Shown here in pieces: positions 1-64,000 of a stretch of DNA of 64,000 nt. Positions within the stretch are counted from its first letter, which is position 1; each line of letters opens with the position of its first letter. The DNA is taken from assembly GCA_951812955.1 (NCBI GenBank), contig OX638340.1:800001-864000 (forward strand), given 5' to 3'. A model generated the notes under the pieces. That model made no database searches. It was not told the DNA's origin and worked only from the letters and a program-made list of their open reading frames with translations. Origin of the DNA: an uncultured Gemmatimonadota bacterium. GTDB lineage: Bacteria; JAAXHH01. Made by a program: the position numbers and the translations under genes.

Positions 1-70
1 GGGTGATGGCGATGACCTGGCCGCGCATGCGCGCCAGTTCACGGAATACCTTGCGGTTCAGGATGGACAT
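1..70 (-). CDS. ABC transporter permease (FtsX/MacB-like), N-terminal fragment; gene runs off the window start
   Basis: Reverse complement of 1-70 translates MSILNRKVFRELARMRGQVIAIT..., the typical N-terminus of FtsX-family permeases. It lies directly downstream of an ABC ATPase on the same strand. Confidence 0.6.
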   Translation of the reverse strand, partial: MSILNRKVFRELARMRGQVIAIT

Positions 71-166
71 GGCTGTCTCGCTCCGAGGCAGGAAGCGAAA
101 TGAAACGGACGGAATCGATCATGCCGGGCCGACGTAGGCTACCAGTTCAAATCGGGACGACGCCGG

Positions 167-988
167 CTACCAGCTCAACTCGTCCGGACGTTTTTTCACC
201 GGATTGGCATAGACCTCGAAGATCTCGCCGCTGCGCAGCCGGATGACCCGGTCGGCCATGTCGGCGATCGCCACGTTGTGGGTTATGACAGCGGTCGTGG
301 TGCCCAGCGTGCTGTTGACCGTCTCAATTACTTCCAGCACCCGTTTGCCCGTCGCATAGTCCAGGGCGCCTGTGGGCTCATCGCACAGGAGCACTTCGGG
401 TCGTTTCGCAATGGCCCGGGCGATGGCCACGCGCTGCTGCTCTCCACCGGACATCTGGGCCGGGAAGTGATGCATGCGCGGTTCCAAACCCACGAGTTGC
501 AGAGCGTCTTCGGCCGGCATCGGATGTTCGGCGATCTCGGTGACCAGTTCCACGTTCTCCAGCGCGGTAAGACTCGGGATCAGGTTGTAGAACTGGAATA
601 CGAACCCCACGGATTTCCGTCGGAAACCGGTCCTTTCGCTTTCATCCGCCCCGGTCATTTCCCGTTCGCGATAGAATACCTGTCCACCCGATGGCACGTC
701 GAGACCGCCCAGGATGTTGAGCAGGGTCGACTTGCCGCTTCCCGATGCCCCCAGGAAGACGGCCAGTTCACCCGCGTACAGGTCCAGATCGACCCCCCGC
801 AGGGCGGACACGTCCACCTCGCCCATGCGGTAGACCTTGGAGATGTTGCGGGCGCGGAATACCGGAGCTGCCTGAACTGCGGCGTCGTTGTTGGCACGGT
901 ATACCGGACCTGCCTGTTCTGCGGCCACGCTGTGTCCTCCTGGTCGGGACGGTCTACGAAATGTCTGATCGGATCGAACCTGGTTCAT
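167..988 (-). CDS. ABC transporter ATP-binding protein (MacB/LolD/FtsE-like)
   Basis: Walker [17 protein letters not shown] signature [14 protein letters not shown], Walker [13 protein letters not shown]-loop ITHN. The ORF is open to 1069; the start is uncertain, and I chose ATG at 988 (MNQVR...). Confidence 0.85.
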
Positions 989-1028
989 CGCAACTGAGCA
1001 CATCAACCGGAATGCGGGGCCGGCCTCG

Positions 1029-2873
1029 CTATCTGTGCCACGGGAACCTGGCCGTCGGCTGGTTGGCATAGCGTTTCAGACCTAACGTCAGTCGCGCGCC
1101 GGACCCGGGCGCCAGACGCACCGTGAAATCGGTATCGTCCACGTCAATCCGCAGGCCGTCGTACTCGACAGCGCGTACCTGGTGCTCCCCATAGGCGCCA
1201 CCCTGCACGGTCACGGTGCGGGCGTCGACCGGGTTGACGTTCACGAGATGCACATCGAGCCCGTCCCTGTCGATCCGGTCGATCAGCACCGCCACGTCTT
1301 CCGGAACGCCTGGCCTGCCGCGTTCCGGGTCGAAATACCAGAGCCTGCAGTGCAGCGGGCGGGCATAGGCTGGCCTGGCTCCGCCGGTCATGAGGTTCAC
1401 GAGGGTCTCGATCCGCGCCGGATTGAAGGGATTGGGATTGTCCGACAGACGCGTGTCCGGAGTAGACATATCACTGCGGATCTTCTCGACCTGGTCCCGC
1501 AAATCGGAGAAATCCTGCTTCAATGCTTCTACGGGAAAACCGGGGTTCGTTCCGTCCAGGTAATTCAACCAGGGTTGATCGCCGGCCAGCGCGCGGTCGC
1601 CGGGATTCATGGACCAGTCGTACACCTCGACCGCTCCCCGGTCATAGGGTTCGGGCGCGTAGTCGTACCATCCTTCGTCGCCATGCATGTGGGGATACAT
1701 CTCGACCCCGTCAACGGTCTTTTTGTTGGCATTAACCGACTCGAGTACGGTGCGCCAGACGTCCACGTACTTCTGGTCACCGGTGAGCAGCAGGGCGTTC
1801 CCGAACCCGTCAACCGCGTGCGCGACGGCGTTCAGGGTGAAATTGTCCAGCCGGCCGTGGCGATGGGCGAAGACCTTGTGGTTCCATCCGTAGACACCGC
1901 CCCACCACCGTCCTTCGCAGGCACTGCCGATGACGCCGTCCAGGCCCACGTTCGAGGGGATCACGCCCCCATTGGCATAGGTGCGTTCCACCCACGCGTC
2001 GGCATATTCCAGGATCCAGTCCCGGTACTTCGTCTCGCCGGTGAGCGCATAGGCGTTGAAGGCCAGTCCCGTGCAGATGAGGTTCAGCGGATGGTCGCCG
2101 GCCACGTCGTTGTAGGTCTCGAACCGCTCGCACATCTCCGCGTAGTCCCGCTGGCCGTGCAGCAGGTCGAACCGGCCGTCCTCCAGCGGGTCGCCTACCC
2201 AGTCCAGGGCCGTGGTCTTGCGCAGCATCGGTCCCCGGCTGCCGTTGAACATGCTCCGGATTAACCTGAGCTCAGGGTCGTAGTTCTTCGCCTGGGGATC
2301 CTCGTCCATGTAGAAACCAGCGAATCTTCTAGTCCGGCGTATATGGTTATCGTCGTCCGGATCGCAGTTCCCCAACAGGTTGAACACCACCAGCCCCTCG
2401 GCGTGATGGGCCCAGTCGCTGTGCACCGGGAATTCCTTGTAGTACATGCCGTCCCGGGCAAAGGGCACGTCGACGGTCTTCGCCTCCGTGTACTGGCGGA
2501 TGTGGCCGTCCTGCGCCGTCTTACACATGTCCCGTATGCGGTCTCCCCCGCCGAGCAGGTAGACGACGGGCCAGTGGGCCAGGTTCTCGATGGCGTCGTC
2601 CGGACCGTCCAGCGCGCCCCAGCGGGGAACGCATTCCAGGTATCCCTTCTCGTCGAAATACTTGTCGTAGAACAGTTCTAGGGCCTGGGTCATGGATCGA
2701 ATGAGCGATCGCTCCAGCAAGGCCCACTGCGGCGGGGCCTGGGGCGTGTCGATATGGATGATGCGATTCGGCATAGAGTAGATTCCCCGGGTGACGTGCA
2801 GGACATTGGTGGTCAGGATGTTCTTTACATCATTTATATCGCGCGCTAGCTTGCCGTGCTGCTTGAAAGTCAA
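1029..2873 (-). CDS. hypothetical protein, 614 aa, no recognised domain (possibly an alpha/alpha-toroid polysaccharide-active fold)
   Basis: Long uninterrupted ORF with coding-like composition; no signal peptide; no motif I can assign. Confidence 0.5.
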
Positions 2874-3157
2874 AGCGTCCTGGCAAGCAAGACGATCGGG
2901 TACTTAAGTTACTGTTTTATAAGCAGTTGCAAGCGATGAACCGGAATTTGGGCTGGTCACGAAGATAGAGCCTGGCCGGTCCAACGTCAAGCGGATCATA
3001 TACCGGTTTCTCAGCGCATTACGGCTACTCGCGCGTGTTGAATTCCTGAATGTTGTGCATCCCCACTTGTATACAAATGAACGATCTTATTGTGAAGAAG
3101 CCACGGTATAATGAACGGTCTTTTTATGAAAAGTGCCACGTGATTCGGAACAATCCA

Positions 3158-4579
3158 ATGAGAAGACGCATGGCTGGTCGAAGCGTAATGCTGATCGCCG
3201 GAATGTTTATGCTGGCTGTGACCGGGTTCGAGACCCTGGCCCAGCCGGAAACGATCGACCGGTCGAACCTGGTCCTTGAACTGTTGTTCGACGGGGACGC
3301 CCGGGATACGAGCGGAGGCGGGCACCACGGTGAAGTAGACGGTGCGGTGCTCACGGCCGACCGCTTCGGACGACATAATGCAGCCTATGCATTCGATGGC
3401 CGGAACGATTTCATCAGCATCTCGCCCCCGCCGTCGCTCCTGGAAGACGCGTTTACGCTTTCTGTCTGGGTCAATTATGATGACGATGCTTTCTCGCGAT
3501 ACTGGACCAATGGCGTCATCACGCAGGACGACGGCGGCGGCAAACGGCGCGTATTTCAGCTCAGTACGCTCGGTCCGCTGCCCACCTGGCATCTCATGGG
3601 CCGTGGCCGAGACCCGCTCATCACCCGTCCCATCGGCACCTCCTTGTGGCGGCACCTGGCCGTAACACATGACGGTACGGTACACCGGCTGTACCTGGAC
3701 GGCGTTCTGCACGATCAGACCGAAGCGCCCTTACCACCACACGCGGAGGAACCCATCAACGTCGGCCGCAAGGGTTCTGGCGAATCGGAGTTCTACTTCA
3801 AGGGCGCCATCGACGACGTGCGTATCTACACGAGAACGCTCTTTCAGGAAGACATCATGAAGCTTGCCCGTGAAAACGGATGGCAGCCTCCCCCGCTTTC
3901 AGAATTGGACGTGCCAGACCCGCCCGAGTCATCGCTCGAAGACGCCCTCGTTGCCCACTGGCCGATGGAGACTGCCGAAATGCGCGACGTGTCGAGCAGC
4001 ACACTGAAGTCTATTGTAATGGGCAACCCCGAACCCATTGAAGGTCCAAGAGGTGGGGCGCTGCGATTCGATGGCAACGAGGACTGGGCGGTGGTAAAGC
4101 ACGAAAAGCTCGATCTGCTTCACTACCTGACGATTACCTGCTGGGTCAGGGGGTTCGATACCGAAACCAGGTACAGCCAGGTGCTCTGGTACGGCGACGG
4201 CGCCTGGGGACAGGACCCCTACTCCATGTCGATACAGGAAGGAAAGATCGGATTTCGTGTTGACGACGTGGCAACGCAGTGGGAACTGACGACCGAATCA
4301 CAGCCCGCGCCGGACGCGTGGACGTTTGTGGCGGCAACGCTGAATACCCGGCCGGACGGCCTCATGGATCAGAAAATCTACGTCAACGGGGTGCTTTCCG
4401 TGGAACAGGTGACGCCGAATCCCTACCGGTATATCGAACTGGGGCGCATGTGGCTCACCTTCGCGTCCTTCGGGAGCGGTTACGATAAGACTCGGCTGGA
4501 TCTCGACGACGTAAGGATCTATAACCGGGCGCTGAGCCGGCAGGAAGTCGAATCCCTTTACGCAGAACCGCAGGAGTAG
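3158..4579 (+). CDS. secreted LamG-like (concanavalin A-like lectin/glucanase fold) two-domain protein
   Basis: N-terminal signal peptide MRRRMAGRSVMLIAGMFMLAVTGFETLAQ. Two repeats of a LamG-like pattern (...FDG..D...I...; ...DDVRIY.RALS..E). Start taken at ATG 3158 inside the longer ORF 3050-4579. Confidence 0.65.
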   Translation: MRRRMAGRSVMLIAGMFMLAVTGFETLAQPETIDRSNLVLELLFDGDARDTSGGGHHGEVDGAVLTADRFGRHNAAYAFDGRNDFISISPPPSLLEDAFTLSVWVNYDDDAFSRYWTNGVITQDDGGGKRRVFQLSTLGPLPTWHLMGRGRDPLITRPIGTSLWRHLAVTHDGTVHRLYLDGVLHDQTEAPLPPHAEEPINVGRKGSGESEFYFKGAIDDVRIYTRTLFQEDIMKLARENGWQPPPLSELDVPDPPESSLEDALVAHWPMETAEMRDVSSSTLKSIVMGNPEPIEGPRGGALRFDGNEDWAVVKHEKLDLLHYLTITCWVRGFDTETRYSQVLWYGDGAWGQDPYSMSIQEGKIGFRVDDVATQWELTTESQPAPDAWTFVAATLNTRPDGLMDQKIYVNGVLSVEQVTPNPYRYIELGRMWLTFASFGSGYDKTRLDLDDVRIYNRALSRQEVESLYAEPQE

Positions 4580-4582
4580 GGC

Positions 4583-5971
4583 ATGGATCGCGATAGAGAC
4601 CGCGCGAACGAAGCGCATCAGGACCATACGGCAGGCGAAGGCATAGCGGCCGACGATAATCCGGCGGACAATACGGCATCGGACGCGCGAGGCAGCCGCC
4701 GACAGTTCCTGAAGCGCAGTATCGCCGCGGCCACCGGCGTAGCGGCAACCTCCGTGTGGGATGCGTCGTCAGCATTCGCGCAGGAACAGGAAGTACCTCT
4801 TCCCGGCCCGCCTGACGAGATTGGCGACGAATCCTACTGGGAGAAGGTCCGTGCGCAGTTTCATCTGAATCCCGATACCATTTACCTGAACAACGGAACC
4901 CTCGGCCTGTGCCCGAAGCCAGTCACGAAGGCTGTATTCGATGGATACGTTTACCTCGCTGAAACGGGCAGCGAAGGCAGGTATCAACTGTGGGATGAAG
5001 TGGAAGAGAGCCGGAAAATGGCCGCCGGCTTTCTCGGGGCGAGCGAGAAAGAAATCGCCCTGACCCGGAATGCAACGGAAGGGCTACGGTTTATCGTTAA
5101 CGGGATCCGCATGGAACCCGGAGACGAAATGCTCATGACCACGGACGAGCACATCGCGGGTTACCAGCCATGGAACCAGCGGGCTCGGCGTTATGGCATT
5201 CGAGTCAACCAGGTTCAGATTCCCAGTCCACCCAGGGATAAACAGGAAGTGATGGATCTTTTCGAACAAGCTTTGACGCCCAAAACCAAAGTGATTTTCT
5301 TCTGCCATGTTACCCGTGGTCCCGGCCTGCTCTATCCCGTCAGGGAACTGTGCGACATGGCCCGCGAGAAGGGTATTGTATCGGCCGTAGACGGCGCCCA
5401 GACACCCGGCATGAATCCGGTGAACTTGCATGAAATGGGATGCGACCTCTTCGCCACGAGCCTGCACAAGTGGGCGCTGACGCCCTCCGGAACAGGATGT
5501 CTATACGTTCGGGAGGGGTTCCAGGATAACTTCTGGCCCGGTTCGGGCGGGAACGGACCATGGAACGATCGTGAACAGGGTATGTGGCACGTCGGACCCC
5601 ACGGCACCTATGAGAGACCCGTCAGGGCAGCCATCAAGACCGCATTGAACTTCCTCGATTCCATCGGGATGGATGCCATCTATGCGCGAGACCGGATGCT
5701 GTCCGACAATCTGAAGGAACGACTACTGGAATTGCCGGGGGTCAGTCTGGGGACCTCCCGCGACCACGCGCTCTCCAGTCCCGGGATCACCTCGTTCAGC
5801 GTGGAAGGTTGGGACACCAGTCTGCTGCGTGGAATCCTGGAAGGAAAGGCCGGCATAATCCTGAGCAGGGATCAACGTAGATACCACGATCTGGTCAGAG
5901 TATCTACCCACTTCTACAACACCCCCGCGGAAATCGATCGACTGATCGAACTGTTGAAAGAAATCCTGTAG
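4583..5971 (+). CDS. class-V aminotransferase-fold PLP enzyme (isopenicillin-N epimerase / cysteine desulfurase-like) with twin-arginine (Tat) signal
   Basis: Tat motif SRRQFLKRSIAAATGVAA...AFAQE. PLP-enzyme blocks such as LNNGTLGLCP, AVDGAQTPG and the lysine region SLHKWALTPSGTG. Starts 4 nt after the LamG gene stop. Confidence 0.8.
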   Translation: MDRDRDRANEAHQDHTAGEGIAADDNPADNTASDARGSRRQFLKRSIAAATGVAATSVWDASSAFAQEQEVPLPGPPDEIGDESYWEKVRAQFHLNPDTIYLNNGTLGLCPKPVTKAVFDGYVYLAETGSEGRYQLWDEVEESRKMAAGFLGASEKEIALTRNATEGLRFIVNGIRMEPGDEMLMTTDEHIAGYQPWNQRARRYGIRVNQVQIPSPPRDKQEVMDLFEQALTPKTKVIFFCHVTRGPGLLYPVRELCDMAREKGIVSAVDGAQTPGMNPVNLHEMGCDLFATSLHKWALTPSGTGCLYVREGFQDNFWPGSGGNGPWNDREQGMWHVGPHGTYERPVRAAIKTALNFLDSIGMDAIYARDRMLSDNLKERLLELPGVSLGTSRDHALSSPGITSFSVEGWDTSLLRGILEGKAGIILSRDQRRYHDLVRVSTHFYNTPAEIDRLIELLKEIL

Positions 5972-5994
5972 CGGCCCGCCCATGTCACGCCGGG

Positions 5995-6927
5995 TTACTG
6001 CTCCTCGCCGTTAAAGTGCTCCGCTTCGCGATCCCGCAGAAAATCCAACGCGCATTTCAAGTCGGGAATACCGCTCCTTCCGCCTAGCCGGGTGCAGCTC
6101 ATGGCGGCGACGGCCGATGCAAATTCGGCGGTCTTCTCCACCTCCCACGCCTGAAGCAGGCCGAATATAAACGCGCCGTGGTACACATCGCCCGCTCCGG
6201 TGGTGTCGACAACGCCTACGGGAAAGGCCGGTGTGTGAAACGATCTGCCACCAGCCAGCGTATGACTTCCTTCCTCGCCCACGGTTACGACCGTGACGGC
6301 AGGGCCATAAGCGGACAGGGCCTTCGCGGCTTCCGACGGATCGGTCTGGGTCGTCAACTCTTCAGAAAACACCCGGGATGCGATCAGGTAATCCGTCAGA
6401 TGCAGCAGGTCTTCGAGATCTTCCGGTGGGGTCACGGTGTCCGCGTCGAGCACCACGGGCACGCCGGAATCCCGCGCGAGCCGCGCCGCGGTAAGTGCCG
6501 CCCTTCGATTGGTGTTGTCCAGATGAAGGTATTTGGCGGAGGCGACCATCTCGGCGGGAACTTCGGCAGCAGGAAATGCTACGGTCGTGCCGCCAGCCAT
6601 GATGGTTCGCTGGCCGGTCGATTCGTCGACGAGGATCATGCTGATGGGCGTTGATGCGCCCGACACTATGCCCAGGTGGGTCACGTCGACCCCGTACAGG
6701 TCGAATTCCTCCTTCACGACCCGGCCAGCCATGTCATCGCCGATTTTACCCACAAAAGCCGTGGACGCTCCCAACCTGGAAAGCGCAACCAGCGCGGTGG
6801 AGACCATCCCGCCGCCCTGCTGTGTCGAGTCGCTCATCCAGACCTGTTCGTCCCGGTCCGGCAAGCGGGGCACGATCCCCAGGAAGTCCAGGCAAGCGCA
6901 ACCGAGTCCGACTACATCATATGCCAT
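5995..6927 (-). CDS. PfkB-family carbohydrate kinase (ribokinase-like)
   Basis: N-terminal VVGLGCACLDFL and C-terminal DTTGAGDVYHGAF (the PfkB signature 2 region). Start chosen at MAYDVV, ATG 6927, with GAGG upstream. Confidence 0.8.
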   Translation of the reverse strand: MAYDVVGLGCACLDFLGIVPRLPDRDEQVWMSDSTQQGGGMVSTALVALSRLGASTAFVGKIGDDMAGRVVKEEFDLYGVDVTHLGIVSGASTPISMILVDESTGQRTIMAGGTTVAFPAAEVPAEMVASAKYLHLDNTNRRAALTAARLARDSGVPVVLDADTVTPPEDLEDLLHLTDYLIASRVFSEELTTQTDPSEAAKALSAYGPAVTVVTVGEEGSHTLAGGRSFHTPAFPVGVVDTTGAGDVYHGAFIFGLLQAWEVEKTAEFASAVAAMSCTRLGGRSGIPDLKCALDFLRDREAEHFNGEEQ

Positions 6928-7232
6928 TATCGGGATTCCTCGTATCAAAATCCATCCACGTGTATACCTGTTTCATCCGCGATGACCGGAAGCGAATCGG
7001 AACACGTGAGATACTCCGTATGTATAGACATTCTCTATTTGTAGTGTATGAAGTCAGGGCAAATTAAACAGCCCGCGCGAAGCGTCAAGCCCAAATCAAT
7101 TGACAGGCTCCGGTGGCTGCGATACCATTTCACGACGATTCTGGATACACGGAGCCGAAACGTTCGGCGATCTCACATTTGTGTGTGATCCAATCTCCAT
7201 CGTCGTACCAATATCACAAGGATTCCCAGCCG

Positions 7233-8411
7233 ATGTCACTTACGTCAGAAGTACAGTCCATGCTGCCGGATCTGGACGGATTCGCTTATTTCCAGACCAG
7301 CGGATTTTCGCCCAAGTTGACTCCGATTATCGACGAGGTTATCCGTTCGCTGAGGATTCAAAGCCGTGGTCCCGCCCTGCCCTTCGTTGCCCGGAAGTTG
7401 CAACAGCAGATGCAGGAAACCCGGGGCAAGGTAGCGGATACGATCAACGCCACGCCGGAAGAGATCGTTCTGACTGAAAACACCACCATCGGCATCAATA
7501 TCGTGGCCAACGGGATCGACTGGAAACCGGGCGACAACGTCCTGCTGAGCACGCACGAGCACCCGGGCAACCGGCTGACCTGGTACAACCTGACTGGCAG
7601 ATACGACGTGGAGCTTCGGTTCGCCCCACTGTATAACGATCACGATAGAACGCTGGAAGAGATGGATCGGTTGATCGATGATCGGACCAGGCTGGTCAGC
7701 GTAAGCCACGTCTCCAGGCGCACGGGTCTGCGCCTGCCGGGCCGGGCAATCTGCGACCTGGCCCATGCGAAAGACACGCCCGTCCTATATGATGGCGCGC
7801 AGTCCTTCGGGGCCATTCCGATCGATGTCCGGCACCTGGACTGCGACTTCTACAGCTTCTGCGGGCACAAATACACCATGGCCCCGCAGGGAACCGGGGG
7901 ACTGTACATCCGTAAAGACCGCATCGAATGGCTCAAACCGAGCTGGATAGGATCCCACTCGCAGAAATCATTCGACCAGGATGGCAACATGGACCTTTTG
8001 GACGAAGCCAAACGGTTCGAGTTTGCCACGCGAAGCGTGCCTGACCAGGCTGGATTCGGCAAGGCCCTGGACATCTGGGCCGGTTTTGGCTGGGACAAGG
8101 TTTTCGCCGGGATCGCGGCCTATACGGATCGAATGAAATCCGCCCTGTCGGAGATTCCCGGCCTGGTTCTTGAGACCCCGCTTGCCTACGACGATTCTTC
8201 CGGCATTGTCACGTTCCATGTACCGGGACTGGAATCGGGCCCCCTGGCTGAGAGCCTGCAGCAACAGGAGAAGGTGCTGGTCTCTCCGCTAGAATTCGCG
8301 GCGGAAAGCACGCGTGTTTCGACCCATGTGTTCAACTCGGATGAAGATCTGGAGCGACTGACGTCGGGTATACGCAGAATTCAGCGCGATGGATTGGGAT
8401 CGGCGAACTAG
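7233..8411 (+). CDS. class-V aminotransferase-fold PLP enzyme (cysteine desulfurase-like), cytoplasmic paralog
   Basis: Blocks LTENTTIGINIV, YDGAQSFG and FCGHKYTMAPQGTGGLYIR (PLP-lysine region). Start at MSLTSEV, 7233. Divergent from the PfkB kinase. Confidence 0.8.
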   Translation: MSLTSEVQSMLPDLDGFAYFQTSGFSPKLTPIIDEVIRSLRIQSRGPALPFVARKLQQQMQETRGKVADTINATPEEIVLTENTTIGINIVANGIDWKPGDNVLLSTHEHPGNRLTWYNLTGRYDVELRFAPLYNDHDRTLEEMDRLIDDRTRLVSVSHVSRRTGLRLPGRAICDLAHAKDTPVLYDGAQSFGAIPIDVRHLDCDFYSFCGHKYTMAPQGTGGLYIRKDRIEWLKPSWIGSHSQKSFDQDGNMDLLDEAKRFEFATRSVPDQAGFGKALDIWAGFGWDKVFAGIAAYTDRMKSALSEIPGLVLETPLAYDDSSGIVTFHVPGLESGPLAESLQQQEKVLVSPLEFAAESTRVSTHVFNSDEDLERLTSGIRRIQRDGLGSAN

Positions 8412-8418
8412 CTCGATA

Positions 8419-9513
8419 TTAGCGAAACCAGTCGTAATTCAGACCCAGCGAGCGGTCCTCCAGGGGCAGGTCGATGCGTACGCCACCCCTCGAAGACGAC
8501 AGTTTGAGGGCGATTTCCACCTCCAATGCCATCGCCACCCTGCGGCCCGAATTCTTGGGTTCGTCGAGCTTCCCTGCGAGGCAATCCATCACGTCGTTTA
8601 ACGAATAGATCCCGCCATAGGGCGGTACGAACTGAGGACCAGGCCACGGCACCTCGACCCGGTAGGGCCGACCCTCCACCTCCATGACTTCCCATCGTTG
8701 CCAGGCCGTCACGAAATCGTAGGCCAGGTCGCCCTTGCTTCCATGCAACCGCACGCCTGGCGCGCCCGCTCGAAAATGCACCACGAGGCCGCTTTCGGTC
8801 ACCATCATGCCCTGTCCGGTAAATTCGTCGCTTCCCGATTCCCGGCGCGGTTCATCACCGGTACCGATCACCCAGGCCGGGGCGCTGTCCACGAAATACG
8901 ACCAGTTCTGGTGTTGGGCAAAGGGCCCCGGAGCCTCTATGGACAACAACTCGCCGATTTCACCGCCGCGTACCATTGCTCCGGCCCGCGAGAAGGAAGG
9001 ATGTGTAGTAGCGATGGCGCCGCAACTCAAAGGAACGCCTGCTTCGGCACAGGTCCTCACCATGCGGTCCGTTTCTTCCAGCGTATGGGCCATGGGTTTC
9101 TCGGTGAAGATACCTTTCGCGCCATGACGTACGGCGAGGCAAGTGAGATCGGCGCGGTGCTTCGTGTTCGTGGCAATGGCTACGATATCCGGCCGTTCTA
9201 TGGCCAGCAAATCCCCTGCATCGTCATAGAGGGAGACTACACCGTATCTCTCGCGGAAAGCTTGCAGCCGTTTCACATCCCGGTCCGCCGCTGCGATCAG
9301 GTCTACCTCCGGCCTGTCCCACAATGCTTCGGCATAGGATGATGGAAGGCCCTCTGTTCCGGGGTTTTCATGGTAAAGGAAACGCCGATGGATATTCAGT
9401 TCCGGCGTGGGTCGATCCACATCATCCACGTCCCAAACACCCGTCCTTTCCGCCAGATCGTAAAGCATACCCATCCAGCCGAGTCCGATGAGTCCTGCCC
9501 GGTACTTTGCCAC
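8419..9513 (-). CDS. Gfo/Idh/MocA-family oxidoreductase
   Basis: N-terminal Rossmann segment AGLIGLGWMG, ...DIVAIATNTKHRADL..., and EKPMA consensus. Confidence 0.8.
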   Translation of the reverse strand: MAKYRAGLIGLGWMGMLYDLAERTGVWDVDDVDRPTPELNIHRRFLYHENPGTEGLPSSYAEALWDRPEVDLIAAADRDVKRLQAFRERYGVVSLYDDAGDLLAIERPDIVAIATNTKHRADLTCLAVRHGAKGIFTEKPMAHTLEETDRMVRTCAEAGVPLSCGAIATTHPSFSRAGAMVRGGEIGELLSIEAPGPFAQHQNWSYFVDSAPAWVIGTGDEPRRESGSDEFTGQGMMVTESGLVVHFRAGAPGVRLHGSKGDLAYDFVTAWQRWEVMEVEGRPYRVEVPWPGPQFVPPYGGIYSLNDVMDCLAGKLDEPKNSGRRVAMALEVEIALKLSSSRGGVRIDLPLEDRSLGLNYDWFR

Positions 9514-9514
9514 G

Positions 9515-9761
9515 GTATACTCCTTATATTCTAATCTTAATTACATGTCGAATAGGCGCTGTGAGAGGAATTCATATATACACAATAATAGAATATGTTG
9601 TATTGCTTATGTTTCTTACTACAATATATAGTAATAACTGAGGATTACTACTATTTGTGACCTCGTTTAGTGTGATGTGAGCTGTATATCTAACCGTTCA
9701 AGTGGTAATTGATCTGATTCTTGCAGATATCAAGGGTATAATTAGTTAAAAACAAGGGATT
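9515..9761. other. AT-rich ~250 bp intergenic island in a GC-rich background (probable promoter/regulatory region of the 8419-9513 gene)
   Basis: The sequence is visibly AT-rich (ttacatgtcgaatagg...tatatacacaataatagaatatg...). It holds repeated TTACTAC words (9616, 9648) and their inverse TAGTAA. Confidence 0.4.
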
Positions 9762-10769
9762 CTAGCCATTCCAGGGCAGCGGTACATCCAGTCGCGTGCT
9801 CATTTCCCTAACCGTATCCTGTTCGATTTCGCCAAAGCGGATTCCCTGCTTCCGGTGTAGGGCCATGCGCTGTTCTTCGATTGCTCCGGGGAGCAGCGCT
9901 TCGTCATAGCCTGGCATTGGCTCATAGGATTCCCGCACGTCCTTTACGAAACGGTCAACCTCTTCGCGAAAGTCCTCTTCAGGGATTACCGTCTCGATAT
10001 GAATGGCCAATACCATACCGCCATGGTTTGCCGCCGGCCACCGCTCTTGTACCTCATCGGCCTCTGGCAGCGCGGCTCCGGCCAAGGCGCCTCCAAGTAT
10101 CGTTGCCACTGCCCCGTAGCCGATGCTCTTGAAGAAAGCGGCCGGTATGCGGGTCAGTAGATCATCGAATTCAGGTGATTGCTGATAGTCAGCCAGTATA
10201 CGCGTAGCCACATCCTGCACCACGGGAGGCTCTTCGCCCGACGGGATGCCAAAACAAAGCGGCGGGTTTCCGATGTATCCGATCTGGGGTTTCGGATCCT
10301 GGCCGCGGGCGTTTCCCATGTTGCGGTAACCCTGTACCGAGAACCCGATACATCCGGCTTCCATGCACATCCGGGTGTAGTGTCCCGCCGAACCGTAATG
10401 TCCGATATGACGGACGAGTCCCATGCCCATCCCATTTTCCCGGGCCTTTCGGATGGCGCCATTGGTCGCTTCGACCATGGGCCAGTACCCGAGCGTTCCG
10501 TCACCGTCGACGACTACAGACGTGGGGGACTCCGAGATGATTTTCACATCGGGACGGGTGTTGCAGTTGCCTTCGGCGAAAGTACGCGTGTATCCTGACG
10601 CCGCGCGCACGCCGTGGCTGCGTACACCCCGCATGTCGGAATTGACCAGCAGTCGGCTGATGAGCGCCGCATGGTGGCTGGACAATCCCACTTTTTCGAA
10701 ACAGGCTGTCGTAAAAGATACGAGCTCGTTTTCCTGAACATGGATGAATGCTTCCGGTGGTCGATTCAT
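9762..10769 (-). CDS. Ldh_2-family (malate/L-lactate/sulfolactate dehydrogenase family 2) oxidoreductase
   Basis: Characteristic ...DMRGVRSHGV... and HIGHYGSAGHY segments of Ldh_2 enzymes. Confidence 0.7.
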   Translation of the reverse strand: MNRPPEAFIHVQENELVSFTTACFEKVGLSSHHAALISRLLVNSDMRGVRSHGVRAASGYTRTFAEGNCNTRPDVKIISESPTSVVVDGDGTLGYWPMVEATNGAIRKARENGMGMGLVRHIGHYGSAGHYTRMCMEAGCIGFSVQGYRNMGNARGQDPKPQIGYIGNPPLCFGIPSGEEPPVVQDVATRILADYQQSPEFDDLLTRIPAAFFKSIGYGAVATILGGALAGAALPEADEVQERWPAANHGGMVLAIHIETVIPEEDFREEVDRFVKDVRESYEPMPGYDEALLPGAIEEQRMALHRKQGIRFGEIEQDTVREMSTRLDVPLPWNG

Positions 10770-10833
10770 CGATCCTCCCTGGACTTGCTATAGACCAAAT
10801 AATGAGTAAGTTGGTTGCGCGGTTGGTTTTAGA

Positions 10834-11559
10834 TCAGATGACCATAGGCGTCTGCAGCACGGTTAGTCCCATGTCGATGTATTTTTCCCGCTTCGATGGG
10901 TCCAGAAGCGCCAGGCTGACCGCGACCGAAGTTCCCTCCATCTCCCGCGCCACGTGACGGACGCAGTCATCGACGGATCGGAAGAGTGGTCTATGGTAAC
11001 GTTCGATGTCGTACATCAGGTCATTGGGACCGAAGGTGAGGACGTCCACGCCGTCCAGGGCCAGTTGCCGGCAGTTGATGACGGCTTCGACCGACTCGAG
11101 TTGCAGCCATAGCACGCCGGTGTCGTTCCACCAGGCCGCGTATTCGAGACGGTCGGAACGATCGCGGATGCCATGACGCGCGCTCCCACCCCAGCTTCTT
11201 CCACCGAACTGAGGATAGTAGAAGAAGTGGACCGCTTCTTGCACGGTGGCTTCTTCCTTGACTTCGGGAACGAGGATGCCTGCGGGACCCAGATCCAGGT
11301 AATTTCCAATCAGGTAGGTGTGTCTCGTGTGCTTAATCCGAAGGATCACCGGAACGCCCAACTCCTCGGCCGAGGCACAGAACGAAACGATCCGGTCCTC
11401 GCTCTGGGGCCCATGCTGACAGTCGACATTGAAGAAATCGATCTCGCCCTCCCGTAGAAACCGCTCCAGGTCCTCCCTGCGGGAATCCATGGATACGCCC
11501 AGGCCGTTTACGATTTCACCGCTGCGGATGCGGTGTTTCAGCGAGATTGGCTCTACCAT
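10834..11559 (-). CDS. HpcH/HpaI-family aldolase (2-keto-3-deoxy-sugar-acid aldolase / citrate lyase beta-like)
   Basis: About 240 aa TIM-barrel pattern with ...VDCQHGP... and LTFGPNDL motifs typical of HpcH/HpaI aldolases. Confidence 0.7.
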   Translation of the reverse strand: MVEPISLKHRIRSGEIVNGLGVSMDSRREDLERFLREGEIDFFNVDCQHGPQSEDRIVSFCASAEELGVPVILRIKHTRHTYLIGNYLDLGPAGILVPEVKEEATVQEAVHFFYYPQFGGRSWGGSARHGIRDRSDRLEYAAWWNDTGVLWLQLESVEAVINCRQLALDGVDVLTFGPNDLMYDIERYHRPLFRSVDDCVRHVAREMEGTSVAVSLALLDPSKREKYIDMGLTVLQTPMVI

Positions 11560-11578
11560 TACGGGGATCTCCCTTTCG

Positions 11579-12322
11579 TTACACCTTCGTCAAAACCCTG
11601 AATTGGACCGGTAGTTCCACCCGGATTACCGTCGCCGGGTGGCGCAGCATGGTTCGTTCCAGGTGACGACGATCTGAAACCGACATATGCGCCTTGTCCC
11701 ACTTGTCTGCCCGGTACAGGTCGAAGGTCGCCAGACTGTCGTGGTAGTACCGAAATCTGATTACCTCGCGACAGTTCACGACAAATCTCTGGTCCCTCAC
11801 AGCTTCGGCCAACACCCGATCCGCGAAGTGAAAATCCACGTAGTCCCGGGCCAGCGTTCCCACGTGGATTTCCTCTTTCTCCACCTGGCAGAAGACCTGC
11901 TGGCGCGCATCACGACGGTTACCCTGGCTTACCGGAAAGTAGGGACGTATGTCTAAGACGCACCCGCCGGGGTTCAACACGCGAAATGCTTCGTGAAGGG
12001 CATGCCCCATGCCCTCTTGTTGTACTCATCACAACGACCAGGAAAACAGGGCGAGGTCGAAACTGCGGTCCTGAAAGGGCAGGCGGGACGCATCGGCCAC
12101 GGCGAACTTCGCCACGTCATCCAGCAATTTGCGGCCGTGGGCACGCCGCAGGTCCCGCTCCGACAGGTCGATTCCGACAATCGAATGAACCCAGTTCCTG
12201 ATTCGGTTCGACAGCCGGCCATCTCCGCAACCGATGTCGAGCACGCGTGCACCGGCGAATGGCACATGTCGCTTGAGCAACCGCATTTCCCGCCGTTCCG
12301 GATCGACCCTGACTCCCTTCAT
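11579..12322 (-). pseudogene. class I SAM-dependent methyltransferase interrupted by two consecutive in-frame TGA codons
   Basis: ORF 12029-12322 carries motif I VLDIGCGDG. ORF 11579-12010 in the same frame carries the post-I region EAFRVLNPGGCVL. They are separated only by TGA TGA (12031-12026), so the reading is ...FSWSL**VQQEGMGHALHEAF... Confidence 0.6.
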
Positions 12323-12336
12323 ACCGGCCTCCCATT

Positions 12337-13350
12337 TCAGCTATTGGAACCCAAACCTGCAGTGTCTTCGATTTCGACCCAGCCACCGGAGTCCTTCGAC
12401 TGCTCGATGGCGAGTCCCGTGAGATAGAGCTGTGCGGCCATTCTGCCATTTGTGCGGTTCGGTGTGCCATGCGCTACCGTATCCAGGAATTCGGCGACAC
12501 TCTCCGCCTCGCCGGGCCAACCGCCCACGACCGGCAGCGCGGGCTCTACGTGGATCACTTCGCCATCGGCATCGGACTTGCCGCGCACCTTTATCGTATT
12601 TCGGAAATAGTCGACGAGGAGATCACCTTCATCGCCGGTCACCTCGATTGTAGTCTCCATCTCGTCGACAGAGTTGATGTTCAGATGAATCGTGCCCCAG
12701 AGGCCGTCGTAGTCGAGATGAGCCAGGCTGAGGAACTGACGTCGGCCAGCCTGCCCATGGCCGTCCATGACGAGCACGCGGCTGGGCGACCGGCCCAGGA
12801 TGCTGTTCAGTCCGTCCACGTACCAGGGGCCCAGGTGGTGGGCGAGGCAGAGGTCTGGACCACCGAATCCCGCCCAGTTGCTCCGCAGTTTCAGGTGTGC
12901 AGTCTGCAGCGCGCCGATCGCTCCCTCCCGTAACAGCTCGGCGGCGCGATGCACGACTGTTGCAAAGCCAATCTCGAGGTCGCCATGGGTCACCTGGCCG
13001 GTGGTGACCAGGCGCTTCAGCATCTTGCGTATGCGTTCTGGGTCGGAGGCGAGCGGTGGTTCGTAATAGACGGCGATGCCGGAGTCGAGGACGGCGTTCA
13101 TGGCGGCTTCGTGGAAGGGATCCGGTATCGCAATCATGACGGCATCGAGCTCCGGACCGTCCAACAAGGCCTCGAATCCGCCGTAGACCCGTACATCCGA
13201 TCCCAGTTCCTCGCGGATTCGATGCTGTGATGCCTCGCTGAACGCCGCGGCGGACACGATACTGACCTGGTCGTGTTGCTTTAGTGCGGGCACGAAAGCC
13301 AGCCGGGTCCAACCGCCGTATCCGATCAGGCCGACGCGTATGCTGGACAT
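12337..13350 (-). CDS. Gfo/Idh/MocA-family oxidoreductase
   Basis: N-terminal VGLIGYGGW, ...DAVMIAIPDPFHEAAMNAVLDSG.... Confidence 0.8.
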   Translation of the reverse strand: MSSIRVGLIGYGGWTRLAFVPALKQHDQVSIVSAAAFSEASQHRIREELGSDVRVYGGFEALLDGPELDAVMIAIPDPFHEAAMNAVLDSGIAVYYEPPLASDPERIRKMLKRLVTTGQVTHGDLEIGFATVVHRAAELLREGAIGALQTAHLKLRSNWAGFGGPDLCLAHHLGPWYVDGLNSILGRSPSRVLVMDGHGQAGRRQFLSLAHLDYDGLWGTIHLNINSVDEMETTIEVTGDEGDLLVDYFRNTIKVRGKSDADGEVIHVEPALPVVGGWPGEAESVAEFLDTVAHGTPNRTNGRMAAQLYLTGLAIEQSKDSGGWVEIEDTAGLGSNS

Positions 13351-13554
13351 GGTACGCCTTTCTGGATCTTACATATCATTTCATTGCAGGCAGGTATCGA
13401 CGTATATTACGACAATGAAAACCGCGGGGTATCGGTATGGCAAGAATTATGTAATTCAGTTTATCCCGGATGGTTTTGGAAATCGAGCGGCGGCCGCATC
13501 AGATCCGGCTTGCTCTTTTTCCGGCGAGTCCTGGTCCGAGGATGGAGTATCCAG

Positions 13555-14325
13555 TTGAAAAGATTGCGCACGCTCATGTTTATATCCATGTATCTGACGG
13601 CAGGACAAGCCCTGGCCCAGGTCAACATCGAGGCGTTGCGCCGGGACGCGGGTTCCACCGGTTTATCTGGCGCCCTGTCCATGAACCTGGAGATGCATAC
13701 GGGCAATACGGACCTGAAGGAAATCGGACTGGAAGGACGGATGGACTACAATCACCCCAGGGTGAACACGTTTATTCTGGCCCGAAATGACTTCGGATGG
13801 GAACAGGGCGAGCGTTTTGCCGATGAAGGGCTGATTCACCTGCGGCAGCACTATCCCCTGCATGGGCGGATCGGCATCGAAGCTTTCACCCAGTATAACT
13901 ATGATACGACCTATCGGCTCGACACCCGCGTACTGGCTGGAGGGGGATTCCGCTTCCACCTGATCGAATCCGATGCGTTCCGGCTATGGGAAGGAGCGTC
14001 CGCTTTTCTGGAGCACGAACGGCTGAGTGAGCTTTCTGACCGTGACGATCATCCTGAGAAAACATCCGTAGTTCGCTGGAATCATTACCTGTCCTCCCGG
14101 ATCGCCGTCAATGACCGGGTGGCCACCACGTGCACGGTGTATTTCCAGCCCCTGTGGAACGCGATCGGCGACACCCGCGTCCTTGGAGAACTCAACCTGG
14201 AGATCGACCTGGCGGGGCCGCTCGTGCTGACCCTTAACTTCGTCACGCGCTATGACAGCCGCCCGCCGGAAGGCGTCGACAAGCTGGATACCGTGCTGGA
14301 GAACGGGCTGGCCGTTACGTTTTAG
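13555..14325 (+). CDS. DUF481-like outer-membrane beta-barrel protein
   Basis: Signal peptide (L)KRLRTLMFISMYLTAGQALAQ, then an alternating beta-strand pattern ending in aromatic ...LAVTF. Start uncertain: TTG 13555 or ATG 13576. Confidence 0.55.
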   Translation: MKRLRTLMFISMYLTAGQALAQVNIEALRRDAGSTGLSGALSMNLEMHTGNTDLKEIGLEGRMDYNHPRVNTFILARNDFGWEQGERFADEGLIHLRQHYPLHGRIGIEAFTQYNYDTTYRLDTRVLAGGGFRFHLIESDAFRLWEGASAFLEHERLSELSDRDDHPEKTSVVRWNHYLSSRIAVNDRVATTCTVYFQPLWNAIGDTRVLGELNLEIDLAGPLVLTLNFVTRYDSRPPEGVDKLDTVLENGLAVTF

Positions 14326-14537
14326 TCTGTGACTGACTTCCGCCCACGCCAGGTAGTTTCAGCAGTGGATTACCTGAGGCAGAAACAGGTGTTCTTGCGT
14401 TGAACTGAAACTATCGCACTTTGGTATTTCTTGCTTTTCACCTGCGCTATGCGTCCGGTTCCGGATTCAGGCAACTCTAACGGCCTTTCCAATATGCTCG
14501 ATCCAAGCAGGTTTCCAGGCTGACCCGGCTCGTCCAT

Positions 14538-15390
14538 ATGGCCATGGCCGTACCGGATCTGGCACTCTGTACCGACTTCTACGGCAGGGCTCTGGGACTT
14601 CCGCAGTCAGGTGAAGGTGTCGACAGTCACGGGCATGCATTTCAAAAATACCGGATCGGTCCAACGGATCTCATTCTGTCGGAAGATCCCGCTGCCCTTC
14701 CGTACGCGAAATTGGCCGGCAATGCTCGCACCGAAGTCGATCATTTCGCGTTATACGTTGAGGATGTAGCCGCCGTCTTCGAAAACCTGAGGAGCCGGGG
14801 GATATCGTTTCGGGACAAACCGCACGCCACCGAACTGGGACACCGCAACATGCAGCGGTCCCTTGTATCGTTCGAGGGACCCCTTCGGCTTTACGTTACA
14901 GCTGTCCCAGACGGTCGATCCCCGTCCCCGGCTCGCGTCGAGAATCGAAGCCAAGAAAGCCATGGCCTGCATTACCGGTCAGACTGCCGCGCCCAGTCCA
15001 TTCGGCGGAATAGATCACGTTTCAAGCTACTGTACCGATTTCACGGCCAATCGCGCGTTGTACCGGGATATCCTCGGTCTCGACGAATTCTTCTACAGCA
15101 CGACGCGGGAAGAAGGCGCGACAGTTGGTACGGGATTCGAACAGGGGGCGTTCGCGGTCGGGGGTACGGACATTGAACTGGCATCGGACGACGAGTGGCG
15201 GCATCTTGCCCATGGACCTGTTCGCGGGCTGGGACTTCTATCAGACCAGATCGATCGTGCACGCGCGTCCTTGCGAGCCCAGGGCGTGCCCTTTGAAGAA
15301 CGCGCCAGCGACGGGGCACTGTACTATCCCGGTCGATCCAGTCTGACATTTAACAGTCCGGACGGTATGCAACTGCACATCGTGGGATAA
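14538..15390 (+). pseudogene. two-domain VOC (glyoxalase/bleomycin-resistance/dioxygenase fold) protein with an apparent +1 frameshift near 14850-14880
   Basis: Domain 1 lies in frame of 14538 (MAMAVPDLALCTDFYGRALGL...HFALYVEDV...). The end of domain 1 (RDPFGFTLQLSQ) and all of domain 2 (GIDHVSSYCTDFTANRALYRDILGL...DGMQLHIV) lie in the frame of ORF 14863-15390. This may be a genuine frameshift or a sequencing error. Confidence 0.5.
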
Positions 15391-15491
15391 TCCGGCTGCA
15401 CATCGCAAGCGCGTGCGAATCTTACAGAATGCGAGCCCGCAGGCTAAAGATCCAGTCAGGGCGGACTGGTATTTTCAAGGAGTATACGTAT

Positions 15492-16244
15492 ATGAAATTT
15501 AACAGCCGACTGAAGGAAGACTTCGACCGTGACGGATTCGTACTGGTGGAGGGTTATCTCTCCGCGGGAGAAGCGGGAGAAATAAACGACAATATCCAGC
15601 GCTTCATCGACGAAGTGCTGCCGAAATCGCCGGACACGACGGCCTTTTACGAGGACATGGACGATCCCGCGTCGATCAAGCGACTGCAAAACATGGCCGA
15701 CCTGGATCCTTATTTCGGGGAACTGTTTCAGTCCGATCGGTTCACCGAACTGTCTGGATTCCTGCTCGCGGACGAAGTGGTTCCCAAGAGCCCGCAATGG
15801 TTCAACAAACCTGCCCGGGTTGGCACGGTCACCCCGCCCCACCAGGATGGCTTCTACTTCATGCTGGAACCCAACGAGGCCATCACCCTATGGCTCGCGC
15901 TTGACTACATCGACGAGGAGAACGGTTGCATGCGCTACGTGCGGGGATCGCACAGGCGCGGCATGCGGCCTCATCGCTCGTCCAACGTTCTCGGCTTCTC
16001 ACAGGGGGTTTCGGATTACACAGATGAGGACCGGGACCGGGAAGTGGCCATGTGCGCCAAACCGGGTGACCTGTTCGCACACCACAGCATGGTCATACAC
16101 CGGGCGGACGCAAACCAGTCCGATCGCCGCCGCGCGGCCCTGGGCCTTGTTTACTTCGCGGCCCGGGCCAGGAAGGACGAGGAAAAGGCGGAACGCTACA
16201 GAAAAGAGCTCTTCGCCCGATGGGAGAAGGAAGGCAAGATCTAG
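15492..16244 (+). CDS. phytanoyl-CoA dioxygenase (PhyH) family Fe(II)/2-oxoglutarate oxygenase
   Basis: HxD facial triad HQDGFY, distal His HHSMVIHRADAN, and RYVRGSH. RBS AAGGAG 10 nt upstream of ATG 15492. Confidence 0.75.
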   Translation: MKFNSRLKEDFDRDGFVLVEGYLSAGEAGEINDNIQRFIDEVLPKSPDTTAFYEDMDDPASIKRLQNMADLDPYFGELFQSDRFTELSGFLLADEVVPKSPQWFNKPARVGTVTPPHQDGFYFMLEPNEAITLWLALDYIDEENGCMRYVRGSHRRGMRPHRSSNVLGFSQGVSDYTDEDRDREVAMCAKPGDLFAHHSMVIHRADANQSDRRRAALGLVYFAARARKDEEKAERYRKELFARWEKEGKI

Positions 16245-16251
16245 CGGCGAT

Positions 16252-16752
16252 TCAAGCCTGCCGATCAGCCTCGCGATCCTCCGCAAGCTGCACACCCCAC
16301 AGGTGCATGGTATTGACCGGCTTGCCCTGTAGTTTCAAATAGTAGAACAGCTGCGCTTTGTGCAGGGCAAGATGTTGTACCATCTCCATCATGCGATGGC
16401 CAAGCACGGGCGATGTCGGGTCCCACGGTGCGGGGGCGGGTTCATTCTGCATTCTTTCCTCGCCGGCAAGCCTGAGCATTTCAAAAGCCAGGTCCCGGTC
16501 CGCCGCGAGTTTTTCCTTTGCTTCCGCTACCGAGGCGACGGTAGACATCGCTTCAGCCGGGGGCAGCATGTCACCCGATCCCATGTCGTCCACGCTCACG
16601 CCTTCAGGCAGACCGAAGTCTCCGGTGACGAATCCCTTGATCGCCATTCCGCAGGATTCGGCCACATGATAAAGCAGCTGGCCGGTTGTCATCCAGTTGT
16701 CGCCCGACGATGGTTTCCAGTCGAGATCTTTGTCCTCGACTAGATCCATCAA
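16252..16752 (-). CDS. DinB/YfiT-like (DinB_2 superfamily) four-helix-bundle protein
   Basis: About 165 aa with His-rich helices (LYHVAESCG; MVQHLALHKAQL) typical of DinB-family metal-binding proteins. Moderate confidence. Confidence 0.45.
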   Translation of the reverse strand: MMDLVEDKDLDWKPSSGDNWMTTGQLLYHVAESCGMAIKGFVTGDFGLPEGVSVDDMGSGDMLPPAEAMSTVASVAEAKEKLAADRDLAFEMLRLAGEERMQNEPAPAPWDPTSPVLGHRMMEMVQHLALHKAQLFYYLKLQGKPVNTMHLWGVQLAEDREADRQA

Positions 16753-16850
16753 TCCATCTGCCGCCTGGTACGTGTATTTCAGTTCATGGGTTAGTATGTC
16801 GGTCCAGTTAATGCTTGCTCCATTTCTCTACATCTCTGCGCCTTGAGGTG

Positions 16851-17267
16851 TTAATCGTTCTCGCCGGAACTACTCTCCCAATTTCCTTCATCCAGTTCTA
16901 CAAGCATGATATAGTTACCGCAGGTATCGTCGAAAATGGCCTGGATGCCGAAGTCCTGTTTCGTGGGTTCCGCGCTGAATCGGACGCCCAGTTTCTTCAG
17001 ACGTTCGTATTCGGAAGCGATATCGTCCACGGAGAACACGATGTAGGGCATTCCAGCATCATAGACCTCCTGGTGAAACACCTTGGCCCACTCGGTACCC
17101 TTCGGCTCGAGCAGAAGGCTGGTGCCATCCGGTTCTTCGGGAGAGGCTACGATGGCAAGGTCGGCATCGGGCACATACATCACTTCTACAAAACCAAGAA
17201 CCGTTGTATAAAACTTGTGCGCCTCGTGGGGATCGTTAACCATGATTCCCGTCATCTCGATTCGCAT
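16851..17267 (-). CDS. VOC-family protein (glyoxalase/bleomycin resistance fold)
   Basis: N-terminal ...IMVNDPHEAHKFYTTVLGF and C-terminal ...DTCGNYIMLVE, a typical VOC beta-alpha-beta-beta-beta module. Confidence 0.7.
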   Translation of the reverse strand: MRIEMTGIMVNDPHEAHKFYTTVLGFVEVMYVPDADLAIVASPEEPDGTSLLLEPKGTEWAKVFHQEVYDAGMPYIVFSVDDIASEYERLKKLGVRFSAEPTKQDFGIQAIFDDTCGNYIMLVELDEGNWESSSGEND

Positions 17268-17416
17268 TGTTCACTCCTCCTTTGATTCTGCTTTTCCGGT
17301 ACCTCTGGCGATTATCGTCTGGTTGTGTGGCGAAAATCCTGGCTAATGTACAAACCTGGCATGCAGCGCGCCACGGTTTTCGACCAGGAATTCATCTTGG
17401 CATAACGGTCGGAATG

Positions 17417-17445
17417 TTGACAGGCCATAGACCGCCGTCTACATT
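17417..17445 (+). promoter_or_regulatory. sigma70-like promoter upstream of the BNR gene, with adjacent palindrome CTGATAATCAG (17464-17474)
   Basis: TTGACA (17417-22), 17 nt spacer, TACATT (17440-45). A perfect 5-1-5 palindrome follows about 20 nt downstream and is a candidate operator. Confidence 0.4.
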
Positions 17446-17537
17446 GTCAGTCGGTTGTCTGTGCTGATAATCAGTCGGTAGTTCCGTGATTTTAGCCATT
17501 GGACTGGTAAGACTGGCGAAGACACAAAGGAGCGAAT

Positions 17538-18653
17538 ATGGGCAGGGTCAGGGTGCTGGTAGGCACTCGTAAAGGGGCGTTTATCCTCTCAGCGGATGGG
17601 AACCGTAGAGACTGGGAAATCGACGGGCCTCATTTTGGAGGTTGGGAGGTCTATCACATCAATGGATCCAGGGTCAATCCTGATCGCCTTTACGCAGCCC
17701 AGGCCACCGGCTGGTTCGGCCAGTTGGTGCAGAAATCGGACGACGGGGGTAAAAGCTGGAACCCGGTGAGCAACAAATTCGCCTTCGAGGGAGAGGTGGG
17801 CACTCACCTTGATTTCGACGACACCCCCCGTCCCTGGGGATTCAAGCGGGTCTGGCACTTCGAATCTTCGCTTTCCGATCCGGACACCGTGTACGCGGGC
17901 GTCGAGGACGCGGCGCTCTTCCGCTCGACGGACGGGGGCCAGTCCTGGCTGGAACTCGCCGGCCTGAGAAACCACCCGTCTAGCACGGGCTGGCATCCCG
18001 GTGCGGGCGGCCTTTGCCTGCACACCATTCTACTGGACCGGGGCGACCCGAATCGGTTGATCGTAGCTATTTCCGTGGCCGGTGCCTTCCGTTCCCTGGA
18101 CGGCGGCTTTTCCTGGCAACCGATCAACCAGGGCCTGCATTCCGACTACATGCCTGAACCCGATGCCGAGGTGGGTCACTGCGTCCATCGGCTCGCGATG
18201 CATCCAATCCGACCGGACTTGCTGTTCATGCAGAGCCACAGGAACATCATGCGCAGCGACAACGGGGGAGATTCCTGGAGCAATGTGAGCGGCAACCTGC
18301 CCAGCGATTTCGGATTCCCGATCAGTGTGCACGCCCACGAACCCGAAACGGTCTATGTCGTCCCGATGAAGAGCGATTCCGAGCACTATCCGGATGAAGG
18401 CCACCTGCGCGTCTACCGGAGCCGGACCGGCGGTAACGAATGGGAGCCGCTGTCGTCCGGACTGCCGCAGAAAGACTGCTACGTCAATGTCCTCAGGGAT
18501 GCCATGGACGTGGATACGCTCGATGACTGCGGGGTATACTTTGGAACTTCCGGGGGAGCGGTCTACGTTTCCCCAGACGGTGGAGATCACTGGACGGCCA
18601 TCACGCAGAATCTGCCTCCGGTGATGTCCGTCCAGGTCCAGACGCTCCCATGA
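17538..18653 (+). CDS. BNR/Asp-box repeat beta-propeller protein (Ycf48/sialidase-like fold)
   Basis: Five SxDxGxxW Asp-box motifs: [40 protein letters not shown]. Confidence 0.75.
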
Positions 18654-18952
18654 TACGCGTCGTTCTGCCCCATCACCTGCGGAACCTGGCGGGATGCCGG
18701 GACAGGGAAGTCATCCTGCAGGTCGCCGGCGGGATCGTGACCCAGCGCAAGATCCTGGACGCGCTCGAAGCACGCTTTCCCCAACTCGGCGGTACGGTCC
18801 GGGACTACGAGACCGGTGCTCGCCGGCCTCTTGTGCGGTTTTTCGGCTGCGGAATGGACCTCTCCCTCGAATCACCCGACGCACCGGTGCCCGACACCAT
18901 TTCACGGGGCGAGGAGCCCTACCGGATCGTGGGTTCGGTCGCCGGGGGGTAG
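18650..18952 (+). CDS. MoaD/ThiS/CysO-like ubiquitin-fold sulfur-carrier protein ending in Gly-Gly
   Basis: 100 aa, [15 protein letters not shown]...[12 protein letters not shown]...IVGSVAGG*. C-terminal AGG and overall pattern resemble CysO/MoaD. ATGA start/stop overlap with the upstream BNR gene. Confidence 0.55.
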
Positions 18953-18960
18953 CCCTGGCC

Positions 18961-21207
18961 CTATTTCAACATTTTCACGATTTCATCATGCCCGGCTTTC
19001 TGCGCACGCGCAAACGGCGTAGCCCATTCCGCGCCCCCGGCACTGGGATCCGCGCCTCGTCCAAGCAGGAACTCCACCATGTCCCGGTGCCCCCAGCGCG
19101 CAGCCCATCCAAGCGGCGTCGAGCACCACTCGTCATCGATGGCTTCAATGGCCGCGCCGCGATCCAGCAACAGGGCGGCCTTTTCCACGTCACCGATCGC
19201 GGCCAGCTTGTGCAGGTAGGTGACGCCGTGCCAGTTGGCGTTATTGGGATCAGCCCCGCTGTCAAAAAACAGGTTCAGCATGTCCAGGATATCGTCATGC
19301 GGTCGCAAGGCGGCTCCGTCCAGTTTCCAGCCCTTTCGCCGTCTGAAGGCGTATCCCATGTAGTTGTTGGCGTACCACGGACGGTTCAGTTCGGCGCCAG
19401 CGCGGATCAGCATTTCGATAATCTCCTTGCGGGCGAATCCGGCTGCCATGCAAAGCACCCCGTAGTCGCCTCCGTAATTGGCCAGTCCTGGGTCCGCGCC
19501 GAGCAGTTCTCCAACGACCGGAATGTTATCTCTTAAAACGTACAAACCAATATCTGCCGTTGCACCGTGCTGATAGAGCAGGTTGATCATTTCCTCATTT
19601 TTGTCCCGTCCCAGTGCCTGGGTCAATGGATTGCCGCTCGACTCCACCGGCGCATTCGGGTCGGCTCCGCGTTCCAGCAGGAGTTTTGCGGTCTCGAGGT
19701 GATCGCCGGCTACGGCTTCGTACAACGCGTGACCGCGAGGCGCGTTGTACTCTGGCGCGTTGGGATCGGCCCCTTGGTCCAGCAGAAGTCGAACGATATC
19801 GGTATACCCCTGCCCCGCCGCGCTGTAGAGGGGGGAGAACCCGCAGGAATCCTGGTCGCTGACCAGGTTGCTGTCCCGCGCGAGCAGTTCCCGTACTCGC
19901 CGTTCGTCCCCCAGGGCACACGCGACGGTCATGCTGTATTCCGCTCCCCTCGCGACCAGGTATCCAGTCAGCAGCGGATTGGTCCGCCCCTGGGTTTTGC
20001 GGGCTCGAAACACGGCCAGGTGAAGGGGTTTGCATCTATCCCACCTTACCGGATCCGGTTCGGCCCCCAAATCCAACAGCAGGGCCGTCATTCCCAGGTT
20101 GTATTCTTCCACGGCCACGTGCAGCGGCCGACTGCCGCGTTCGTCGCCGGCGTTAACCAATTCCGGCGAGGCATTAAAAAACGCACGGGCCTCTTCCAGA
20201 TCGCCCTCCCGAACGATCTCGCAGGCGCGCTGGCCTACAGGGGGCGCTTCGTACCTGTTTGAAATCGCCTCCGTCAACAGTCCGGCGATCTCGTCGTATC
20301 CGCGGTCCCGGGCCCGATCCAGCGGCGGCACGTGGTATTCGAGTCCCGATGCCGAGGCGGGATCCGCGCCATGGTCGAGCAACAGGCGTACTGCTTCCGC
20401 ATGCCCTTCCCTGACAGCGAAGTGGAGCGGCTGGTAGTAAGCCCAGTTGCAGTTCGCCAGCCCCGGCTCTTTAAGCAACAGATCCTGGATCCTGGCCAGG
20501 TCTCCTTCAACCGCGGCCAACAGCATGTCCCATACCCTATCTGGCTTGCCATCCATGAAAAGACCTTGCTCGTTCGTGAAATCGGGTCGAATCCATTTCA
20601 TAACTCGGTCTCCGAATGCATCGTCCGTCGACGGCGCGTAATGATTGAGGTCCTGGTAAAGGACGCGGAAAAGACGGGGTTTCAGTTTGTTGCGGGCTTC
20701 GTAGAGCCGCTTGCGTACCGTGCCCGCTTTCAAACCCATGAACCCCGCGATTTCAGTCGGGGAATAGTCTCCAATATACCTCAGCAGCGTTACTTCTCTT
20801 AACGTCTCCGGCAGTGCTTCGACCGCCTCGCGGACCTTGTCGCTCAGGTCTTCGCGCGTAACCCGGTCCAGGGGACTTTCCCCGGTGGCCTGTAGTTTGT
20901 CCTCCATGGGCACAAGTACGTGGTTCTGACTTCTCCGGTACCGATAGCACTGCCATTGCACGATGCGTCGCAGCCAGGCCGGAAACGCGTCCGGTTCACG
21001 CAGCGACCGGATGTTCTGCCACGCGGCGACAAACCCTTCCTGCGTGGCGTCCTCCGCCAGGTGGCGTTCACCCAGGAGGCTTAGCGCGTAACCGAAAGCC
21101 ATGTCCTGATAGTAAGCCACCAGCTTGCCGAAGGCGAATCCTCGATCTGAATCGGGTACCGTGGCGTCCGTGGAGGCCTGTATGCATTTTAAAATATCGT
21201 TGGTCAT
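18961..21207 (-). CDS. ECF (group IV) sigma-70 factor fused to a ~550-aa C-terminal ankyrin-repeat domain
   Basis: Region 2 (...FVAAWQNIRSLREPDAFPAWLRRIVQWQC...) and region 4 (LREVTLLRYIGDYSPTEIAGFMGLKAGTVRKRLYEARNKL), followed by many ANK repeats (..PLHFAVREGHAEAVRLLLDHGADP..). Start taken at ATG 21207 (MTNDILK). Confidence 0.8.
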   Translation of the reverse strand: MTNDILKCIQASTDATVPDSDRGFAFGKLVAYYQDMAFGYALSLLGERHLAEDATQEGFVAAWQNIRSLREPDAFPAWLRRIVQWQCYRYRRSQNHVLVPMEDKLQATGESPLDRVTREDLSDKVREAVEALPETLREVTLLRYIGDYSPTEIAGFMGLKAGTVRKRLYEARNKLKPRLFRVLYQDLNHYAPSTDDAFGDRVMKWIRPDFTNEQGLFMDGKPDRVWDMLLAAVEGDLARIQDLLLKEPGLANCNWAYYQPLHFAVREGHAEAVRLLLDHGADPASASGLEYHVPPLDRARDRGYDEIAGLLTEAISNRYEAPPVGQRACEIVREGDLEEARAFFNASPELVNAGDERGSRPLHVAVEEYNLGMTALLLDLGAEPDPVRWDRCKPLHLAVFRARKTQGRTNPLLTGYLVARGAEYSMTVACALGDERRVRELLARDSNLVSDQDSCGFSPLYSAAGQGYTDIVRLLLDQGADPNAPEYNAPRGHALYEAVAGDHLETAKLLLERGADPNAPVESSGNPLTQALGRDKNEEMINLLYQHGATADIGLYVLRDNIPVVGELLGADPGLANYGGDYGVLCMAAGFARKEIIEMLIRAGAELNRPWYANNYMGYAFRRRKGWKLDGAALRPHDDILDMLNLFFDSGADPNNANWHGVTYLHKLAAIGDVEKAALLLDRGAAIEAIDDEWCSTPLGWAARWGHRDMVEFLLGRGADPSAGGAEWATPFARAQKAGHDEIVKMLK

Positions 21208-21431
21208 CGTCTGCCGTTGGGTTTCACCTGCAGCATCATTAATTAGTGAAATTCGTATTAAACTAGTACCATAAATCCTACCAGACGTTACAAATAGTTG
21301 ATAGATTGACACCACATTTTACGATTTCCGGGAATCGAAGCCGATCAGGCGGGCTGAATGATCACGAATATGATGAGATGAACAAAAGTCAACCGTAGCA
21401 AGTCGTTTACGTTGAATGTGGGGATAGCGCT

Positions 21432-21803
21432 ATGACCGACCTGAAAGTAAGCGCGCTCAGGGTTTTTGTCCCATCTAAGGACCACGAAACTTCGACCCGG
21501 TTCTACGAGGACCTCGGATTCGAAGCGGTCTGGTCCGGCCATGGGGTGACTGAGCTGCGGATTGAAGGATTCAGCTTTTTCCTTCAGAACTACTATCAGA
21601 AGGAATGGGCGGATAACTTCATGATACAGTTAAGGGTATCGGACCTGGATGCGTGGTGGCGGCACATCGTGGATAAGGATCTCGTGGCGCGATATGAGGG
21701 CGTCCGTGCCGCGGAGCCCAGGGTCCAGCCGTGGGGGCTTCGCGAGATCAACCTGATCGATCCCGCCGGCGTACTGTGGCACATCGCCGAAGAGCGGGAC
21801 TGA
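21432..21803 (+). CDS. VOC-family protein (glyoxalase/bleomycin-resistance fold)
   Basis: 123 aa; LRVFVPSKDHETSTRFYEDLGFE ... REINLIDPAGVLWHI. Confidence 0.7.
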   Translation: MTDLKVSALRVFVPSKDHETSTRFYEDLGFEAVWSGHGVTELRIEGFSFFLQNYYQKEWADNFMIQLRVSDLDAWWRHIVDKDLVARYEGVRAAEPRVQPWGLREINLIDPAGVLWHIAEERD

Positions 21804-21822
21804 CCCGCTAAACTGACCCTGA

Positions 21823-22737
21823 TCAGGTCCCCCCGGAGCCGTAATCCGCCAGGAGGTAATGCACGGCCAGGTTGGTGAAGTTGCCCCAACGGTCCGCGAA
21901 TTCCCGGATTCGCTCCTCGGAAACCCGCTCTCCGTTGAAGTAATGCCGCTCGATGGAGCGCTTAACCGCCAGGTCGCCCGCGGCGATGACGTTGCCCCTC
22001 CCCACGTAACGGGCGAGAAACCAGTCCGCCGTCCAGCGGCCGATTCCCACCAGGGCCGTCAGCGCCCGTTGCACCGAAGCGTCGTCCATTTCCGCCAGTC
22101 CATCCAGGTCGACTTCGCCCGACTGGATCGCCTGCGCCAGGTTGATGATATACCGTTCCTTCTGCCTGGAAAACTGCAATGGAACCAGATCGCCCGGGTT
22201 CAGTTGCGCCAGCCGCCCGGGGGTCGGGAAGGCATAGTGGGTTTCGCCACCGAAATCCACGGACTCTCCAAACTCGGCGACTAGCCTTCCCCGTACCGTG
22301 TAGGCGAACCCGAGGTTGATCTGCTGGGCCGTGATGGAGGAAACGAGCATCTCGAAGGGATCTACCTGCAGGTTGGGTCGCAGGCCATGGTGTTTGTCGA
22401 CCGAGGCGGACAGGACAGGGTCCTTTGACGCGAATGCGTAGAATTCCGGTAGCGGGAAGGAAAGGCCGAGGATCTTTCCGGCCGCCCCGAGCGCCGTGTC
22501 GATCACCGAGGAATCCGCCTGTACAGCCGCATCCCTGTGCGTCAGACGCATATTGATCCGGTCACCCGATCGATACAGCGCGATCAGGCAAGACCCCTTC
22601 CCGGTTTCTATCACCTTGCTGAAGACACCATCCCGGAACCGGTTGGCGACGTCGCTGCCGTACCGCCGGTACCGATCGAGGGTGGCCTCGAAGTCGAGGA
22701 CCGTATCTTCATCTGCTACAGATAACTCTCCCGGCAT
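21823..22737 (-). CDS. alkA: DNA-3-methyladenine glycosylase II (AlkA-like, HhH-GPD superfamily)
   Basis: HhH-GPD region LTALVGIGRWTADWFLARYVGRGNVIAAGDLAV with the catalytic Asp; N-terminal AlkA-like domain. Confidence 0.7.
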   Translation of the reverse strand: MPGELSVADEDTVLDFEATLDRYRRYGSDVANRFRDGVFSKVIETGKGSCLIALYRSGDRINMRLTHRDAAVQADSSVIDTALGAAGKILGLSFPLPEFYAFASKDPVLSASVDKHHGLRPNLQVDPFEMLVSSITAQQINLGFAYTVRGRLVAEFGESVDFGGETHYAFPTPGRLAQLNPGDLVPLQFSRQKERYIINLAQAIQSGEVDLDGLAEMDDASVQRALTALVGIGRWTADWFLARYVGRGNVIAAGDLAVKRSIERHYFNGERVSEERIREFADRWGNFTNLAVHYLLADYGSGGT

Positions 22738-22853
22738 GATGGTCTGGTATTTCCCGACTCAACGAAGTCGACGCGGCCGTGCACGAACCGCACGAATCGT
22801 GTAGTCCGTGCGGTCTGAGCGGTCCGCAAGCTGCCTGATAAGACTTAATTCGA

Positions 22854-23207
22854 TCAGGATTCGTTTGGCTTCCAAAGACCGACGAAGGTGCCCTCGATAT
22901 CCGTTATCCACGCGAAATGCCCCATGCCCGGAACTTCGGTCGGCGGAACGATGGACGATCCGCCCAGTTCCTCGGCCTTCGCGATATACGCATCGAGATC
23001 GTCGACCTGTACATAGATCAGCGTATAGTTGTGCGGTTCATGGCCGAGCGCTGAAATGTGTCCGCTGATCCCCGAATCATCATCCGGCAGGATCATGGAA
23101 GCATGTTCATGGGATTCCATGTTCCACCCGAACAAACTGCCGTAGAAGGCCTGTGTCTCTTCCCGGTTCTTACAGCCGATCTCGAAGTGTACGACGGGGT
23201 TTGGCAT
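22854..23207 (-). CDS. VOC-family protein (glyoxalase fold)
   Basis: 117 aa; VVHFEIGCKNREETQAFYGSLFGW ... HFAWITDIEGTFVGLW. Confidence 0.7.
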   Translation of the reverse strand: MPNPVVHFEIGCKNREETQAFYGSLFGWNMESHEHASMILPDDDSGISGHISALGHEPHNYTLIYVQVDDLDAYIAKAEELGGSSIVPPTEVPGMGHFAWITDIEGTFVGLWKPNES

Positions 23208-23260
23208 GTTGATTCTCCCTGGGTTGTGGCGCGGGTACCTAGCGCGAGATTGAATACAAC

Positions 23261-23312
23261 GGTCAATACGTGGTGCTCAGCTCAGGTCAACACGTGGTGC
23301 TCAGGTCAATGG
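23261..23312. repeat. about 2.3 tandem copies of a ~24-bp unit GGTCAAYACGTGGTGCTCAG(CTCA), each containing CACGTG
   Basis: The repeat is read directly. It sits 54 bp upstream of the start of the VOC gene (23207, minus strand) and downstream of the ydeI-like stop. Confidence 0.5.
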
Positions 23313-23322
23313 TTGCGAAATA

Positions 23323-23913
23323 TCATCTGTACTTGTCGTGCAGGCCCTGTCCGGCCAGGATCATGGGCAGAATCTTCTCCAGACGCTTTTTTCTGGTCTC
23401 CTCACGTTTGGCCTCGGCGACATGCTCGGCGAATGCTCTCCGCTTTCCAGGGGAGAACGCTTCGAAGCGTTCGCGGAGGTCTTCGTTTTCGGCCAGGACG
23501 ACGGCTAATTCGTCAGGAATCTGGAGAGGCTTGTTACGGTCCGCCTTGATCTCCCGGCCCTGGCGCTGGTTCTCGATAGACTCTTCTACGTAGGACCGAA
23601 GCAGCCCTTCGTCGATTTCGTCCTCGGTCCGGATTCTCCACTGTCTCAGGGCCTTTGTCCTGCCTTCCTGGGCATTGACCAGCACACCTCGTTCGTCACG
23701 CAGCAGCGCGCCCTGGTGGAACCATATGCTGACGAAGTCCTTGAAGGCGGCCAGACCGATCAGGTTTTTACCCTGAAAGGTATAGCACGGCGCGCCCCAC
23801 TTGACGGTTTCTACGAGTTCCGATTCGGCCACCACGGTGCGTAACCGGTCCAGGACTGAGCGCCATTCGGCGTGCGCCTCCAGGTACTCGGGTACGGTCT
23901 TGAATCGTTTCAA
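23323..23913 (-). CDS. YdeI/OmpD-associated (DUF1801) family protein
   Basis: MKRFKTVPEYLEAHAEW...VKWGAPCYTFQGKNLIGLAAFKDFVSIWFHQGA is the DUF1801 pattern; C-terminal ...RAFAEHVAEAKREETRKKRLEKI is YdeI-like. Confidence 0.6.
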   Translation of the reverse strand: MKRFKTVPEYLEAHAEWRSVLDRLRTVVAESELVETVKWGAPCYTFQGKNLIGLAAFKDFVSIWFHQGALLRDERGVLVNAQEGRTKALRQWRIRTEDEIDEGLLRSYVEESIENQRQGREIKADRNKPLQIPDELAVVLAENEDLRERFEAFSPGKRRAFAEHVAEAKREETRKKRLEKILPMILAGQGLHDKYR

Positions 23914-23976
23914 ATGATGTCCTTTCGAAGACGGTCAGATTGTGGGCCGGTGCCGGTCCCAGTGCGTTGGGACAAT

Positions 23977-26488
23977 TTACCGGGGTCCTCGCACCGCCGT
24001 GGAATCTATCGCTTTAGAACCGGGCGTGGAGGCGCCGCCGAACAGACTGAGCCGGCCCGAGATCGCGGCTTCCACGTCCAGGTCGTAAACCTGGGAAATG
24101 GTGGTAACGATGGGACGGATCTGCTTTTCAATGTAATGACCGTAATCAACGGGCGCGTCAAGCTGGCCTTCCGGTTGAGGTCCGTCTCGCGTGATCACGT
24201 ACCGAATGACGCCGGTGGGATTGTCCATGAGTCTGGCGGCCTTTACGTGGGGCGGTACCGAGCGCGTGTAGAACTCCACCGGTTTTCGCAGGTTCTTTCT
24301 GTACACCAGCAGGTCGTCTTTTTGCCCGGACTGTACAGAGAGGACCCACCTGAAGATCTCGTCTTCGATCTCGACACCGGGCGATTCGTGAAATACCCGG
24401 TCGAGCAGGACGGCCTGCAGCTGGTGCGCCAGGTCGGTCCAGTCCCTTCGTACTGCTTCCATCCCGACGATTTCCACCCGGTCGCCATCGCGGTCGCGTC
24501 TGAGCCCCGCGTATCCCTTGGCCCGTCCCCGTTCGCTGTCCCCCCGCATGGATGGCAACAGAAACCGGTGGTAGTGCTTTTCCAGTTCCAGTTCGAGAAA
24601 AGAGGAAACGCCATACCGCTCCTTGACGTGCTCGGCAAGCCGTTCGTTGATACGATTGCACACCGCGCCACCGAGCCTAAGGGCTTCACCCGGATCGGCA
24701 AGGTCTGGCGCGTTCAGATCGACGAAAACCGAGTCGGTATCCCCATACAGCACCTTGTAGCCGTCTTTCTCCAGCTCGTCGCGACACCACCTTAGAATGT
24801 AGTGGCCGAACTCGGTGATTGCGCCGGCCAGCTGGGGCGCGGCGAATCGGCAGGAAGCCGACGCCAGCACGCCGTAGAACGAATTCATGACGATCTTGTA
24901 GGTGAAGGAAGCAAGGTCGTCGCCGCTGGCCTTGGCCTCCTCGCGGCTTTTAAAGAACTGCTCCAGCATGGAGGGCAGGATGCCGGGCGTTCGGGTGAAT
25001 CGCGCGCCGTTGGGCGCGGTAAGACAGTCATCTTCGTCCATCTCGTCCCGTGCCTCGATATGGGCCAGGGGATCGATGTTGAAGGTTCGTATGATGGACG
25101 GATAAAGGCTCTTGAAATCAAAGACGAATATGTTCCTGTACAGCCCTGCCTTCGACGGTATGATGAGCCCCCCCGGCGCGCCGGCGCCCGGGGTACGGTC
25201 CACGCCGGTTGTCGGCGCCACCATGCTGCGCTGATGCAGGGCGTTGATGTAGATATTGTCGAAGGCGGCCACGCTCACCCAGGCGCGTTCCAGTGGCAGG
25301 CCCGTGAGCAGTCCCCTGCGCAAGGTAAGGTTGATCAACCCTTCCGCTTCCAGGATATCCAGAACCAGCCGGGCATCCTCCAGGCAATAGGCGCAGAAGA
25401 GGTTACGGTCCTCGCGATAGACTTCCGTGATCTGCTCCGCCCTCGAATTCCCCGAATCCTCTTCGAGCAGCTTACCCCGGCCCAGGATGGCGTGGGCCAC
25501 CGTGCCCAGCCGGTAGTCATCGAACCTTTGCAGCGTGCCGCGCAGGAGATGCAGGGCATCCAGGATCTGGCGCCCGTGGATGACCATGGTGCTGCCGCCC
25601 CAAACTTCGCCGGACCGGTACCAGGACTGGTCCGCCGTCCGCCCGAGCTGAAAAGGCACGTTCAGGTCCCTGAAGCGCCGTTGCAGCACTTTCATATCGA
25701 AGTCGACCAGGTTCCATCCGGTGAGCAGGTCGGGATCCATTTCGAGCAACCTCGCCGACACACCGCGAAGCATCGACGCCTCGTCGGCCCAGCAGACCAG
25801 GGAGGCCGGGTCACCCGGAGCGGGTGCGCCCACCATGTGGATTTCTTCCGATTCGACGCCCGAGATCGTATCCGCGAGGATCAAGCCGACGGCGTAAATG
25901 GTGGTCGCTTTCGGATCCGTTTCTATGTCCAGAGCCAGTACGCGGAATGACGGCTCCCAGTAAGCAGGCTTCAGCGTAGGGTTGGCATACACTCGGTCGA
26001 CCCGGTCGCCGGGCGTCCAGGAACCGCTGATCCGGACGCCGCCGCGCAATCCAAGTCCGATCAGGAACTGTCTGCCGAAAGGCAGGTCGCCTTCGTAACT
26101 TCGCGTGCCCTGGGCCTCGAGCCCTTTGGCCAGGCCGCGCTGATCCCGTACGCGGTCGCACTGGACGCCGACCACCGGTTCGCCATCCATGGTTGTGTAT
26201 TCCGACGGGACTAACCGTGCCGTGACCTCGTTGGAACCGATCCGGTCGGATGCCGCCTGCGTTTCCGAGGTCCTGACGAAGAGTGCAGGAGAAACGCGAT
26301 CATCCGTAAACAGGAACGTATGACCACCCTGGAGCTTGCCGACGCCGCAGATGACGTCACGTCCGCGCTCCGTGCGATGAAAGACGTGGAGCAGGTAGCC
26401 TACGTCTCCTCCGCCATCCGGGGATTCGTGCTGATCCGCGGGGTCACTGGACGGAAGTGAGCGATCCCTGCCGGGGTTGTGTTCAGTT

Positions 26489-26502
<14 letters not shown>
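23977..26502 (-). CDS. polB: DNA polymerase II (family B, PolB)
   Basis: Exo motif LALDIETD; pol motifs [34 protein letters not shown]. Confidence 0.9.
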
Positions 26503-29446
<2,944 letters not shown>

Positions 29447-29476
29447 CCAGGTGACTCCGTAATACGTCTGGCACCT

Positions 29477-30481
29477 TCAGGGCCGGTAATGGTAGAAAGC
29501 GAGTTCTTCGTACTCCACGTTACTTTTAAGCGTCAGTCTGTGCGGGCTCGACACCCGGCTGATGATCTCTTTGTCCGCCAGCCATTCGCATACCGTCGTC
29601 ACGCCCCGGAGATTCATCTGGTTATCGAAGTATGTTTCGATTTCCGTGACCGAGCGGACCGAACCCTCCTCCGCCAGGTAATCGAGTATGGGCTGGAACA
29701 TTACAGGAATGCGCTCTTCCAGGTACGCCTCGATGCGCGTGAGGGCGCCGGCGATCGCTTCGCTGGAAACAGGCTGGTCGATCAGGCGGGTGTATACGGC
29801 ATCGAAAAAGTCCGGATTCAACCGAAGCGCCTGTTGGATGACTTCACGGCTGGCCAGTTGACTGTCGAGAAACACCTCAATCTTTGCCAGTCCGTTCACA
29901 CAGTGCAATATGTAAAGGAAACTGTAGTGAAGATCCTCCTTCACGTGAAACCACTTCTCGGCTTTGTACAGGGTAGGTATCACGAAAGCGCCGGCATGCA
30001 TGAGCTGCACCTGCCGGTCTCTCTCCTTAAGTTCCCCGATACCCTCGTACAGTTCGCGAATGGTTTCGTCCCGGGTAAACAGCAGGCGGCTTTCCGCGAA
30101 CGAGGCATGCATGAAGGAGCTTTGCAGGCCCCCTTCTATCATTTTCCTGAACGCGGAACGGGGCTGCATGAACACGTGAATGTATACGTCGTGTTCCAGG
30201 AGTGCCGCGCCTTCCGAGACCTCGTCGTCGTCCCTGCCTTCCTTGCGAAAAAGGTCCTTGTCGTCTCGTGTTACGACGATCAGGTCGATATCGGATTTCT
30301 CCCAGACACGGTCGGCGGAAAGGCTACCGAACAGAATCGCCGCAAGCACGTGGCGGTCCTGTTTCGCCTTCGCGACAAAGGCGTCGAGAGCTGCCTCGAA
30401 CCGCTGCTGTATAGACTGTGATGTGTTTTCCATCGAGGTATCCCGCCAGCCGAACAATTCTACCGCCCGGCCGTTTGACAT
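29477..30481 (-). CDS. nucleotidyltransferase-fold (Pol-beta superfamily; ANT/KNTase-like) protein
   Basis: GS...D.D NTase motif AAILFGSLSADRVWEKSDIDLIVV, followed by a ~200-aa helical C-terminal domain. Ends 30 nt upstream of uvrA on the same strand. Start is 30481 or 30433. Confidence 0.5.
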   Translation of the reverse strand: MSNGRAVELFGWRDTSMENTSQSIQQRFEAALDAFVAKAKQDRHVLAAILFGSLSADRVWEKSDIDLIVVTRDDKDLFRKEGRDDDEVSEGAALLEHDVYIHVFMQPRSAFRKMIEGGLQSSFMHASFAESRLLFTRDETIRELYEGIGELKERDRQVQLMHAGAFVIPTLYKAEKWFHVKEDLHYSFLYILHCVNGLAKIEVFLDSQLASREVIQQALRLNPDFFDAVYTRLIDQPVSSEAIAGALTRIEAYLEERIPVMFQPILDYLAEEGSVRSVTEIETYFDNQMNLRGVTTVCEWLADKEIISRVSSPHRLTLKSNVEYEELAFYHYRP

Positions 30482-30763
30482 GAGCGGTTAAATTAACCAT
30501 TTGGACGTGACGGGTCAACGCGCAAATACCTTGCTGAACGCCCTGCACGCCTCGGTTGGAGGCATGTCGACCGGGTTCAGTCCGTATCGAATTTGACGCC
30601 CGGTTCCGGCCGCTGTGTGCTACCGCAAGGTGGTTTCAGACCCCGATATTCCTTGAATTGCTCCACTAGATCGATCAAAATGGGTATAGATTCCCGATCC
30701 GATTCCTTGGCCGTGTCATTTCCGGACAAGTAGCCTGAGGTACCGAACCGTGAGGATGGTTCC

Positions 30764-32332
30764 GTGACCTTCACGCCCAATGGACCGCATTCTTCCGCCG
30801 TGCATGCCGTTCTGCGCCATCGGGGCGGCCTCGCCCCGGAGCTGAGGCCCGATCCGACGCTCTTCCAACGAGTCGGGGGCCGATCCGTGATCGCGAAGGT
30901 AATCGACGGGCTGTACGACCGGATCGAAGTAGATTCCGACCTGCGTCCGATGTTTACCCGGACATTGGCTCCGGAACGTATGAAACAGAAAGCCTTCCTC
31001 GAAGAATGGATGGGAGAAGAACCGGGCTATACCCATCATCACGCCTACGGCGGAATCAAAAACCGCCACGGGCATATTCACATCACGCCGGAATCCGCGG
31101 AACGGTGGCTGGCGCACATGACCGATGCGTTGCTCGAGCATGTGAGGGATGACCGGCTCGTGAACGAAGCGCTGGCCACCCTCGGTCCCCTCGCCCGCGG
31201 ACTCGTCAACGAGAAGAAGCCACCAGAAAGCCCCGGACAACTCAGATGCTTCAGGGAAAAACGATGGAGACAGCCGGCCAAAATGGCGGCCAGGGGACAG
31301 ATGGAAGCACTCGAGAACTTTCTCGAGGAGGATTCCACGGTATTGGGCGATCCTCGTCACAGCGCAATCATCCTCGCGGAAGCGGCGCTGAGGGGCCATA
31401 CGCGGGTCGCGGCCCTGCTGCTTGACCGGGGGGTGGACGTAAACATACCATCTGCCCATTCGAGCGATATCATGATGACCGCCTATTGTGCCGCGCGAAG
31501 CAAGAGAAAAGACGAAACGGCCGGTTACCTGGCGGACCGCGGCGCGGTGTACGATGTCTTCAGCGCCTGTTTTCTCGGAGACATGGACCGGGTTGCCGTC
31601 CTGCTCGAAGCCCATCCCGGCCTGGTCAACGCAAGCGACCCCGCCTGCGACCTGTTGCCCGTGACCCCGTTGCACCATGCCGTGTACGGCGGCCATGAAC
31701 CCGTCGCCAGGTTCCTCTTTGAACGTGGCGCGGAGACCGGCGTGAACAGCACAGCCCTGTTGAAATACGCGGCGGAACGGGGACAGGCGAGCCTGGTCCG
31801 GTTGTTGCTGGCACACGGGGCGGATGCTTCGAGGATCGGTTGCGGCCGCTGGGTCGTCGATCCCGAGATCTCCGCGCTCCTGCTCGCCCGCGGCGCGGAC
31901 GTGAACTATCCCGATGGGAATTGGGTCTGGACGGCATGCACGGGAAACAACAGCCAGCGGGACGACCCCGCCTACGTGCAGGCACTGCTGGACAAGGGGG
32001 CCCGGATCGATACGGTTCTGCGCGGCGCCCAGGCACTGCACTTTGCCGCAAAGGCGGGATTCACTGGGGTCATGGAAGTGCTGTTGGAAAACGGGGCGCC
32101 GGTCGACGGGCAAAATGACGATGGCGAAACCCCCCTGTTCTACGCGCTGAAGGCGGGTCCCAGGGCCGATGTTGTCAAATCCGTGGAACTGCTGTTATCC
32201 CATGGCGCAGATCCGAATATTGAAGACAGGCTGGGCAAGACGCCCCTGGGAAATGCCTGCCGGATGAAGCGTCCCGATAAAGCTCGAATCGTCTCGGTGC
32301 TCGAAGCGGCTAGTCCTTCCTTACCGGCGTAA
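30764..32332 (+). CDS. truncated hemoglobin (2/2 Hb) N-terminal domain fused to an ankyrin-repeat domain
   Basis: Globin part: LFQRVGGRSVIAKVIDGLYDRIEVDSDLRPMF...KQKAFLEEWMGEEPGYTHHHAYGGIKNRHGHIHITPESAERWLAHM (the trHb pattern, with proximal-His region). Then seven or more ANK repeats (..TPLHHAVYGGHEPVARFLFERGAE..). Start codon uncertain (GTG/ATG near 30764). Confidence 0.65.
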   Translation: MTFTPNGPHSSAVHAVLRHRGGLAPELRPDPTLFQRVGGRSVIAKVIDGLYDRIEVDSDLRPMFTRTLAPERMKQKAFLEEWMGEEPGYTHHHAYGGIKNRHGHIHITPESAERWLAHMTDALLEHVRDDRLVNEALATLGPLARGLVNEKKPPESPGQLRCFREKRWRQPAKMAARGQMEALENFLEEDSTVLGDPRHSAIILAEAALRGHTRVAALLLDRGVDVNIPSAHSSDIMMTAYCAARSKRKDETAGYLADRGAVYDVFSACFLGDMDRVAVLLEAHPGLVNASDPACDLLPVTPLHHAVYGGHEPVARFLFERGAETGVNSTALLKYAAERGQASLVRLLLAHGADASRIGCGRWVVDPEISALLLARGADVNYPDGNWVWTACTGNNSQRDDPAYVQALLDKGARIDTVLRGAQALHFAAKAGFTGVMEVLLENGAPVDGQNDDGETPLFYALKAGPRADVVKSVELLLSHGADPNIEDRLGKTPLGNACRMKRPDKARIVSVLEAASPSLPA

Positions 32333-33347
32333 TGTCTTTCAAAAACTTAACAAGAGATTTTCGCTCCGCCGTCGGGCCGTGTATTTCAATCCCCACTTCC
32401 GCCCATACCAGCGGCGTCGTGCCGTGTTCATCGTCTGTCGCGGCGGGATCGGCGCCGGATTCGACGAGCAACTTCGCGATCTCCCTGTTCCCGCATAGAT
32501 GGAGGGGCGTCTGCCCGAAATCCGCACGGGCGTTAGCATCCGCTCCCCAGTCCAGCAGCGCCCGGACCGTATCCTCCCATCCATGCTGAACCGCGGCGTG
32601 AAGTGGCGTGCCCACCACGGCGTGGACGCCGATCTTTCCCGAATATGCTGTGACACCCCCATCTCTTTTGTGGACCTGGCGTAGTTCGTCTGTCCTTCCA
32701 AGCGCCGCAAGCTGGCACGGGTCGGCCGGCGCGCCGCGCGCAATCAGGAATTCCGCGACCGCGCGGCACCGCTCCCCGCGGGAAAGGGCCGCGCCCAATG
32801 GCGTGTTGCCCTCGCTGTCGAGCGTATTCAGGCGCGCTTGGTGGTCGAGAAGCAGCCCGGCCGTTTCGACTGACATGGCCACGTGGAGGGGTGATACTCC
32901 GCCTAGGTCAGGGCGGGCCGCCGCTTCAGGATCTTCCGCGAGAATCGCACGAACGGTAGAGACGTCATCTAGCAGGCACGCGGCGTGGATGTCGACCCTG
33001 GCGCCCCGGTCCCGCAATAGAGCGGCGGCCTCAAGGTGTCCCCAGTGTGCGGCCAGGTGCAAGGCGCTCCAACCGCCGTAGGAATCGGCGCCGTGGTTCG
33101 GATCCGCTCCATTCCGCAGCAGCAATTCGATCACCCTCGTATCCCCGCGCTCGGCCGCCAGTTGTATAGGCACGGGACGGCCTCCCCAACGGGGATGGGC
33201 CACCGGTTCATTAACGATACCGGGCTCACGGGAAAGGACTTCTTCGACCTGCTCCGGGTCACCCTGCCAGATGGCGGCTCGCAGTCGTTCCTTCGCCGTC
33301 TCGCCGTTCCGGGCCGTCTGACCGCCGGGTTCAAGGGGAGTGGACAT
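32310..33347 (-). CDS. ankyrin-repeat protein
   Basis: ANK repeats (..SALHLAAHWGHLEAAALLRDRGARVD..; ..TPLHLCGNREIAKLLVESGADP..). Start chosen at MSTPLEP (ATG 33347, RBS AAGGAAGGA); the ORF is open to 33470. Confidence 0.8.
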   Translation of the reverse strand: MSTPLEPGGQTARNGETAKERLRAAIWQGDPEQVEEVLSREPGIVNEPVAHPRWGGRPVPIQLAAERGDTRVIELLLRNGADPNHGADSYGGWSALHLAAHWGHLEAAALLRDRGARVDIHAACLLDDVSTVRAILAEDPEAAARPDLGGVSPLHVAMSVETAGLLLDHQARLNTLDSEGNTPLGAALSRGERCRAVAEFLIARGAPADPCQLAALGRTDELRQVHKRDGGVTAYSGKIGVHAVVGTPLHAAVQHGWEDTVRALLDWGADANARADFGQTPLHLCGNREIAKLLVESGADPAATDDEHGTTPLVWAEVGIEIHGPTAERKSLVKFLKDITPVRKD

Positions 33348-33534
33348 CGGTCTATCCTTCCTTTCTCCATGTTCTGTCATCGAACGGTCGAACGATTCGT
33401 CGATGAATGGGTGTACGTTTACACGATCCAGCGTAGTGGAAAGGCTGGAGGGGAACGGTATTGGGCCCATGATCTGTCCGTCCGGGTTCCTGCCGGGATA
33501 GGTTTTTTCAGGCGACGGCTCTTGTTTTTCGGAG

Positions 33535-33621
33535 GCGATCCGCGATGGCCGCGAAGAAGGCGTCCATGTCCGCGTGCAGGATCGTACGGGATTGATTCAC
33601 GATGGGCTGGATTGGACTACA
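33535..33621 (-). pseudogene. remnant of a dinB (Pol IV) 5' end, duplicated together with the downstream ankyrin gene
   Basis: Minus strand translates ...VNQSRTILHADMDAFFAAIADR..., matching MNRIRTILHADMDAFFAAVEQR of the intact dinB at 44674. About 40 nt are near-identical at DNA level. It is stopped after ~19 more codons. Confidence 0.5.
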
Positions 33622-33840
33622 TCACACAAAAACCGCGTTGCAGGATTGTTAGTCCTGATTATACTGTCTGGCGTGGATTCTTACAAGCGCATCGGGAAAG
33701 CGGATCAGCAAAAATCAGTCTATCGCGCGGGATGTGCGTTGGATGTGCGTTGGAAATTGCGTCGATCCATTTGCGGTGGGACGGTTGAATGTCGTGATAC
33801 CGCGCGGACCCGACTCAACCGCAGCATTGAGGGAGGTAAC

Positions 33841-34452
33841 ATGCCCGGTTATGAGGCACTGAACCAGGCGCTGATCCGTGCCGTGGAAGACGGTGATGTC
33901 GAAAGGGTAAGGGAGGCTGTAAGGCAGGGCGCCGATGCGGCGTGCATTACGCCCGCGCATATTCCTCCCCAGAAGGAAACCGACGAACATTACGAGATTA
34001 TGCGATATCTTTTTGCTAGGGGGACCGATGTCAACTTCGCCGGATTCGAAGAAGGGATACTCATGACCTTCTCGGCATACCGCGGACAGTTGCGTTATCT
34101 TCGCCTCTACCTGGAAGCCGGCGCCGACATCAATCTCGCCCAGCCTATGAACGGCGTTACGGGCCTGCACGTGGCGGTTCAGCACAATCTACTGGAAATC
34201 GTACGATTCTTTCTCGACCATGGCGCCAGGGTCGACCAGGCCTGCCACGATGACGCGCCGACCCCGGATCCCGGTCACGTATACGGAGAAACGGCCCTGC
34301 ATTTCGCCGCGGCGGGCGCCGACAGGGAGATCGTACAAATGCTCCTGGATGCCGGTGCGGACCGGTCCGCTATTTCTTCCCGAGGCGAATCGCCGCTGGA
34401 CTACGCGATGCAGAATAACCGGCCGGAAGACGTGCTTCGGCGGCTCAGGTAG
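33841..34452 (+). CDS. small ankyrin-repeat protein (paralog A; ~80% identical to 44808-45419)
   Basis: MPGYEALNQALIRAVEDGDVERV...ITPAHIPPQKETDEHYEIMRYLF...GVTGLHVAVQHNLLEIVRFFLDHGARVD..; RBS GGGAGG. Confidence 0.8.
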   Translation: MPGYEALNQALIRAVEDGDVERVREAVRQGADAACITPAHIPPQKETDEHYEIMRYLFARGTDVNFAGFEEGILMTFSAYRGQLRYLRLYLEAGADINLAQPMNGVTGLHVAVQHNLLEIVRFFLDHGARVDQACHDDAPTPDPGHVYGETALHFAAAGADREIVQMLLDAGADRSAISSRGESPLDYAMQNNRPEDVLRRLR

Positions 34453-34578
34453 GTTGAAAGGGGTAGCAGTAATCCGTTTGAACACGCCCTTAATACGTTG
34501 ACAAAAAGGGCCTAATGCCAGCAAATCATCCTCGCTTCATGCGCTTTTCGCAGGATTTATGCACAATAAAGGTTAACC

Positions 34579-35757
34579 ATGCAACATAGTATCGTTATGA
34601 AAGAAAAGGGACGCTACAACGCGTTTCCTGTATTGACTCAACTTCCGGACGGGCGGTTGACGATCGGCTGTTTCTCTTCGCCTTTCGGGGATCACTACGG
34701 TCTGGCAGACTGGCTGACGTTCGTGTCCTGCAACAACGGACGAACCTGGACGCTGTCGGAAGATCCTTCGTTGCCACCCAACTGGCCCGGTACATCGCCG
34801 CGGGAGCGGTACGACAGACTTTCCGGCATTTTACCCGATGGAACCTTTATGGCTGTGGGCTCGGTGGGACCGGAAATCTGGACACTGGACCGTCGGGAGG
34901 AAGCGGAGGCGCGGGGCCTGAGTTTCGTAGAGGATGAGACGTACACGTCTCTTTTTCCGGGAAAGCTGATCATAAAGGGTTATCGACTGTCGACGGTACG
35001 ATCCCGGGATGAGGGACATTCCTGGGATCGGCGCACCTGGACCGTGCCAGGCTATGAATTTACGGTCGGTTTTCCACGCGGAATTGTACTCGAAGACGGT
35101 ACGTGGTTGTTTCCTGTTTACACAATGCGAGCCGGGGGCGGGGGCGGGGGCGATTGTCTCATATTCCGGTCCAGCGACGACGGAGAGACCTGGCATCTCC
35201 ATGAGGCGGTGCCGCGTATCGGCAGCGAATGGGCACTGGTAGAGACCGAGCCGAACCGTGTCCTGGGCCATATCCGCTCGACGTGTTACTGGGCGCCGGG
35301 TGTTGTTAAGCATACCTATCAGAAGGACCGGTTCTACACCTTGGAAGTCTGGTCCGAAGACGGCGGCAGGACCTGGACCTGCCCGGTAGAGACGTCATTC
35401 GAGGGCTATCCGAACCACCTGCTCAAATTGAGTGACGGACGTATTCTATGTACCTATGGCTATCGCCGAGCCCCGATGGGTATACGGGCCTTGATTAGTG
35501 AGGACGGCGGACGCACCTGGGACACAGACCGCGAATACGTGCTCCGGGATGACGGCGGTGGCTTATCGAATGAGTGGCCTCCGGAAAAGCGTGCCCGGAT
35601 GGGCGGCGCGGACGTGGGCTATCCGATTTCAGCGGAATTGGGTGACGGTACCATGCTGACCGTCTATTACATCACGACGGAAGATGGCATCACCCATGTC
35701 GCTGCCACCCACTGGCATCCTGACCACGATAGACCTACAAGTCCTCGAAGAGGGTAA
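34579..35757 (+). CDS. BNR/Asp-box repeat sialidase-like (exo-alpha-sialidase fold) protein
   Basis: Asp-boxes SCNNGRTW, SRDEGHSW, SSDDGETW, SEDGGRTW (twice). Contains a (GGGGGC)3 tract encoding a Gly6 run. Confidence 0.7.
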   Translation: MQHSIVMKEKGRYNAFPVLTQLPDGRLTIGCFSSPFGDHYGLADWLTFVSCNNGRTWTLSEDPSLPPNWPGTSPRERYDRLSGILPDGTFMAVGSVGPEIWTLDRREEAEARGLSFVEDETYTSLFPGKLIIKGYRLSTVRSRDEGHSWDRRTWTVPGYEFTVGFPRGIVLEDGTWLFPVYTMRAGGGGGGDCLIFRSSDDGETWHLHEAVPRIGSEWALVETEPNRVLGHIRSTCYWAPGVVKHTYQKDRFYTLEVWSEDGGRTWTCPVETSFEGYPNHLLKLSDGRILCTYGYRRAPMGIRALISEDGGRTWDTDREYVLRDDGGGLSNEWPPEKRARMGGADVGYPISAELGDGTMLTVYYITTEDGITHVAATHWHPDHDRPTSPRRG

Positions 35758-35843
35758 GCAATAGTCGCTATTGCGGTGGGTATTACAAGGGCAGATCCTG
35801 CTCCGTACCGCGTCAGGTCCCTTGCCTTCCGCCATCTGTGCGC

Positions 35844-37577
35844 TCAGGAAACGGCACCGGCTTCCCGCAGACGGTCCGCGATGGACGCGTGCCCGTACCG
35901 TTCCGCCCAGGCGAGCGGTGTGGTCCAGGGTTCCCCATCGGGCTGAGGATCGGCACCGTGCTGGAGATACAGTTCGACCAGATCCTCGCGTGCCCAGCGG
36001 GACGCCCAGGCGAGCGGCGTGGAGTGGAGCAGCGTGTCCCTGCCTTCGAGCGTGGCGCCGTGGTCGAGAAACAGGCGGGCGAACTCGATCCGCTCGTCCT
36101 CTCTCAGCACCGGCTCTCCCCAGACCTTGCCCGTTGCCGCGATATGATGAAGGAGGGATGTGTCGCGCCGGCCCTTCACGTTCGGGTCCACCCCGTGGTC
36201 GAGGAACATGCGTACGATATCGGGGAATATGGATCGATCGAAATCACGGTACTGGCGATGGGGACAACAGGGCCAGAGACGAATAGGCTGGATGATCAGA
36301 CCGTACCACCGGGGGTCGTCCAGGGCCCAGTCCAGTTTGCGCAGGCACACGCCCACCACGCTGGGATCACCGCCGCAGGCGGCCCCCCAAAGAATCTCCT
36401 CGACCAGTTCAGGCTTGAGGCTCAGCGCCATGACCGCCGCAGAGGTATCGCATTCCAGGGCCGCACTGTCGGGAGTCATCGAACCGCCGTACCTGTAGAG
36501 CAGACGCTTCATGCGTTCGTCCCTGTTGTTGTAGGCGCGGCTCATGGGATCGCCAGACGCGTAAACGGCGGCGTTAGGATCGGCACCGCGATCCAGAAGC
36601 AGTTGCGCGATGTCGTACATCCCGTCGCCCGCTGCGATCCAAAGCGGTTCGCCCCAGTTGTATGTTTCTTCTTCCAGGGATTGTATTCGGTACCGCTGGT
36701 CCGGGTCCATGCCGAGATCGAGCAGCAGCTTCACCATCTCGTATCGTTTATGACGGACAGCATCACCCAGCAGGTGGGTTTCGGTTTCAATATCCGGTTC
36801 GAACTGGTCCTGGTGACTTTCCGCGATCTGACGTACGGCTTCCAGGTCTCCAAGCATGACACTCGTTCGAAGACTTCGCGGGGCCCCCGCGGTCATCAGG
36901 ATGCCCGCGGCCATGAAACAGCCTTCAGCCCGGCGCCTGTCCGTTGCGACGGTTTGTTCCGCAGCCAGCTCGAGCGGAGTCCGGCCCTCCAGGTTGGTCT
37001 TGCCCGTATCGGCGCTGGCAGTCAGCAGCGCTTGAACGAGACCGGGATAGCCGTGGCTGGCGGCGTGGTGCAGGACCGTGTTTCCGTTCTCGTCGCAGGC
37101 CTCCGCTAGTTCGGGCGTTTCGTGTATATCCCGCATCGCGCCCGCCACATCGCCATCCTCCACTTTTCGGGCGAGCAGAACGACCTCTGGGGAAACGGTC
37201 AGGTTCGGACAGAGGTTCGCCTCGCGTCTCCGCTCCAGTTCTTCATTGATTGTTTCTATGATATCACCGAATCCGCGGTCGCGAGCCATAGCCAGGGGCG
37301 TGGACGCGTCCCTGTGGGGATAGACCCCCTGGTTGGGATCGGCGCCCGCGGCCATGAGTGCGGAAACGGCTTCCGTCTGGCGGTTTACCACCGCGTGATG
37401 CAGGGCACGGTGCTCATCGAAAGAAGCCGTATCCACACCCACCAGGTGGGGTGCGACGGCCAGAATGGTATTAAGGCGTTTCATGTCTCCGGCGGCGGAC
37501 GCCTGGCACAGTTCGGCCACGGTGAAGACGCCGGAGGTCATCCCGTTCGTCATGATTCCTTCTCCTCGATTCGTCAT
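35844..37577 (-). CDS. ankyrin-repeat protein (577 aa)
   Basis: Many ANK repeats (..TVLHHAASHGYPGLVQALLTASAD..). Two alternative ATG starts (37577, 37553) created by a 24-bp tandem duplication; overlaps the upstream SRPBCC stop (ATGA). Confidence 0.85.
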   Translation of the reverse strand: MTNRGEGIMTNGMTSGVFTVAELCQASAAGDMKRLNTILAVAPHLVGVDTASFDEHRALHHAVVNRQTEAVSALMAAGADPNQGVYPHRDASTPLAMARDRGFGDIIETINEELERRREANLCPNLTVSPEVVLLARKVEDGDVAGAMRDIHETPELAEACDENGNTVLHHAASHGYPGLVQALLTASADTGKTNLEGRTPLELAAEQTVATDRRRAEGCFMAAGILMTAGAPRSLRTSVMLGDLEAVRQIAESHQDQFEPDIETETHLLGDAVRHKRYEMVKLLLDLGMDPDQRYRIQSLEEETYNWGEPLWIAAGDGMYDIAQLLLDRGADPNAAVYASGDPMSRAYNNRDERMKRLLYRYGGSMTPDSAALECDTSAAVMALSLKPELVEEILWGAACGGDPSVVGVCLRKLDWALDDPRWYGLIIQPIRLWPCCPHRQYRDFDRSIFPDIVRMFLDHGVDPNVKGRRDTSLLHHIAATGKVWGEPVLREDERIEFARLFLDHGATLEGRDTLLHSTPLAWASRWAREDLVELYLQHGADPQPDGEPWTTPLAWAERYGHASIADRLREAGAVS

Positions 37578-37593
37578 GATTCCTTCTCCTCGT
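37546..37593. repeat. perfect 24-bp tandem duplication (TTCGTCATGATTCCTTCTCCTCG[A/T]) spanning the RBS/start junction of the SRPBCC-ankyrin gene pair
   Basis: Read directly. On the coding (minus) strand each copy carries GGAGAAGGAATC-ATGA, that is RBS, ATG and the overlapping TGA. Confidence 0.6.
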
Positions 37594-38074
37594 TTGAGTC
37601 GTCGTTACCCGCGACCAGGTGGCCGTACCGATCCACGTAAGTCTTCATGAGATCGTCGTAACGGTCTTCTACGGTGGTCCCGGCCAGATACGGTCCCAGG
37701 TGGTCGATGAAGGCGTGCCAGCCCGCGGCGAAACCCATCAGGATATCCGGGGTAACGTGGGAATTCGTGAATCGCAGCCGTGTGCCGCCTTCACGGGGTC
37801 CAAGCTCCCATCTTAGCACGGAGAGTCCCCAGGTATAGGCGAACACCCGTTCAGGCGCCCATTCACAGACAATGCCCTCCAGGTTCCCTTCTGATTTGAA
37901 ATCCACGAAAAACCGGCCGCCGATCCGGCGCTCCAGCGAGGTCTCATACTTCATCCACGCAGAGATTCCGTCCGCCGTCGTGACGGCATCCCACACCCGG
38001 GAGACCGGATGGGCGTACGTCCGTTCGATTTCTATACAGTATTCCGGCGTTATCCTGGCCAGAGATTCTGCCAT
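37574..38074 (-). CDS. SRPBCC-superfamily protein (AHSA1/Aha1-like, START/Bet v1 fold)
   Basis: 166 aa; ...VWDAVTTADGISAWMKYETSLERRIGGRFFVDFKSEGNLEGIVCEWAPERVFAYTW... is the AHSA1-domain pattern. Confidence 0.65.
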   Translation of the reverse strand: MAESLARITPEYCIEIERTYAHPVSRVWDAVTTADGISAWMKYETSLERRIGGRFFVDFKSEGNLEGIVCEWAPERVFAYTWGLSVLRWELGPREGGTRLRFTNSHVTPDILMGFAAGWHAFIDHLGPYLAGTTVEDRYDDLMKTYVDRYGHLVAGNDDSNEEKES

Positions 38075-38324
38075 CTCGATCTCACTTCTTTAGTGTCCGT
38101 TAGCACGGTTGCCGTTACTAATAGTGGCTGTTTCAACAGCTAACGTTACAAATACTGAAATTGCGGTTGATGCCGCAAAACTCTATCTGCAAGGATCTGC
38201 GATCCGATGCATTTCCGAAACGTTTCGACAGGCGCACGCTGGCGATGCGCATATCGACGTTTGTATTGACAGTACCGCACGGTGGCACTAACCATGTTTT
38301 AACGGTATATTATTGGAGATGAAA

Positions 38325-39119
38325 ATGCGGTTTGACAAGGAAAAACAGTGGATCGGCGCAGTGTACGCCGAAGACCTCGAACTCATGGCCGAAATGTTGG
38401 CGGAGGACCCGTCGCTGGCCGATTTCAAGCATGAAGCCTTCGATGATCCGTACCGCTCGGGACGCTTCCCTGTCGCCACCCTCGTTTTTGCCGTAACCGG
38501 ACCGCCCCAACAGCAGATCGACTGGCGCCAGGTAGAGTGCAGAATCAACTTCGACATGGTCAGGTTGCTGGTCGAAGCAGGCGCCGACCCCAATATCGAC
38601 AACGTGCACGGCCGTCCGCTCTGCACGTGCCGGGACGAGCAAATCGCACAGTACCTGATCGATCACGGCGCCGACATCAACCTGTGGCACGGTAACGGCG
38701 GCGCGCCCGTCTACTTTTCGGTCTGGCAAATCGATCCCGAAAGATTGAAGATGCAGATCCGGCTGGGAGCCGACCCAGGTCAGATCAATCCTCAAAACGG
38801 ATCATCCGCGTTTCATTCAGCCGCGGAAGTGAGACCTGGCGATCACCAGCTACCGGATCACCGCGAGACCATCCGGATTCTCGGCGACGCCGGCCTGGAC
38901 CCCAATCACCGGGCGGGAATAGGCGTACAGTCCGACTGGGGGCCCATCTACCAGGGGGATGCGCCCCTGCACATGGCCGCCCAGTTAAACCGGCCCGAAG
39001 TAATCGAGGCCCTGGTCGCGGCCGGATGTAGCCGGACCCTTACGAATGCCAACAACGAAACGCCGCGAGAAGTGGCAGTTAGAGTCGGTCGCGGTCCGGA
39101 CATTGCCGGGCTTCTTTAA
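38325..39119 (+). CDS. ankyrin-repeat protein
   Basis: ANK repeats (..DMVRLLVEAGADPNIDNVHGRPL..; ..APLHMAAQLNRPEVIEALVAAG..). Start at ATG 38325 or 38313. Confidence 0.8.
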   Translation: MRFDKEKQWIGAVYAEDLELMAEMLAEDPSLADFKHEAFDDPYRSGRFPVATLVFAVTGPPQQQIDWRQVECRINFDMVRLLVEAGADPNIDNVHGRPLCTCRDEQIAQYLIDHGADINLWHGNGGAPVYFSVWQIDPERLKMQIRLGADPGQINPQNGSSAFHSAAEVRPGDHQLPDHRETIRILGDAGLDPNHRAGIGVQSDWGPIYQGDAPLHMAAQLNRPEVIEALVAAGCSRTLTNANNETPREVAVRVGRGPDIAGLL

Positions 39120-39151
39120 ACCCGGCGCCGGGAGCGCGTCGTTCCGATGGA

Positions 39152-39382
39152 ATGAAATACCTCGTTGATCGGCATCGGAGGCTTTACGTGAAAATCGAAA
39201 AACTGCACCAGGTCACCGTACTGTCCCGCGACCTGGATGAAACCAGGACTTTTTATGAAGAATCCCTCGGCGCCCGGCTATTGGCCTATTCACAGGTCCG
39301 CCGGGATAGGTCCTGCTGCTGTGTCGGGGCATTCCGATTTTGCCCACTCACTGGTCCAGGTGGGCCAGTATCACAGGATTAA
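39152..39382 (+). pseudogene. possible N-terminal fragment of a VOC-family gene (76 aa), truncated
   Basis: IEKLHQVTVLSRDLDETRTFYEESLGARLL resembles the first beta-alpha-beta of a VOC domain, but the ORF ends after 76 aa, 3 nt before the ZIP transporter gene. Confidence 0.3.
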
Positions 39383-39385
39383 CCC

Positions 39386-40243
39386 ATGTCACTCTTGACA
39401 TTCAAGTTACTCTCCGCCACCGCGATATTAGCCATCGCCGTGATCGGCGGTTTGATTCCCCTTTATTTCGCCCGACATGAATCCAGCAGGCGGTTTTTTT
39501 CGCTGGGAAACGCCTTCGCGGGTGGGCTATTCCTCGGGGTCGGCTTCATTCACCTGCTGCCCGAGGGAATAGAAAAGCTCGAAGGAGTCACGGATTATCC
39601 GCTGGCCGCGCTACTGGCAGCACTCGGTCTCGTAGCCCTGCTACTGATTGATCGAGTAATCTATGGAGATCACCACGGCGCCGACCATGAAGAGAGTACA
39701 TCACAACATTGCATATACCCGTACGTATTGCTTGTCCTGCTATCTATCCATTCCGTCATCGCCGGTATTTCACTCGGCATCGAATCCCACTTGTCCGGCC
39801 TGGTCATCATAATGCTCGGGATTCTCTGTCACAAGGGATCGGCCGCTTTCGCCCTGATGGTCAGCGTTCACAGGGCGGGCATCCCGAAGAACCGCCAGAA
39901 GCCCATGCTGGCAGTCTTTGCCGCCATGACTCCCCTGGGCGTGCTTGCGGGGTTGGCAGGCCACATGGCCCTGGAAGGCAGCGTTATGGTCACTGCCGTA
40001 ATTGAAGGCAGTTTCAACGCCCTCGCCGCGGGCACGTTCATCTACGTCGCGATCATAGACATCATCGACGCGGAACTGTCCAGGCGCAACGTGCGTGTTG
40101 CGAAGTTCGTCATGAGCGTGCTCGCCGGGGAAGACGACCAGCCCATGCCGACGCGGGACCATGACCGCGTTTTCAAGTTCGCCCTGGTTATCCTGGGTAT
40201 CGTATTGATGGCGTTTCTGGTCGAATGGGCACACGCTCACTGA
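39386..40243 (+). CDS. ZIP-family divalent metal (zinc/iron) transporter (ZupT-like)
   Basis: Eight predicted TM segments; conserved HSVIAGISLG and HKGSAAFALMV metal-binding helices. Confidence 0.85.
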   Translation: MSLLTFKLLSATAILAIAVIGGLIPLYFARHESSRRFFSLGNAFAGGLFLGVGFIHLLPEGIEKLEGVTDYPLAALLAALGLVALLLIDRVIYGDHHGADHEESTSQHCIYPYVLLVLLSIHSVIAGISLGIESHLSGLVIIMLGILCHKGSAAFALMVSVHRAGIPKNRQKPMLAVFAAMTPLGVLAGLAGHMALEGSVMVTAVIEGSFNALAAGTFIYVAIIDIIDAELSRRNVRVAKFVMSVLAGEDDQPMPTRDHDRVFKFALVILGIVLMAFLVEWAHAH

Positions 40244-40366
40244 CCGGCGGCAGGAAACCCACCCAATGCGGCTCTTCCCCGGAACCGCGCTTTCATTTCG
40301 CGGCGAACTGGCCCTAAAACCCCTCGTGATCTCCTATTCGAAAGTCCGCGAACGCTCCCAACTCAC

Positions 40367-41410
40367 TTAACCGATGTACACTTTTTCACCAGTCCGCGCG
40401 CTCTCGTACATCGCATCGAGCAGCTGCATGAACCTGTACGCGTCATCCGCGTTGACGTCGGGAGCTACCCGACCCGCTATAGCTCGTGCGAAATGTTCCA
40501 CCTCGTGGTAGAAGGGCAGTCCCTCGCCCGGTGGTTCTGTATACGGCACGTCGGATTCGTCCTCGATCTGCTGCGCGTTAAAAACGCCATCCTCCCACTG
40601 CCATAGTTGACCGTGCGAATAGGCGCCTTCGCTCCCGTATACCTCCACCACCGTGGGCGTATCGCAGTGCACCCAGCGGGAGCAGTCTATCTGGATCGTC
40701 TTGCCTCCATCGAAACCGGCAAGACCTGAAAAATAGTCTTCGGCCGGACCTTCCGGTCCGTCGTAAAGCGCCTCTACGACGTGCTTGGCGGCAAAGGCCC
40801 ATTTGGGATCCGGACAGCCCATCCACCACCAGGCCAGGTCCAACTCGTGCGATGCATGCTGCCCCAGTGCGCCGCCCTTCTGACCATACACGTGGGTCCA
40901 GCCTTCGGGACTGTCCAAAGGCGCCCTGTGGTTGAATTTCAGGAAGATGCGGGCGTGGTACGGCTCACCGATGCGGCCGCGGCTTAACGCGGTGCGGGTT
41001 CTGCGGTTCACCGGATCGTGACGCATAAAGTAGCAGAACTGCAGCGTCACGCCGGCGCGCTCGGCCGCTTCTTCGATGTCCAGGACCTGCTCGGCGCGGG
41101 TTGCGTGCGGTTTCTGCACGAGTACGTGCTTACCGGCCTCGATGGCATCGAAGACCATGGGATAGCGGGCGGGCGGATTCACGGCCAGGAGCACGGCATC
41201 CACTCCTTTATCGACCAGCAGATCCTGGTAGGGACCGTATCTATTGGGCACTCCCTCCTCACGGGCCACGCGGTTTCGACGTTCCTCACCCAGGTCGCCG
41301 ATCGCGACGACATCCAGGAGTGCGCTAGCCTGGGCCGATCGCACGGCGGCATGGCCGGCCCATCCGCAGCCCACGACACCGAGCCGAATCGCGTTCTCCT
41401 TCTGCATCAC
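40367..41410 (-). CDS. Gfo/Idh/MocA-family oxidoreductase
   Basis: LGVVGCGWAGHAAVRS...AVLLAVNPPARYPMVFDAIEAGKHVLVQKP (the EKP-like consensus). Confidence 0.8.
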   Translation of the reverse strand: MMQKENAIRLGVVGCGWAGHAAVRSAQASALLDVVAIGDLGEERRNRVAREEGVPNRYGPYQDLLVDKGVDAVLLAVNPPARYPMVFDAIEAGKHVLVQKPHATRAEQVLDIEEAAERAGVTLQFCYFMRHDPVNRRTRTALSRGRIGEPYHARIFLKFNHRAPLDSPEGWTHVYGQKGGALGQHASHELDLAWWWMGCPDPKWAFAAKHVVEALYDGPEGPAEDYFSGLAGFDGGKTIQIDCSRWVHCDTPTVVEVYGSEGAYSHGQLWQWEDGVFNAQQIEDESDVPYTEPPGEGLPFYHEVEHFARAIAGRVAPDVNADDAYRFMQLLDAMYESARTGEKVYIG

Positions 41411-41567
41411 TGCCTGTTTTCCTGGTTTGGGGATGTCGTTAACTCGATGAACTTCCCGGCATCGCCGGCATCATCTCCACCTGTCTGGATTATGACCTGA
41501 CAGGTATGGAAATCGGTCTGCCGGATCGCCGGGACAGTTGAATGCGCGATTCAGCCGCAGGAAGGAA

Positions 41568-42206
41568 TCAGGGCGACAACCGTTCATTCACCCATTTCCC
41601 GCCCGCGTCTTGCTTGTAGCGAATACGGTCATGCAGACGTAGTTCCCGTCCCTGCCAGAATTCGAACTCATCGGGCGAAACGCGGAACCCGCCCCAGTTG
41701 TCGGGACAGGGGACGTCACCGGTCGGGTATGCCGATTCAAGCGCCTCGTACCGTTCCTCGAGGATCCTTCGATCGGCTATGACCTCGCTTTGGCTCGAGG
41801 CCAGGGCCGCCAGGCGGCTTTCCAGGGGTCTCGAATTGAAATAGCGGGCGGATTCTTCCATAGATATCCTGCGAACCGCACCCGTAATCCGGATCTGCCT
41901 CCCGAGTTCACGCCAGTAAAACACCAGCGCGGCCCTGGGATTCTCGTCCAGGTCCCGGCTCTTCGGACTTCTGTAATCCGTGTAGAATACGAATCCACGT
42001 TCATCGACACCCCGCAGAACGACCATCCTGGCAGATGGGGAGCCGGTCGGTGACGCCGTCGCGACCGTCATCACGTCCGCCAGTTCGATCCCCGCATCGA
42101 CCGCGTTCCTGAACCACTCGTCGAACTGCCTGAACGGGTTATCATCCAGGTCCTGCTCATTCAGACTGTCGAATACGTATTCCCTGCGAAGCGCGTCCAG
42201 ATCCAT
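41568..42206 (-). CDS. pdxH: pyridoxamine 5'-phosphate oxidase
   Basis: ...MTVATASPTGSPSARMVVLRGVDERGFVFYTDYRSPKSRDL... ; C-terminal RIRY..D..GKW..ERL is the PdxH signature. Start at MDLDAL (ATG 42206, RBS AGGAAAGG). Confidence 0.85.
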   Translation of the reverse strand: MDLDALRREYVFDSLNEQDLDDNPFRQFDEWFRNAVDAGIELADVMTVATASPTGSPSARMVVLRGVDERGFVFYTDYRSPKSRDLDENPRAALVFYWRELGRQIRITGAVRRISMEESARYFNSRPLESRLAALASSQSEVIADRRILEERYEALESAYPTGDVPCPDNWGGFRVSPDEFEFWQGRELRLHDRIRYKQDAGGKWVNERLSP

Positions 42207-42325
42207 AGATGGCCTTTCCTGCCCGTTTCTTCTTCCCAGTCCGTTTTGACTCGCGTGCCCGAGGCTGGCCAACCGCGACCTGCTCTCCGCATTTATCGCG
42301 CGGCATCAGACGCCATGCACGACAA

Positions 42326-42730
42326 CTACCGCCACACGGCGAGAATCGCACCCATCAGCACACTGTAGAGCGCACGATACCCTGACTGGATCAACCACAG
42401 GGTCAGCCCCGTGTCGCCGAAGGCGCTGTCCGACGCCATCGCCGTGGCAATGAAGCCGATGCCCACGAGGAGCCCAATCACCACGCCGCCGCCCAGTGTC
42501 GATATGTTCAGGGCATTGATGAGAAGCGCTAGTACGACCGCCGTGATCAGGGAAGTAAAGAAACTGATAATGAACGGGGTGGGTGAAGGCTGTATCTGAT
42601 CCGCCGTTTTTCCCAACGCGGCCAGCCAGGTGTCGCCGAAAAGCGGGCCGTACCAGATCCCGCCGAGTGCAAATCCAGCCACCGTGGCCACGAGTATGGC
42701 CAGCCAGTTCAGTCCGGTAAACTCTAGCAT
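42326..42730 (-). CDS. DUF1761-like small integral membrane protein
   Basis: 134 aa with four predicted TM segments; WYGPLFG motif. Confidence 0.45.
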   Translation of the reverse strand: MLEFTGLNWLAILVATVAGFALGGIWYGPLFGDTWLAALGKTADQIQPSPTPFIISFFTSLITAVVLALLINALNISTLGGGVVIGLLVGIGFIATAMASDSAFGDTGLTLWLIQSGYRALYSVLMGAILAVWR

Positions 42731-42754
42731 ATTTCCTCCTGAATTAGATTGGGT

Positions 42755-43450
42755 TCATTCTACTTCAACTACATTTTCCTCCACAGGTTCCACAACAGTC
42801 TCTTCCACGGAGACAGAATCGGCCTCGTCCGTCGCAAATTTCTCCTGCCTACCGATCTCATACCGCAGAATGGTGACGTATTCATCGGGATTGCCACTAA
42901 ATATCATGCCGGGGCCCTTCAGGTATTCTTCCTCGTGGGGTCCGGTGAAGGTATATCCCCGCTCTTCAACATAATCCCGCATGCGCTGGATGGAAGGCGT
43001 TTCGTCGTCGTAGGGGCCGATGTATAGCAGTTCCACGACTTCACCGTACGTCCAGGTCTCTAGCGAGGTCTTCATACCGGGAATCGCAGTATGTTCCGGG
43101 AGTTCCGTGGCGGAATCCGGGACCGGGATACCGTAAATGCCGATCCACTCATCCTTGGGCCGGTCGGGCGCAACGGTCCAACGGGCCCTCGGAGCGGGAA
43201 GGGGCCACATATCCACTCCACCTGTTCCGTAATACAGCTCATACAGCAGTTCGTACGCGCCCTGTGCCACGACATTCGGATCGCCCCTGACCTCGACCAC
43301 AATCATCTTCTGGGGCGGCTTGGTCGAAATCGCAGGTTCAATCAGATAGTCGTATCTTGTGAGATCGGGTCCCTTCCACATGTAGTAGACCATCACGCTT
43401 ACGACGGCCAGCACGAAGACGCCAAAGACCAGCATCAGTTTTTTAATCAT
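42755..43450 (-). CDS. membrane-anchored hypothetical protein (possible GyrI-like ligand-binding fold) with acidic C-terminal tail
   Basis: N-terminal TM MIKKLMLVFGVFVLAVVSVMVYY; acidic repeat tail EETVVEPVEENVVEVE; RBS GGGAAGG. Confidence 0.35.
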   Translation of the reverse strand: MIKKLMLVFGVFVLAVVSVMVYYMWKGPDLTRYDYLIEPAISTKPPQKMIVVEVRGDPNVVAQGAYELLYELYYGTGGVDMWPLPAPRARWTVAPDRPKDEWIGIYGIPVPDSATELPEHTAIPGMKTSLETWTYGEVVELLYIGPYDDETPSIQRMRDYVEERGYTFTGPHEEEYLKGPGMIFSGNPDEYVTILRYEIGRQEKFATDEADSVSVEETVVEPVEENVVEVE

Positions 43451-43504
43451 TTCGCCGCCTTCCCGATGTAGCAACCCGTCAACTGTCCATCACGGTTTTG
43501 TCGA

Positions 43505-44674
43505 TCAGGGTTCTATTGATGAAATACCATGGTGTATCGCGCGACGTCCGTAACGGTCCCGTATGGTATCCAGCGCGCGCACGAGACGATCCGACTTCTC
43601 GTGGCCGCTCTTGAATAGATCGGTTTGAATGGGCTCCTCCGGCCTGACCAGGTTACCGACGGCCAGGCCGAGCAGCCGAATACCCTTCTTGCCGTCCCAT
43701 ACCGCATCAAACAGTTCCACGGCCGCTTTGCCAATTACGAAATCGTTATCCATCGGCGCCACGGCCGTCTGCCTCGTCAGCGTCTTGAAATCTCCGTAAC
43801 GGACCTTGATCCGGACCGTTCTGCCCTGGCGTCCCGCCTTACGAAGACGGCGACCCACCTTGCCGCTCTGGTCCACCAGGACGCCGTGGCATGCCTCCCG
43901 GTCCAAAAGGTCCGTACCAAACGTATTCTCGTGACCGACCGACTTCGCCGGATTGCCGGAGACCACGGGCCGGTCGTCCTGACCACGGGAGATGTTCGCA
44001 AAATGAGCGCCGGCAGCATTACCGATCAATCGCTGCAGTTCCTCCGATGGTCGTTTCTGAACATCCCCAATCGTACTGAAACCCAGACGTACCAGACGAT
44101 CCTGCATGTCCTTGCCCGCGCCCCAGAGACATGAAACGGGCAGCGGTGCCAGGAAATCCACTATGCTATCCGGCGGAACGATCACCAGTCCATCGGGCTT
44201 GTCCAGGTCGGAAGCCACTTTCGCCACATACTTGCACGGCGCGACGCCGACGGATATGGTGAGACGCGTTTCATTCAGCACGTCCGTCTTGATTGATCGG
44301 GCGATCGCTTCGCCGTCGCCGAAGAGCTGCGATGAACCCGTGACATCCATGAATGCTTCGTCAAGCGACAAAGGCTCGACGAGCGGTGTATACCGGTTGA
44401 AAACGTCATGGATCTGCCGTGAAACCTCGCCGTAAGCCTTCGATCTGACGGGCAGAAAGATACCGTGTGGACATAGTTTCCTGGCCGTCGAGCCCGGCAT
44501 GGCCGAGTGGACACCGAACTTGCGAGCTTCGTACGAACAGGTCGACACGACAGACCGTGGTCCATCACCACCGACGATGACCGGTCTTCCGCGCAATTCC
44601 GGCCGGTCCCGCTGCTCGACGGCCGCGAAGAAGGCGTCCATATCCGCGTGTAGGATGGTGCGTATGCGATTCAC
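43505..44674 (-). CDS. dinB: DNA polymerase IV (Y-family, DinB)
   Basis: MNRIRTILHADMDAFFAAVEQRD..., SLDEAFMDVTG, and the little-finger domain. Confidence 0.9.
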   Translation of the reverse strand: MNRIRTILHADMDAFFAAVEQRDRPELRGRPVIVGGDGPRSVVSTCSYEARKFGVHSAMPGSTARKLCPHGIFLPVRSKAYGEVSRQIHDVFNRYTPLVEPLSLDEAFMDVTGSSQLFGDGEAIARSIKTDVLNETRLTISVGVAPCKYVAKVASDLDKPDGLVIVPPDSIVDFLAPLPVSCLWGAGKDMQDRLVRLGFSTIGDVQKRPSEELQRLIGNAAGAHFANISRGQDDRPVVSGNPAKSVGHENTFGTDLLDREACHGVLVDQSGKVGRRLRKAGRQGRTVRIKVRYGDFKTLTRQTAVAPMDNDFVIGKAAVELFDAVWDGKKGIRLLGLAVGNLVRPEEPIQTDLFKSGHEKSDRLVRALDTIRDRYGRRAIHHGISSIEP

Positions 44675-44807
44675 GATAGCCAGGCAGGCAAACGATGGAA
44701 AAGTGAATACATTGACCAGTAACTATACAACCAATTAAACTATACCTACTGCCGGCGTACAAGTGCTTTGTTGACCTGGTAAACTGACCACCGGGAGGGA
44801 GAAAACA

Positions 44808-45419
44808 ATGACCGACAAGGCCGATCTCAACAAGTTACTGATAGATTCCGTGGAGCATGGTGACCCGGTGACAGTATCCAGGGCGGTTGAAATGGGAGCC
44901 GATCCATCCTGCATTACTCCTGCACACATACCGCCTCAGCGGGAAACCGAGGAGCATTTCGAGATCATGCGATACCTGTTCTCCGTGGGTACTGACGTCA
45001 ATTTCGCCGGGCTCGACGAGGGCATCCTCATGACCTTTTCCGCTTACCGCGGACAATTGCGATACCTGCGCCTGTACCTCGAAGTCGGCGCGGATATCAA
45101 CCTCGCCCAGCCCATGAACGGCGTCACGGGACTGCACGTGGCGGTCCAGCATAATCTGCCGGACGTCGTACGATTCTTCCTCGAAAACGACGCCATCGTC
45201 GATCAGGCCTGCCACGATGACGCGCCGACAACCGATCCCGGTCACGTATTTGGAGAAACAGCCCTGCATTTCGCCGCAGCAGGCGCCGACAGGGAAATTG
45301 TTGAAATGCTCCTGGCCTTCGGAGCGGACCGCGCTTCGAAATCTTCCAGGGGAGAAACACCGCTGGACTACGCGGTTCGCAACAGCCGGTCTCCGGACGT
45401 GCTGCGTTTACTCAAGTAG
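44808..45419 (+). CDS. small ankyrin-repeat protein (paralog B of 33841-34452)
   Basis: MTDKADLNKLL...ITPAHIPPQRETEEHFEIMRYLF...GVTGLHVAVQHNLPDVVRFFLEN...; RBS GGGAGG. Confidence 0.85.
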   Translation: MTDKADLNKLLIDSVEHGDPVTVSRAVEMGADPSCITPAHIPPQRETEEHFEIMRYLFSVGTDVNFAGLDEGILMTFSAYRGQLRYLRLYLEVGADINLAQPMNGVTGLHVAVQHNLPDVVRFFLENDAIVDQACHDDAPTTDPGHVFGETALHFAAAGADREIVEMLLAFGADRASKSSRGETPLDYAVRNSRSPDVLRLLK

Positions 45420-45443
45420 GTTGCCACTTCCACAAATGCTGCC

Positions 45444-46490
45444 TCACAGGATGCCAGCCTGCAACCGGCGCGGCATACGAAAGTCAAGCAGCGCCTGTTG
45501 AAACCCTGGTGTCGGAACAGGGTCGCCCTCGATCCTGAAAGCCCAGCCATCCGAGTTTTCGACCGGTTTCTCGTAGAGACCGGACAGCACGCCTGCCATG
45601 CTCTCCGATTCGTCGATCGAGGACCGGATGGGGAACACCTCGCCGGAGCGCTTCCTCGTCTTTTTTGACAATTCGATCAAATACCTCGTAAGCGACACGC
45701 GATATCCTGTCCCGTCACGCTCGACTTGAACCAAGTGGCCCCGATCCACGCATTCCCTGCGAATCACGTCCCACGGTATCGTTACCCGCGGATTCAAAAC
45801 GCGGTAACGCAGATCCGGCGTCCATTCCAGTGCCACCGCGATGACGGGCAGCCTGTCCTCCACATCGCAGAACGCGCTGCTGAACGCGAGATCCGTGTGG
45901 TAATCCGGAAGAAACCGATTTGCGTTTCCATGGTGAATGAGAAACAGCAGCGCACTTCTTTGTCCTTCCCTGTTCATTCGAGCCAGCGAAAGCAGATGCC
46001 GTCGCCCCCGTTCCGTGACCGCGTCGGGAAACATGGCGATACCATTCGCGGAAAGGGTACAGGACTTGACTTCCAGGTACAGGTCTCCTTCGCCATCCCG
46101 TAACAGCATGTCGAACCGGTGGTCGCCAACGGTCACCTCCGTCCGTTCAACACTGAAGTCCCTCAAACCGGGAATCGCCCGGGCATCGATCAGGCGCTGC
46201 GACGCGACGTTGTTCAGATGGGTGTGGAGGAACACAATGTGATCCTGGTACTTTACGGCCATCACCGTATACCGCGTATTGCGGTAGTCCAGTCGGCCGT
46301 GATCTGCCAAGATCAGTTTCACTCCCGGAAGAAGCAGTTCTTTCATTCTGCCGGGATTTGGCATGAAAACATTCGTCTCCCGGCCGTCTATCATGCAGTG
46401 AACGCAGAATCGGTTGGGACGGGTGAGAAAAGTCCCCTCGACCAGTGGACGGGAAGTGATGGGCGAGTAAAAACCGGTCATGTCGGTCAT
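45444..46490 (-). CDS. sfsA: SfsA-family (sugar fermentation stimulation protein A / DNA-binding nuclease fold) protein with ~110-aa C-terminal extension
   Basis: GTFLTRPNRFCVHCMIDGRE...; conserved FPDAVTERG and EVKSCTL blocks of SfsA. Confidence 0.7.
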   Translation of the reverse strand: MTDMTGFYSPITSRPLVEGTFLTRPNRFCVHCMIDGRETNVFMPNPGRMKELLLPGVKLILADHGRLDYRNTRYTVMAVKYQDHIVFLHTHLNNVASQRLIDARAIPGLRDFSVERTEVTVGDHRFDMLLRDGEGDLYLEVKSCTLSANGIAMFPDAVTERGRRHLLSLARMNREGQRSALLFLIHHGNANRFLPDYHTDLAFSSAFCDVEDRLPVIAVALEWTPDLRYRVLNPRVTIPWDVIRRECVDRGHLVQVERDGTGYRVSLTRYLIELSKKTRKRSGEVFPIRSSIDESESMAGVLSGLYEKPVENSDGWAFRIEGDPVPTPGFQQALLDFRMPRRLQAGIL

Positions 46491-46567
46491 TCTGGCTCAG
46501 ATCGACCCGATAGAGAGATAGGGTGCGGGTATAAGGTCGCGGAAAAGGGTGCGGTTGCGAATACCGA

Positions 46568-47650
46568 TCAGTCGGACAAAAGTTCCTGCAACCGATTGAT
46601 TACCAGGTCTACCTCTCCCGGTTGCAGCGTACCGAGTTTCACCCGGAAACGGCTGTTCCTGCACCAGGTTACGATGGAAGGTTCACCGTCAAGCAACAGC
46701 CTTTCGAATTCCAGGTCGGAACATCCAATCCGCTCGAGGTCGATTTCTACGGAGACCACGTCGCCGCTTCGCTTGACCGAGTTTACCAGGGAGGATGAGG
46801 CCAGCCCCTTTCGGATCGCCAGGCCCATGCGGTTGTATTCCCTGCGGACCGCGTCCTCGTCCCTTTCCATGATGTACTTTACCGCTGCGTAGATGCCGGC
46901 CAGCTCTTCCTTTCCTACCTTCATGGTTCGGCCAATGGCCCGGTTGGGATTGCCGTGGGCGGCACATCCCTCGATGATGGACCGCTTGCCGATTACGAGT
47001 CCGGTGGTCTGTGGGCCGCGAATCGCCTTTCCGCCGCTGGCGATTATGGCATCCACTCCCAGTTCACGGGTGAAATACCGGAAATTCGCTTTCGGAGGTA
47101 TACTGAAGGCCGCGTCAACGAGAACGGGTACGTTATGCCCGTGGGCGATGTCGACGATACGGTCAATGGGCAGCATGCGACCCCAGGGAGACAGCGTCAG
47201 CACGGCAGCCGTTCGTTCGTTGATACAAGCCGCAAGTTGTTCCTCCGTGGCGCCGCGCTCGTCTCCCATTTCCACGATCACCGCGCCGGGGGACTGGATG
47301 GCGATGTCCTCGTAAAACCGCGCGCAGCGGTGCACGATGACCTCGTTCTTCATGCCGGACGTATCGGGCAGTCTTTCGATCTTTTCCGGGTCCGTTCCGG
47401 CCATGCAGGCGGCGACCGCCAGCGCGATCCCACCCGCGGCACCGCAGCTCACGTACGCGGCCTCGTTTCCGGTCATTTCGGCAATGGCCTTGCCGACACG
47501 TGTCTGCATCTCGTGCAGGTTGACGTACTGGCGGGACGCTTCGACCATGGCTTCCACCGCGCAGGGCCACATGATCGATCCGCCGAACCGCGTGTAGTTG
47601 TCGGCGGCGTTTATGAAAGGGCGGACGCCCAGTTCCTCGTAAACATCCAT
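46568..47650 (-). CDS. SelA-like PLP-dependent enzyme (L-seryl-tRNA selenium transferase / DgaE-related fold); shorter than true SelA
   Basis: ...YVNLHEMQTRVGKAIAEMTGNEAAYVSCGAAGGIALAVAACM... and ASGGKAIRGPQTTG (PLP-lysine region) resemble the SelA/DgaE family. It is 360 aa, whereas SelA is ~460. Confidence 0.45.
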   Translation of the reverse strand: MDVYEELGVRPFINAADNYTRFGGSIMWPCAVEAMVEASRQYVNLHEMQTRVGKAIAEMTGNEAAYVSCGAAGGIALAVAACMAGTDPEKIERLPDTSGMKNEVIVHRCARFYEDIAIQSPGAVIVEMGDERGATEEQLAACINERTAAVLTLSPWGRMLPIDRIVDIAHGHNVPVLVDAAFSIPPKANFRYFTRELGVDAIIASGGKAIRGPQTTGLVIGKRSIIEGCAAHGNPNRAIGRTMKVGKEELAGIYAAVKYIMERDEDAVRREYNRMGLAIRKGLASSSLVNSVKRSGDVVSVEIDLERIGCSDLEFERLLLDGEPSIVTWCRNSRFRVKLGTLQPGEVDLVINRLQELLSD

Positions 47651-47829
47651 GCAAGCTCCCTTAACACTTTTTTTGCATCGAGCTTATGATACAGTGCGGT
47701 TCGACTGGTTTCAGACTTTGAAAACCAACGTACTCCACACAGGAAAGACGGACAAGCCCAAACTCCTGCGTGGATTCTCTTTGCCAGCTTGCCAGGTGAT
47801 AGATAGGTTTTATAGCGTCAGGATAACAA

Positions 47830-48957
47830 ATGTGGAGGGGTATGAACCACGACGCATTGCAGGTATCAAGGCAAGCCGATGGCAGATGGAGGCTTCATCT
47901 CGACCGGAATGGAGAGGAGCTCTGTCGGATCGTACTGGTCAGGGAAATCCTGCGCATCGGACGATCTCGGATAACGGCCGGTGGGGTAGCGGGACTCTAT
48001 ACACCACCTGATCGTCGCATGGAAGGACATGCTCGAGAGTTGATGGCGGCGTCCCATGATTTCCTGCGGGAAAAAGACTGCTCCATTTCCTTGATGAATG
48101 CCATCCCCGGTTTCTACCACCACTTCGGTTACGACGTGGTGTTTCCGGTGTATAGACTCTTTGTAGATACGGATACGCTGCTTCAAAACCGCAGGCAACA
48201 CAGCGTGCGACGGGCTCGCAAGATTGACCAGCCTGTGCTGGTGAGGCTTTATAACGCGTGTAATCGGTACCGTACAGGCACCCTGGTTCGTAGTGCGGAC
48301 TGGCGCTTCGACGGGCTCGTCAACTATGGCCGCCCGCCGGGGGTCTTGTTGATGACGGAGGACAGTCGGAGCCGGGTGACGGGATACACCCTGTGCAGGC
48401 CCCGGGGTGACCGGTATTTCGTACAGGAGCTCAATGGCCGTACACAAGAAGCTTTCGAGTCGCTGGCCCACGCAATTGGAACGCGTGCTCGCCGGGCCGG
48501 ATTCAAGCGGGTCCACTTCAGGATGCCGCTTGACCATCCATTCGGCGTGTTTTGCAGTCGGCTGGGTTGCGAGTGGGAGATCCAGTACCACGTAAACGCG
48601 GAGGACATGGGGCGCGTGCTCGATCTGCCACGATTCCTGTCGGAATTGCGTGCGGAACTAGGCTTCAGGCTACGTAATTCATTGTGCACCGCAGACACCA
48701 GTCTCTGGTTTCACACCGAGTCCGGAGGAGCAGGACTGAAGATCGAGCGTGGCAGTATACGTCGAATCAAGCATCCTGGCCCTGACGCTCAGGAAATAAC
48801 CATCCCGCAGACCGCCCTGCTGCAACTGGCATTGGGTTTTCGCTCGGTATCCGAGGTGGCAGGTACGGCAGACGTGCGAATGCCCCGCTCCGTAAAACCC
48901 GTGATGGAGGTTCTTTTTCCGCAAACACCCGTGACCATGCCCATGATCGGAGTATAG
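47830..48957 (+). CDS. GNAT-family N-acetyltransferase, Eis-like architecture (GNAT + C-terminal SCP-like domain)
   Basis: Acetyl-CoA motif region ...RIGRSRITAGGVAGLYTPPDRRMEGHARELM...; about 375 aa with a C-terminal amphipathic domain. Confidence 0.45.
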   Translation: MWRGMNHDALQVSRQADGRWRLHLDRNGEELCRIVLVREILRIGRSRITAGGVAGLYTPPDRRMEGHARELMAASHDFLREKDCSISLMNAIPGFYHHFGYDVVFPVYRLFVDTDTLLQNRRQHSVRRARKIDQPVLVRLYNACNRYRTGTLVRSADWRFDGLVNYGRPPGVLLMTEDSRSRVTGYTLCRPRGDRYFVQELNGRTQEAFESLAHAIGTRARRAGFKRVHFRMPLDHPFGVFCSRLGCEWEIQYHVNAEDMGRVLDLPRFLSELRAELGFRLRNSLCTADTSLWFHTESGGAGLKIERGSIRRIKHPGPDAQEITIPQTALLQLALGFRSVSEVAGTADVRMPRSVKPVMEVLFPQTPVTMPMIGV

Positions 48958-49014
48958 GGACTGCTGTGCGAGGGTGTTCTCTATCTTCTTCACAACAATC
49001 AATGGGGGAACGCG

Positions 49015-49425
49015 ATGGGTAAAACGATCAGAGTCATCCTTGCAGTTTTGGCAGGCATGGCGGTTGGCAGCGCGGTAAATATGGGTCTGATTCTGTTGAG
49101 CCCCATGGTCATTCCGCCTCCGCCCGGCGTCGATGTGACCGATATGGACTCCCTGGCGTCGTCCATGCACCTGTTCCAGTTCAAGCATTTTATCTTTCCC
49201 TTTCTGGCCCATGCACTCGGTACCCTGGCTGGTGCATATCTGGCCGTGACGATCGCTTCAGGATACAGACTTAAAATATCCATGCTCATTGGATCGTTGT
49301 TCCTGCTCGGTGGAATCGCCAATGCCATGATGCTACCCGCGCCGGGGTGGTTTATAGGGGTGGACCTGATCGGCGCTTATTTGCCCATGGCCTGGATCGG
49401 TGGTCGATTGACCGGCAAGGACTAA
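49015..49425 (+). CDS. hypothetical small membrane protein (3 TM)
   Basis: MGKTIRVILAVLAGMAVGSAVNMGLILL...; hydrophobic segments; RBS GGGGGAA. Confidence 0.4.
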   Translation: MGKTIRVILAVLAGMAVGSAVNMGLILLSPMVIPPPPGVDVTDMDSLASSMHLFQFKHFIFPFLAHALGTLAGAYLAVTIASGYRLKISMLIGSLFLLGGIANAMMLPAPGWFIGVDLIGAYLPMAWIGGRLTGKD

Positions 49426-49452
49426 TGCGCGAGGCGAAGGTCTTAAGACGAT

Positions 49453-50343
49453 ATGGCGTCCAATACAGGCGAATTCGAATCCTTCCTGGCGATGTTTGAA
49501 CGCGGTGATTTGGAGGCCGCAAGCGCCTATGTAGAAAGCCATCCCCTGCTGGCCGATTACGATGGCATCCAGGCCCACCCTCTACTTCGGGAGTTCGTTC
49601 GCAGGAATTGCGGCCACTGCTACAAATCGTCCCATCGGGCCATCGCAGATCTCCTTATTCCTGATCGGATTCGAGCCTTTCGGAATGACGTGATGGCCGA
49701 CCGGACCGATAACGTCAAGTCACGACTGAACGCGGAACCCAATCTCGTGCATGCAGAGTTTACCGGCGGCCGGGGAATCGCCCGAGCGATACACCACTGG
49801 CGGTCCATCCCTGTCGGCAAGCTGCTGCTGGACGGCGGGGCCGACGTGAATGCCCTTACGACTGTAGGTTGTGCCGGGGAAACACCCCTCATGATGCAAC
49901 TTCGTTTCGGTACCGTGGAAGGCGTGCGCTTTCTTTTGGCAAACGGCGCGGAAACGAATCTGGGCGGACTCAAGCATTCGCCGAGCACATCGATGGCCGC
50001 GGGGCTCAAGCTGCTGCTTCGGCACGGATGGGACATCAACGAGCGGGTAGGCGGCCGCACCCTGCTGCACCATGACGCCAATCACGGTCACGGTAAGCGC
50101 GTTCAACTGCTGCTGGGGCATGGCGCCGATCCCAACATTAAAGATGCCGAGGGTCGAACCGCGTTGCACCTGGTCAGTGCGAGAGGGGTCGGCGCGGAGA
50201 CGATCCGCGCCCTGGTGGAAGCCGGCGCACTCGTGGATGCCCGTGATGATCAAGATAGAACTCCATTAGACCTGGCCGCTTCGGCCAGGAGCCAGGCAGC
50301 GCTCCGAGCGCTTCAGAAGCTTGGCGCCCCTGGCGCCCGGTGA
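49453..50343 (+). CDS. ankyrin-repeat protein
   Basis: ANK repeats (..TPLMMQLRFGTVEGVRFLLANGAE..; ..TALHLVSARGVGAETIRALVEAGALVD..). Confidence 0.85.
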   Translation: MASNTGEFESFLAMFERGDLEAASAYVESHPLLADYDGIQAHPLLREFVRRNCGHCYKSSHRAIADLLIPDRIRAFRNDVMADRTDNVKSRLNAEPNLVHAEFTGGRGIARAIHHWRSIPVGKLLLDGGADVNALTTVGCAGETPLMMQLRFGTVEGVRFLLANGAETNLGGLKHSPSTSMAAGLKLLLRHGWDINERVGGRTLLHHDANHGHGKRVQLLLGHGADPNIKDAEGRTALHLVSARGVGAETIRALVEAGALVDARDDQDRTPLDLAASARSQAALRALQKLGAPGAR

Positions 50344-50384
50344 TCGCGCGTACACAGCCCAACTATCGGTTAAGGTAGGATCAG

Positions 50385-52085
50385 GTGTCCCAAAAACACG
50401 CTTTGGAAATCTGTGGAAAATACCCTGAACGCGCAGAACGCATGGCCTTCCCAGGCAAGTTCCTTGGGCGGGTACATCTCGATGCGTGCCGGACCGGTTG
50501 CATGATTTGTCCGGGGCTGGGCCCGGAGCTCGGTCGCCCCTATTATGACGACCGCTGGGGCGACGATACCGACTGGATCGACGGCGAATCCGCCTGGACT
50601 CTGTTCAAAGCAAGCACGGCAGGTGACCTGGAAGTTATCGCAGCACTCCTCGACGAAGACCCGCGTCTCGTGAATGCGATGCACTGGTACACCCAGCCCG
50701 TACACCTGGCCGCCCGGCACGGGCACGCCGAAGCGACGGAGTTGCTTCTCGCTCGGAACGCCGACCCGGGGCTGGTTATTTTCGATTCGACCTGGTCAAG
50801 CCTGCTCGAGAACACACGATCCCGTGGGTTTGAGGACGTAGTGGAAGTGATTTCCGGTGCGATGCGAGATCGATTCGGCTACGATCCCGCGTTCATGGAG
50901 ATAGCCGGGCTGATTGAGAACAGCAACGTTGAAATGGTTAAAACGGCGCTGAATGACAATCCCGAACTCGTTGATCGATCCGACGCGGCAGGAAACAACG
51001 GTCTTCACCTCGGTGTGATAAATGGCCGTAAAAACCTGGTCGAACTGTTTCTCGAACGCGGTCTGCCCATAGATTCACGACGTGCTGACGGGAAAACACC
51101 GCTGACACTGTCTTTCGACACGGGTTTCGGACAACATCCACCGGACCCGAAACTGGGTATAACCGAGAATCTTTTGATGAATGGTGCGGATTACGCCATC
51201 ACGGCAGCCAGTTACCTGGGTGATCATGCCCGGGTTCGTTCGATCCTCGATGAGAATCCATCGGCTGCCGGCCGCGACGCGTCGATGAAGAGCCCCCTGG
51301 CGTACGCGGCTAGAGCGGGGCACGAAGATATTGCCCGGATGCTGCTTGACGCAGGAGTCGATGGCCATGTCGTGGACGAAGCGCTTTTTGAAGCTGTATG
51401 GTGTAAGCACGCGGGTGTTGCTGACCTGTTGCTGGAATACGGAGCCAACCCGAACGTGGAATTGGATTCTTGCGGATATGCCGCGGGTACCGATGAACAC
51501 GCGATACGGGATCTGCTCGTGCGTAATGGCGGGGTGACTCCACCATATTGGGAACTGGGTCAAAACGAACTCCGTCAGCTGGTGGATTGCAGAGCCGCAA
51601 GGGTCCGAGATCCCTACCTGATTGCGAATGTGCTCGAATCCGAGGACGAGAAACTGATCGACAGGTTACTGGATGGTGATCCACTTGCACTCGGCCGCCT
51701 GGAGGAACTTCAATACCTGCCGGGATGGGGTGACCATGCTGTGATTACGCGCAAACTGGTCGCGGCGGGGCTCGATCCGAACCGAAGGACATTCGAAGGC
51801 CAGACCTATCTTCACGTCTGTGCCAGGCAGGGCTGGGAGAAGACGGCTCAGGCATTAATCGAACAAGGTGCTGCGGTAAACGTACTGGATGAGAAGGAAG
51901 GCTGGACACCGCTGGCGATCGCGGTCAAAAACGGCCGGATCGGTATGGTTCGGCTGTTGTTGGAACGCGGCGCGGATCCCTACCTGGCCGATTGGCCATG
52001 GACTCGACCGCTAACGGTTGCAGAGGAGATTGATAACGAAGGAATTACAGAACTTTTACGTCTCTACAAAGGCAATACTGCATAA
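50385..52085 (+). CDS. ankyrin-repeat protein (566 aa)
   Basis: More than 10 ANK repeats (..QPVHLAARHGHAEATELLLARNADP..; ..TPLAIAVKNGRIGMVRLLLERGADP..). Confidence 0.85.
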   Translation: MSQKHALEICGKYPERAERMAFPGKFLGRVHLDACRTGCMICPGLGPELGRPYYDDRWGDDTDWIDGESAWTLFKASTAGDLEVIAALLDEDPRLVNAMHWYTQPVHLAARHGHAEATELLLARNADPGLVIFDSTWSSLLENTRSRGFEDVVEVISGAMRDRFGYDPAFMEIAGLIENSNVEMVKTALNDNPELVDRSDAAGNNGLHLGVINGRKNLVELFLERGLPIDSRRADGKTPLTLSFDTGFGQHPPDPKLGITENLLMNGADYAITAASYLGDHARVRSILDENPSAAGRDASMKSPLAYAARAGHEDIARMLLDAGVDGHVVDEALFEAVWCKHAGVADLLLEYGANPNVELDSCGYAAGTDEHAIRDLLVRNGGVTPPYWELGQNELRQLVDCRAARVRDPYLIANVLESEDEKLIDRLLDGDPLALGRLEELQYLPGWGDHAVITRKLVAAGLDPNRRTFEGQTYLHVCARQGWEKTAQALIEQGAAVNVLDEKEGWTPLAIAVKNGRIGMVRLLLERGADPYLADWPWTRPLTVAEEIDNEGITELLRLYKGNTA

Positions 52086-52093
52086 CAGCCAAT

Positions 52094-52972
52094 CTACCGC
52101 TCCTGTGACTTGAATTCGTTCCAGTAGTCACGGACCGTCGCTTCCACGCTCTCTGGATATTCGAACGACAATTGTACGGCCAGCGTGCGCCCCACGCGCG
52201 AAACCTCGTCCCGATGCAGTTCAATCGATTCCATCAGCTCCAACCGCGTACGCCCTGGCACTCCCAGGATATCCAACGGGCTATCGTAAAACCTCAATAT
52301 CGATCGGACCTGGGGCGTTAAGGAATGAATGCTTGGCCGCAATGCCCCTGTATCCTGCCCTATGGCATGAATCGTCCACAGACGCATGATTATCGTACGT
52401 TCGTTCTGCAATCCCAGGACAACCATGGGGTCCAGTCCGCGATAGAGAATCTTGCAATGTTTGTTACTCCGAAGCCAGAAATCTATGATCACCTGTCGTA
52501 CCTGCGCAGGATCGGGATCTATAAACGGCGATTCGGGTGATGCGTGTACCGGCTCCGTGAGCGATCTGGCAAGCGCCGGATCCCGACATCCCAGGACAAC
52601 GCAGGCTTCGCCGGGGGAAACCCCTTGAACCTCCTGTATACCAAGGTCGTACATGTCGCCGGTGTCCAGCAGAAGATGAAGCAGCATACTTTCCTCGTTC
52701 TGGAATAGTTGTTGGTGTGCGACACATCTGCCCTCGAAAAGTGCCGTCAAATCGGGCGTTTCCCATTCCTTGAGCCGCGTGGCGGGAACCGCCAGTCGCA
52801 GATCCACGTCGCTATACAGATCCGCGTCGCTATACAGATCCGCGTTTCCCTGTCCGAAACTTCCTTCAACCCAGATCGCCCGTACCTCTTCGTTGCGCCA
52901 CAGGTTCGATGCGATTCGCTTCAGTGTCTTAGTCTGAGGTAGATCGGGGAGGGATGAAAAATCCAGCTCCAT
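52094..52972 (-). CDS. nucleotidyltransferase-fold protein, ANT(6)/AadK-like (aminoglycoside nucleotidyltransferase family)
   Basis: IWVEGSFGQGNADLYSDADLYSDVDL matches the ANT(6) VTLEGSRAN...SDYDI motif; the core contains an in-frame 18-bp tandem duplication. RBS AGGAG before ATG 52972. Confidence 0.5.
   Translation of the reverse strand: MELDFSSLPDLPQTKTLKRIASNLWRNEEVRAIWVEGSFGQGNADLYSDADLYSDVDLRLAVPATRLKEWETPDLTALFEGRCVAHQQLFQNEESMLLHLLLDTGDMYDLGIQEVQGVSPGEACVVLGCRDPALARSLTEPVHASPESPFIDPDPAQVRQVIIDFWLRSNKHCKILYRGLDPMVVLGLQNERTIIMRLWTIHAIGQDTGALRPSIHSLTPQVRSILRFYDSPLDILGVPGRTRLELMESIELHRDEVSRVGRTLAVQLSFEYPESVEATVRDYWNEFKSQER
52802..52844. repeat. about 2.4 copies of an 18-bp in-frame tandem repeat (ATCC[A/G]CGTCGCTATACAG) inside the NTase catalytic loop
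   Basis: Read directly; it encodes ADLYSD-ADLYSD-VDL. Confidence 0.55.
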
Positions 52973-53145
52973 GATAGACTCCTGTTTTGGATTTCGACTC
53001 AGGATATAAACCGCGCGGAACACATCCGTGTATTTGGGCTAAATGAAAATTCGAGTGTCATTCCCAAAAATGAATTGATTTTAGTCTCTACTGTAATCCT
53101 ATTGGAGCCAGTATACAAACACGATGAAACAAGCTGAGAACAAGC

Positions 53146-54372
53146 ATGATGAACGCCACCATCAGACAATTGCCCGATCAGCCGAATCTGCGACTACTCG
53201 AAAACGAGGCATCTGAACTGCTCGAGAATGGCTCCTGCACTACACAGGCCGAGGCACGTTTCAAACTAGCGCACCTGTACGGTTTTAAGAGTTGGCCGAA
53301 ACTGGAAGCCTACGTATCATCCATCGGATCCATGGGAGAACTCGAACAGGCAATCCAGGACGACGACGTCGATAGAGTGAAGCGGATATTGGACGAGGAC
53401 CCGGGGCTGATTCACCGTGAAGGGCACTGGGTCAAACGCCGCAGGCACAACGGCTACCTGCCGCTCGCATACGCTGCGTTTTTCGGTAAGGTAAACGTGC
53501 TGGCGGCACTGGTCGAGGCCGGTTCGAATGTACGCGCTGGGGAGGACAAGGCGTTACGAGCCGCGGCGTGTTTCGACAAAAACCTCCCCGCGGTCGAATT
53601 ACTGATCCGCCATGGAGCAGACCCAAACGCATCGACTACATCGCCTTCCGGTGTCCCGTACCGGGTGATCGATTATCCATGCATGACGTTGGCGCCCAAG
53701 ATGTTAGCCCACCTGGTTGAGAAGGGCGGTATTTTGAAGCCGGCCAATGCCGGGATGGTACTCGCGACGAATGAACGCAGACCCCGGGAGAAAGCCGCCT
53801 GCCTTCGCGTGATGGAACATGCGGGTATCCCGTTTCCGGATTCCCCTCCGATGGCCCTTCATCTCAGGGACTCGAACCGTCTGGAATCGCATCTGCTCAG
53901 GGATCCCGGATTGCTCTCGAGGTCGTTCAGCGAAGAAGACATCTTCCCAACGGGTTTCGAAATCAAGCGTCCTACGCCCTACGCTTACGCAACACCGCTG
54001 ACCGGTGGGGTCTCCCTGCTTCACATGGCTGTCGAGTTGTGTGACGTGGAACTGGCGCGGTGGCTCATCGAGCATGGCGCCGACGTTAATGCCGCCGCGG
54101 GGACAGACGACGAGGGATACGGCGGATGGACGCCCCTGTTCCACGCCATGGTCACGCTGCGCGTCCCACGTGGTTTTGCCGAAATCGTCGATCTGCTCCT
54201 GGATCATGGCGCCGACCCGGAAGTGCGAGCGTCCCTGCGTAAACCGACTCCAGAGGGTGGAGAAGCCACCTGGCGCGACGTTACGGCGGCCGATTACGCC
54301 CGAAGATTCATCTACACGGATTTAGTCAATCACGACGCGCTGCAGCGGGTCATGGTGGCCGGTGCGAAATAG
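53146..54372 (+). CDS. ankyrin-repeat protein
   Basis: ANK repeats (..LPLAYAAFFGKVNVLAALVEAGSNV..; ..SLLHMAVELCDVELARWLIEHGADVN..). Confidence 0.85.
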   Translation: MMNATIRQLPDQPNLRLLENEASELLENGSCTTQAEARFKLAHLYGFKSWPKLEAYVSSIGSMGELEQAIQDDDVDRVKRILDEDPGLIHREGHWVKRRRHNGYLPLAYAAFFGKVNVLAALVEAGSNVRAGEDKALRAAACFDKNLPAVELLIRHGADPNASTTSPSGVPYRVIDYPCMTLAPKMLAHLVEKGGILKPANAGMVLATNERRPREKAACLRVMEHAGIPFPDSPPMALHLRDSNRLESHLLRDPGLLSRSFSEEDIFPTGFEIKRPTPYAYATPLTGGVSLLHMAVELCDVELARWLIEHGADVNAAAGTDDEGYGGWTPLFHAMVTLRVPRGFAEIVDLLLDHGADPEVRASLRKPTPEGGEATWRDVTAADYARRFIYTDLVNHDALQRVMVAGAK

Positions 54373-54400
54373 GGCGGGAAGCGGCGTTTGAAACATACGC

Positions 54401-56284
54401 ATGGACCCCGCCATGACTCCGAAAACGCCTTCTACCAGTCTACAGGTTGGTACCGTGTCCGATCACGATTATGCCCCCTCGAAGAACTGGCCCTACCCGG
54501 TCACAAAGTCACAAATCATGGACGAGGTCCGGAAACTGTCATTGGCCATCCAGGACGGTCGTGCCGAAGCCATGGCAGAAAAAAACAGGTATGGAAGTTC
54601 AGCTGATCCGTCATCGTTCTCCCCGGACGACGCACGGAACGTACTCGCCCTAAGTTACGGATTCCCGGGCTGGACACAGGTAGAACGGTACTTCGATACG
54701 GTAGACAGGTATTCGCGCGACCCTAACATGGAACCCACGCCAACCAATTCGGATGACGCGTCTTCGCTCGCCGATGTTTTCCTTCGTCTTGCCTGCCTGA
54801 CGCAGGGCGTCCAGGACCACCCGTCTCGGTGGGCAAGGGCCAGGGCCTTGCTCGATGACCATCCGAAACTATCCCGGTTGAATATCTACACCGCTTCGGT
54901 CGCCGGCGACGTTTCAGCCGTGGGCGAATACCTGGAAGCGGATTCTGAACTGGCTACGACGCCTGGCGGCCCCCATGACTGGGAGCCCCTGCTATACCTG
55001 GCGTATTCCCGTCTGGACCGCGAGACCTCGGGGCATTCCGCCGTCGAAATCACCCGGTTGCTCCTCTCCCATGGCGCCGACCCGAACGCGGGCTACCTCT
55101 GGGCGGGTTTCCCCTGCCCTTACACCGTACTGACCGGAGTCTTCGGCGAGGGTGAGAACGGTCCGGTCAGGTGTCCTCCACACCCTAACTGCTGCAAACT
55201 GGCGGAAATCCTGTTGGAGGCCGGGGCCGATCCCAACGACGCCCAGACACTATACAACAGGATGTTCAGCCGCGACGACGAACACCTTCGGTTCCTGTTC
55301 ACGCACGGCCTGGGGAAGGACCGGGACCGGCCCTGGCACCGGTTGTTGGGCGAACAATCCCGCGGCTGGGTGAGCAGTCCCGCGAGCATACTGGCCTACC
55401 AGCTTCAGTGGGCAGCCCGATGGAACTACCTGGATCGCGTCAAGTTACTGGTCGAAAACGGCGCCGACGTAAACAGGCCCTCCAACCGGCCCGATGCGCG
55501 ATCACCTTACCGCGAGGCCGTGTTCCACGGAAACGAGTCCATCGCCGAATACCTGGCAATCTGCGGCGCGGAGACGTTTGTGCTGGACGACCTGGACCGT
55601 TTCGCCGGCGCGTGCATCAGTGGAGACCTGGGTCGTGCCCGCGCGATGCTCGCACGCGATCCGTCACTCGTTGAAAAACTTGGAGAACGCGGGAACACGC
55701 TCATGGAGAACGCCGTTGGGTCGGACAACCGGGACGCGGTCCGGCTGATGTTCGAACTGGGCTTCGACTTGAAGAAATCCGGTATGCAAGAAGCGGCCCG
55801 TTATGGCCACCTGGACATGATCAAACTGCTGGTCGAGCTTGGGACTGATGTTTCCCAAACGGACGCGGGCCACGAGATCTGTGCCCTGGGCTATGCCAGC
55901 CATTACCAGCAAAATAACGTGATCGACTACCTGGCGCAGTTCGCCGGGATACACAGAGCAGTGCAGTCGGACTTGTTGGAACGGGTCGGGGAACTGCTTG
56001 ACGAAGATCCCGGTCTCGTACACGCTCGAGATACCAGCGGCAACTCGCCGCTGCACTGTCTCGACGTGGACAACAGGATGGAAGATACGGAGGAGATACT
56101 CCGTCTGCTCGTAACGCACGGAGCCGATGTCAATGCCAGAAACAAGGAAGGCCTGACACCGCTCGACAGGCTGGAGCTTCTTTCCGGTTTCAGTCGAAGA
56201 GACGGTTTGGCGGAACTGTTGCGCGGGTACGGGGCCGTGGAGTCAGACGCCGCCGACGGGTCAAAGAACCGTCCGGAGTCGTGA
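54401..56284 (+). CDS. ankyrin-repeat protein (627 aa)
   Basis: Many ANK repeats (..EAARYGHLDMIKLLVELGTDV..; ..SPLHCLDVDNRMEDTEEILRLLVTHGADVN..). Confidence 0.85.
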   Translation: MDPAMTPKTPSTSLQVGTVSDHDYAPSKNWPYPVTKSQIMDEVRKLSLAIQDGRAEAMAEKNRYGSSADPSSFSPDDARNVLALSYGFPGWTQVERYFDTVDRYSRDPNMEPTPTNSDDASSLADVFLRLACLTQGVQDHPSRWARARALLDDHPKLSRLNIYTASVAGDVSAVGEYLEADSELATTPGGPHDWEPLLYLAYSRLDRETSGHSAVEITRLLLSHGADPNAGYLWAGFPCPYTVLTGVFGEGENGPVRCPPHPNCCKLAEILLEAGADPNDAQTLYNRMFSRDDEHLRFLFTHGLGKDRDRPWHRLLGEQSRGWVSSPASILAYQLQWAARWNYLDRVKLLVENGADVNRPSNRPDARSPYREAVFHGNESIAEYLAICGAETFVLDDLDRFAGACISGDLGRARAMLARDPSLVEKLGERGNTLMENAVGSDNRDAVRLMFELGFDLKKSGMQEAARYGHLDMIKLLVELGTDVSQTDAGHEICALGYASHYQQNNVIDYLAQFAGIHRAVQSDLLERVGELLDEDPGLVHARDTSGNSPLHCLDVDNRMEDTEEILRLLVTHGADVNARNKEGLTPLDRLELLSGFSRRDGLAELLRGYGAVESDAADGSKNRPES

Positions 56285-56307
56285 GCCGGCACCCGCCGCC
56301 GCGTGGA

Positions 56308-56634
56308 TCACTTTCCCCATTTCGAAACGACCAGCCCCGCTAGCAGTCCGACGACGATCCCCGGCCCTACGATCTCCGCGTAGGATCCCGTGGGGACGGC
56401 CGCCAGCAGAGAAAGCGCCGCGCCGATCGCACCGCCGGCCATCACGTTCTTGCCGACCCCCTCGACCCTGCACGCGATAACGCCGACCAGCAGCCCGGTG
56501 ACCAGCCCCTTCACCGTTCCCGCTACGATGATCATGGTCATCATACCCTGGGCTTCAGGAACCAGAAACGCGGACAACCCGTCAAGCAGGCCGAGCGCGG
56601 CGCCGGCGATCAATCCCAATGGTACGCGATTCAT
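56308..56634 (-). CDS. small Gly/Ala-rich integral membrane protein (hypothetical)
   Basis: 108 aa, three hydrophobic helices; ATGA overlap with the upstream PhnB-like gene. Confidence 0.4.
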   Translation of the reverse strand: MNRVPLGLIAGAALGLLDGLSAFLVPEAQGMMTMIIVAGTVKGLVTGLLVGVIACRVEGVGKNVMAGGAIGAALSLLAAVPTGSYAEIVGPGIVVGLLAGLVVSKWGK

Positions 56635-57056
56635 GATGGCTGGTCCGGTGTATTCAGGTGGCAGTTGAACATCCAGTTTATACCGAATTTGTCCGTAATC
56701 ATCCCAAAACGAGAGCCCCAGAACGTATCCTGCAGCGGCATGGTCACCTCGCCGCCGGCCGACATGGCATCGAACACCTGCTCCAGTTCATCCACGCCCG
56801 CGAAGTCGATCGACAACGAGATGTTGGTATCCTCAGAGACCGTATCAATGTGGTCGGAACCCATGATCGCGTTGTCACCGAACCTGATGGACATGTGCAT
56901 GGCCTTGCCCACCATGTGGTCGGGGATTTCCATGCCGATGTCCTGGTCCTTGCTGTAGTAACTGATGTTCTCGACGGTACCGCCCAGACATTCCCGGTAA
57001 AATCCGAGCGCTTCCTCACATTGGCCGTTGAACGCCAGGTAGGGAACCAGCTTCAT
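56631..57056 (-). CDS. PhnB/YjdN-like VOC-family protein
   Basis: MKLVPYLAFNGQCEEALGFYRECLGG...DTFWGSRFGMITDKFGINWMF is the classic PhnB-like pattern. Confidence 0.75.
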   Translation of the reverse strand: MKLVPYLAFNGQCEEALGFYRECLGGTVENISYYSKDQDIGMEIPDHMVGKAMHMSIRFGDNAIMGSDHIDTVSEDTNISLSIDFAGVDELEQVFDAMSAGGEVTMPLQDTFWGSRFGMITDKFGINWMFNCHLNTPDQPS

Positions 57057-57087
57057 GATACGACCTCCTCGATTTGCTCGTTACCGG

Positions 57088-57106
57088 ATCGGTAACGAAT
57101 CTGCTC
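57088..57106. promoter_or_regulatory. inverted repeat CGTTACCG-GATC-GGTAACG between the AraC regulator stop and the PhnB-like gene start
   Basis: Perfect 8-bp arms, read directly; about 30 nt upstream of the PhnB-like start codon. Candidate operator or hairpin. Confidence 0.35.
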
Positions 57107-57177
57107 ACTATGAACTGCAATCATACCCCAAGATACAATACAGCAGGGTTGAAAATTGTAAAAAAGCGACAACCACC

Positions 57178-58020
57178 TTACATGTCCGCGAATTTCACGT
57201 TGTTTTTGGCAAAGAAAGCCTTCGGCGTGAACCCGGAAAACGCCGTGAACTCCCTGATAAAATGAGCCTGGTCGAAATACCCGCATTCGTAGGCCAGTTG
57301 CGTCAGCGTCTTTCCCCGATACCCATCCAGATGATGGCAGATATTCAGGAACCTGCTGGTGCGGGCGAAGGTCTTCGGCGTCGTGCCGACCGTAGCCGCA
57401 AACTTCCTTTCCAATTGCTTTTTTGAAAGACCGACGCGCTGACCGACTTCTTCGATGGATAACTGCCCTCCGGCGGATCGAATGAGCTTTACCGCTTTAT
57501 CGAGGGCGGAATCGTTCGTGCGATACTCCGTCAGACGATCCAGCAGGAACTGTTGCACGACTTGGGCGAAATCCGTACCGCCCGCGGCCTTGCAGAGTTT
57601 CTCCATCAAGTCCTTATGATACGACGACCAGAGTGTCTCGGTGTCTACCGCATCGTCCAGAAAACTGCTGACCGGTTTGTCGAAAAAGTGATAGGCGCCC
57701 CACGGAAAGAAGCGTACCGAGACGAAGCCGGTCCGGCCGTTGGACTCGATTTCTATGCACCTGCGCATCTGGGAAATAGCGAAACTCTTCGGCTGGATCC
57801 TAAATTCCCTGCCCGCTACAGTTGTTATCCAGGGATCGCCGTAGTGAAAGACGACCTCCACGATACCGTCTGGTACGATGAGAGACTTTGGCGCGTGGTC
57901 ATCCTCGTGCTCGGATTCCATCATCCACACGAGCTGGACATAGGGAGCCAGGCCGGCGTGCGTTTTAAATTCGCGATATATCATGACGTGTACGAATTCT
58001 CCCGGTTTCGTGACCGTCAT
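57178..58020 (-). CDS. AraC-family transcriptional regulator
   Basis: C-terminal double HTH: LSIEEVGQRVGLSKKQLERKFAATVGTTPKTFARTSRFLNICHHL...LAYECGYFDQAHFIREFTAFSGFTP. Start possibly at MIYRE (57984). Confidence 0.8.
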   Translation of the reverse strand: MTVTKPGEFVHVMIYREFKTHAGLAPYVQLVWMMESEHEDDHAPKSLIVPDGIVEVVFHYGDPWITTVAGREFRIQPKSFAISQMRRCIEIESNGRTGFVSVRFFPWGAYHFFDKPVSSFLDDAVDTETLWSSYHKDLMEKLCKAAGGTDFAQVVQQFLLDRLTEYRTNDSALDKAVKLIRSAGGQLSIEEVGQRVGLSKKQLERKFAATVGTTPKTFARTSRFLNICHHLDGYRGKTLTQLAYECGYFDQAHFIREFTAFSGFTPKAFFAKNNVKFADM

Positions 58021-58170
58021 TCGGTGTCATGCGCGACTCGCCGGGCCGGCGATGCCCGGAATGACGGATTAAGTAACCGGCAAAAAGCGACCGCGTCAAG
58101 CCAGAGCGTGTGCTCTACAGGTACAAGCCGGACTGAAGAAGCCTGACCGTCGTTCCGCCGACCGCTTTCT

Positions 58171-58199
58171 CTTGACGCATCCCTGGAGCGCCTGTATTT
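58171..58199 (+). promoter_or_regulatory. sigma70-like promoter upstream of the ankyrin gene 58354
   Basis: TTGACG, 17 nt spacer, TATTTT. Confidence 0.4.
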
Positions 58200-58353
58200 T
58201 GCCGATATCGGCGTGTGCAGGACGCCGCCCGTCCGCGGAAAGAACATAAGTTCACCTGTGTCGGTTCCCAATCTATCGTGGCAACCTTCTTCCTGCCCGT
58301 CCGGCGGACGCACGGGTGCTTCGGCGGTCTCATGATCGCTTGAAGGAGGTTCC

Positions 58354-59874
58354 ATGCCGTCCCTGCCTTCACAACCCGATATACGCCATCTCAGTCTGCA
58401 GGCGAAAACGCTTCTGAAGTCCGCGCGCAGCGGCGAAGAGCATGCCGTAGACAGAATCCGCTCGGCCATCGGAGTGCGACGCGAACGCCTCGTGCTGTCG
58501 GACGCCTACCATGCCATCGCCAGGGAATACGGGTTCAGGTCCTGGCCCCATCTCAAGATACACATCGAAATCGTCGCTAGAAACCTGGACGAACAGCGCG
58601 AGATGTTTCTGTCATCGGCATGGCTGTGGGGCGATCGGCAGAGAGCCGAGGCCCTGCTCGCTACCGCTCCGGAACTCTCCAAGGGAAACATCCATGCCGC
58701 CTGCGCCGCCGGGGACGTGGATGCCGTCGCAGGTATCCTGGAGGCCGACCCCGCTTCGGCCACGACGAAGGGCGGTCCGAGAGACTGGCCCCCGATACTC
58801 TACGCGACGTGGTCCTGCTTTCTTTCCGAACGTGCCGACGCCATGGTCCGAGTCCTGGAATTGCTGCTGCGGCACGGCGCCGACCCGGACAGCTACTGGG
58901 TGAACGAGTCGGACTGGAAAGAGTCGGCCCTTTACGGATGCGTTGAAAACAACTGCGTACCGGCGGCCAGGGTGCTGGTGGACGCGGGCGCCAACCCAAA
59001 TGACAACGAATCCCTCTACCACGCCTGTGAGAAATTCAACCTGGAACTGCTCGACACGGTCGCGGCGAACGGACTGGACGCGGAAGGCGTCTCCTATTGC
59101 ATCAAGCATGCCATGGACATGACATGGACCGAGGCCGTCATGTGGTTTCTCGACCAGGGCGCCGATCCCAACGCCATCCATCCCGCCGACCGGGAGACCT
59201 CCCTTCACTGGGCGGTAAAGAGAAACTGCACAGCAGACGTGATCAGTGCGCTCCTGGACGCCGGAGCGGACCCCAACGCACGCACGTCGACCGGGAAGAG
59301 TACGGCCCTCGGGATCGTCGGCTGGACGCCCCTCGATTTCGCCTTCCGGCTCGGTCGCGGGGAGGTCGCCGCGCTCCTACAGCGGAATAGCGCCGAACCG
59401 TCCCCCATGTCCGAATACGACCGCTTCGTAGTCGCGTGCGCCAATACGGACCTCGATATCGTGGAGCAACTGAAAGACCGTCACCTGGCCAACTTGACTG
59501 ACGACGACCGGACCCTCATCAGCCACGCGGCCCAGATGGACAACTGGGCGGCGGTCCGTCTCATGGCGGACCTGGGCTGGCCGGTAGACGCCCGGGGCTG
59601 GATGGATGCCACGCCCCTCTACTGGGCCCTGTGCAAAGGCCATGCCGAAATGGTCGATTTCCTGCTTCGGCGGGGTGTCTCCATCGAACCCATCGGCGGA
59701 TACTTCCAGGATCCGGTCCATGCCGTGATTCATTGCCAGTGGAATGGGGACAAAAGCGGGTACCCGGTCGCGCTCGGTCGACTGCTCGACCATGGCCTCG
59801 GCGTTCCGGAAGGACGCTATCCATGCGGCAATGTCGCGATGGACGAGGTGCTGTCGCGCTACGTCGAAAACTGA
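58354..59874 (+). CDS. ankyrin-repeat protein (506 aa)
   Basis: ANK repeats (..TSLHWAVKRNCTADVISALLDAGADPN..; ..TPLYWALCKGHAEMVDFLLRRGVS..); RBS GAAGGAGG. Confidence 0.85.
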   Translation: MPSLPSQPDIRHLSLQAKTLLKSARSGEEHAVDRIRSAIGVRRERLVLSDAYHAIAREYGFRSWPHLKIHIEIVARNLDEQREMFLSSAWLWGDRQRAEALLATAPELSKGNIHAACAAGDVDAVAGILEADPASATTKGGPRDWPPILYATWSCFLSERADAMVRVLELLLRHGADPDSYWVNESDWKESALYGCVENNCVPAARVLVDAGANPNDNESLYHACEKFNLELLDTVAANGLDAEGVSYCIKHAMDMTWTEAVMWFLDQGADPNAIHPADRETSLHWAVKRNCTADVISALLDAGADPNARTSTGKSTALGIVGWTPLDFAFRLGRGEVAALLQRNSAEPSPMSEYDRFVVACANTDLDIVEQLKDRHLANLTDDDRTLISHAAQMDNWAAVRLMADLGWPVDARGWMDATPLYWALCKGHAEMVDFLLRRGVSIEPIGGYFQDPVHAVIHCQWNGDKSGYPVALGRLLDHGLGVPEGRYPCGNVAMDEVLSRYVEN

Positions 59875-60006
59875 GGCTGAATTCGGAGGAAGAGGACTGA
59901 GGCGGAGTCCGGCGGAACGCCGAACGGCCTGCTCGGTTTCCCGCTCGGAAGCATGGCTACACTATCCTGAATCATGGCTTCGATAACGGGAAAGGCCACG
60001 GCCACC

Positions 60007-60035
60007 TTGACAAACAAAGGGCGGGCCGGTATATA
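60007..60035 (+). promoter_or_regulatory. near-consensus sigma70 promoter for the yggX-radical SAM operon
   Basis: TTGACA (60007-12), exactly 17 nt, then TATATA (60030-35); about 75 nt upstream of yggX. Confidence 0.5.
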
Positions 60036-60110
60036 GCCTGTGTTTCATCGCACCCGATGCCAACCGGCATATGATCAACCAAGATGACGCCCGTTTCGAG
60101 GAGGCACTGC

Positions 60111-60386
60111 ATGGCCCGCATGGTCCAATGCGTAAAGCTCAACAAAGAACTCGAAGGTCTCGAATTCGTACCATTCCCCAACGAGCTTGGCCAGCGCATC
60201 TACGACAACATTTCCAAAGAGGCCTGGCAGATGTGGATCCACCATTCGGTCATGGTCATCAACGAGTACCGCCTGAATCTCGCCACGACCGAAAGCCAGG
60301 AAATCTACGACCGGCACCTGGAGGAGTTCCTTTTCGGTGAAGGCGCCGAAATGCCGCCGGGATACCGCCCTCCCCAGACGAAATGA
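60111..60386 (+). CDS. yggX: Fe(II)-trafficking / oxidative-damage protection protein YggX
   Basis: MARMVQCVKLNKELEGLEFVPFPNELGQRIYDNISKEAWQMW...FLFGEG aligns along its length with E. coli YggX (91 aa). RBS GAGGAGG 6 nt before ATG 60111. Confidence 0.8.
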   Translation: MARMVQCVKLNKELEGLEFVPFPNELGQRIYDNISKEAWQMWIHHSVMVINEYRLNLATTESQEIYDRHLEEFLFGEGAEMPPGYRPPQTK

Positions 60387-60419
60387 CCCACATCGCCTGC
60401 ACTGCCACATGGTTCGATC

Positions 60420-61868
60420 ATGAAACGTGATGATGGCATCCTCCTCATTTCCTGCTATGAACTGGGTCATCAGCCCTTCAGCCTCGCTTCCCCCGCGGCC
60501 CGCCTGAAGTCCGAAGGATACGAAGTCTCCGTAGTCGATGCCGCGATCGAGCCGATCCCGGAAGATGCCGTCCAGCGTGCCGGGTTTATCGGCATCTCGG
60601 TTCCCATGCATACGGCCATGCGGGTGGGCATGGACCTGTCCGGCCGAATCCGGAACCTCAATCCGGACGCGCACCAGTGCTACTACGGACTCTACGCCAC
60701 GCTGAACGCAGACTATCTCCTGTCCCACGGCGCCGATTCGGTAATCGGAGGCGAATTCGAACAACCGCTCTGCGACCTTGTGGATAGATTGTGCGCGGGT
60801 GATGCCGCCATGCCGGACCCCGATCCGTCCACCGCACCATCCACCGCTCCATATCTTTCACGCCAGACCTGGCTGGTCCCGGACCGAGGGAGTCTGCCCG
60901 CTTTGAAACGGTACGCCCAGCTGGACACCGGAACGGAGACGCTGCCCGCCGGTTATACCGAGACCACGAGGGGTTGCCTCCATACCTGTCTTCATTGCCC
61001 GATCACGCCGGTGTACAACGGCCGGTTCTTTGCCGTACCTGCCAACGTCGTGCTCGCCGACATAGCCCAGCAGGTGCGCATGGGCGCCCGCCACATCACC
61101 TTCGGGGACCCGGATTTCCTGAACGGTCCGACCCATGTCCTTCGCATTCTGCGCAGGCTGAAGGAAACCCATCCCGGAATCACCTTCGATTTCACCACCA
61201 AGATCGAACATATCCTCCGGCACGCGGGGTTTTTCCCCGAGGCGAAGGCGCTCGGCGCGCTTTTCGTCGTATCGGCCGTCGAATCGGTCAGCGATCTCGT
61301 GCTCATGCGCCTGGAGAAAGGTCACACTCGGGAGGACATCGTCAGGGCGCTCGCTATCCTCCGAGACGCGGACCTGCCCATGCGGCCTTCGCTGGTGGCC
61401 TTCACACCCTGGACGACGCTGGACGACTATCTGGAATTGCTGGATTTCGTCGAAGTTCACGACCTGGTCGATCACATCGACCCGGTGCAGTACACCATAC
61501 GACTGCTCGTGCCGCCCGGTTCGGCCCTGCTGGAAACAGAGGATGCCAGGACCTGGATCGGCAAGCTGGATGAAGCCGGGTTTACTTACGAGTGGAGCCA
61601 TTCCGATGCTAGAATGGACCACCTGCATCGGCGGGTATCCCGTCTTGTGGAAGGAGCCGACGCTTCGGGGGAGGAGCGGGACAACCGGAGCATCTTTCAC
61701 CGGATCCGGCGCCTCGCCGCGGAGACGGCCGGAGTCGAAGCGGTCGAAGGACCCACGGAACGGCCCTTTGAAGTCCTGTCGCCGAAACGGCGACGGATCC
61801 CCAGGCTGACCGAGGCCTGGTTCTGCTGAGCGGAGCCCACGGCGAGCCGGAAAGGCTCGTTCATTTGA
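60420..61868 (+). CDS. B12-binding-domain radical SAM protein with C-terminal CUAEP tail, where U is a predicted selenocysteine encoded by in-frame TGA 61827-61829 (CUAEP/CCAEP-tail family)
   Basis: Radical SAM CxxxCxxC (RGCLHTCLHC) after an N-terminal B12-binding-like domain. The annotated ORF stops at TGA 61829 right after ...EAWFC, but the frame continues: TGA-GCG-GAG-CCC gives C-U-A-E-P-TASRKGSFI, then TGA at 61866-61868. Confidence 0.75.
61843..61859 (+). ncRNA. candidate bacterial SECIS hairpin (CGAGCC-GGAAA-GGCUCG) 14 nt downstream of the recoded UGA
   Basis: Perfect 6-bp stem with a 5-nt loop, read directly. The position, with the apex about 24 nt after UGA, is compatible with SelB-dependent SECIS elements. 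Confidence 0.4.
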
Positions 61869-61884
61869 TCTTTACGGGTGAAAA

Positions 61885-63084
61885 TCAGGAAGCATAACCG
61901 TCCTGGACGGGGCCGCAGTGCTGCGACCGGGCGGGCGCCCGATACTGCACGCGGTGATCGGGCGTCTCGATGCGTATGCCGCCCTGCTGTTTCGAAGTAA
62001 GACAATGATCGAGGATGCCGCATACGGTCAACGTCCGTTCAACCGGGATCGGTGATACGCCGGTCTCGAACATCTCGTCGATCCTCGACACAAGGCAGGC
62101 CGAGTAGGTAACCGGAGGAGTGGGCGGCAGGAAGAACTGGGTCGAACAGGGCTCAGGTTCGTCTTTGAGGCGGGCGGCGAAACAATAGTCGCCGATCGCG
62201 CCATTGAGCATGAGCAGCGTGGTCTGAAGACCGTCCATGTGTTCGATGAAGTAGGCGGCCGGCTCAGTGGCGAGCCGGTGCAATTCGCCCGTCCCCAGCA
62301 GGTCCTGCGTGCGGCCATCCTGCTCGGGCAGTCCCTTCGGACTGTCACAGCGCGACAGTGCCGATTCCAGCAATTCCTTCGAGTAACGTCCCTGGTCGCC
62401 GGCCTCCCACACCGCGTCCCCCACGATCATCTGGACAGACCTGACGCCCGTCTCGCCACCCCTGCGACGCTCGATCATGCACTGCATGGCCTCGAGTGCG
62501 TGATAGTCCATGGCGTCCGAACCGCCGACCCCTACCATCAGCGCTTCGTCGATATCGCATTCCAGCGGCAGTTCGAGGTCGGGCAGCCGCCATGTGACCG
62601 GAAGGCTCGAACCCGCGAGCACTGGAAAACCGAGCCGCTTGGAATCGGCCACCATTTCCAGGCCCCTTGCAAAGCTGTAGGAGAGATTCTTGTCGTTGTA
62701 GACCGGCACTGAGCGGCCGTCCTGCTCGAAAACTTCGACGCAGGCCTTGAACATCTCGTAGCGCGGGTAGAGTTTCTGTCCCTTCTCGTTGTCCGAATAG
62801 TCGCCGTGTTCGCAGATGATCAGGATCCCGTCCACCGCCAGGGAATCCCCGCCGCACCGCAGGGCTTCGGCTATGGTGGGATAGACCTCGAAACCGAACT
62901 CGCGGGCGCGGTCTGTGCTCTGGTCGCCTTCGGGACGCTGATCCACGTAAAGCGACACAACCTCGACGTCCGGCCTGCGCCAGCGGCCCGAATTCGGATA
63001 GCCGACGAGGAACCGGTCCGCGAAATGCTGCGAGTGGGAGAGATAGGTGTAGATTGAACTGATGACGGCGAGCCGCTTCGGCAT
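61885..63084 (-). CDS. hypothetical protein (399 aa), tandem paralog 1 of 2; function unknown
   Basis: Long ORF, convergent with the radical SAM gene. Paralogous to the next gene, sharing blocks EHGDYSDNEKGQKLYPRYEMF, GSSLPVTWR and LEAMQCMIERR. Weak resemblance to a degenerate Rossmann-like oxidoreductase N-terminus. Confidence 0.5.
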   Translation of the reverse strand: MPKRLAVISSIYTYLSHSQHFADRFLVGYPNSGRWRRPDVEVVSLYVDQRPEGDQSTDRAREFGFEVYPTIAEALRCGGDSLAVDGILIICEHGDYSDNEKGQKLYPRYEMFKACVEVFEQDGRSVPVYNDKNLSYSFARGLEMVADSKRLGFPVLAGSSLPVTWRLPDLELPLECDIDEALMVGVGGSDAMDYHALEAMQCMIERRRGGETGVRSVQMIVGDAVWEAGDQGRYSKELLESALSRCDSPKGLPEQDGRTQDLLGTGELHRLATEPAAYFIEHMDGLQTTLLMLNGAIGDYCFAARLKDEPEPCSTQFFLPPTPPVTYSACLVSRIDEMFETGVSPIPVERTLTVCGILDHCLTSKQQGGIRIETPDHRVQYRAPARSQHCGPVQDGYAS

Positions 63085-63087
63085 GGT

Positions 63088-64000
63088 TCAATATCTCCAG
63101 AAGGTGGAGTTTTCAGGCGCGGGGTATTCGACGTCGAGATGGGGCGTTTCCAGCCTTACCTGTCCTTCGTGCAGGCTGTCGACGCCGGCCGCGGTCAGTC
63201 CCGATGTCAGGAGGGTCCGCTCGACGGGATAGGCGGCCTCGCCGGACAGGAACATCTGTTCCACGTTGTTGACCTGCGGCGAGAAGAAGTTGGCCAGCGA
63301 GGTGCGCGCAGGCGGCATAGGCAGGTACATCTGGGTCGACAGCGGTTCGCTGCGCCCCGACAGGCGAGCCGCGAAGTTGAAGTCTTCGACCAGCCCGCTA
63401 AACAGGATCATGGTGCACTTGACCCCGTCGCGGTGCTCGTAAGTGTAGGCGACGGGATCCTCCACCATCCGCTTCATCTCGTTGATGGTCGGGAAGACGT
63501 TGTTGAACCCGTCGCGGGATGGTTTCAGCGTGTGACTGCGACACAGTGCCGCTTCGAAGAGTTCGCGGGACCACACTTCGTCGTGGAAAGCCTCCCAGAA
63601 TGCCTCGAGCCGACGGGCGTGGAGCCAGGAGACGCCCGACTCGCCGCCCTTGCGCCGTTCGACCATGCATTGCAGGGTCTCCAGGCCGTGGAAATCGTAA
63701 CTGTCGACCCCGCCGTAGCATACGCACACGGCTTCTTCGACCTCGGCGTGAAGCGGCATGTCGACTGAGGGCGTCCGCCACGTGACCGGCAGGCTGGATC
63801 CGGCCATGAAGGCAAAACCCAGGCGCTGCGCGGTATCGTACATTTCCTTGGCCCAGTCCCAGTTCCACGACAGGTGCTTGTCGTTGAATATGGGAACGGT
63901 ACGGCCGCTTCGCTCATAGACTTCCACGATCTCGCGGAACAGTTCGTAGCGTGGATAAAGCCGTTGTCCCTTCTCGTTGGTTTGATACTCGCCGTGTTCT
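63088..64000 (-). CDS. hypothetical protein, tandem paralog 2 of 2; N-terminus beyond window end
   Basis: The frame stays open to position 64000 (...EHGEYQTNEKGQRLYPRYELFREIVEVYERSGRTVP...). The ORF-track start at 63927 is an internal GTG. Paralogous to 61885-63084. Confidence 0.5.
   Translation of the reverse strand, partial: EHGEYQTNEKGQRLYPRYELFREIVEVYERSGRTVPIFNDKHLSWNWDWAKEMYDTAQRLGFAFMAGSSLPVTWRTPSVDMPLHAEVEEAVCVCYGGVDSYDFHGLETLQCMVERRKGGESGVSWLHARRLEAFWEAFHDEVWSRELFEAALCRSHTLKPSRDGFNNVFPTINEMKRMVEDPVAYTYEHRDGVKCTMILFSGLVEDFNFAARLSGRSEPLSTQMYLPMPPARTSLANFFSPQVNNVEQMFLSGEAAYPVERTLLTSGLTAAGVDSLHEGQVRLETPHLDVEYPAPENSTFWRY

What the first reader, a model, noticed from the sequence alone, without database searches (positions are those of the whole stretch)
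18961..59874. Twelve ankyrin-repeat protein genes in 64 kb, about a quarter of the window
ANK genes lie at 18961-21207, 30764-32332, 32310-33347, 33841-34452, 35844-37577, 38325-39119, 44808-45419, 49453-50343, 50385-52085, 53146-54372, 54401-56284 and 58354-59874. They sum to about 15.8 kb. This density is far above what free-living bacteria carry. It is characteristic of obligate or facultative eukaryote-associated bacteria (sponge symbionts, amoeba symbionts, Legionella-like pathogens), where ANK proteins manipulate host phagocytosis and trafficking. Most copies lack signal peptides, which suggests either a dedicated secretion system or intracellular roles. They are interleaved with, not segregated from, housekeeping genes. 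Several have their own sigma70-like promoters.
Basis: partly seen in the sequence, partly recalled or inferred. Interest (0 to 1): 0.75.

Follow-up and report, generated by a model that had tools for sequence, protein, structure and literature searches.

The report
Ankyrin-gene hotspot in a sponge symbiont
A 41-kb stretch of a sponge-associated bacterial chromosome really does carry twelve ankyrin-repeat genes, but they look like old, conserved, cytoplasmic bacterial proteins (one fused to a sigma factor, one to a haemoglobin) and not like proven secreted host-manipulation effectors.

Summary
All 12 ORFs hit Pfam Ank families far above cut-off, and no further ANK ORF exists in the window. They total 15,831 bp (24.7%), or 12 of about 50 genes.

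The organism belongs to a sponge-associated lineage. It is filed as Gemmatimonadota at NCBI and as Latescibacterota in Robbins 2021. It shows 93% nucleotide identity and collinearity to an Aplysina aerophoba MAG.

- The sister MAG has 12 Ank_2 genes in its whole 90%-complete genome. The window therefore looks like a local hotspot holding most of the repertoire, not a sample of a genome-wide density.
- None of the 12 has a signal peptide or a transmembrane segment.
- A1 is an ECF sigma factor with a ~530-aa ANK extension, and A2 is a truncated haemoglobin-ANK fusion.
- At least 7 of the 12 belong to families with full-length homologues in free-living or non-sponge bacteria. One free-living species has 5 ANK genes in 11.6 kb.
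- The six ANK genes that could be tested evolve under purifying selection like their UvrA and PolB neighbours.
- There are no mobile-element marks. One recent segmental duplication exists (A7 to A4).

A side finding is an ECF-like promoter motif shared by the sigma-ANK gene and the operon of its ANK paralogue.

Verdict: a real feature and a new member of a known kind, of moderate interest.

The parts
18961..21207 (-). A1: ECF sigma factor (sigma2 about aa 29-95, sigma4 about aa 123-175) fused to a ~530-aa C-terminal ANK solenoid; 748 aa.
   Evidence: Pfam gives Sigma70_r2, Sigma70_r4_2 and Ank families. NCBIfam TIGR02937 sigma70-ECF scores 86 bits against a 42.9-bit cut-off. AlphaFold gives pLDDT 85 and pTM 0.72, with helical repeats over 222-748. 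Full-length fusion homologues range from 93% down to 30% identity.
21264..21291 (-). Conserved ECF-like promoter motif GTAAC-N17-RYACTA, 57 nt upstream of the A1 start codon.
   Evidence: It is conserved in the window and in L001, L002, L005, L006 and L007, in otherwise divergent intergenic DNA. The pattern occurs twice in the window against 0.14 expected.
21432..21803 (+). Small VOC/glyoxalase-type gene (123 aa, weakly bleomycin-binding-like), divergent from A1.
   Evidence: ORF listed. It is conserved in the relatives that keep this upstream segment (all but L003). The NCBIfam BLMA family scores 33 bits, below its 140-bit cut-off.
30764..32332 (+). A2: truncated haemoglobin (Bac_globin, aa 32-144) fused to ANK repeats; 522 aa.
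   Evidence: Pfam Bac_globin scores 56.6 bits against a 21-bit cut-off, plus Ank families. The fusion is widespread across phyla, and JGI names it 'truncated hemoglobin YjbI/ankyrin repeat protein'.
32310..33347 (-). A3: ANK protein of 345 aa, convergent with A2 and overlapping it by 23 nt.
   Evidence: Pfam. The orthologue is kept in L002-L007.
33536..33610 (.). Remnant of the dinB 5' end, carried along with the A7-to-A4 segmental duplication.
   Evidence: It is 79-84% identical to 44610-44684.
33841..34452 (+). A4: small ANK protein of 203 aa, a lineage-specific duplicate of A7.
   Evidence: A4 is 77% amino-acid and 79% nucleotide identical to A7. It is absent from the collinear L002, where window 33387-34565 is replaced.
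35844..37577 (-). A5: 577-aa stand-alone member of the four-module ANK family (a paralogue of the A1 ANK part), in an operon with the SRPBCC gene upstream.
   Evidence: A5 is collinear with A1 residues 214-748 at 30% identity. It is 32% identical over its full length to the Paenibacillus protein.
37574..38074 (-). AHSA1/SRPBCC gene of 166 aa, overlapping the A5 start by 4 nt.
   Evidence: Pfam AHSA1.
38085..38155 (-). Two tandem copies of the A1-type promoter motif, the proximal one ending 17 nt upstream of the SRPBCC-A5 operon.
   Evidence: Strict pattern hit at 38091-38118. A PWM built from the A1 sites only scores 23.7 and 20.2 bits. A single copy of the site is present in L002 but not in L006 or L007.
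38325..39119 (+). A6: ANK protein of 264 aa, weakly related to A4 and A7.
   Evidence: Pfam, paralogy, orthologues in L002, L006 and L007.
44808..45419 (+). A7: small ANK protein of 203 aa, the source copy of A4.
   Evidence: Pfam, duplication evidence. No relatives on viral contigs.
49453..50343 (+). A8: ANK protein of 296 aa, 41 nt upstream of A9.
   Evidence: Pfam.
50385..52085 (+). A9: 566-aa member of the four-module ANK family, with a Cys-rich N-terminus.
   Evidence: A9 is collinear with the A1 ANK part and with A5. It is 29-32% identical over its full length to the Pseudoflavitalea, Paenibacillus and Bacillus proteins.
53146..54372 (+). A10: 408-aa ANK protein with the N-terminal 'YGFxSW' helical domain.
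   Evidence: Pfam, sequence, paralogy with A12.
54401..56284 (+). A11: 627-aa ANK protein carrying the same 'YGFxSW' domain (motif at about aa 86-91), 28 nt downstream of A10.
   Evidence: Pfam. A11 is 29% identical to A12 over 440 aa.
58354..59874 (+). A12: 506-aa ANK protein with the N-terminal 'YGFxSW' domain.
   Evidence: Pfam. Full-length homologues occur in marine Latescibacteria, Planctomycetes and Capsulimonas. The N-terminal domain has 2109 cluster representatives.

Best explanation
The feature is a vertically inherited chromosomal hotspot. In it, a sponge-associated Gemmatimonadota/Latescibacterota-type lineage keeps most of its ankyrin-repeat genes.

The twelve genes include three deep bacterial ANK groups plus three singletons:
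- a ~540-aa four-module family (A1 ANK part, A5, A9);
- an N-terminal 'YGFxSW'-domain family (A10, A11, A12);
- a ~200-aa family (A4, A7, A6);
- a globin fusion (A2);
- two unfused singletons (A3, A8).

The ANK stacks are protein-binding surfaces. None of the proteins has an export signal, and two are welded to cytoplasmic signalling domains. The most likely mode of action for most of them is therefore inside the bacterium, as adaptor or regulatory modules.
- A1 is an ECF sigma factor whose ANK extension takes the place of an anti-sigma factor. By inference it drives its own promoter and that of the SRPBCC-A5 operon.
- A2 is a haem-based sensor with an ANK output.

Shown: domain content, lack of signals, synteny, purifying selection, distribution of homologues, the shared motif.
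Inferred: cytoplasmic function, sigma autoregulation, regulon membership.

A host-directed role for some of the unfused copies is not excluded.
For: - All 12 are ANK proteins, and there are no others in the window.
- The lineage and its habitat are established.
- Synteny of the ANK orthologues is kept in relatives at 78-80% and 93% nucleotide identity.
- For the six ANK genes covered by the related loci (A1, A2, A3, A5, A6; A4 has no orthologue), dN/dS is 0.09-0.31. Non-ANK neighbours show 0.05-0.31.
- GC3 does not differ from that of neighbours (p = 0.27).
- There are no tRNAs and no long inverted repeats, and Pfam found no integrase or transposase domain in the ORFs scanned.
- The sister MAG has 12 Ank_2 genes in total.
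- The right-hand flank in a relative holds 10 kb of housekeeping genes without ANK. The left 19 kb of the window has none.
- None of the 12 has a signal or TM feature.
- The ECF and globin fusions are shown.
- The A1 ANK part is 46% identical over about 540 aa to a Paenibacillus protein, more than to its own paralogues at about 30%.
- A cluster of the same families occurs in free-living Pseudoflavitalea.
- The A12 and A2 families span several phyla. A12 has homologues in cultured free-living species, and A2 in non-sponge metagenomes.
- The motif GTAAC-N17-RYACTA occurs 8 times in 1.53 Mb. Every occurrence lies upstream of an A1 orthologue or of the SRPBCC-A5 operon.
- No anti-sigma gene lies next to A1.
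Against: - The genome-wide count comes from a fragmented, 90%-complete sister MAG, not from this chromosome.
- Signal-peptide absence rests on a hydrophobicity heuristic. Non-classical export, outer-membrane vesicles or release on lysis in a phagosome cannot be excluded.
- Sponge-symbiont ANK proteins have been shown experimentally to alter phagocytosis when expressed in E. coli (cited; phage ANKp).
- ANK enrichment correlates with the sponge habitat: 0.25% of genes against 0.09% in seawater MAGs.
- The promoter motif upstream of SRPBCC-A5 is present only in the window and in L002, not in L006 or L007. Distant ECF-ANK fusions lack it.
- dN/dS could not be measured for A7-A12, which lie outside the related loci.
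- No partner of any ANK domain is known.
Confidence: 0.55

Rival explanations
1. Host-effector reading. The ANK proteins are eukaryote-like proteins that reach sponge cells and interfere with phagosome maturation or trafficking, so that the symbiont escapes digestion. Delivery would be by a dedicated or non-classical route.
For: - The lineage is sponge-associated.
- ANK proteins are enriched in sponge MAGs of this group.
- Sponge-derived and phage-derived ANK proteins reduce phagocytosis in heterologous assays.
- Twelve ANK genes in a genome of about 3.8 Mb is above the seawater-MAG average.
- The unfused copies (A3, A4, A6, A7, A8) have no other assignable role.
Against: - None of the 12 has a signal peptide, whereas the phage ANKs proposed to be secreted carry one.
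- Robbins et al. themselves note that few sponge MAG lineages encode secretion systems.
- No secretion-system gene lies in the window.
- A1 and A2 are fused to cytoplasmic domains.
- Full-length homologues, and a similar cluster, occur in free-living soil bacteria.
- The six ANK genes tested evolve under housekeeping-like purifying selection, not at arms-race rates.
- Legionella Dot/Icm Ank models score far below cut-off, for example 97 bits against 600.
Confidence: 0.3
2. Anti-phage defence reading. Some of the ANK proteins, especially the sigma-ANK fusion, belong to a defence system such as MZA, whose MzaA protein is a sigma-70 family protein with ANK repeats, or to a PADLOC candidate system.
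For: - NCBIfam MzaA and the PADLOC models PDC-M72A and Ankyrin hit several of the proteins.
- Defence genes are enriched in sponge symbionts.
Against: - The hits cover only the ANK repeats and are far below cut-off (MzaA 67 bits against 800).
- The A1 sigma part does not match MzaA, and in MzaA the ANK repeats lie in the N-terminal part of the profile, whereas in A1 they are C-terminal.
- No other defence component turned up among the 10 proteins scanned against PADLOC. No nuclease, ATPase or MutL-type partner is adjacent.
- The genes are syntenic and conserved, unlike typical defence islands.
Confidence: 0.05
3. Recently acquired island or recent tandem expansion. The density reflects horizontal acquisition of an ANK island, or a burst of recent local duplication.
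For: - One clear recent segmental duplication exists (A7 to A4), carrying a dinB 5' remnant.
- ANK content between dinB and A12 differs in a more distant relative, which has 1 ANK gene against 5 in the window.
Against: - Paralogues other than A4/A7 are only 23-32% identical.
- Orthologues are syntenic in genomes at 78-80% nucleotide identity.
- GC3 equals that of neighbours.
- There are no tRNAs and no long inverted repeats, and Pfam found no integrase or transposase domain in the ORFs scanned.
Confidence: 0.1

Closest known systems
Ankyrin-repeat 'eukaryote-like proteins' of sponge symbionts (Robbins et al. 2021, PMC8163846; Nguyen et al. 2014 as cited there; phage ANKp, Jahn et al., bioRxiv 10.1101/608950)
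   Same: ANK-repeat proteins are encoded in above-average number by a sponge-associated bacterium. The sister MAG APA_bin_41 is part of the very dataset in which the enrichment was reported.
   Different: - None of the twelve has an export signal, whereas the phage ANKs proposed to be secreted have one.
- Two are fused to cytoplasmic regulatory or sensor domains.
- The families are shared with free-living bacteria.
- The genes are concentrated in one 41-kb region, a point the literature read here does not describe.
ECF sigma factors regulated by fused C-terminal extensions (ECF41/56/294/295 SnoaL-like, ECF42 TPR, ECF238 Cys-rich; Casas-Pastor et al. 2021, PMC7826278)
   Same: A1 has a sigma2-sigma4 core, a long C-terminal extension, no neighbouring anti-sigma gene, and a conserved promoter with an AAC-type -35 element upstream of its own gene.
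   Different: The extension is a ~530-aa four-module ANK solenoid. The word 'ankyrin' does not occur in the main text of the reclassification paper, and its supplements could not be read. The regulatory role of the extension is untested.
MzaA, the sigma-70 family protein with ANK repeats of the MZA anti-phage system (NCBIfam NF041931, PADLOC PDLC02203)
   Same: Both combine ANK repeats with a sigma-70 family protein.
   Different: Only the ANK repeats match (67 bits against an 800-bit cut-off). In MzaA the ANK repeats lie in the N-terminal part of the profile, in A1 they are C-terminal, so the domain order differs. No Mza partner genes are present.
Legionella/Coxiella Dot/Icm type IV ankyrin effectors (AnkH, AnkY, AnkG, AnkX ...)
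   Same: They are bacterial ANK-repeat proteins of host-associated bacteria.
   Different: Matches are restricted to the repeats and lie far below the equivalog cut-offs (at most 97 bits against 450-1400). No T4SS gene is in the window.
Truncated haemoglobins (Pfam Bac_globin; YjbI/HbO type) and globin-coupled sensors
   Same: The A2 N-terminus is a Bac_globin domain (56.6 bits against 21). It keeps an Arg-His pair in the segment IKNRHGHIHIT, read by eye as the candidate proximal-His (F8) segment.
   Different: It is fused to about 350 aa of ANK repeats instead of being a single domain or being coupled to MCP, GGDEF or kinase outputs. The fusion is widespread but uncharacterised. The literature search found no paper that looked relevant to such a fusion, judged from titles and abstracts.
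ANK gene clusters in free-living bacteria (Pseudoflavitalea sp. X16 locus L083; Paenibacillus ginsengarvi L081)
   Same: The same two families occur (the ~540-aa four-module family and the 'Y[GA]FxSW' N-terminal family). The same interleaving with VOC/glyoxalase and GNAT genes is seen.
   Different: The phylum and habitat differ. That cluster is shorter (5 genes in 11.6 kb) and has no sigma or globin fusion.

Membership tests
Ankyrin-repeat proteins (Pfam Ank clan) | Tandem ~33-residue repeats scoring above the Pfam gathering threshold | tested here: met
   All 12 pass. Ank_2 scores are 46-155 bits against a 27.3-bit cut-off. An independent HMM agrees.
Sponge-symbiont ANK effectors (eukaryote-like proteins that modulate phagocytosis) | Encoded by a sponge-associated microbe | tested here: met
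   The window is 93.4% nucleotide-identical and collinear with the Aplysina aerophoba MAG APA_bin_41. This is met by proxy, because the window's own sample is unknown.
Sponge-symbiont ANK effectors (eukaryote-like proteins that modulate phagocytosis) | Export from the bacterial cell (signal peptide or a secretion system) | tested here: not met
   None of the 12 has a hydrophobic N-terminal segment, a Tat motif, a lipobox or a TM-like segment (heuristic, not SignalP). No secretion-system gene is in the window.
Sponge-symbiont ANK effectors (eukaryote-like proteins that modulate phagocytosis) | Alters phagocytosis or phagosome maturation of a eukaryotic cell | not testable with these tools
   This needs amoeba, macrophage or sponge-cell assays.
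Legionella Dot/Icm ankyrin effectors | Score at or above the NCBIfam equivalog cut-off | tested here: not met
   The best hit is AnkH at 97 bits against 600. Hits cover ANK repeats only.
ECF sigma factors with regulatory C-terminal extension | Sigma2 and sigma4 domains without sigma3 or sigma1; ECF superfamily score above cut-off | tested here: met
   Pfam Sigma70_r2 and Sigma70_r4_2. TIGR02937 scores 86 bits against 42.9.
ECF sigma factors with regulatory C-terminal extension | Extension longer than 50 aa fused after sigma4, and no anti-sigma gene next to it | tested here: met
   About 570 aa follow sigma4. The neighbours are a VOC protein, an HhH-GPD glycosylase and a BNR protein.
ECF sigma factors with regulatory C-terminal extension | Extension of a described type (SnoaL-like, TPR, Cys-rich, DUF1835, TM) | tested here: not met
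   The extension is made of ANK repeats. ANK is not mentioned in the classification paper's main text.
ECF sigma factors with regulatory C-terminal extension | The extension controls sigma activity; the sigma transcribes its own promoter | not testable with these tools
   Only indirect evidence exists: a conserved motif with an AAC-type -35 element upstream of A1 orthologues, shared with the SRPBCC-A5 operon.
MzaA (MZA anti-phage system) | Full-length match above cut-off, and MzaB-E partner genes | tested here: not met
   NCBIfam gives 67 bits against 800, covering ANK only. PADLOC gives no MzaA hit for A1 and no partner models among the 10 proteins scanned.
Truncated haemoglobins (Bac_globin) | Pfam score above cut-off; candidate proximal histidine kept | tested here: met
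   A2 scores 56.6 bits against 21 over profile positions 1-116 of 121. An Arg-His pair is present in IKNRHGHIHIT (by eye). Haem binding itself is untested.
Genomic island / mobile element | Flanking tRNA, integrase or transposase, terminal repeats, atypical composition, patchy presence in relatives | tested here: not met
   There are no tRNAs and no long inverted repeats. No such Pfam domains were found in the ORFs scanned. GC3 equals that of neighbours. The region is syntenic in relatives.

The most novel reading that the evidence does not exclude
The sigma-ANK fusion A1 represents an undescribed class of ECF sigma factor. In it, a ~530-aa four-module ankyrin solenoid replaces the anti-sigma factor. 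It autoregulates, and in this species group it also drives an operon encoding an SRPBCC protein plus a stand-alone paralogue of its own ANK domain (A5), which could act as a competitor or partner. More broadly, much of the 'eukaryote-like' ANK repertoire of this sponge symbiont would then be an endogenous bacterial regulatory and adaptor system, shared with free-living soil and marine bacteria, and not a set of host effectors.
Probability: 0.3. Interest if true: 0.6.

Novelty: new member of a known kind. Interest (0 to 1): 0.4.

Why it matters
ANK counts are routinely used as a genomic marker of host manipulation in sponge, coral and amoeba symbionts. Here the full set of twelve can be inspected gene by gene.
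- None is exportable by classical routes.
- Two are plainly cytoplasmic regulators.
- At least seven belong to families also present in free-living or non-sponge bacteria.
- The genes tested evolve like housekeeping genes.

If this holds genome-wide and in other symbiont lineages, ANK tallies overstate the effector repertoire, and part of the signal reflects retention of bacterial regulatory modules.

The ECF sigma-ANK fusion, with its shared promoter motif, gives a concrete and cheap experimental entry point: a reporter assay with and without the ANK domain. It addresses what such bacterial ANK proteins do.

Tried and rejected
1. Exact look-ups of window proteins (PNPOx, A7, and the A2-identical P0241) found no indexed contig, so the source chromosome (3,813,436 bp) could not be read. 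The genome-wide ANK count was therefore not directly obtainable.
2. GC and gene number for APA_bin_41 from Robbins Table S1 were discarded. The right-hand columns of that table are visibly scrambled: for example a 0.59-Mb Patescibacteria MAG is listed with 1933 genes. An apparent 'low-GC island' idea was dropped for that reason.
3. A search for A7 relatives on viral contigs, testing an Ankyphage link, found none.
4. The PADLOC scan gave only generic ANK hits.
5. The Foldseek search of the A1 model against the PDB returned only generic ANK solenoids (ankyrin-B/R, DARPins, tankyrase ARCs) at TM 0.2-0.3. The tool gives no inter-domain contacts, so docking of the ANK part on the sigma part could not be judged.
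6. The A1 promoter motif was sought upstream of distant ECF-ANK fusions (L084, L085) and upstream of SRPBCC in L006 and L007. It was absent.
7. Stand-alone ANK homologues in Paenibacillus, Bacillus and Pseudoflavitalea were checked for a neighbouring ECF sigma gene, as a Rosetta-stone test. None was found.
8. Supplements of the ECF classification paper and of the GPP34 paper are not held.
9. Sigma70-promoter and terminator scans gave counts close to shuffled expectation.

Full report
**1. Observation**

Ank_2 scores are 46-155 bits against a 27.3-bit cut-off. I built an independent ANK HMM by iterating from the repeat consensus and ran it over every stop-to-stop ORF of at least 80 aa in the window. 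It recovers exactly these twelve and nothing else.

They are 12 of about 50 genes, and 12 of 32 genes between 18961 and 59874.

- The A1 ATG at 21207 and the A6 ATG at 38325 are conserved in relatives.
- The longer ORF upstream of A4 runs into a duplicated dinB fragment and is spurious.

As a chance control I used 73 loci around the same UvrA gene in distant bacteria. They hold 7 ANK ORFs in 1.258 Mb, which predicts 0.36 per 64 kb. Poisson P(>=12) is 6e-15.

**2. Whose genome**

The UvrA gene of the window (26489-29446) finds its best matches in three tiers:
- 98% amino-acid identity in contig JAPOOT010000460 of 'Gemmatimonadetes bacterium APA_bin_41';
- 96% in a 3.91-Mb chromosome-level MAG (OY762445.1);
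- 84-86% in five further loci, most of them chromosome-scale MAG assemblies of about 3.5-4.0 Mb.

The next tier, at 61-71%, consists of MAGs of Gemmatimonadaceae, Acidobacteriota and a few other phyla.

At the DNA level the window is 93.4% identical and fully collinear with APA_bin_41 over 14.5 kb. It is 92.7% identical to OY762445.1 over 22.5 kb, and 78-80% identical to the other clade members.

The APA_bin series are Aplysina aerophoba MAGs of Robbins et al. 2021. Their Table S1 lists APA_bin_41 as a sponge MAG, 90% complete, 3.40 Mb in 519 contigs, placed in Latescibacterota by the GTDB release of the time. NCBI and later bins call the clade Gemmatimonadota.

A protein 100% identical to A2 sits on a 3,813,436-bp contig, presumably the source chromosome. 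That contig is not indexed for reading.

**3. Hotspot, not genome-wide density**

Robbins et al. report that ankyrin proteins make up on average 0.25% of genes in sponge Gemmatimonadota, against 0.09% in seawater MAGs. Their per-MAG Pfam table gives 12 genes with Ank_2 for the whole of APA_bin_41 (column 25 of File S2). That is the same number as in this one window.

The flanks agree.
- The left 19 kb of the window has no ANK gene.
- In a relative, the 10 kb to the right of the A12 orthologue is housekeeping (sucA, sucB, argG and others) without ANK.

The simplest reading is that the 41-kb segment holds most of the lineage's ANK repertoire. This is indirect. The MAG is fragmented and is a sister species, not the same genome. 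The GC and gene-number columns of that table are scrambled and were not used.

**4. Not a mobile island**

- ANK orthologues are kept in synteny in the clade loci, at 3-6 per ~23 kb in the full-length loci.
- For the six ANK genes covered by those loci (A1, A2, A3, A5, A6, with A4 lacking an orthologue), dN/dS against three relatives is 0.09-0.31. UvrA, PolB, HhH-GPD and other neighbours show 0.05-0.31. A1 is as conserved as UvrA (85.8% against 84.7% amino-acid identity to L005). A7-A12 lie outside the related loci and could not be tested.
- GC3 does not differ between ANK and non-ANK genes (p = 0.27).
- There are no tRNAs and no long inverted repeats. Pfam found no integrase or transposase domain in the ORFs scanned.
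- The only recent event is a ~0.9-kb segmental duplication that created A4 from A7. The two are 77% amino-acid and 79% nucleotide identical. The duplication carried along a 75-bp remnant of the divergent dinB 5' end. The whole segment is absent from the collinear OY762445.1.

ANK content between dinB and A12 is lower in a more distant relative, with one ANK gene against five. The region therefore does gain and lose copies over longer times.

**5. Anatomy of the twelve**

All-against-all comparison and Pfam sort them as follows.
- **Four-module family of about 540 aa:** the ANK part of A1 (residues 214-748), A5 and A9. They are collinear at 26-30% identity.
- **N-terminal helical-domain family:** A10, A11 and A12. 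The domain ends in the motif YGFxSWxxL.
- **Small family:** A4 and A7, with A6 distantly related.
- **Globin fusion:** A2, a truncated haemoglobin fused to ANK repeats.
- **Unfused singletons:** A3 and A8.

A1 is an ECF sigma factor. It has Sigma70_r2 and Sigma70_r4_2 domains, and TIGR02937 scores 86 bits against a 42.9-bit cut-off. A ~570-aa tail follows sigma4, and most of it is ANK repeats. AlphaFold models it with mean pLDDT 85 and pTM 0.72. The sigma2-sigma4 linker is disordered and helical repeats run from residue 222 to the end. Fold search finds only generic ANK solenoids.

None of the twelve has a hydrophobic N-terminal segment, a Tat motif, a lipobox or a TM-like stretch. This is a heuristic, not SignalP.

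**6. The families are not specific to host-associated bacteria**

*The A1 family.* The A1 query returns full-length sigma-ANK fusions from 93% down to 30% identity. It also returns stand-alone ~540-aa proteins at 37-46% identity over the whole ANK part. These come from Paenibacillus ginsengarvi, P. solanacearum, P. bovis, Bacillus haimaensis, Pseudoflavitalea sp. X16, Verrucomicrobiota MAGs and a Gemmatimonadaceae MAG. The Paenibacillus protein is closer to the A1 ANK part (46%) than A5 and A9 are (about 30%). These are therefore old orthologous groups.

*A cluster in a free-living species.* In Pseudoflavitalea the homologue lies in a cluster of five ANK genes in 11.6 kb. The cluster is interleaved with GNAT and glyoxalase/Ble-like genes. 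One of the five carries the same 'YAFNSW' N-terminal domain as A10-A12.

*A second cluster around a distant fusion.* A second, distant ECF-ANK fusion (36% identity) also sits among three other ANK genes and a PhyH gene.

*The A12 family.* A12 has full-length homologues at 50-59% identity in marine 'Ca. Latescibacteria' and Planctomycetes, including Roseiconus nitratireducens. It has one at about 35% in Capsulimonas corticalis.

*The globin-ANK fusion.* It recurs in Latescibacteria, a Global Ocean Sampling scaffold, Chloroflexota, Planctomycetes, Armatimonadota and Deltaproteobacteria.

*The N-terminal domain.* The domain of A12 alone has 2109 cluster representatives at E <= 1e-3. In nearly all of the hits listed it lies at or near the N-terminus, in one to three copies. 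Of 72 longer hits, 40 carry ANK repeats and a few carry LRR, Glyoxalase_8 or SnoaL_2. The domain itself has no Pfam model.

*Small-molecule-binding neighbours.* The window repeats the association seen elsewhere with small genes of this type. Examples are VOC genes at 14538-15176, 21432-21803 and 56631-57056, together with DinB_2, AHSA1, GyrI-like, DUF1801 and GNAT.

**7. A possible regulon**

The DNA upstream of A1 is divergent among relatives, except for two elements.
- A divergently transcribed VOC gene.
- A block TTGTAACG(C/T)C-N13-(G/A)(T/C)ACTA about 57 nt before the start codon.

Its -35-like half has the AAC core typical of ECF promoters (my own knowledge of the sigmaX, sigmaW and sigmaM consensus).

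The strict pattern GTAAC-N15-19-RYACTA occurs twice in the window, against 0.14 expected. The second copy ends 17 nt upstream of the start of the SRPBCC (AHSA1) gene. That gene overlaps A5, the stand-alone paralogue of the A1 ANK part.

In the 1.53 Mb of sequence held, the pattern occurs eight times. Six are upstream of A1 orthologues and two are upstream of SRPBCC-A5 (window and OY762445.1). None is in the 75 loci outside the clade.

A PWM built from the A1 sites alone scores the SRPBCC site at 23.7 bits. It also finds a tandem second copy at 20.2 bits. With the earlier PWM, which included the two SRPBCC-upstream sites, the best of 20 shuffled windows scored 16.1 bits.

The site is missing in the 79%-identity relatives and in distant fusions. 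Co-regulation, if real, is therefore young. That A1 itself reads these promoters is inference.

**8. Comparison with known systems**

- *Sponge 'eukaryote-like' ANK proteins.* The habitat and the enrichment match, but the export criterion fails. Robbins et al. already note that few sponge MAG lineages encode secretion systems. The phage ANKs proposed to be secreted carry a signal peptide.
- *Legionella Dot/Icm Ank effectors and MzaA.* Both match only through the repeats, far below cut-off. PADLOC adds nothing.
- *ECF sigma factors with C-terminal extensions.* A1 meets the architectural criteria: core domains, a long extension and no anti-sigma neighbour. Its extension type is not among those described, and 'ankyrin' is absent from the main text of the reclassification paper. 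The literature searches found no paper that looked relevant to a sigma-ANK or trHb-ANK fusion, judged from titles and abstracts.

**9. Verdict**

The habitat guess is right.

The extrapolation to a genome-wide density is probably wrong, and the host-effector mechanism is not supported by anything in the sequence. The best-supported reading is a conserved hotspot of cytoplasmic ANK adaptor and regulatory proteins of old bacterial families, retained in a sponge symbiont. A host-directed role for some unfused copies remains possible.

Novelty for the finding as stated is low, because ANK-rich sponge symbionts are known and the sister genome is in the published dataset. The clustering of the repertoire and the sigma-ANK fusion with its shared promoter motif are the parts worth a follow-up.

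Noticed in passing
window 21264-21291 (-), 38085-38155 (-); L001, L002, L005-L007: An ECF-like promoter motif GTAAC-N17-RYACTA is conserved upstream of the sigma-ANK gene. In the window and in L002 it also lies upstream of the SRPBCC-A5 operon. In the window that second site is tandemly duplicated by a ~31-bp repeat.
   Followed up: yes
window 58354-58638 (A12 aa 1-95); also the A10 N-terminus and A11 around aa 50-100; L083 9520-10767: There is a widespread helical domain without a Pfam model. Its consensus is LPxRPxLExLRxQAKxLLxAxRxGDxxAxxR...LADAQxVxAREYGFxSWPxLKxHVE. It has 2109 50%-identity cluster representatives. It lies at or near the N-terminus in nearly all hits listed, in 1-3 copies, mostly ahead of ANK repeats.
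   Followed up: partly
window 14538-15176, 21432-21803, 56631-57056; L083 6658-7056 and 10782-11588; L086 9188-9613: Small VOC/glyoxalase/bleomycin-binding-like genes recur right next to ANK genes. This is seen in the window, in a relative and in free-living Pseudoflavitalea. GNAT, PhyH, DinB_2, AHSA1, GyrI-like and DUF1801 genes occur alongside them.
   Followed up: partly
window 21823-30481 and 43505-44674: DNA-repair genes are interleaved with the ANK genes. They are an HhH-GPD glycosylase, a family-B DNA polymerase (841 aa), UvrA (985 aa), a Pol-beta-type nucleotidyltransferase and Pol IV/DinB. In Paenibacillus ginsengarvi the ANK homologue lies between an MGMT-like gene and a flavohaemoglobin gene.
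   Followed up: no
window 11579-12322 (-): A SAM-methyltransferase-like gene is split into two ORFs (12029-12322 and 11579-12010). This could be a frameshift, a pseudogene or an assembly error.
   Followed up: no
window 16815-17285 (+): This 156-aa ORF has no family hit and shows dN/dS above 1 against three relatives. It is probably not a real gene in this frame.
   Followed up: partly
window 3050-4579, 17538-18653, 34579-35757: Laminin_G_3, BNR/sortilin-Vps10-like and BNR_2 (sialidase-like) proteins are present. These types have been linked to use of sponge glycans in the literature.
   Followed up: no
window 50385-50520 (A9 aa 1-45): A9 has a Cys-rich N-terminus (CGKYPER...HLDACRTGCMICPG), which may be a metal-binding cap. 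It is absent from A5 and A1.
   Followed up: no
L086 6989-8074: A relative encodes a collagen-repeat/trypsin-like protein where the window has A7-A11. ANK content of the dinB-A12 interval varies between relatives (1 against 5).
   Followed up: no
Robbins et al. 2021, Table S1 (supplementary file 9 as held): The GC, coding-density and gene-number columns are out of register with the MAG names. For example a 0.59-Mb Patescibacteria MAG is listed with 1933 genes. Those values should not be used.
   Followed up: yes
window 1029-2873, 52094-53023, 61885-63084, 63088-63927: Four sizeable ORFs (279-614 aa) have no Pfam or PADLOC match. In NCBIfam, three have no match and 52094-53023 has one negligible sub-threshold hit. 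The pair at 61885-63927 is conserved next to the A12 orthologue in L086.
   Followed up: no

Follow-up and report, generated by a model that had tools for sequence, protein, structure and literature searches.

One gene in the 64-kb stretch of DNA analyzed here (the window) joins, in a single polypeptide, the intact sigma2-sigma4 core of an ECF sigma factor through a conserved helical linker to an entire ankyrin-repeat (ANK) protein of ~540 aa, and no anti-sigma factor is encoded nearby. We read the product as a tethered, partner-sensing, autoregulated one-component ECF sigma factor and assign this reading a probability of about 0.5. ECF sigma factors form one of the largest signaling families in bacteria, and a co-encoded anti-sigma factor is typical of them but not obligatory. 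How ECFs without anti-sigma factors are controlled is still open for many groups, and the fusion bears on that question. The gene and the parts of its product are located as follows.

18961..21207, minus strand: ECF sigma-ANK fusion gene, 748 aa plus stop, a single ORF with Pfam and NCBIfam domains.
20923..21123, minus strand: sigma region 2 (aa 29-95), PF04542 (Sigma70_r2), 54.5 bits against a cutoff of 24.
20683..20841, minus strand: sigma region 4 (aa 123-175), PF08281 (Sigma70_r4_2), 45.5 bits against a cutoff of 25.7.
20545..20682, minus strand: post-sigma4 linker (aa 176-221), conserved, with P192 invariant across fusions.
18964..20544, minus strand: ANK module, termed ANK-A (aa 222-748), four repeat clusters, with Pfam Ank matches and AlphaFold helices.

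The longest ORF at this position runs unbroken over 18961..21315 (minus strand), and the ATG at 21207, its codon 37, is a start common to all orthologues of the fusion. A longer GTG start would take in the conserved promoter-like motif described below; ATG 21207 is therefore likely the true start. The preliminary description had reported an intact ECF sigma factor and a long ANK array in one ORF, and this was confirmed by the unbroken frame and by the Pfam and TIGR02937 matches (NCBIfam TIGR02937, sigma70-ECF, 86.1 bits against a cutoff of 42.9). It had also allowed for two genes separated by a stop or frameshift, an explanation that we rejected: the frame is continuous, and the sole "split" orthologue (locus L010) has one in-frame stop inside a sigma4 helix, beyond which the frame continues. 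That stop, together with the truncation of some database entries of the fusion, could be taken to mean that an assembly or sequencing error has joined two genes or that the fusion is decaying. However, the same 748-aa ORF is present in many independent assemblies and sources, and the modules and the linker are kept residue by residue across phyla, a conservation that effectively refutes an artefact or pseudogene and leaves it a negligible probability. The exact 748-aa protein was found in NCBI/ENA on a 3.81-Mb contig, and both modules occur in 74 of the 273 homologues collected; the fusion cannot be a product of chance or assembly.

The orthologues of 748 aa are 59-93% identical to the fusion, and more distant fusions are 30-49% identical. 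A search for other ECF-ANK fusions, suggested in the preliminary description, revealed that they are not rare: about 40 of the 150 top representatives (clusters at 50% identity) are full-length fusions. MAGs that carry them come from at least seven phyla (Gemmatimonadota, KSB1, Poribacteria, Zixibacteria, Acidobacteriota, Chloroflexota, and Bacillota), and GenBank names the proteins only "sigma-70 family." These comparisons show that the architecture is old and widespread and that it has been kept under selection.

Within the sigma core, the Pfam scan detected neither region 3 nor region 1.1. Alignment of 47 fusions showed that D53 and Q56 are invariant in region 2, that at least 90% of the proteins share F75, W78, R80, C87, R89, and R92, and that the region 2.2-2.4 motifs D53-x-x-Q56-E-x-F and F75-P-x-W78-L-R80-R-I-V...C87-x-R89-x-x-R92 are kept. 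The closest solved-structure relatives of the core in a sequence search were SigW, SigE, SigH, and RpoE. By its domains and its putative core-binding and -10-recognition residues, the protein belongs with the ECF (group 4) sigma-70 factors. Residues 95-108, between sigma2 and sigma4, have a pLDDT below 50 in the full-length AlphaFold model, which indicates a predicted flexible linker between the two regions. Members of the same sigma clade carry swappable C-terminal modules, including SecA-, PheRS-alpha-, and F1-ATPase-like, GNAT, and TPR modules. A genome scan found an extension of at least 112 aa in all 28 best-scoring sigma relatives, and a search for close unfused relatives with the sigma domain alone returned only fragments and weak matches. 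With an extension of ~570 aa, which is longer than 50 aa and conserved in the clade, and without an anti-sigma factor, the fusion would qualify as a one-component ECF.

The gene neighborhood agrees with this assignment. As described previously, no anti-sigma gene flanks the fusion: among the ~20 neighboring proteins scanned, none had an anti-sigma domain (zf-HC2, RskA, or other Pfam), and none was found in the orthologous loci L005-L010. The divergent VOC/glyoxalase gene reported upstream (21432-21803, plus strand) has a Pfam match. The downstream neighbor is a 100-aa ORF (18650-18952, plus strand), and its convergent orientation stands. The MoaD-like identity given to it, for which there is no Pfam match, is plausible by eye only, because its beta-grasp-like sequence ends in GG.

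A sigma factor without an anti-sigma partner could be held inactive in cis, as in ECF41, with the ANK solenoid or its first cluster folded onto sigma2/sigma4 and blocking core binding until a ligand or partner alters its conformation. This is the documented mechanism of SnoaL-type extensions (PMC8999054); it is in keeping with the absence of an anti-sigma gene among the neighbors, and the conserved linker could position the ANK module. However, AlphaFold modeled each domain confidently and gave no fixed inter-domain geometry, with a pTM of 0.72 for the full-length fusion, in which ANK makes up 73% of the chain, and of 0.48 for a 416-aa natural truncation without ANK clusters III-IV. Neither of the two runs, which used shallow alignments (28-65 sequences), placed ANK confidently in a fixed arrangement with sigma2/sigma4. 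With these values and a linker pLDDT of 64-69 in the full-length model and below 50 at aa 209-218 in the truncated model, the docking on sigma2/sigma4 considered in the preliminary description was not borne out, although absent predicted docking argues only weakly against in-cis contact. The same sigma clade and linker also carry unrelated SecA, PheRS-alpha, ATPase, and GNAT modules, which argues against a module-specific docking surface, and free copies of the ANK module are conserved in genomes without such a sigma factor. We consider inhibition in cis unlikely, and the models point to an ANK module that is flexibly tethered to the sigma core. When the fold of the model was compared with PDB structures, the matches were limited to generic ANK solenoids, DARPins, and tankyrase ARCs, with low global TM-scores (0.17-0.29), and provided no functional lead.

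The tether itself has a defined layout. The last sigma4 helix extends to about aa 190 and is followed by A191-P192-S193, a short helix (D-x-x-F198-x-x-x-V202), and M203-K-W-I-R-P-D-F. Among the fusions, S193 is conserved in 43 of 46, F198 in 41 of 47, and V202 in 36 of 47, and the same linker is present in sigma relatives bearing non-ANK modules. Such a linker could serve for processing, in the manner of p105 or a pro-sigma factor: regulated cleavage at the APS linker of an inactive or tethered precursor would free a sigma factor of ~22 kDa and an ANK protein. In a variant of this explanation, an internal start at M203 would yield free ANK-A from the same mRNA. Cleavage is consistent with an exposed linker in which the proline is invariant and P-S is present in at least 90% of the fusions whatever the module type, and proteolytic activation is established for other extension-bearing ECFs; however, no protease gene is linked to the fusion. 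As for the internal start, a natural stand-alone orthologue (P0018) begins exactly at the Met aligned with M203, and GGAG(A/G) lies 8-9 nt upstream of the M203 ATG in four orthologues. However, Gly is often encoded by GGA here (26-32%), and comparable GGAG-ATG pairs are found at codons 426 and 599, which makes an internal Shine-Dalgarno sequence indistinguishable from chance. The M-x-W-I-R-P-D segment is also wholly missing from many fusions. Taken together, processing by either route seems to us quite unlikely.

The ANK module has Pfam Ank, Ank_2, and Ank_4 matches that reach aa 748 (Ank_2, 155.8 bits). In the AlphaFold model, ANK-A (~527 aa) has 36 predicted helices with pLDDT mostly above 90. 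A GD...LL...P.L.N cap opens each of the four clusters, at aa 235, 335, 433, and 560. Together with ~10 GA(D/E)P repeat ends, this fits the initial estimate of more than 10 repeats and ~550 residues. Free ANK proteins of ~540 aa cover the whole ANK part (70-75% of the query) at 37-46% identity, and ANK-A aligns end to end with a 46%-identical Paenibacillus protein. Members of this stand-alone family, for example, in Paenibacillus ginsengarvi and Bacillus haimaensis, are collinear with aa ~203-748 of the fusion and share with it the non-canonical motifs APRGHALYEAV, VESSG, and PWYANNYMGYA. Unlike the fusion, they have neither the sigma core nor the linker, and their genomic contexts vary, with an ECF gene two genes away only at a Verrucomicrobiota locus. 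By its collinearity over all four clusters, ANK-A is a member of this family. The idea that the ANK part is a dedicated regulatory appendage therefore has to be replaced by that of a complete copy of an autonomous, widespread protein, while its proposed role as a protein-interaction or input module is credible. In the ANK tree, which, like the sigma tree, is an NJ tree without support values, fusions are intermixed with free forms. A close relative has lost only the sigma part at the same locus; its syntenic stand-alone orthologue is 81% identical, starts at M203, and was found on 7 contigs from two independent assemblies.

A promoter-like motif upstream of the fusion gene recurs upstream of a second operon in the window, which encodes a free paralogue of the ANK module.

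21263..21294, minus strand: candidate ECF-type promoter of the fusion gene, TTTGTAACG-N15-GGTACTAG, ~57 nt upstream of the ATG.
38090..38152, minus strand: tandem motif copies upstream of the AHSA1-ANK-B operon, found by exact match and PWM.
37574..38074, minus strand: AHSA1/SRPBCC-family gene, 166 aa, PF08327 at 52.9 bits, first gene of the candidate target operon.
35844..37577, minus strand: ANK-B, stand-alone paralogue of 577 aa (569 aa in databases), collinear with the fusion.

Five orthologous upstream regions, one of them from a non-syntenic orthologue with 59% identity, all contain TTGTAACG unchanged, with (G/A)(T/C)ACT in fixed register. The motif can be written as TTGTAACG-N17-ACT(A/T), with TGTAACG at -35, a 17-nt spacer, and (C/T)AC(T)A at -10, and its copy at the fusion gene has a PWM score of 35.4 bits. 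In the window, TGTAAC-N15-19-ACTA has two exact matches (0.14 expected), with 38090-38152 as the only place other than the fusion gene, and no more than three sites exceeded 14 bits in the PWM scan, each of them preceding the fusion or AHSA1-ANK-B. The tandem copies, 38121-38152 (TTTGTAACG..CCACTAT) and 38090-38121 (TTAGTAACG..GACACTAA), are direct repeats 31 nt apart. The AHSA1 stop overlaps the ANK-B start (ATGA), and ANK-B aligns collinearly with aa 214-748 of the fusion (30% identity, E = 2e-53). Two relatives of ANK-B (P0298 and P0300, 60-61% identity) are ECF fusions themselves.

The AHSA1-ANK-B motif is kept in register in an 82% orthologue (L097) despite spacer turnover, and it is degraded at L095, which is contiguous with the sigma-less locus L011; there, GTAAC has become CTAAC in the -35 part and ACTA has become CCGA in the -10 part. 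No motif was found upstream of the 71% ANK-B orthologue at L096 or upstream of the distant fusions at L008, L009, and L015-L024, and the motif is therefore lineage-specific. A metagenome scan for ANK-B loci yielded only two, of which one was too close and the other truncated. TGTAAC-type -35 elements are typical of ECFs, whose autoregulated promoters combine a -35 containing AAC with a short -10 at a spacing of 16-17 nt. The motif might nevertheless serve another sigma factor as promoter or an unrelated transcription factor as operator, with the regulon of the fusion elsewhere; its direct repetition upstream of AHSA1, its absence from the distant fusions, and its -10 part (ACTA/ACTT, and ACCA in L013), which differs from the usual ECF "CGT" type, could be understood in this way. 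However, the 17-nt spacing, the orientation, and the distance to the start codons (48-57 nt) fit promoters, and so does the -35 part. In each of the four orthologue lineages examined, the sigma gene is also preceded by the motif, which has decayed precisely in the genome that lost the sigma domain. We regard an unrelated operator or promoter as highly doubtful, and we infer a candidate promoter of the fusion from the geometry of the motif, its conservation, and this one natural loss.

The island that surrounds the fusion contains a UvrA-like gene, PolB, an HhH-GPD glycosylase, VOC and DinB-like genes, and five more ANK genes. At L096, the neighbors of the ANK-B orthologue include a Y-family polymerase and UvrC, and an MGMT-like gene neighbors a Paenibacillus ANK homologue at L001. 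As the weakest step of our reading, the island content suggests that the output may be linked to genotoxic or electrophile stress. These DNA-repair-type and ANK genes, and an ANK family that is clearly functional in its own right, could also mean that ANK is the output, with the sigma core bringing an ANK scaffold and bound factors, such as repair enzymes, to RNA polymerase or promoters. However, the support for such a cargo role is purely contextual, and it would leave unexplained both the SecA-, PheRS-, and ATPase-like fusions of the same clade and the co-variation of the promoter motif with the presence of the sigma domain. We consider it very unlikely.

For the preferred reading, a tethered and partner-sensing sigma factor, we propose the following course of events. 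The sigma core would direct RNA polymerase to the motif sites at the fusion gene and at AHSA1-ANK-B, resulting in positive autoregulation and induction of AHSA1-ANK-B. The ANK module would be the input, acting as a flexibly tethered protein-binding scaffold and not as a rigid in-cis clamp, and a cellular partner engaging it would sequester or release the sigma core. The induced free ANK-B could compete for the same partner, which would provide feedback. Control by protein interaction has been proposed for ECFs with TPR (ECF42) or WD40 (ECF57) extensions, and in these ECFs contact with sigma4 is predicted for the proximal part of the extension alone (PMC8999054).

The ANK fusion may be one case of a more general, undescribed design, a possibility that we put forward tentatively and hold to be doubtful. 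One ECF clade with a conserved linker would carry swappable full-length copies of cellular proteins as sensors or decoys (the ~540-aa ANK protein, SecA, the PheRS-alpha core, F1-ATPase alpha/beta, GNAT, and a bifunctional-nuclease domain). Sigma activity would report whether the free cellular counterpart engages the fused copy, or whether that copy is perturbed in the way its counterpart is, and in the ANK case, the loop would be closed by sigma-dependent induction of the free paralogue, much as in NF-kB p105/IkB. If the pattern of SecA, PheRS-alpha, and ATPase copies holds, it would amount to a modular wiring of transcription to the state of core cellular machines and could supply portable parts for synthetic sigma-based sensors. 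The fusion adds ankyrin repeats, a classic eukaryote-type protein-recognition fold, to the known sigma-fused input modules. It also offers a testable circuit with a candidate promoter, a candidate regulon of two operons, a natural sigma-less control strain, and a possible feedback paralogue.

An ANK-type extension does not appear in the main text of the ECF classification paper (Casas-Pastor et al. 2021) or among the 26 extension-bearing groups listed in a 2022 review, and no relevant literature was found on ECFs fused to ankyrin, SecA, or tRNA-synthetase. The earlier impression that no ankyrin-fused ECF group had been described thus agrees with that main text and the review list. Judged by these two sources, the ANK-extended ECF is a previously undescribed variant of one-component sigma factors.

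Among known systems, ECF42 (TPR; Streptomyces venezuelae Sven_0747) resembles the fusion in that it lacks an anti-sigma factor and carries a long series of protein-interaction repeats at its C terminus, and a partner-dependent mechanism has been proposed for it, the proximal segment of the extension alone being predicted on sigma4 (PMC8999054). The fusion differs in its repeats (ANK instead of TPR), in the length of the extension (~550 versus ~200 aa), in carrying a full copy of an autonomous family, and in having no YCII-type neighbor at its locus. ECF41 (SnoaL-like; Mycobacterium tuberculosis SigJ) likewise has a C-terminal domain of the same polypeptide in place of an anti-sigma factor. However, the fusion has no SnoaL/SnoaL_2-like match in Pfam, SigJ is not among its sequence matches to solved structures, and the compact in-cis docking that defines ECF41 was not predicted for it by AlphaFold. 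ECF57 of the Planctomycetes also bears a repeat-type interaction extension (WD40-like) on an ECF core, but the repeat fold is another one; ECF57 has two conserved cysteines that link sigma2 and sigma4, and a single cysteine, C87, is conserved in the fusions. MzaA of the MZA anti-phage system (NCBIfam NF041931) is a sigma-70-family protein with ANK-like repeats as well. Membership in this family was rejected, as the fusion scored 66.8 bits against a cutoff of 800, with the best stretch in the ANK part (aa 677-748); none of the partner genes MzaB-E is present at the locus, and PADLOC gave only generic ANK matches. In NF-kB p105/IkB of eukaryotes, one protein contains both a transcription factor and the ANK repeats that inhibit it, and free ANK paralogues are induced. 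The DNA-binding parts of NF-kB1 p105 and of the fusion are not homologous, and no ANK-sigma interface was predicted by AlphaFold for the fusion. The likeness is one of logic only: both combine an N-terminal DNA-targeting factor with a C-terminal ANK array and have free ANK paralogues, one of which is among the candidate targets of the fusion.

The fusion of an ECF sigma factor to ankyrin (ANK) repeats is encoded by a single unbroken ORF on the minus strand (18961..21315 in the ORF listing of the window), in which an ATG at 21207, 36 codons into the longest ORF, yields a product of 748 aa. The N termini of all fusion orthologues lie at the equivalent of this ATG and read MT(N/D/E)(D/E)(I/L)…, and a longer GTG-started version would contain a conserved promoter-like motif, which points to ATG 21207 as the likely true start. 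A 3.81 Mb contig in NCBI/ENA encodes the exact 748-aa protein, and its near cluster members have no annotation beyond 'sigma-70 family RNA polymerase sigma factor [Gemmatimonadota bacterium]'. The preliminary description had placed a divergent VOC gene on the 5' side and a convergent MoaD-like gene on the 3' side, with no flanking anti-sigma gene. This arrangement was confirmed, and a domain scan detected no anti-sigma domain within about 25 kb around the fusion. The convergent gene is a 100-aa ORF with a C-terminal GG, coupled to a BNR-repeat gene, and had no Pfam match. The protein is organized as follows:

aa 29-95, Sigma70_r2 (sigma2), Pfam
aa 95-108, sigma2-sigma4 linker, disordered, pLDDT below 50
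aa 123-175, Sigma70_r4_2 (sigma4), Pfam
to about aa 190, extended last helix of sigma4
post-sigma4 linker, A191-P192-S193, a short helix D-x-x-F198-x-x-x-V202, then M203-K-W-I-R-P-D-F
aa ~222-748, ANK module (ANK-A), 36 helices in four clusters

After sigma4, ANK-family Pfam matches continue up to the final residue, and the clusters open with GD…LL…P.L.N caps at aa 235, 335, 433, and 560. The general NCBIfam ECF model TIGR02937 was passed (86.1 bits; cutoff, 42.9), and none of the specific NCBIfam subfamily models was. PDB searches by Foldseek and by sequence returned generic ANK arrays only, with low global TM-scores; the matches included tankyrase ARC clusters, which fits a multi-cluster shape and not a single superhelix.

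Fusions of this kind are widespread. The search for other ECF-ANK fusions proposed earlier recovered about 40 full-length examples within the top 150 matches of an exhaustive HMMER scan against 1.84 billion 50%-identity representatives, and both modules were present in 74 of the 273 proteins collected. Three kinds of relative emerged from a word-indexed search: 748-aa orthologues (59-93% identity), distant fusions (730-960 aa; 30-49% identity), and numerous stand-alone ANK proteins, ~540 or ~637 aa in length, that match the whole ANK part at 37-46% identity. A genome scan keyed on one sigma2.2 peptide pattern, which samples phyla and is not a census, placed full-length fusions in MAGs of at least Gemmatimonadota, KSB1, Poribacteria, Zixibacteria, Acidobacteriota, Chloroflexota, and Bacillota. 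A single sigma signature (QDMAxGYA…LGDxHLAEDAAQEAF…FPxWxRRIVxxxCxRxxRR) and an invariant linker proline are common to the fusions. One orthologue (L010:5001-7247) appears split into 164-aa and 546-aa products by gene callers. A two-gene reading was rejected: the frame is interrupted by just one in-frame stop, within the sigma4 recognition helix (GTV*KRLFEAR), and this stop is a nonsense mutation/pseudogene or a (long-read) sequencing error.

The ANK module also occurs by itself. Stand-alone homologues of ANK-A were found in Paenibacillus, Bacillus, Verrucomicrobiota, and Bacteroidota in differing genomic contexts, and free and fused modules interleave in nearly every subfamily of a neighbor-joining tree of 107 modules (no support values). 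At a syntenic locus (L011:5001-6671 and L012:5001-6671; seven contigs, two independent assemblies), a free ANK-A orthologue with 81% identity is present and the sigma part and divergent VOC gene are cleanly missing. In this sigma-less genome (L011 plus L095), AHSA1-ANK-B, globin-ANK, PolB, and ANK-A are contiguous over about 12 kb. A collinear free paralogue, ANK-B (35844-37577; 30% identity, E = 2e-53), is also encoded in the window; its relatives elsewhere at 60-61% identity are ECF fusions with an identical linker type. By these comparisons, the ANK module is an autonomous protein. The free orthologue begins MRWVRPDF, the counterpart of M203; that the fusion undergoes linker processing or uses an internal start is nevertheless quite unlikely in our estimate. 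A same-strand 251-aa ANK gene lies 26 bp downstream of an 84% fusion orthologue (L005:8273-9028, L006:8273-9028), and the distant fusion P0043 is preceded at 79 bp by a 563-aa ANK gene, again on the same strand (L009:4231-5922), suggesting that sigma-ANK and free ANK genes may often be co-expressed. A helical domain of ~100 aa without a Pfam match, ending L-x-x-A-Q-F-x-V-A-R-E-x-G-F-x-S-W-x-x-L, is N-terminal on ~637-aa free ANK proteins (P0044/P0085) and C-terminal on ECF-ANK fusions of 840-885 aa (P0027/P0031/P0033), and is a third mobile module.

The preliminary description regarded the ANK domain as a candidate in-cis regulator and asked whether it docks on sigma2/sigma4. Docking was not predicted by either of two AlphaFold models, both built from shallow alignments and judged without PAE. 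The full-length model was confident per domain (mean pLDDT, 86; linker pLDDT, 64-69), with a pTM of 0.72, about the value expected from the rigid ANK module alone (73% of the chain). P0024, a natural 416-aa truncation comprising sigma2-sigma4, linker, and ANK clusters I-II and thus run without clusters III-IV, gave a pLDDT of 80.6 and a pTM of 0.48, with aa 209-218 below pLDDT 50. An in-cis clamp, in which the ANK module folds onto sigma, is unlikely.

The sigma domain belongs to a group in which other extensions take the place of ANK. Each of the 28 sigma relatives that scored best in the genome scan carries a C-terminal extension of at least 112 aa, preceded by (A/R)PS(R)D..F or LP(D/E)xF, as in the ANK fusions. 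Among the closest relatives (L025-L042; about 34-45% identity to the sigma domain), Pfam identified the following extensions:

L034:349-3240, SecA
L031:5050-6699, F1-ATPase alpha/beta domains
L027:170-1408 and L033:4064-5464 (two different phyla), PheRS-alpha catalytic core
L025:1674-3575, GNAT plus DUF3471
L028:2740-4935, bifunctional-nuclease domain
L026 and L041, TPR

Several further extensions in this clade had no Pfam match. In a neighbor-joining tree of the sigma domains (no support values), sigmas with non-ANK extensions intermix with ANK-fused ones. Outside this group lie most of the plain ~190-aa ECFs, although core identity is comparable in a few sequences without an extension (L043-L047). 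One ECF clade thus appears to carry interchangeable 'cellular-protein copy' extensions, of which no description was found in the literature searched. That the ANK module is cargo delivered to RNA polymerase is unlikely. Further undercharacterized extension types are found in another group of ~1050-aa ECF proteins from Clostridia/Oscillospiraceae MAGs (L056, L071, L073, L076, L080, L092; 30-33% sigma identity), in which a DUF3108-like segment forms part of a long extension, and in a Bacillaceae ECF (L070) with pentapeptide repeats.

The fusion gene lies in an ANK-rich island (15429-40243) that includes the following genes:

23977-26502, minus strand, family-B DNA polymerase (PolB), interleaved operon
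26489-29446, minus strand, UvrA-like, interleaved operon
30764-32332, plus strand, globin-ANK
32310-33470, minus strand, ANK, 386 aa
33574-34452, plus strand, ANK, 292 aa
35844-37577, minus strand, ANK-B, 577 aa
38313-39119, plus strand, ANK, 268 aa

The minus-strand operon runs UvrA-like-PolB-DUF1801(/OmdA)-VOC-HhH-GPD glycosylase, and the island also holds DinB_2, PhyH, additional VOC, Pol-beta-type nucleotidyltransferase, and ZIP transporter genes; as context only, this gene content hints at a link to genotoxic or electrophile stress. Globin-ANK, a second unusual fusion that joins a truncated-hemoglobin (Bac_globin) domain to ANK repeats, is kept beside PolB in relatives (L005:1-766, L011:1-574, L095:5695-7383), and its domains hint at possible O2/NO sensing. 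A PhyH-family Fe(II)/2-oxoglutarate oxygenase is encoded near ANK genes here (window 15429-16244, plus strand) and again at two further fusion loci (L005:10973-11725; L009:3325-4143). Eukaryotic FIH hydroxylates ANK repeats, and putative ANK hydroxylation by analogy is a lead. A MacB_PCD/FtsX-type permease adjoins two non-syntenic fusion loci (L007:8339-10741, L008:8834-11867), one with a PadR regulator, and may be a recurring neighbor or a coincidence. By their record titles, several host MAGs (L017, L019, L022, L029, L064) are Poribacteria or have bin names suggestive of a sponge origin; ANK-protein expansions are known in sponge symbionts, and habitat may explain the island.

Alignment of the regions upstream of the fusion gene and four orthologous loci, including one non-syntenic orthologue at 59% identity, revealed invariant TTGTAACG, with (G/A)(T/C)ACT 17 nt beyond it in all five. 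Within the 64 kb window, TGTAAC-N15-19-ACTA has two matches (0.14 expected), and a PWM scan yielded only three sites above 14 bits:

21263-21294, own site of the fusion gene
38090-38152, two tandem sites, 17-48 nt upstream of an AHSA1-family gene

The AHSA1-family gene is translationally coupled to ANK-B, and a conserved motif of ECF geometry is common to the fusion gene and the free-paralogue operon. With one locus per state, the motif is in register despite spacer turnover in L097 (82% ANK-B orthologue; read at the ANK-B locus only), whereas both copies are degraded in L095 (80%), with GTAAC changed to CTAAC or GCAAC, CACTA changed to CACCG, and the distal -10 deleted. The 3' terminus of L095 matches the beginning of sigma-less L011 at 100% identity, indicating that both lie in one genome; retention in L097 and decay in L095 are what sigma-promoter co-dependence predicts. 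The motif was not found upstream of distant fusions or of a 71% ANK-B orthologue (L096). That the shared motif belongs to another regulator is improbable.

Within one polypeptide, the ECF core is intact and is followed by a conserved linker and a complete ANK protein of the autonomous type, and the fusion is widely conserved without an anti-sigma partner. We infer that it is an autoregulated one-component sigma factor, in which the flexibly tethered ANK module would act as the input via partner binding and sequestration, and the AHSA1-ANK-B operon would be a target of the sigma and a possible feedback element.

The fusion belongs to the extension-bearing ECFs. The main text of the classification paper (Casas-Pastor et al. 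2021) and the 26-group table of a 2022 review give SnoaL, TPR, WD40, Cys-rich, DUF1835, and transmembrane/anti-sigma-like extensions and no ANK extension; to that extent, the earlier statement that no ankyrin-fused group was known holds. Membership in ECF41, ECF42, and MzaA was rejected on the defining domain tests of each. The chief interest lies in the modular sigma clade and a testable circuit. ECF42 (TPR) and ECF57 (WD40) are nearest in logic, ECF41 (SnoaL) is nearest as a studied mechanism, and the circuit logic of the proposed scheme resembles that of NF-kB p105/IkB.

Follow-up and report, generated by a model that had tools for sequence, protein, structure and literature searches.

A bacterial protein family that fuses a group II truncated hemoglobin to an ankyrin-repeat solenoid, with a possible role in partner-directed redox chemistry

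The gene described here encodes, in a single open reading frame, a group II truncated hemoglobin (trHb) followed by a large ankyrin-repeat (ANK) scaffold, and our analysis strongly supports that this fusion is an old orthologous family represented in several phyla. We propose, with a probability that we put at roughly 45%, that the protein carries out heme redox or peroxidase-type chemistry that is directed or modulated through a protein bound to its ANK repeats. The open reading frame (522 amino acids, GTG start, TAA stop) lies in the window, the whole 64,000-nucleotide stretch of DNA that was analyzed, and its features are collected in Table 1.

Table 1. Features of the trHb-ANK gene, with positions in the window
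Feature	Position	Strand	Basis or remark
Sigma-70-type promoter-like element: TTGAAT (-35), 17-nt spacer, CAAAAT (-10)	30653..30681	+	Phylogenetic conservation only
Shine-Dalgarno GAGGA, 7 nt 5' of GTG	30752..30756	+	GGAGGATG kept in orthologue alignment
trHb-ANK coding sequence	30764..32332	+	ORF, Pfam, homologue clusters; dN/dS vs orthologues ~0.12-0.2
Pre-A extension, residues 9-22, HSSAVHAVLRHRGG, ending in family-specific HRGG motif	30788..30829	+	AlphaFold helix
Group II (trHbO-type) truncated hemoglobin domain, residues 32-150	30857..31213	+	
Tyr B10 codon (Y51)	30914..30916	+	Aligns with YjbI Tyr25; invariant in 67/67 sequences and 45/45 representatives
Phe CD1 codon (F64)	30953..30955	+	Invariant, 67/67
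Gln E11 codon (Q75)	30986..30988	+	Aligns with YjbI Gln49; Gln 44/67, Leu 14/67
Y89 codon, YjbI Tyr63 equivalent	31028..31030	+	Alignment offset +26; Tyr 52/67
Proximal His F8 codon (H102), after Arg F7 (R101)	31067..31069	+	Aligns with YjbI His76; invariant, 67/67 and 45/45
Trp G8 codon (W115), group II and III trHb hallmark	31106..31108	+	Aligns with YjbI Trp89; invariant, 67/67
Interdomain linker, residues 151-164, KKPPESPGQLRCFR, semi-conserved R-C-x-R (C162)	31214..31255	+	C162 is Cys in 50/67
Ankyrin-repeat solenoid, residues 165-517, ~11 helix pairs, several degenerate	31256..32314	+	
Signature loop CTGNNSQR, residues 392-399, within atypical repeat	31937..31960	+	Top-conserved peptide chosen for pattern search

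The globin half is matched by the Pfam family Bac_globin (PF01152) over residues 32 to 144 (E = 3.8e-15; 56.6 bits, where the gathering cutoff is 21; profile positions 1 to 116 of 121) and has the 2-on-2 alpha-helical sandwich fold. When compared with PDB structures, it matched group II proteins best (2bkm, 1ux8, and 2bmm, with E values from 1e-17 to 1e-8), group I proteins followed at 4e-6 to 1e-3 (THB1 and HbN), and no group III protein was recognized among the 36 PDB chains with E values up to 1. With Tyr B10 and the invariant Trp G8 both present and group II proteins as its nearest relatives, the domain is, on sequence grounds, of the group II (O-type) class. Four pocket residues, Y51, F64, H102, and W115, are invariant both in 67 homologs and in 45 representatives of 50%-identity clusters, while R101 is Arg in 50 of the 67. 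As for the Gly-Gly hinges, G38-G39 is present here and in 65 to 66 of 67 sequences; in the second hinge G84 never varies, whereas the next residue, Gly in 62 of 67 sequences, is Glu85 in the window protein. The heme pocket appears complete and the globin is apparently heme-competent. Proximal His and Tyr B10 could thus both be verified by alignment, as H102 and Y51, but the first-pass annotation of this DNA had misplaced the former: His F8 is H102 in KNRHGH (67/67), not H106 of HITPES (His in 31/67), and the stretch it quoted as the proximal-His region holds Trp G8 instead. Single-domain group II trHbs (YjbI, 1ux8; the Geobacillus trHb, 2bkm; the Thermobifida (T. fusca) trHb, 2bmm; M. tuberculosis trHbO, 1ngk) are 120 to 130 amino acids long, whereas the window protein begins with the additional pre-A extension, which bears HRGG, and continues past the globin into a structured linker and about 350 amino acids of ANK. 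Another difference concerns position E7, which is Glu in 56 of 67 family members and Thr in YjbI.

Pfam ANK families match the C-terminal part of the same reading frame with E values of 1e-20 to 5e-38, and the AlphaFold model has 11 helix pairs over residues 163 to 516, arranged as tandem repeats of about 33 residues in a helix-turn-helix solenoid. Both the trHb-ANK fusion and the roughly 370 amino acids of ANK that had been read from the sequence at first pass are therefore borne out. The CTGNNSQR loop sits between helices 386-392 and 402-410 of the model, and its C392 is nearly invariant. Residues at the usual sites of the ANK binding groove show no strong conservation when the entire family is compared, which counts against one universal client. 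A metal site built from Cys and His residues that are conserved in the solenoid was considered and is unnecessary, with C242, C392, and H305 in or beside TPLH-motif positions and H305 immediately following the TPLH His (H304). Upstream of the globin, residues 9 to 20 are modeled as a confident helix; the HRG of its terminal motif is found in 62 of 100 full-length members, the remainder having mostly HRR, HRV, or HRS, and is missing from a stand-alone trHb in L035 and from a short subfamily of about 420 amino acids. The linker is modeled with a pLDDT of 86 to 90, and at the protein level it evolves at roughly double the rate of either domain (dN of 0.22 to 0.33 versus 0.11 to 0.16).

AlphaFold returned a pLDDT of 94.3 and a pTM of 0.90 for the window protein and a pLDDT of 92.3 and a pTM of 0.90 for a 41%-identical member from Planctomycetota, two runs that drew mostly on the same alignment and hence are not independent. 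Since the pTM is so high for two domains, the interface between globin and ANK is predicted to be fixed, and the models strongly support a globin held in a set geometry against a solenoid of about 11 repeats. That the protein is soluble and cytoplasmic is likewise strongly supported by sequence features; no TM-like segment was seen in the window protein, and a hydrophobicity heuristic, as opposed to a trained predictor, detected a signal-peptide-like or Tat-like N terminus in 0 of 107 members.

The single-frame architecture, sought elsewhere, was found in about 100 of the best 120 90%-identity clusters, with labels from at least seven lineages, and both domains are present in 41 of the 45 representatives. 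The nearest genomes are metagenome-assembled genomes (MAGs) whose isolate names suggest a sponge or coral source (APA_bin_41, IRC1_bin_16, SB0665_bin_8, and Plut_88884), and the labels of other member MAGs include groundwater Planctomycetota, water-column or oxygen-minimum-zone bacteria, Armatimonadota, Chloroflexota, and Deltaproteobacteria. Values of dN/dS are about 0.12 to 0.2 for the globin half and the ANK half alike, by which measure both are under purifying selection. Four ANK-only homologs were searched for a natural two-gene split of the Rosetta-stone kind, and none was found: P0054/L027 has a one-base frameshift beside a CCC run, P0102/L040 a frameshift within the globin H-helix, and P0065/L042 a scaffold N-gap, and P0109/L041 has no globin in its vicinity. 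Because every close ANK-only homolog with an adjacent globin reading frame is a frame-disrupted fused gene, the two domains appear always to be made as one chain.

These frame-disrupted copies (L027, L040, and L042) are what could be said for an artifact or a decaying gene, that is, for a missed stop or frameshift that joins two genes or for a globin past heme binding, a reading to which we give practically no weight. The disruptions coincide with the C run, a short direct repeat, or the scaffold N-gap and resemble misassemblies or pseudogenes derived from the fused gene. No in-frame stop separates the globin from the ANK region, and the reading frame is intact here and at more than 25 orthologous loci, which rules out a missed stop; the recurrence of the fusion across phyla, with selection acting on both halves, leads to the same answer. 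A degenerate globin is ruled out in turn by the invariant pocket residues and a dN/dS of about 0.15.

Transcription of the gene alone, from its own promoter, is strongly supported by the sequence of the locus. Among 23 aligned upstream regions of orthologs, CTTGA is invariant, a TACATT/TACTTT-like -10 element follows about 17 to 18 nt 3' of it, and the start-codon column reads GTG or ATG downstream of the conserved GGAGGATG; an operator or palindrome was sought in the same alignment, which yielded the promoter and Shine-Dalgarno elements only. A consensus scanner scored the candidate promoter of the window below threshold, at 8 of 12 matches. In the window and in three of four distant contexts, the upstream gene is divergent and the downstream gene convergent. 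No conserved operon partner was found: synteny is kept only within a clade of 70 to 92% identity, and the contexts of distant members are unrelated and share no common neighbor. No catalase gene occurs among the neighbors in the window and in 13 other annotated contexts. An AhpC-type peroxiredoxin gene adjoins one distant member. The window itself contains 12 ANK reading frames, and an ECF sigma factor encoded there is also joined to ANK repeats in one protein.

The nearest characterized relatives point to slow-release, redox, or peroxidase-type chemistry, and reversible gas sensing fits less well. Release of O2 is very slow in group II trHbs that carry Tyr B10, Trp G8, and Gln E11. Our working hypothesis is that the heme domain would act like these relatives, with tight binding of O2 or peroxide and redox or peroxidase-type reactions, and that Tyr B10, Tyr89, and Trp G8 would form an electron relay. 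In YjbI, the group II trHb of Bacillus (B. subtilis), the peroxidase-like activity on protein hydroperoxides needs Tyr63 (PMC9536834). The ANK solenoid would supply a dedicated protein-binding surface that single-domain trHbs lack; this surface could recruit a client or partner to the heme site, such as an oxidized protein or a heme-recycling reductase, and it could equally serve to localize or modulate the heme domain. The protein would then be an antioxidant or redox enzyme directed by its partner, and would correspond, in one chain, to the known pairing between bacterial ANK proteins and heme catalases, in which the ANK protein interacts with the catalase and enhances its activity or its loading with heme (AnkB-KatB, AnkB-CatB, and Cj1386-KatA; PMC12754779, PMC10294975). 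This hypothesis is supported by the invariance of the pocket, by the conservation of Y89 (Tyr in 52/67), by the obligate fusion, and by the AhpC-type neighbor of one member, while the lack of a common neighbor among distant homologs and the weak conservation of the groove count against it.

A heme-switched adaptor is a serious rival to the enzyme reading, even if we hold it to be rather unlikely. Here a ligand bound to the heme (O2, NO, or CO) or a shift in its redox state would alter the rigid interface between globin and ANK and switch the binding of a regulatory partner in the ANK groove. The rigid and confidently predicted interdomain geometry could carry such a conformational signal, with the pre-A HRGG and the linker R-C-x-R as possible coupling elements; the fusion is obligate, and the ECF sigma-ANK fusion of the window indicates that ANK modules join regulators in this lineage. 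However, the very slow O2 release expected from a Tyr B10/Trp G8/Gln E11 pocket suits reversible sensing poorly, the ANK repeats carry no enzymatic or DNA-binding output, and no conserved regulator gene lies nearby. We also found no T-family (2-on-2) globin sensor, the reviewed globin-coupled sensors using the S-family fold (PMC7475203). Slightly less probable again is the specific form of this idea, that the family represents the first heme switch on a truncated (2-on-2) globin, in which the heme, by way of its ligand or its redox state, would act through the rigid interface, coupled by HRGG and R-C-x-R, to open or close the protein-binding groove; if true, it would be a globin-coupled sensor with protein-protein interaction as its output in place of enzyme activity. 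The gas-responsive adaptor and the targeted NO-detoxifying module suggested at first pass are to be seen as possibilities.

We consider it improbable that the ANK repeats act purely within the molecule, as a stabilizer, a heme-loading chaperone, or an oligomerization module of the globin with no external client. ANK accessory proteins have been proposed to stabilize catalase or to deliver hemin (PMC10294975), N- and C-terminal extensions of algal trHbs change oligomerization and reactivity (PMC7082302), the canonical groove positions are not conserved family-wide, and the very high pTM suggests extensive intramolecular packing, all of which would suit such a role. Yet some 350 residues in 11 repeats would be a costly aid for a domain of 120 residues that in many bacteria is stable without any partner, L035 has a stand-alone trHb of the same subfamily, and purifying selection on the ANK half equals that on the globin half. 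Much less probable still is that the protein serves a sponge or coral symbiont as a eukaryote-like effector directed at its host, in which the ANK repeats would target a host protein and the globin would scavenge host NO or O2 locally. The sponge- or coral-suggesting names of the nearest MAGs and the 12 ANK reading frames of the window would fit this idea, as would the ANK expansion that has been reported for sponge-associated bacteria and tied to evasion of phagocytosis (PMC6372511, PMC11706023). The members examined nevertheless lack signal-peptide-like or Tat-like N termini (0/107), the family also occurs in MAGs labeled as groundwater, water column, and other nonhost sources, and the ANK half is orthologous across phyla with a dN/dS of about 0.15, unlike a fast-evolving effector. 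Judged on N-terminal signals, the secretion signal of a secreted ANK effector is missing, and the lineages are not confined to hosts.

Chimeric T2/O globins are a recognized class in bacteria (PMC7475203, PMC7082302), and known partners of T-family globins are an ABM monooxygenase, a kinase, and a nitrate reductase (PMC7082302). Like these chimeras (the trHb-ABM monooxygenase of Streptomyces avermitilis, trHb-kinase, and trHb-nitrate reductase) and the tandem multi-trHb chains, the present family joins a truncated globin and another module in one polypeptide, and it has the trHb and the non-globin domain conserved as a unit, as in chimeric T-family globins generally; it differs in that the partner is a non-catalytic ANK scaffold. 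No description of a trHb-ANK fusion was found in the searchable literature, although a prior listing in Hade et al. 2017 (IUBMB Life 69:479) is possible. With globin-coupled sensors (HemAT and the GGDEF-, kinase-, and MCP-linked proteins) it shares the layout of an N-terminal heme globin and a C-terminal non-globin domain. Those sensors, however, combine a 3-on-3 S-family globin with an enzymatic or signaling transmitter, whereas here a 2-on-2 T-family globin is combined with a scaffold that has neither catalysis nor DNA binding (PMC7475203), so that the contrast drawn with them in the first-pass annotation was a category error. Pfam reported no sensor-globin or protoglobin family in the window protein, which places it outside the S family, and C-terminal to the globin there are ANK families only, with no MCP, GGDEF, kinase, or cyclase domain.

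The catalase-associated ANK proteins (AnkB-KatB of P. aeruginosa, AnkB-CatB of Xanthomonas, Cj1386-KatA of C. jejuni, and the ank-katE operon of Leptospira) also couple ANK repeats to a peroxide-handling heme protein, a likeness that is functional only (PMC12754779, PMC10294975). They are separate, small proteins encoded in an operon with the catalase, and P. aeruginosa AnkB is described as periplasmic. The ANK region studied here is, by contrast, large, predicted to be cytoplasmic, and fused to the globin, with no catalase gene nearby. Neither the catalase operon nor the export to the periplasm that mark the AnkB type was found.

What group II truncated hemoglobins do in the cell is for the most part still unsettled, and the removal of protein hydroperoxides by YjbI is a recent demonstration. 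A globin that is permanently tied to a large protein-recognition scaffold offers an experimental handle on this question: a protein bound by the ANK repeats would be a candidate for the globin's substrate, reductase, or regulatory target. Few fusion partners of T-family globins are known, and the family contributes a non-catalytic scaffold to them. Its hosts belong to poorly studied, mostly uncultured phyla that include symbionts, as suggested by sponge- and coral-derived isolate names, facing fluctuating oxygen and oxidants.

The fusion of a truncated hemoglobin (trHb) to ankyrin (ANK) repeats that the first-pass annotation had read from the DNA is confirmed as a single uninterrupted ORF, in which Pfam places Bac_globin (PF01152) at residues 32 to 144 (56.6 bits versus a cutoff of 21) and ANK families over the remainder; NCBIfam has no dedicated trHb-ANK model, and its ANK matches are all subthreshold. 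A Shine-Dalgarno sequence, GAGGA, lies 7 nt before the start. When 23 orthologous upstream regions were aligned, the start codon (GTG or ATG) proved conserved, as did the GGAGGATG before it, and a sigma-70-type promoter with an invariant CTTGA, likewise conserved, precedes the start by about 85 to 110 nt. An opposite-strand ORF of 465 aa (30716-32113) is unsupported, being an antisense ORF of the kind expected at ~60% GC.

Among PDB sequences, phmmer placed group II truncated hemoglobins on top (Geobacillus trHb 2bkm, E = 1.3e-17; Bacillus subtilis YjbI 1ux8, 1.3e-13; T. fusca 2bmm, 2.3e-8), with group I proteins at 4e-6 or weaker and no group III protein recognized among the matches. An ungapped alignment (offset +26) equates YjbI Tyr25 (B10), Thr45 (E7), Gln49 (E11), Tyr63, His76 (F8), and Trp89 (G8) with Y51, E71, Q75, Y89, H102, and W115 of trHb-ANK, in which Phe CD1 is F64. 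Y51, F64, H102, and W115, among them the proximal His and the B10 Tyr, are invariant both in a family alignment of 67 sequences (100% to ~33% identity), as is G84, and in a second, independent set (45 representatives at 50% identity). E71 (56/67), R72 (65/67), Q75 (44/67), Y89 (52/67), and R101 (50/67) are conserved. The proximal-His region had first been assigned to HITPESAERWLAHM, which is near the mark but slightly off: H102 belongs to KNRHGH, outside that stretch, which holds Trp G8 and a His of its own (H106) conserved in only 31 of 67 sequences. Judged from these residues, the group II heme pocket is predicted to be intact.

AlphaFold2 with the family alignment gave a confident model (mean pLDDT, 94.3; pTM, 0.90) with an N-terminal helix at residues 9 to 20, the globin helices, an ordered linker, and 11 helix pairs spanning residues 163 to 516; a Planctomycetota homolog, P0058 (41% identical), yielded a pLDDT of 92.3 and a pTM of 0.90, the two runs having most of the alignment in common. 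Since a pTM of 0.90 was reached for a two-domain chain, the model implies that globin and ANK solenoid would be rigidly joined in a fixed geometry, not as beads on a string. The ANK half is conserved to the same degree as the globin half (mean column identity, 0.5 to 0.67 per 20-residue block) and has a family-specific CTGNNSQR loop at residues 392 to 399; at the usual ANK binding-groove positions, conservation over the family as a whole is not strong. Pairwise dN/dS against ~20 orthologs, at dS of roughly 0.7 to 1.2, was 0.12 to 0.18 for the globin and 0.12 to 0.20 for the ANK part, so both halves are maintained by selection; the linker protein sequence evolves about twice as fast. The HRGG motif ends the N-terminal extension. 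HRG is found in 62 of 100 full-length members, and the family-specific HR motif (HRGG, HRRF, and the like) is missing from a short subfamily of ~420 aa and from stand-alone trHbs; it could be an interdomain contact or an extra heme ligand.

The architecture recurs well beyond this genome. In a word-indexed search, ~100 of the best 120 matches were clusters that combine PF01152 with ANK, labeled Gemmatimonadetes, Latescibacteria, Chloroflexota, Planctomycetes, Armatimonadetes, and Deltaproteobacteria, among others. An exhaustive search of 1.84 billion representatives with residues 1 to 200 gave 482 proteins at E ≤ 1e-3, of which 136 reached E ≤ 1e-10; among the top 150 matches, about 38 were 400 to 580 aa long and had one N-terminal globin match, and Pfam found both domains in 41 of 45 such representatives. 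The same search uncovered polymeric truncated globins, chains of 640 to 1882 aa with 5 to 11 tandem Bac_globin domains (P0123, P0214, P0190, P0142, P0258, P0130, P0229, P0131). The closest GTDB species-genome relatives (70 to 92% identical) are MAGs of ~3.5 to 3.9 Mb labeled Gemmatimonadetes or Latescibacterota, several of them with isolate names (APA_bin_41, IRC1_bin_16, SB0665_bin_8, Plut_88884) that suggest sponge or coral sources; distant copies come from MAGs labeled marine water column, oxygen-minimum zone (Pseudomonadales ETNP8), and groundwater Planctomycetota. The family is rare, phylogenetically broad, and not confined to host-associated bacteria.

The fusion is obligate: four ANK-only close homologs were examined, and no natural two-gene version was found. 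In P0054 (L027, 8330-8450) the reading frame shifts by one base at the domain junction itself, next to a CCC run; in P0102 (L040, 3960-4110) an indel in a short direct repeat shifts the frame within the globin H-helix; and in P0065 (L042, 3510-4004) a scaffold N-gap breaks the fused gene. P0109 (L041) is ANK-only with no globin nearby. Gene callers split the three disrupted copies in these public assemblies into "globin" and "ANK-only" proteins. The subfamily also includes a stand-alone trHb, without HRGG, in a Dehalococcoidia MAG (L035).

Based on the chemistry of the closest characterized relatives and on known ANK-catalase partnerships, we suggest that trHb-ANK may be a partner-directed heme redox or antioxidant enzyme (probability, about 0.45), whose ANK solenoid would recruit, or dock to, a protein client or reductase. 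Tyr63 of YjbI, the equivalent of Y89, is essential for the peroxidase-like activity of that protein (PMC9536834); KatB activity requires AnkB, Xanthomonas AnkB interacts with CatB, and Campylobacter jejuni Cj1386 traffics hemin to KatA (PMC12754779, PMC10294975). The heme-switched adaptor proposed in the first-pass annotation is a less likely but serious rival, and an ANK module acting solely on its own globin is less likely still. A signal-peptide-like or Tat-like N terminus was found in none of 107 family members, from which a cytoplasmic location is most likely; this, and the occurrence of the family outside host-associated bacteria, make a host-directed effector improbable. That the fusion is an artefact has a negligible chance.

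The gene is independently transcribed and has a divergent cluster on one side and a convergent ANK gene on the other (see table). Its 3' end overlaps that of the convergent gene by 23 nt (32310-32332), with no terminator found between them; the close clade shares this arrangement, through which transcriptional interference or antisense effects might arise. The divergent promoter, TTGACG-N17-TATATA in relatives, ends ~10 nt before the nucleotidyltransferase ATG (30481), so that this mRNA may have little or no leader. The synteny is confined to the close clade, and distant members have unrelated neighbors; a divergent upstream gene and a convergent downstream gene reappear in three of the four distant contexts sampled. 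Repair genes beside other trHb-ANK genes (UvrA in L024, from the same synteny block; a UvrD-like helicase in L022; a RadA-like protein in L032) form a weak association, noticed after the fact. A PhyH-family (Fe/2-oxoglutarate dioxygenase) gene adjoins trHb-ANK in L040 (2678-3457) and L042 (5183-6043), and L042 and L029 have a dihydroorotate dehydrogenase gene upstream; these neighbors may reflect only the relatedness of the contigs.

Features of the trHb-ANK locus and ANK-repeat ORFs (numbered, stop-to-stop coordinates)
Feature	Position	Strand	Details
Sigma-ANK gene	18961-21315	-	784 aa
Divergent repair-flavored cluster	21823-30481	-	HhH-GPD glycosylase, family B polymerase (841 aa), UvrA-like ABC ATPase (985 aa), Pol-beta/MntA-like nucleotidyltransferase
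Divergent promoter of nucleotidyltransferase	30491-30518	-	near-consensus TTGACC, 17-nt spacer, TAATTT
trHb-ANK promoter	30653-30681	+	TTGAAT-17 nt-CAAAAT
trHb-ANK gene	30764-32332	+	522 aa, GTG start, TAA stop
HRGG motif	30818-30829	+	residues 19-22, ~30 residues upstream of Tyr B10
Convergent ANK gene	32310-33470	-	386 aa
ANK ORF 1	18964-21318	-	
ANK ORF 2	30734-32329	+	trHb-ANK
ANK ORF 3	32313-33596	-	convergent ANK gene
ANK ORF 4	33502-34449	+	
ANK ORF 5	35847-37604	-	
ANK ORF 6	38292-39116	+	
ANK ORF 7	44775-45416	+	
ANK ORF 8	49447-50340	+	
ANK ORF 9	50379-52082	+	
ANK ORF 10	53128-54369	+	
ANK ORF 11	54392-56281	+	
ANK ORF 12	58336-59871	+	

Twelve ANK-repeat ORFs lie in the 64-kb window (18964-59871), an extreme local density that fits reports of ANK expansion in sponge-associated bacteria. 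One protein combines an N-terminal ECF-type sigma-70 factor (regions 2 and 4; TIGR02937, 86 bits versus a cutoff of 42.9) with a long C-terminal ANK array and is kept at 78 to 86% identity in four other loci (L004, L017, L019, L025); this sigma factor-ANK fusion may deserve separate attention.

T-family globins in chimeric or multi-unit form are an established class: reviews describe fusions to an ABM monooxygenase, a protein kinase, and nitrate reductase, and also chains of several trHbs in tandem (PMC7475203, PMC7082302). The initial comparison with globin-coupled sensors does not hold, as these form a different family built on an S-family 3-on-3 globin and trHb-ANK lacks both of their defining features. 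No description of the trHb-ANK fusion was found in the searchable literature, which did not include the survey where one would most expect it (Hade et al. 2017). The architecture is visible in automatic annotation, JGI naming such proteins "truncated hemoglobin YjbI/ankyrin repeat protein." It does not amount to a new category but is a clean, conserved, and uncharacterized architecture, and one that could render the function of group II truncated hemoglobins experimentally tractable.
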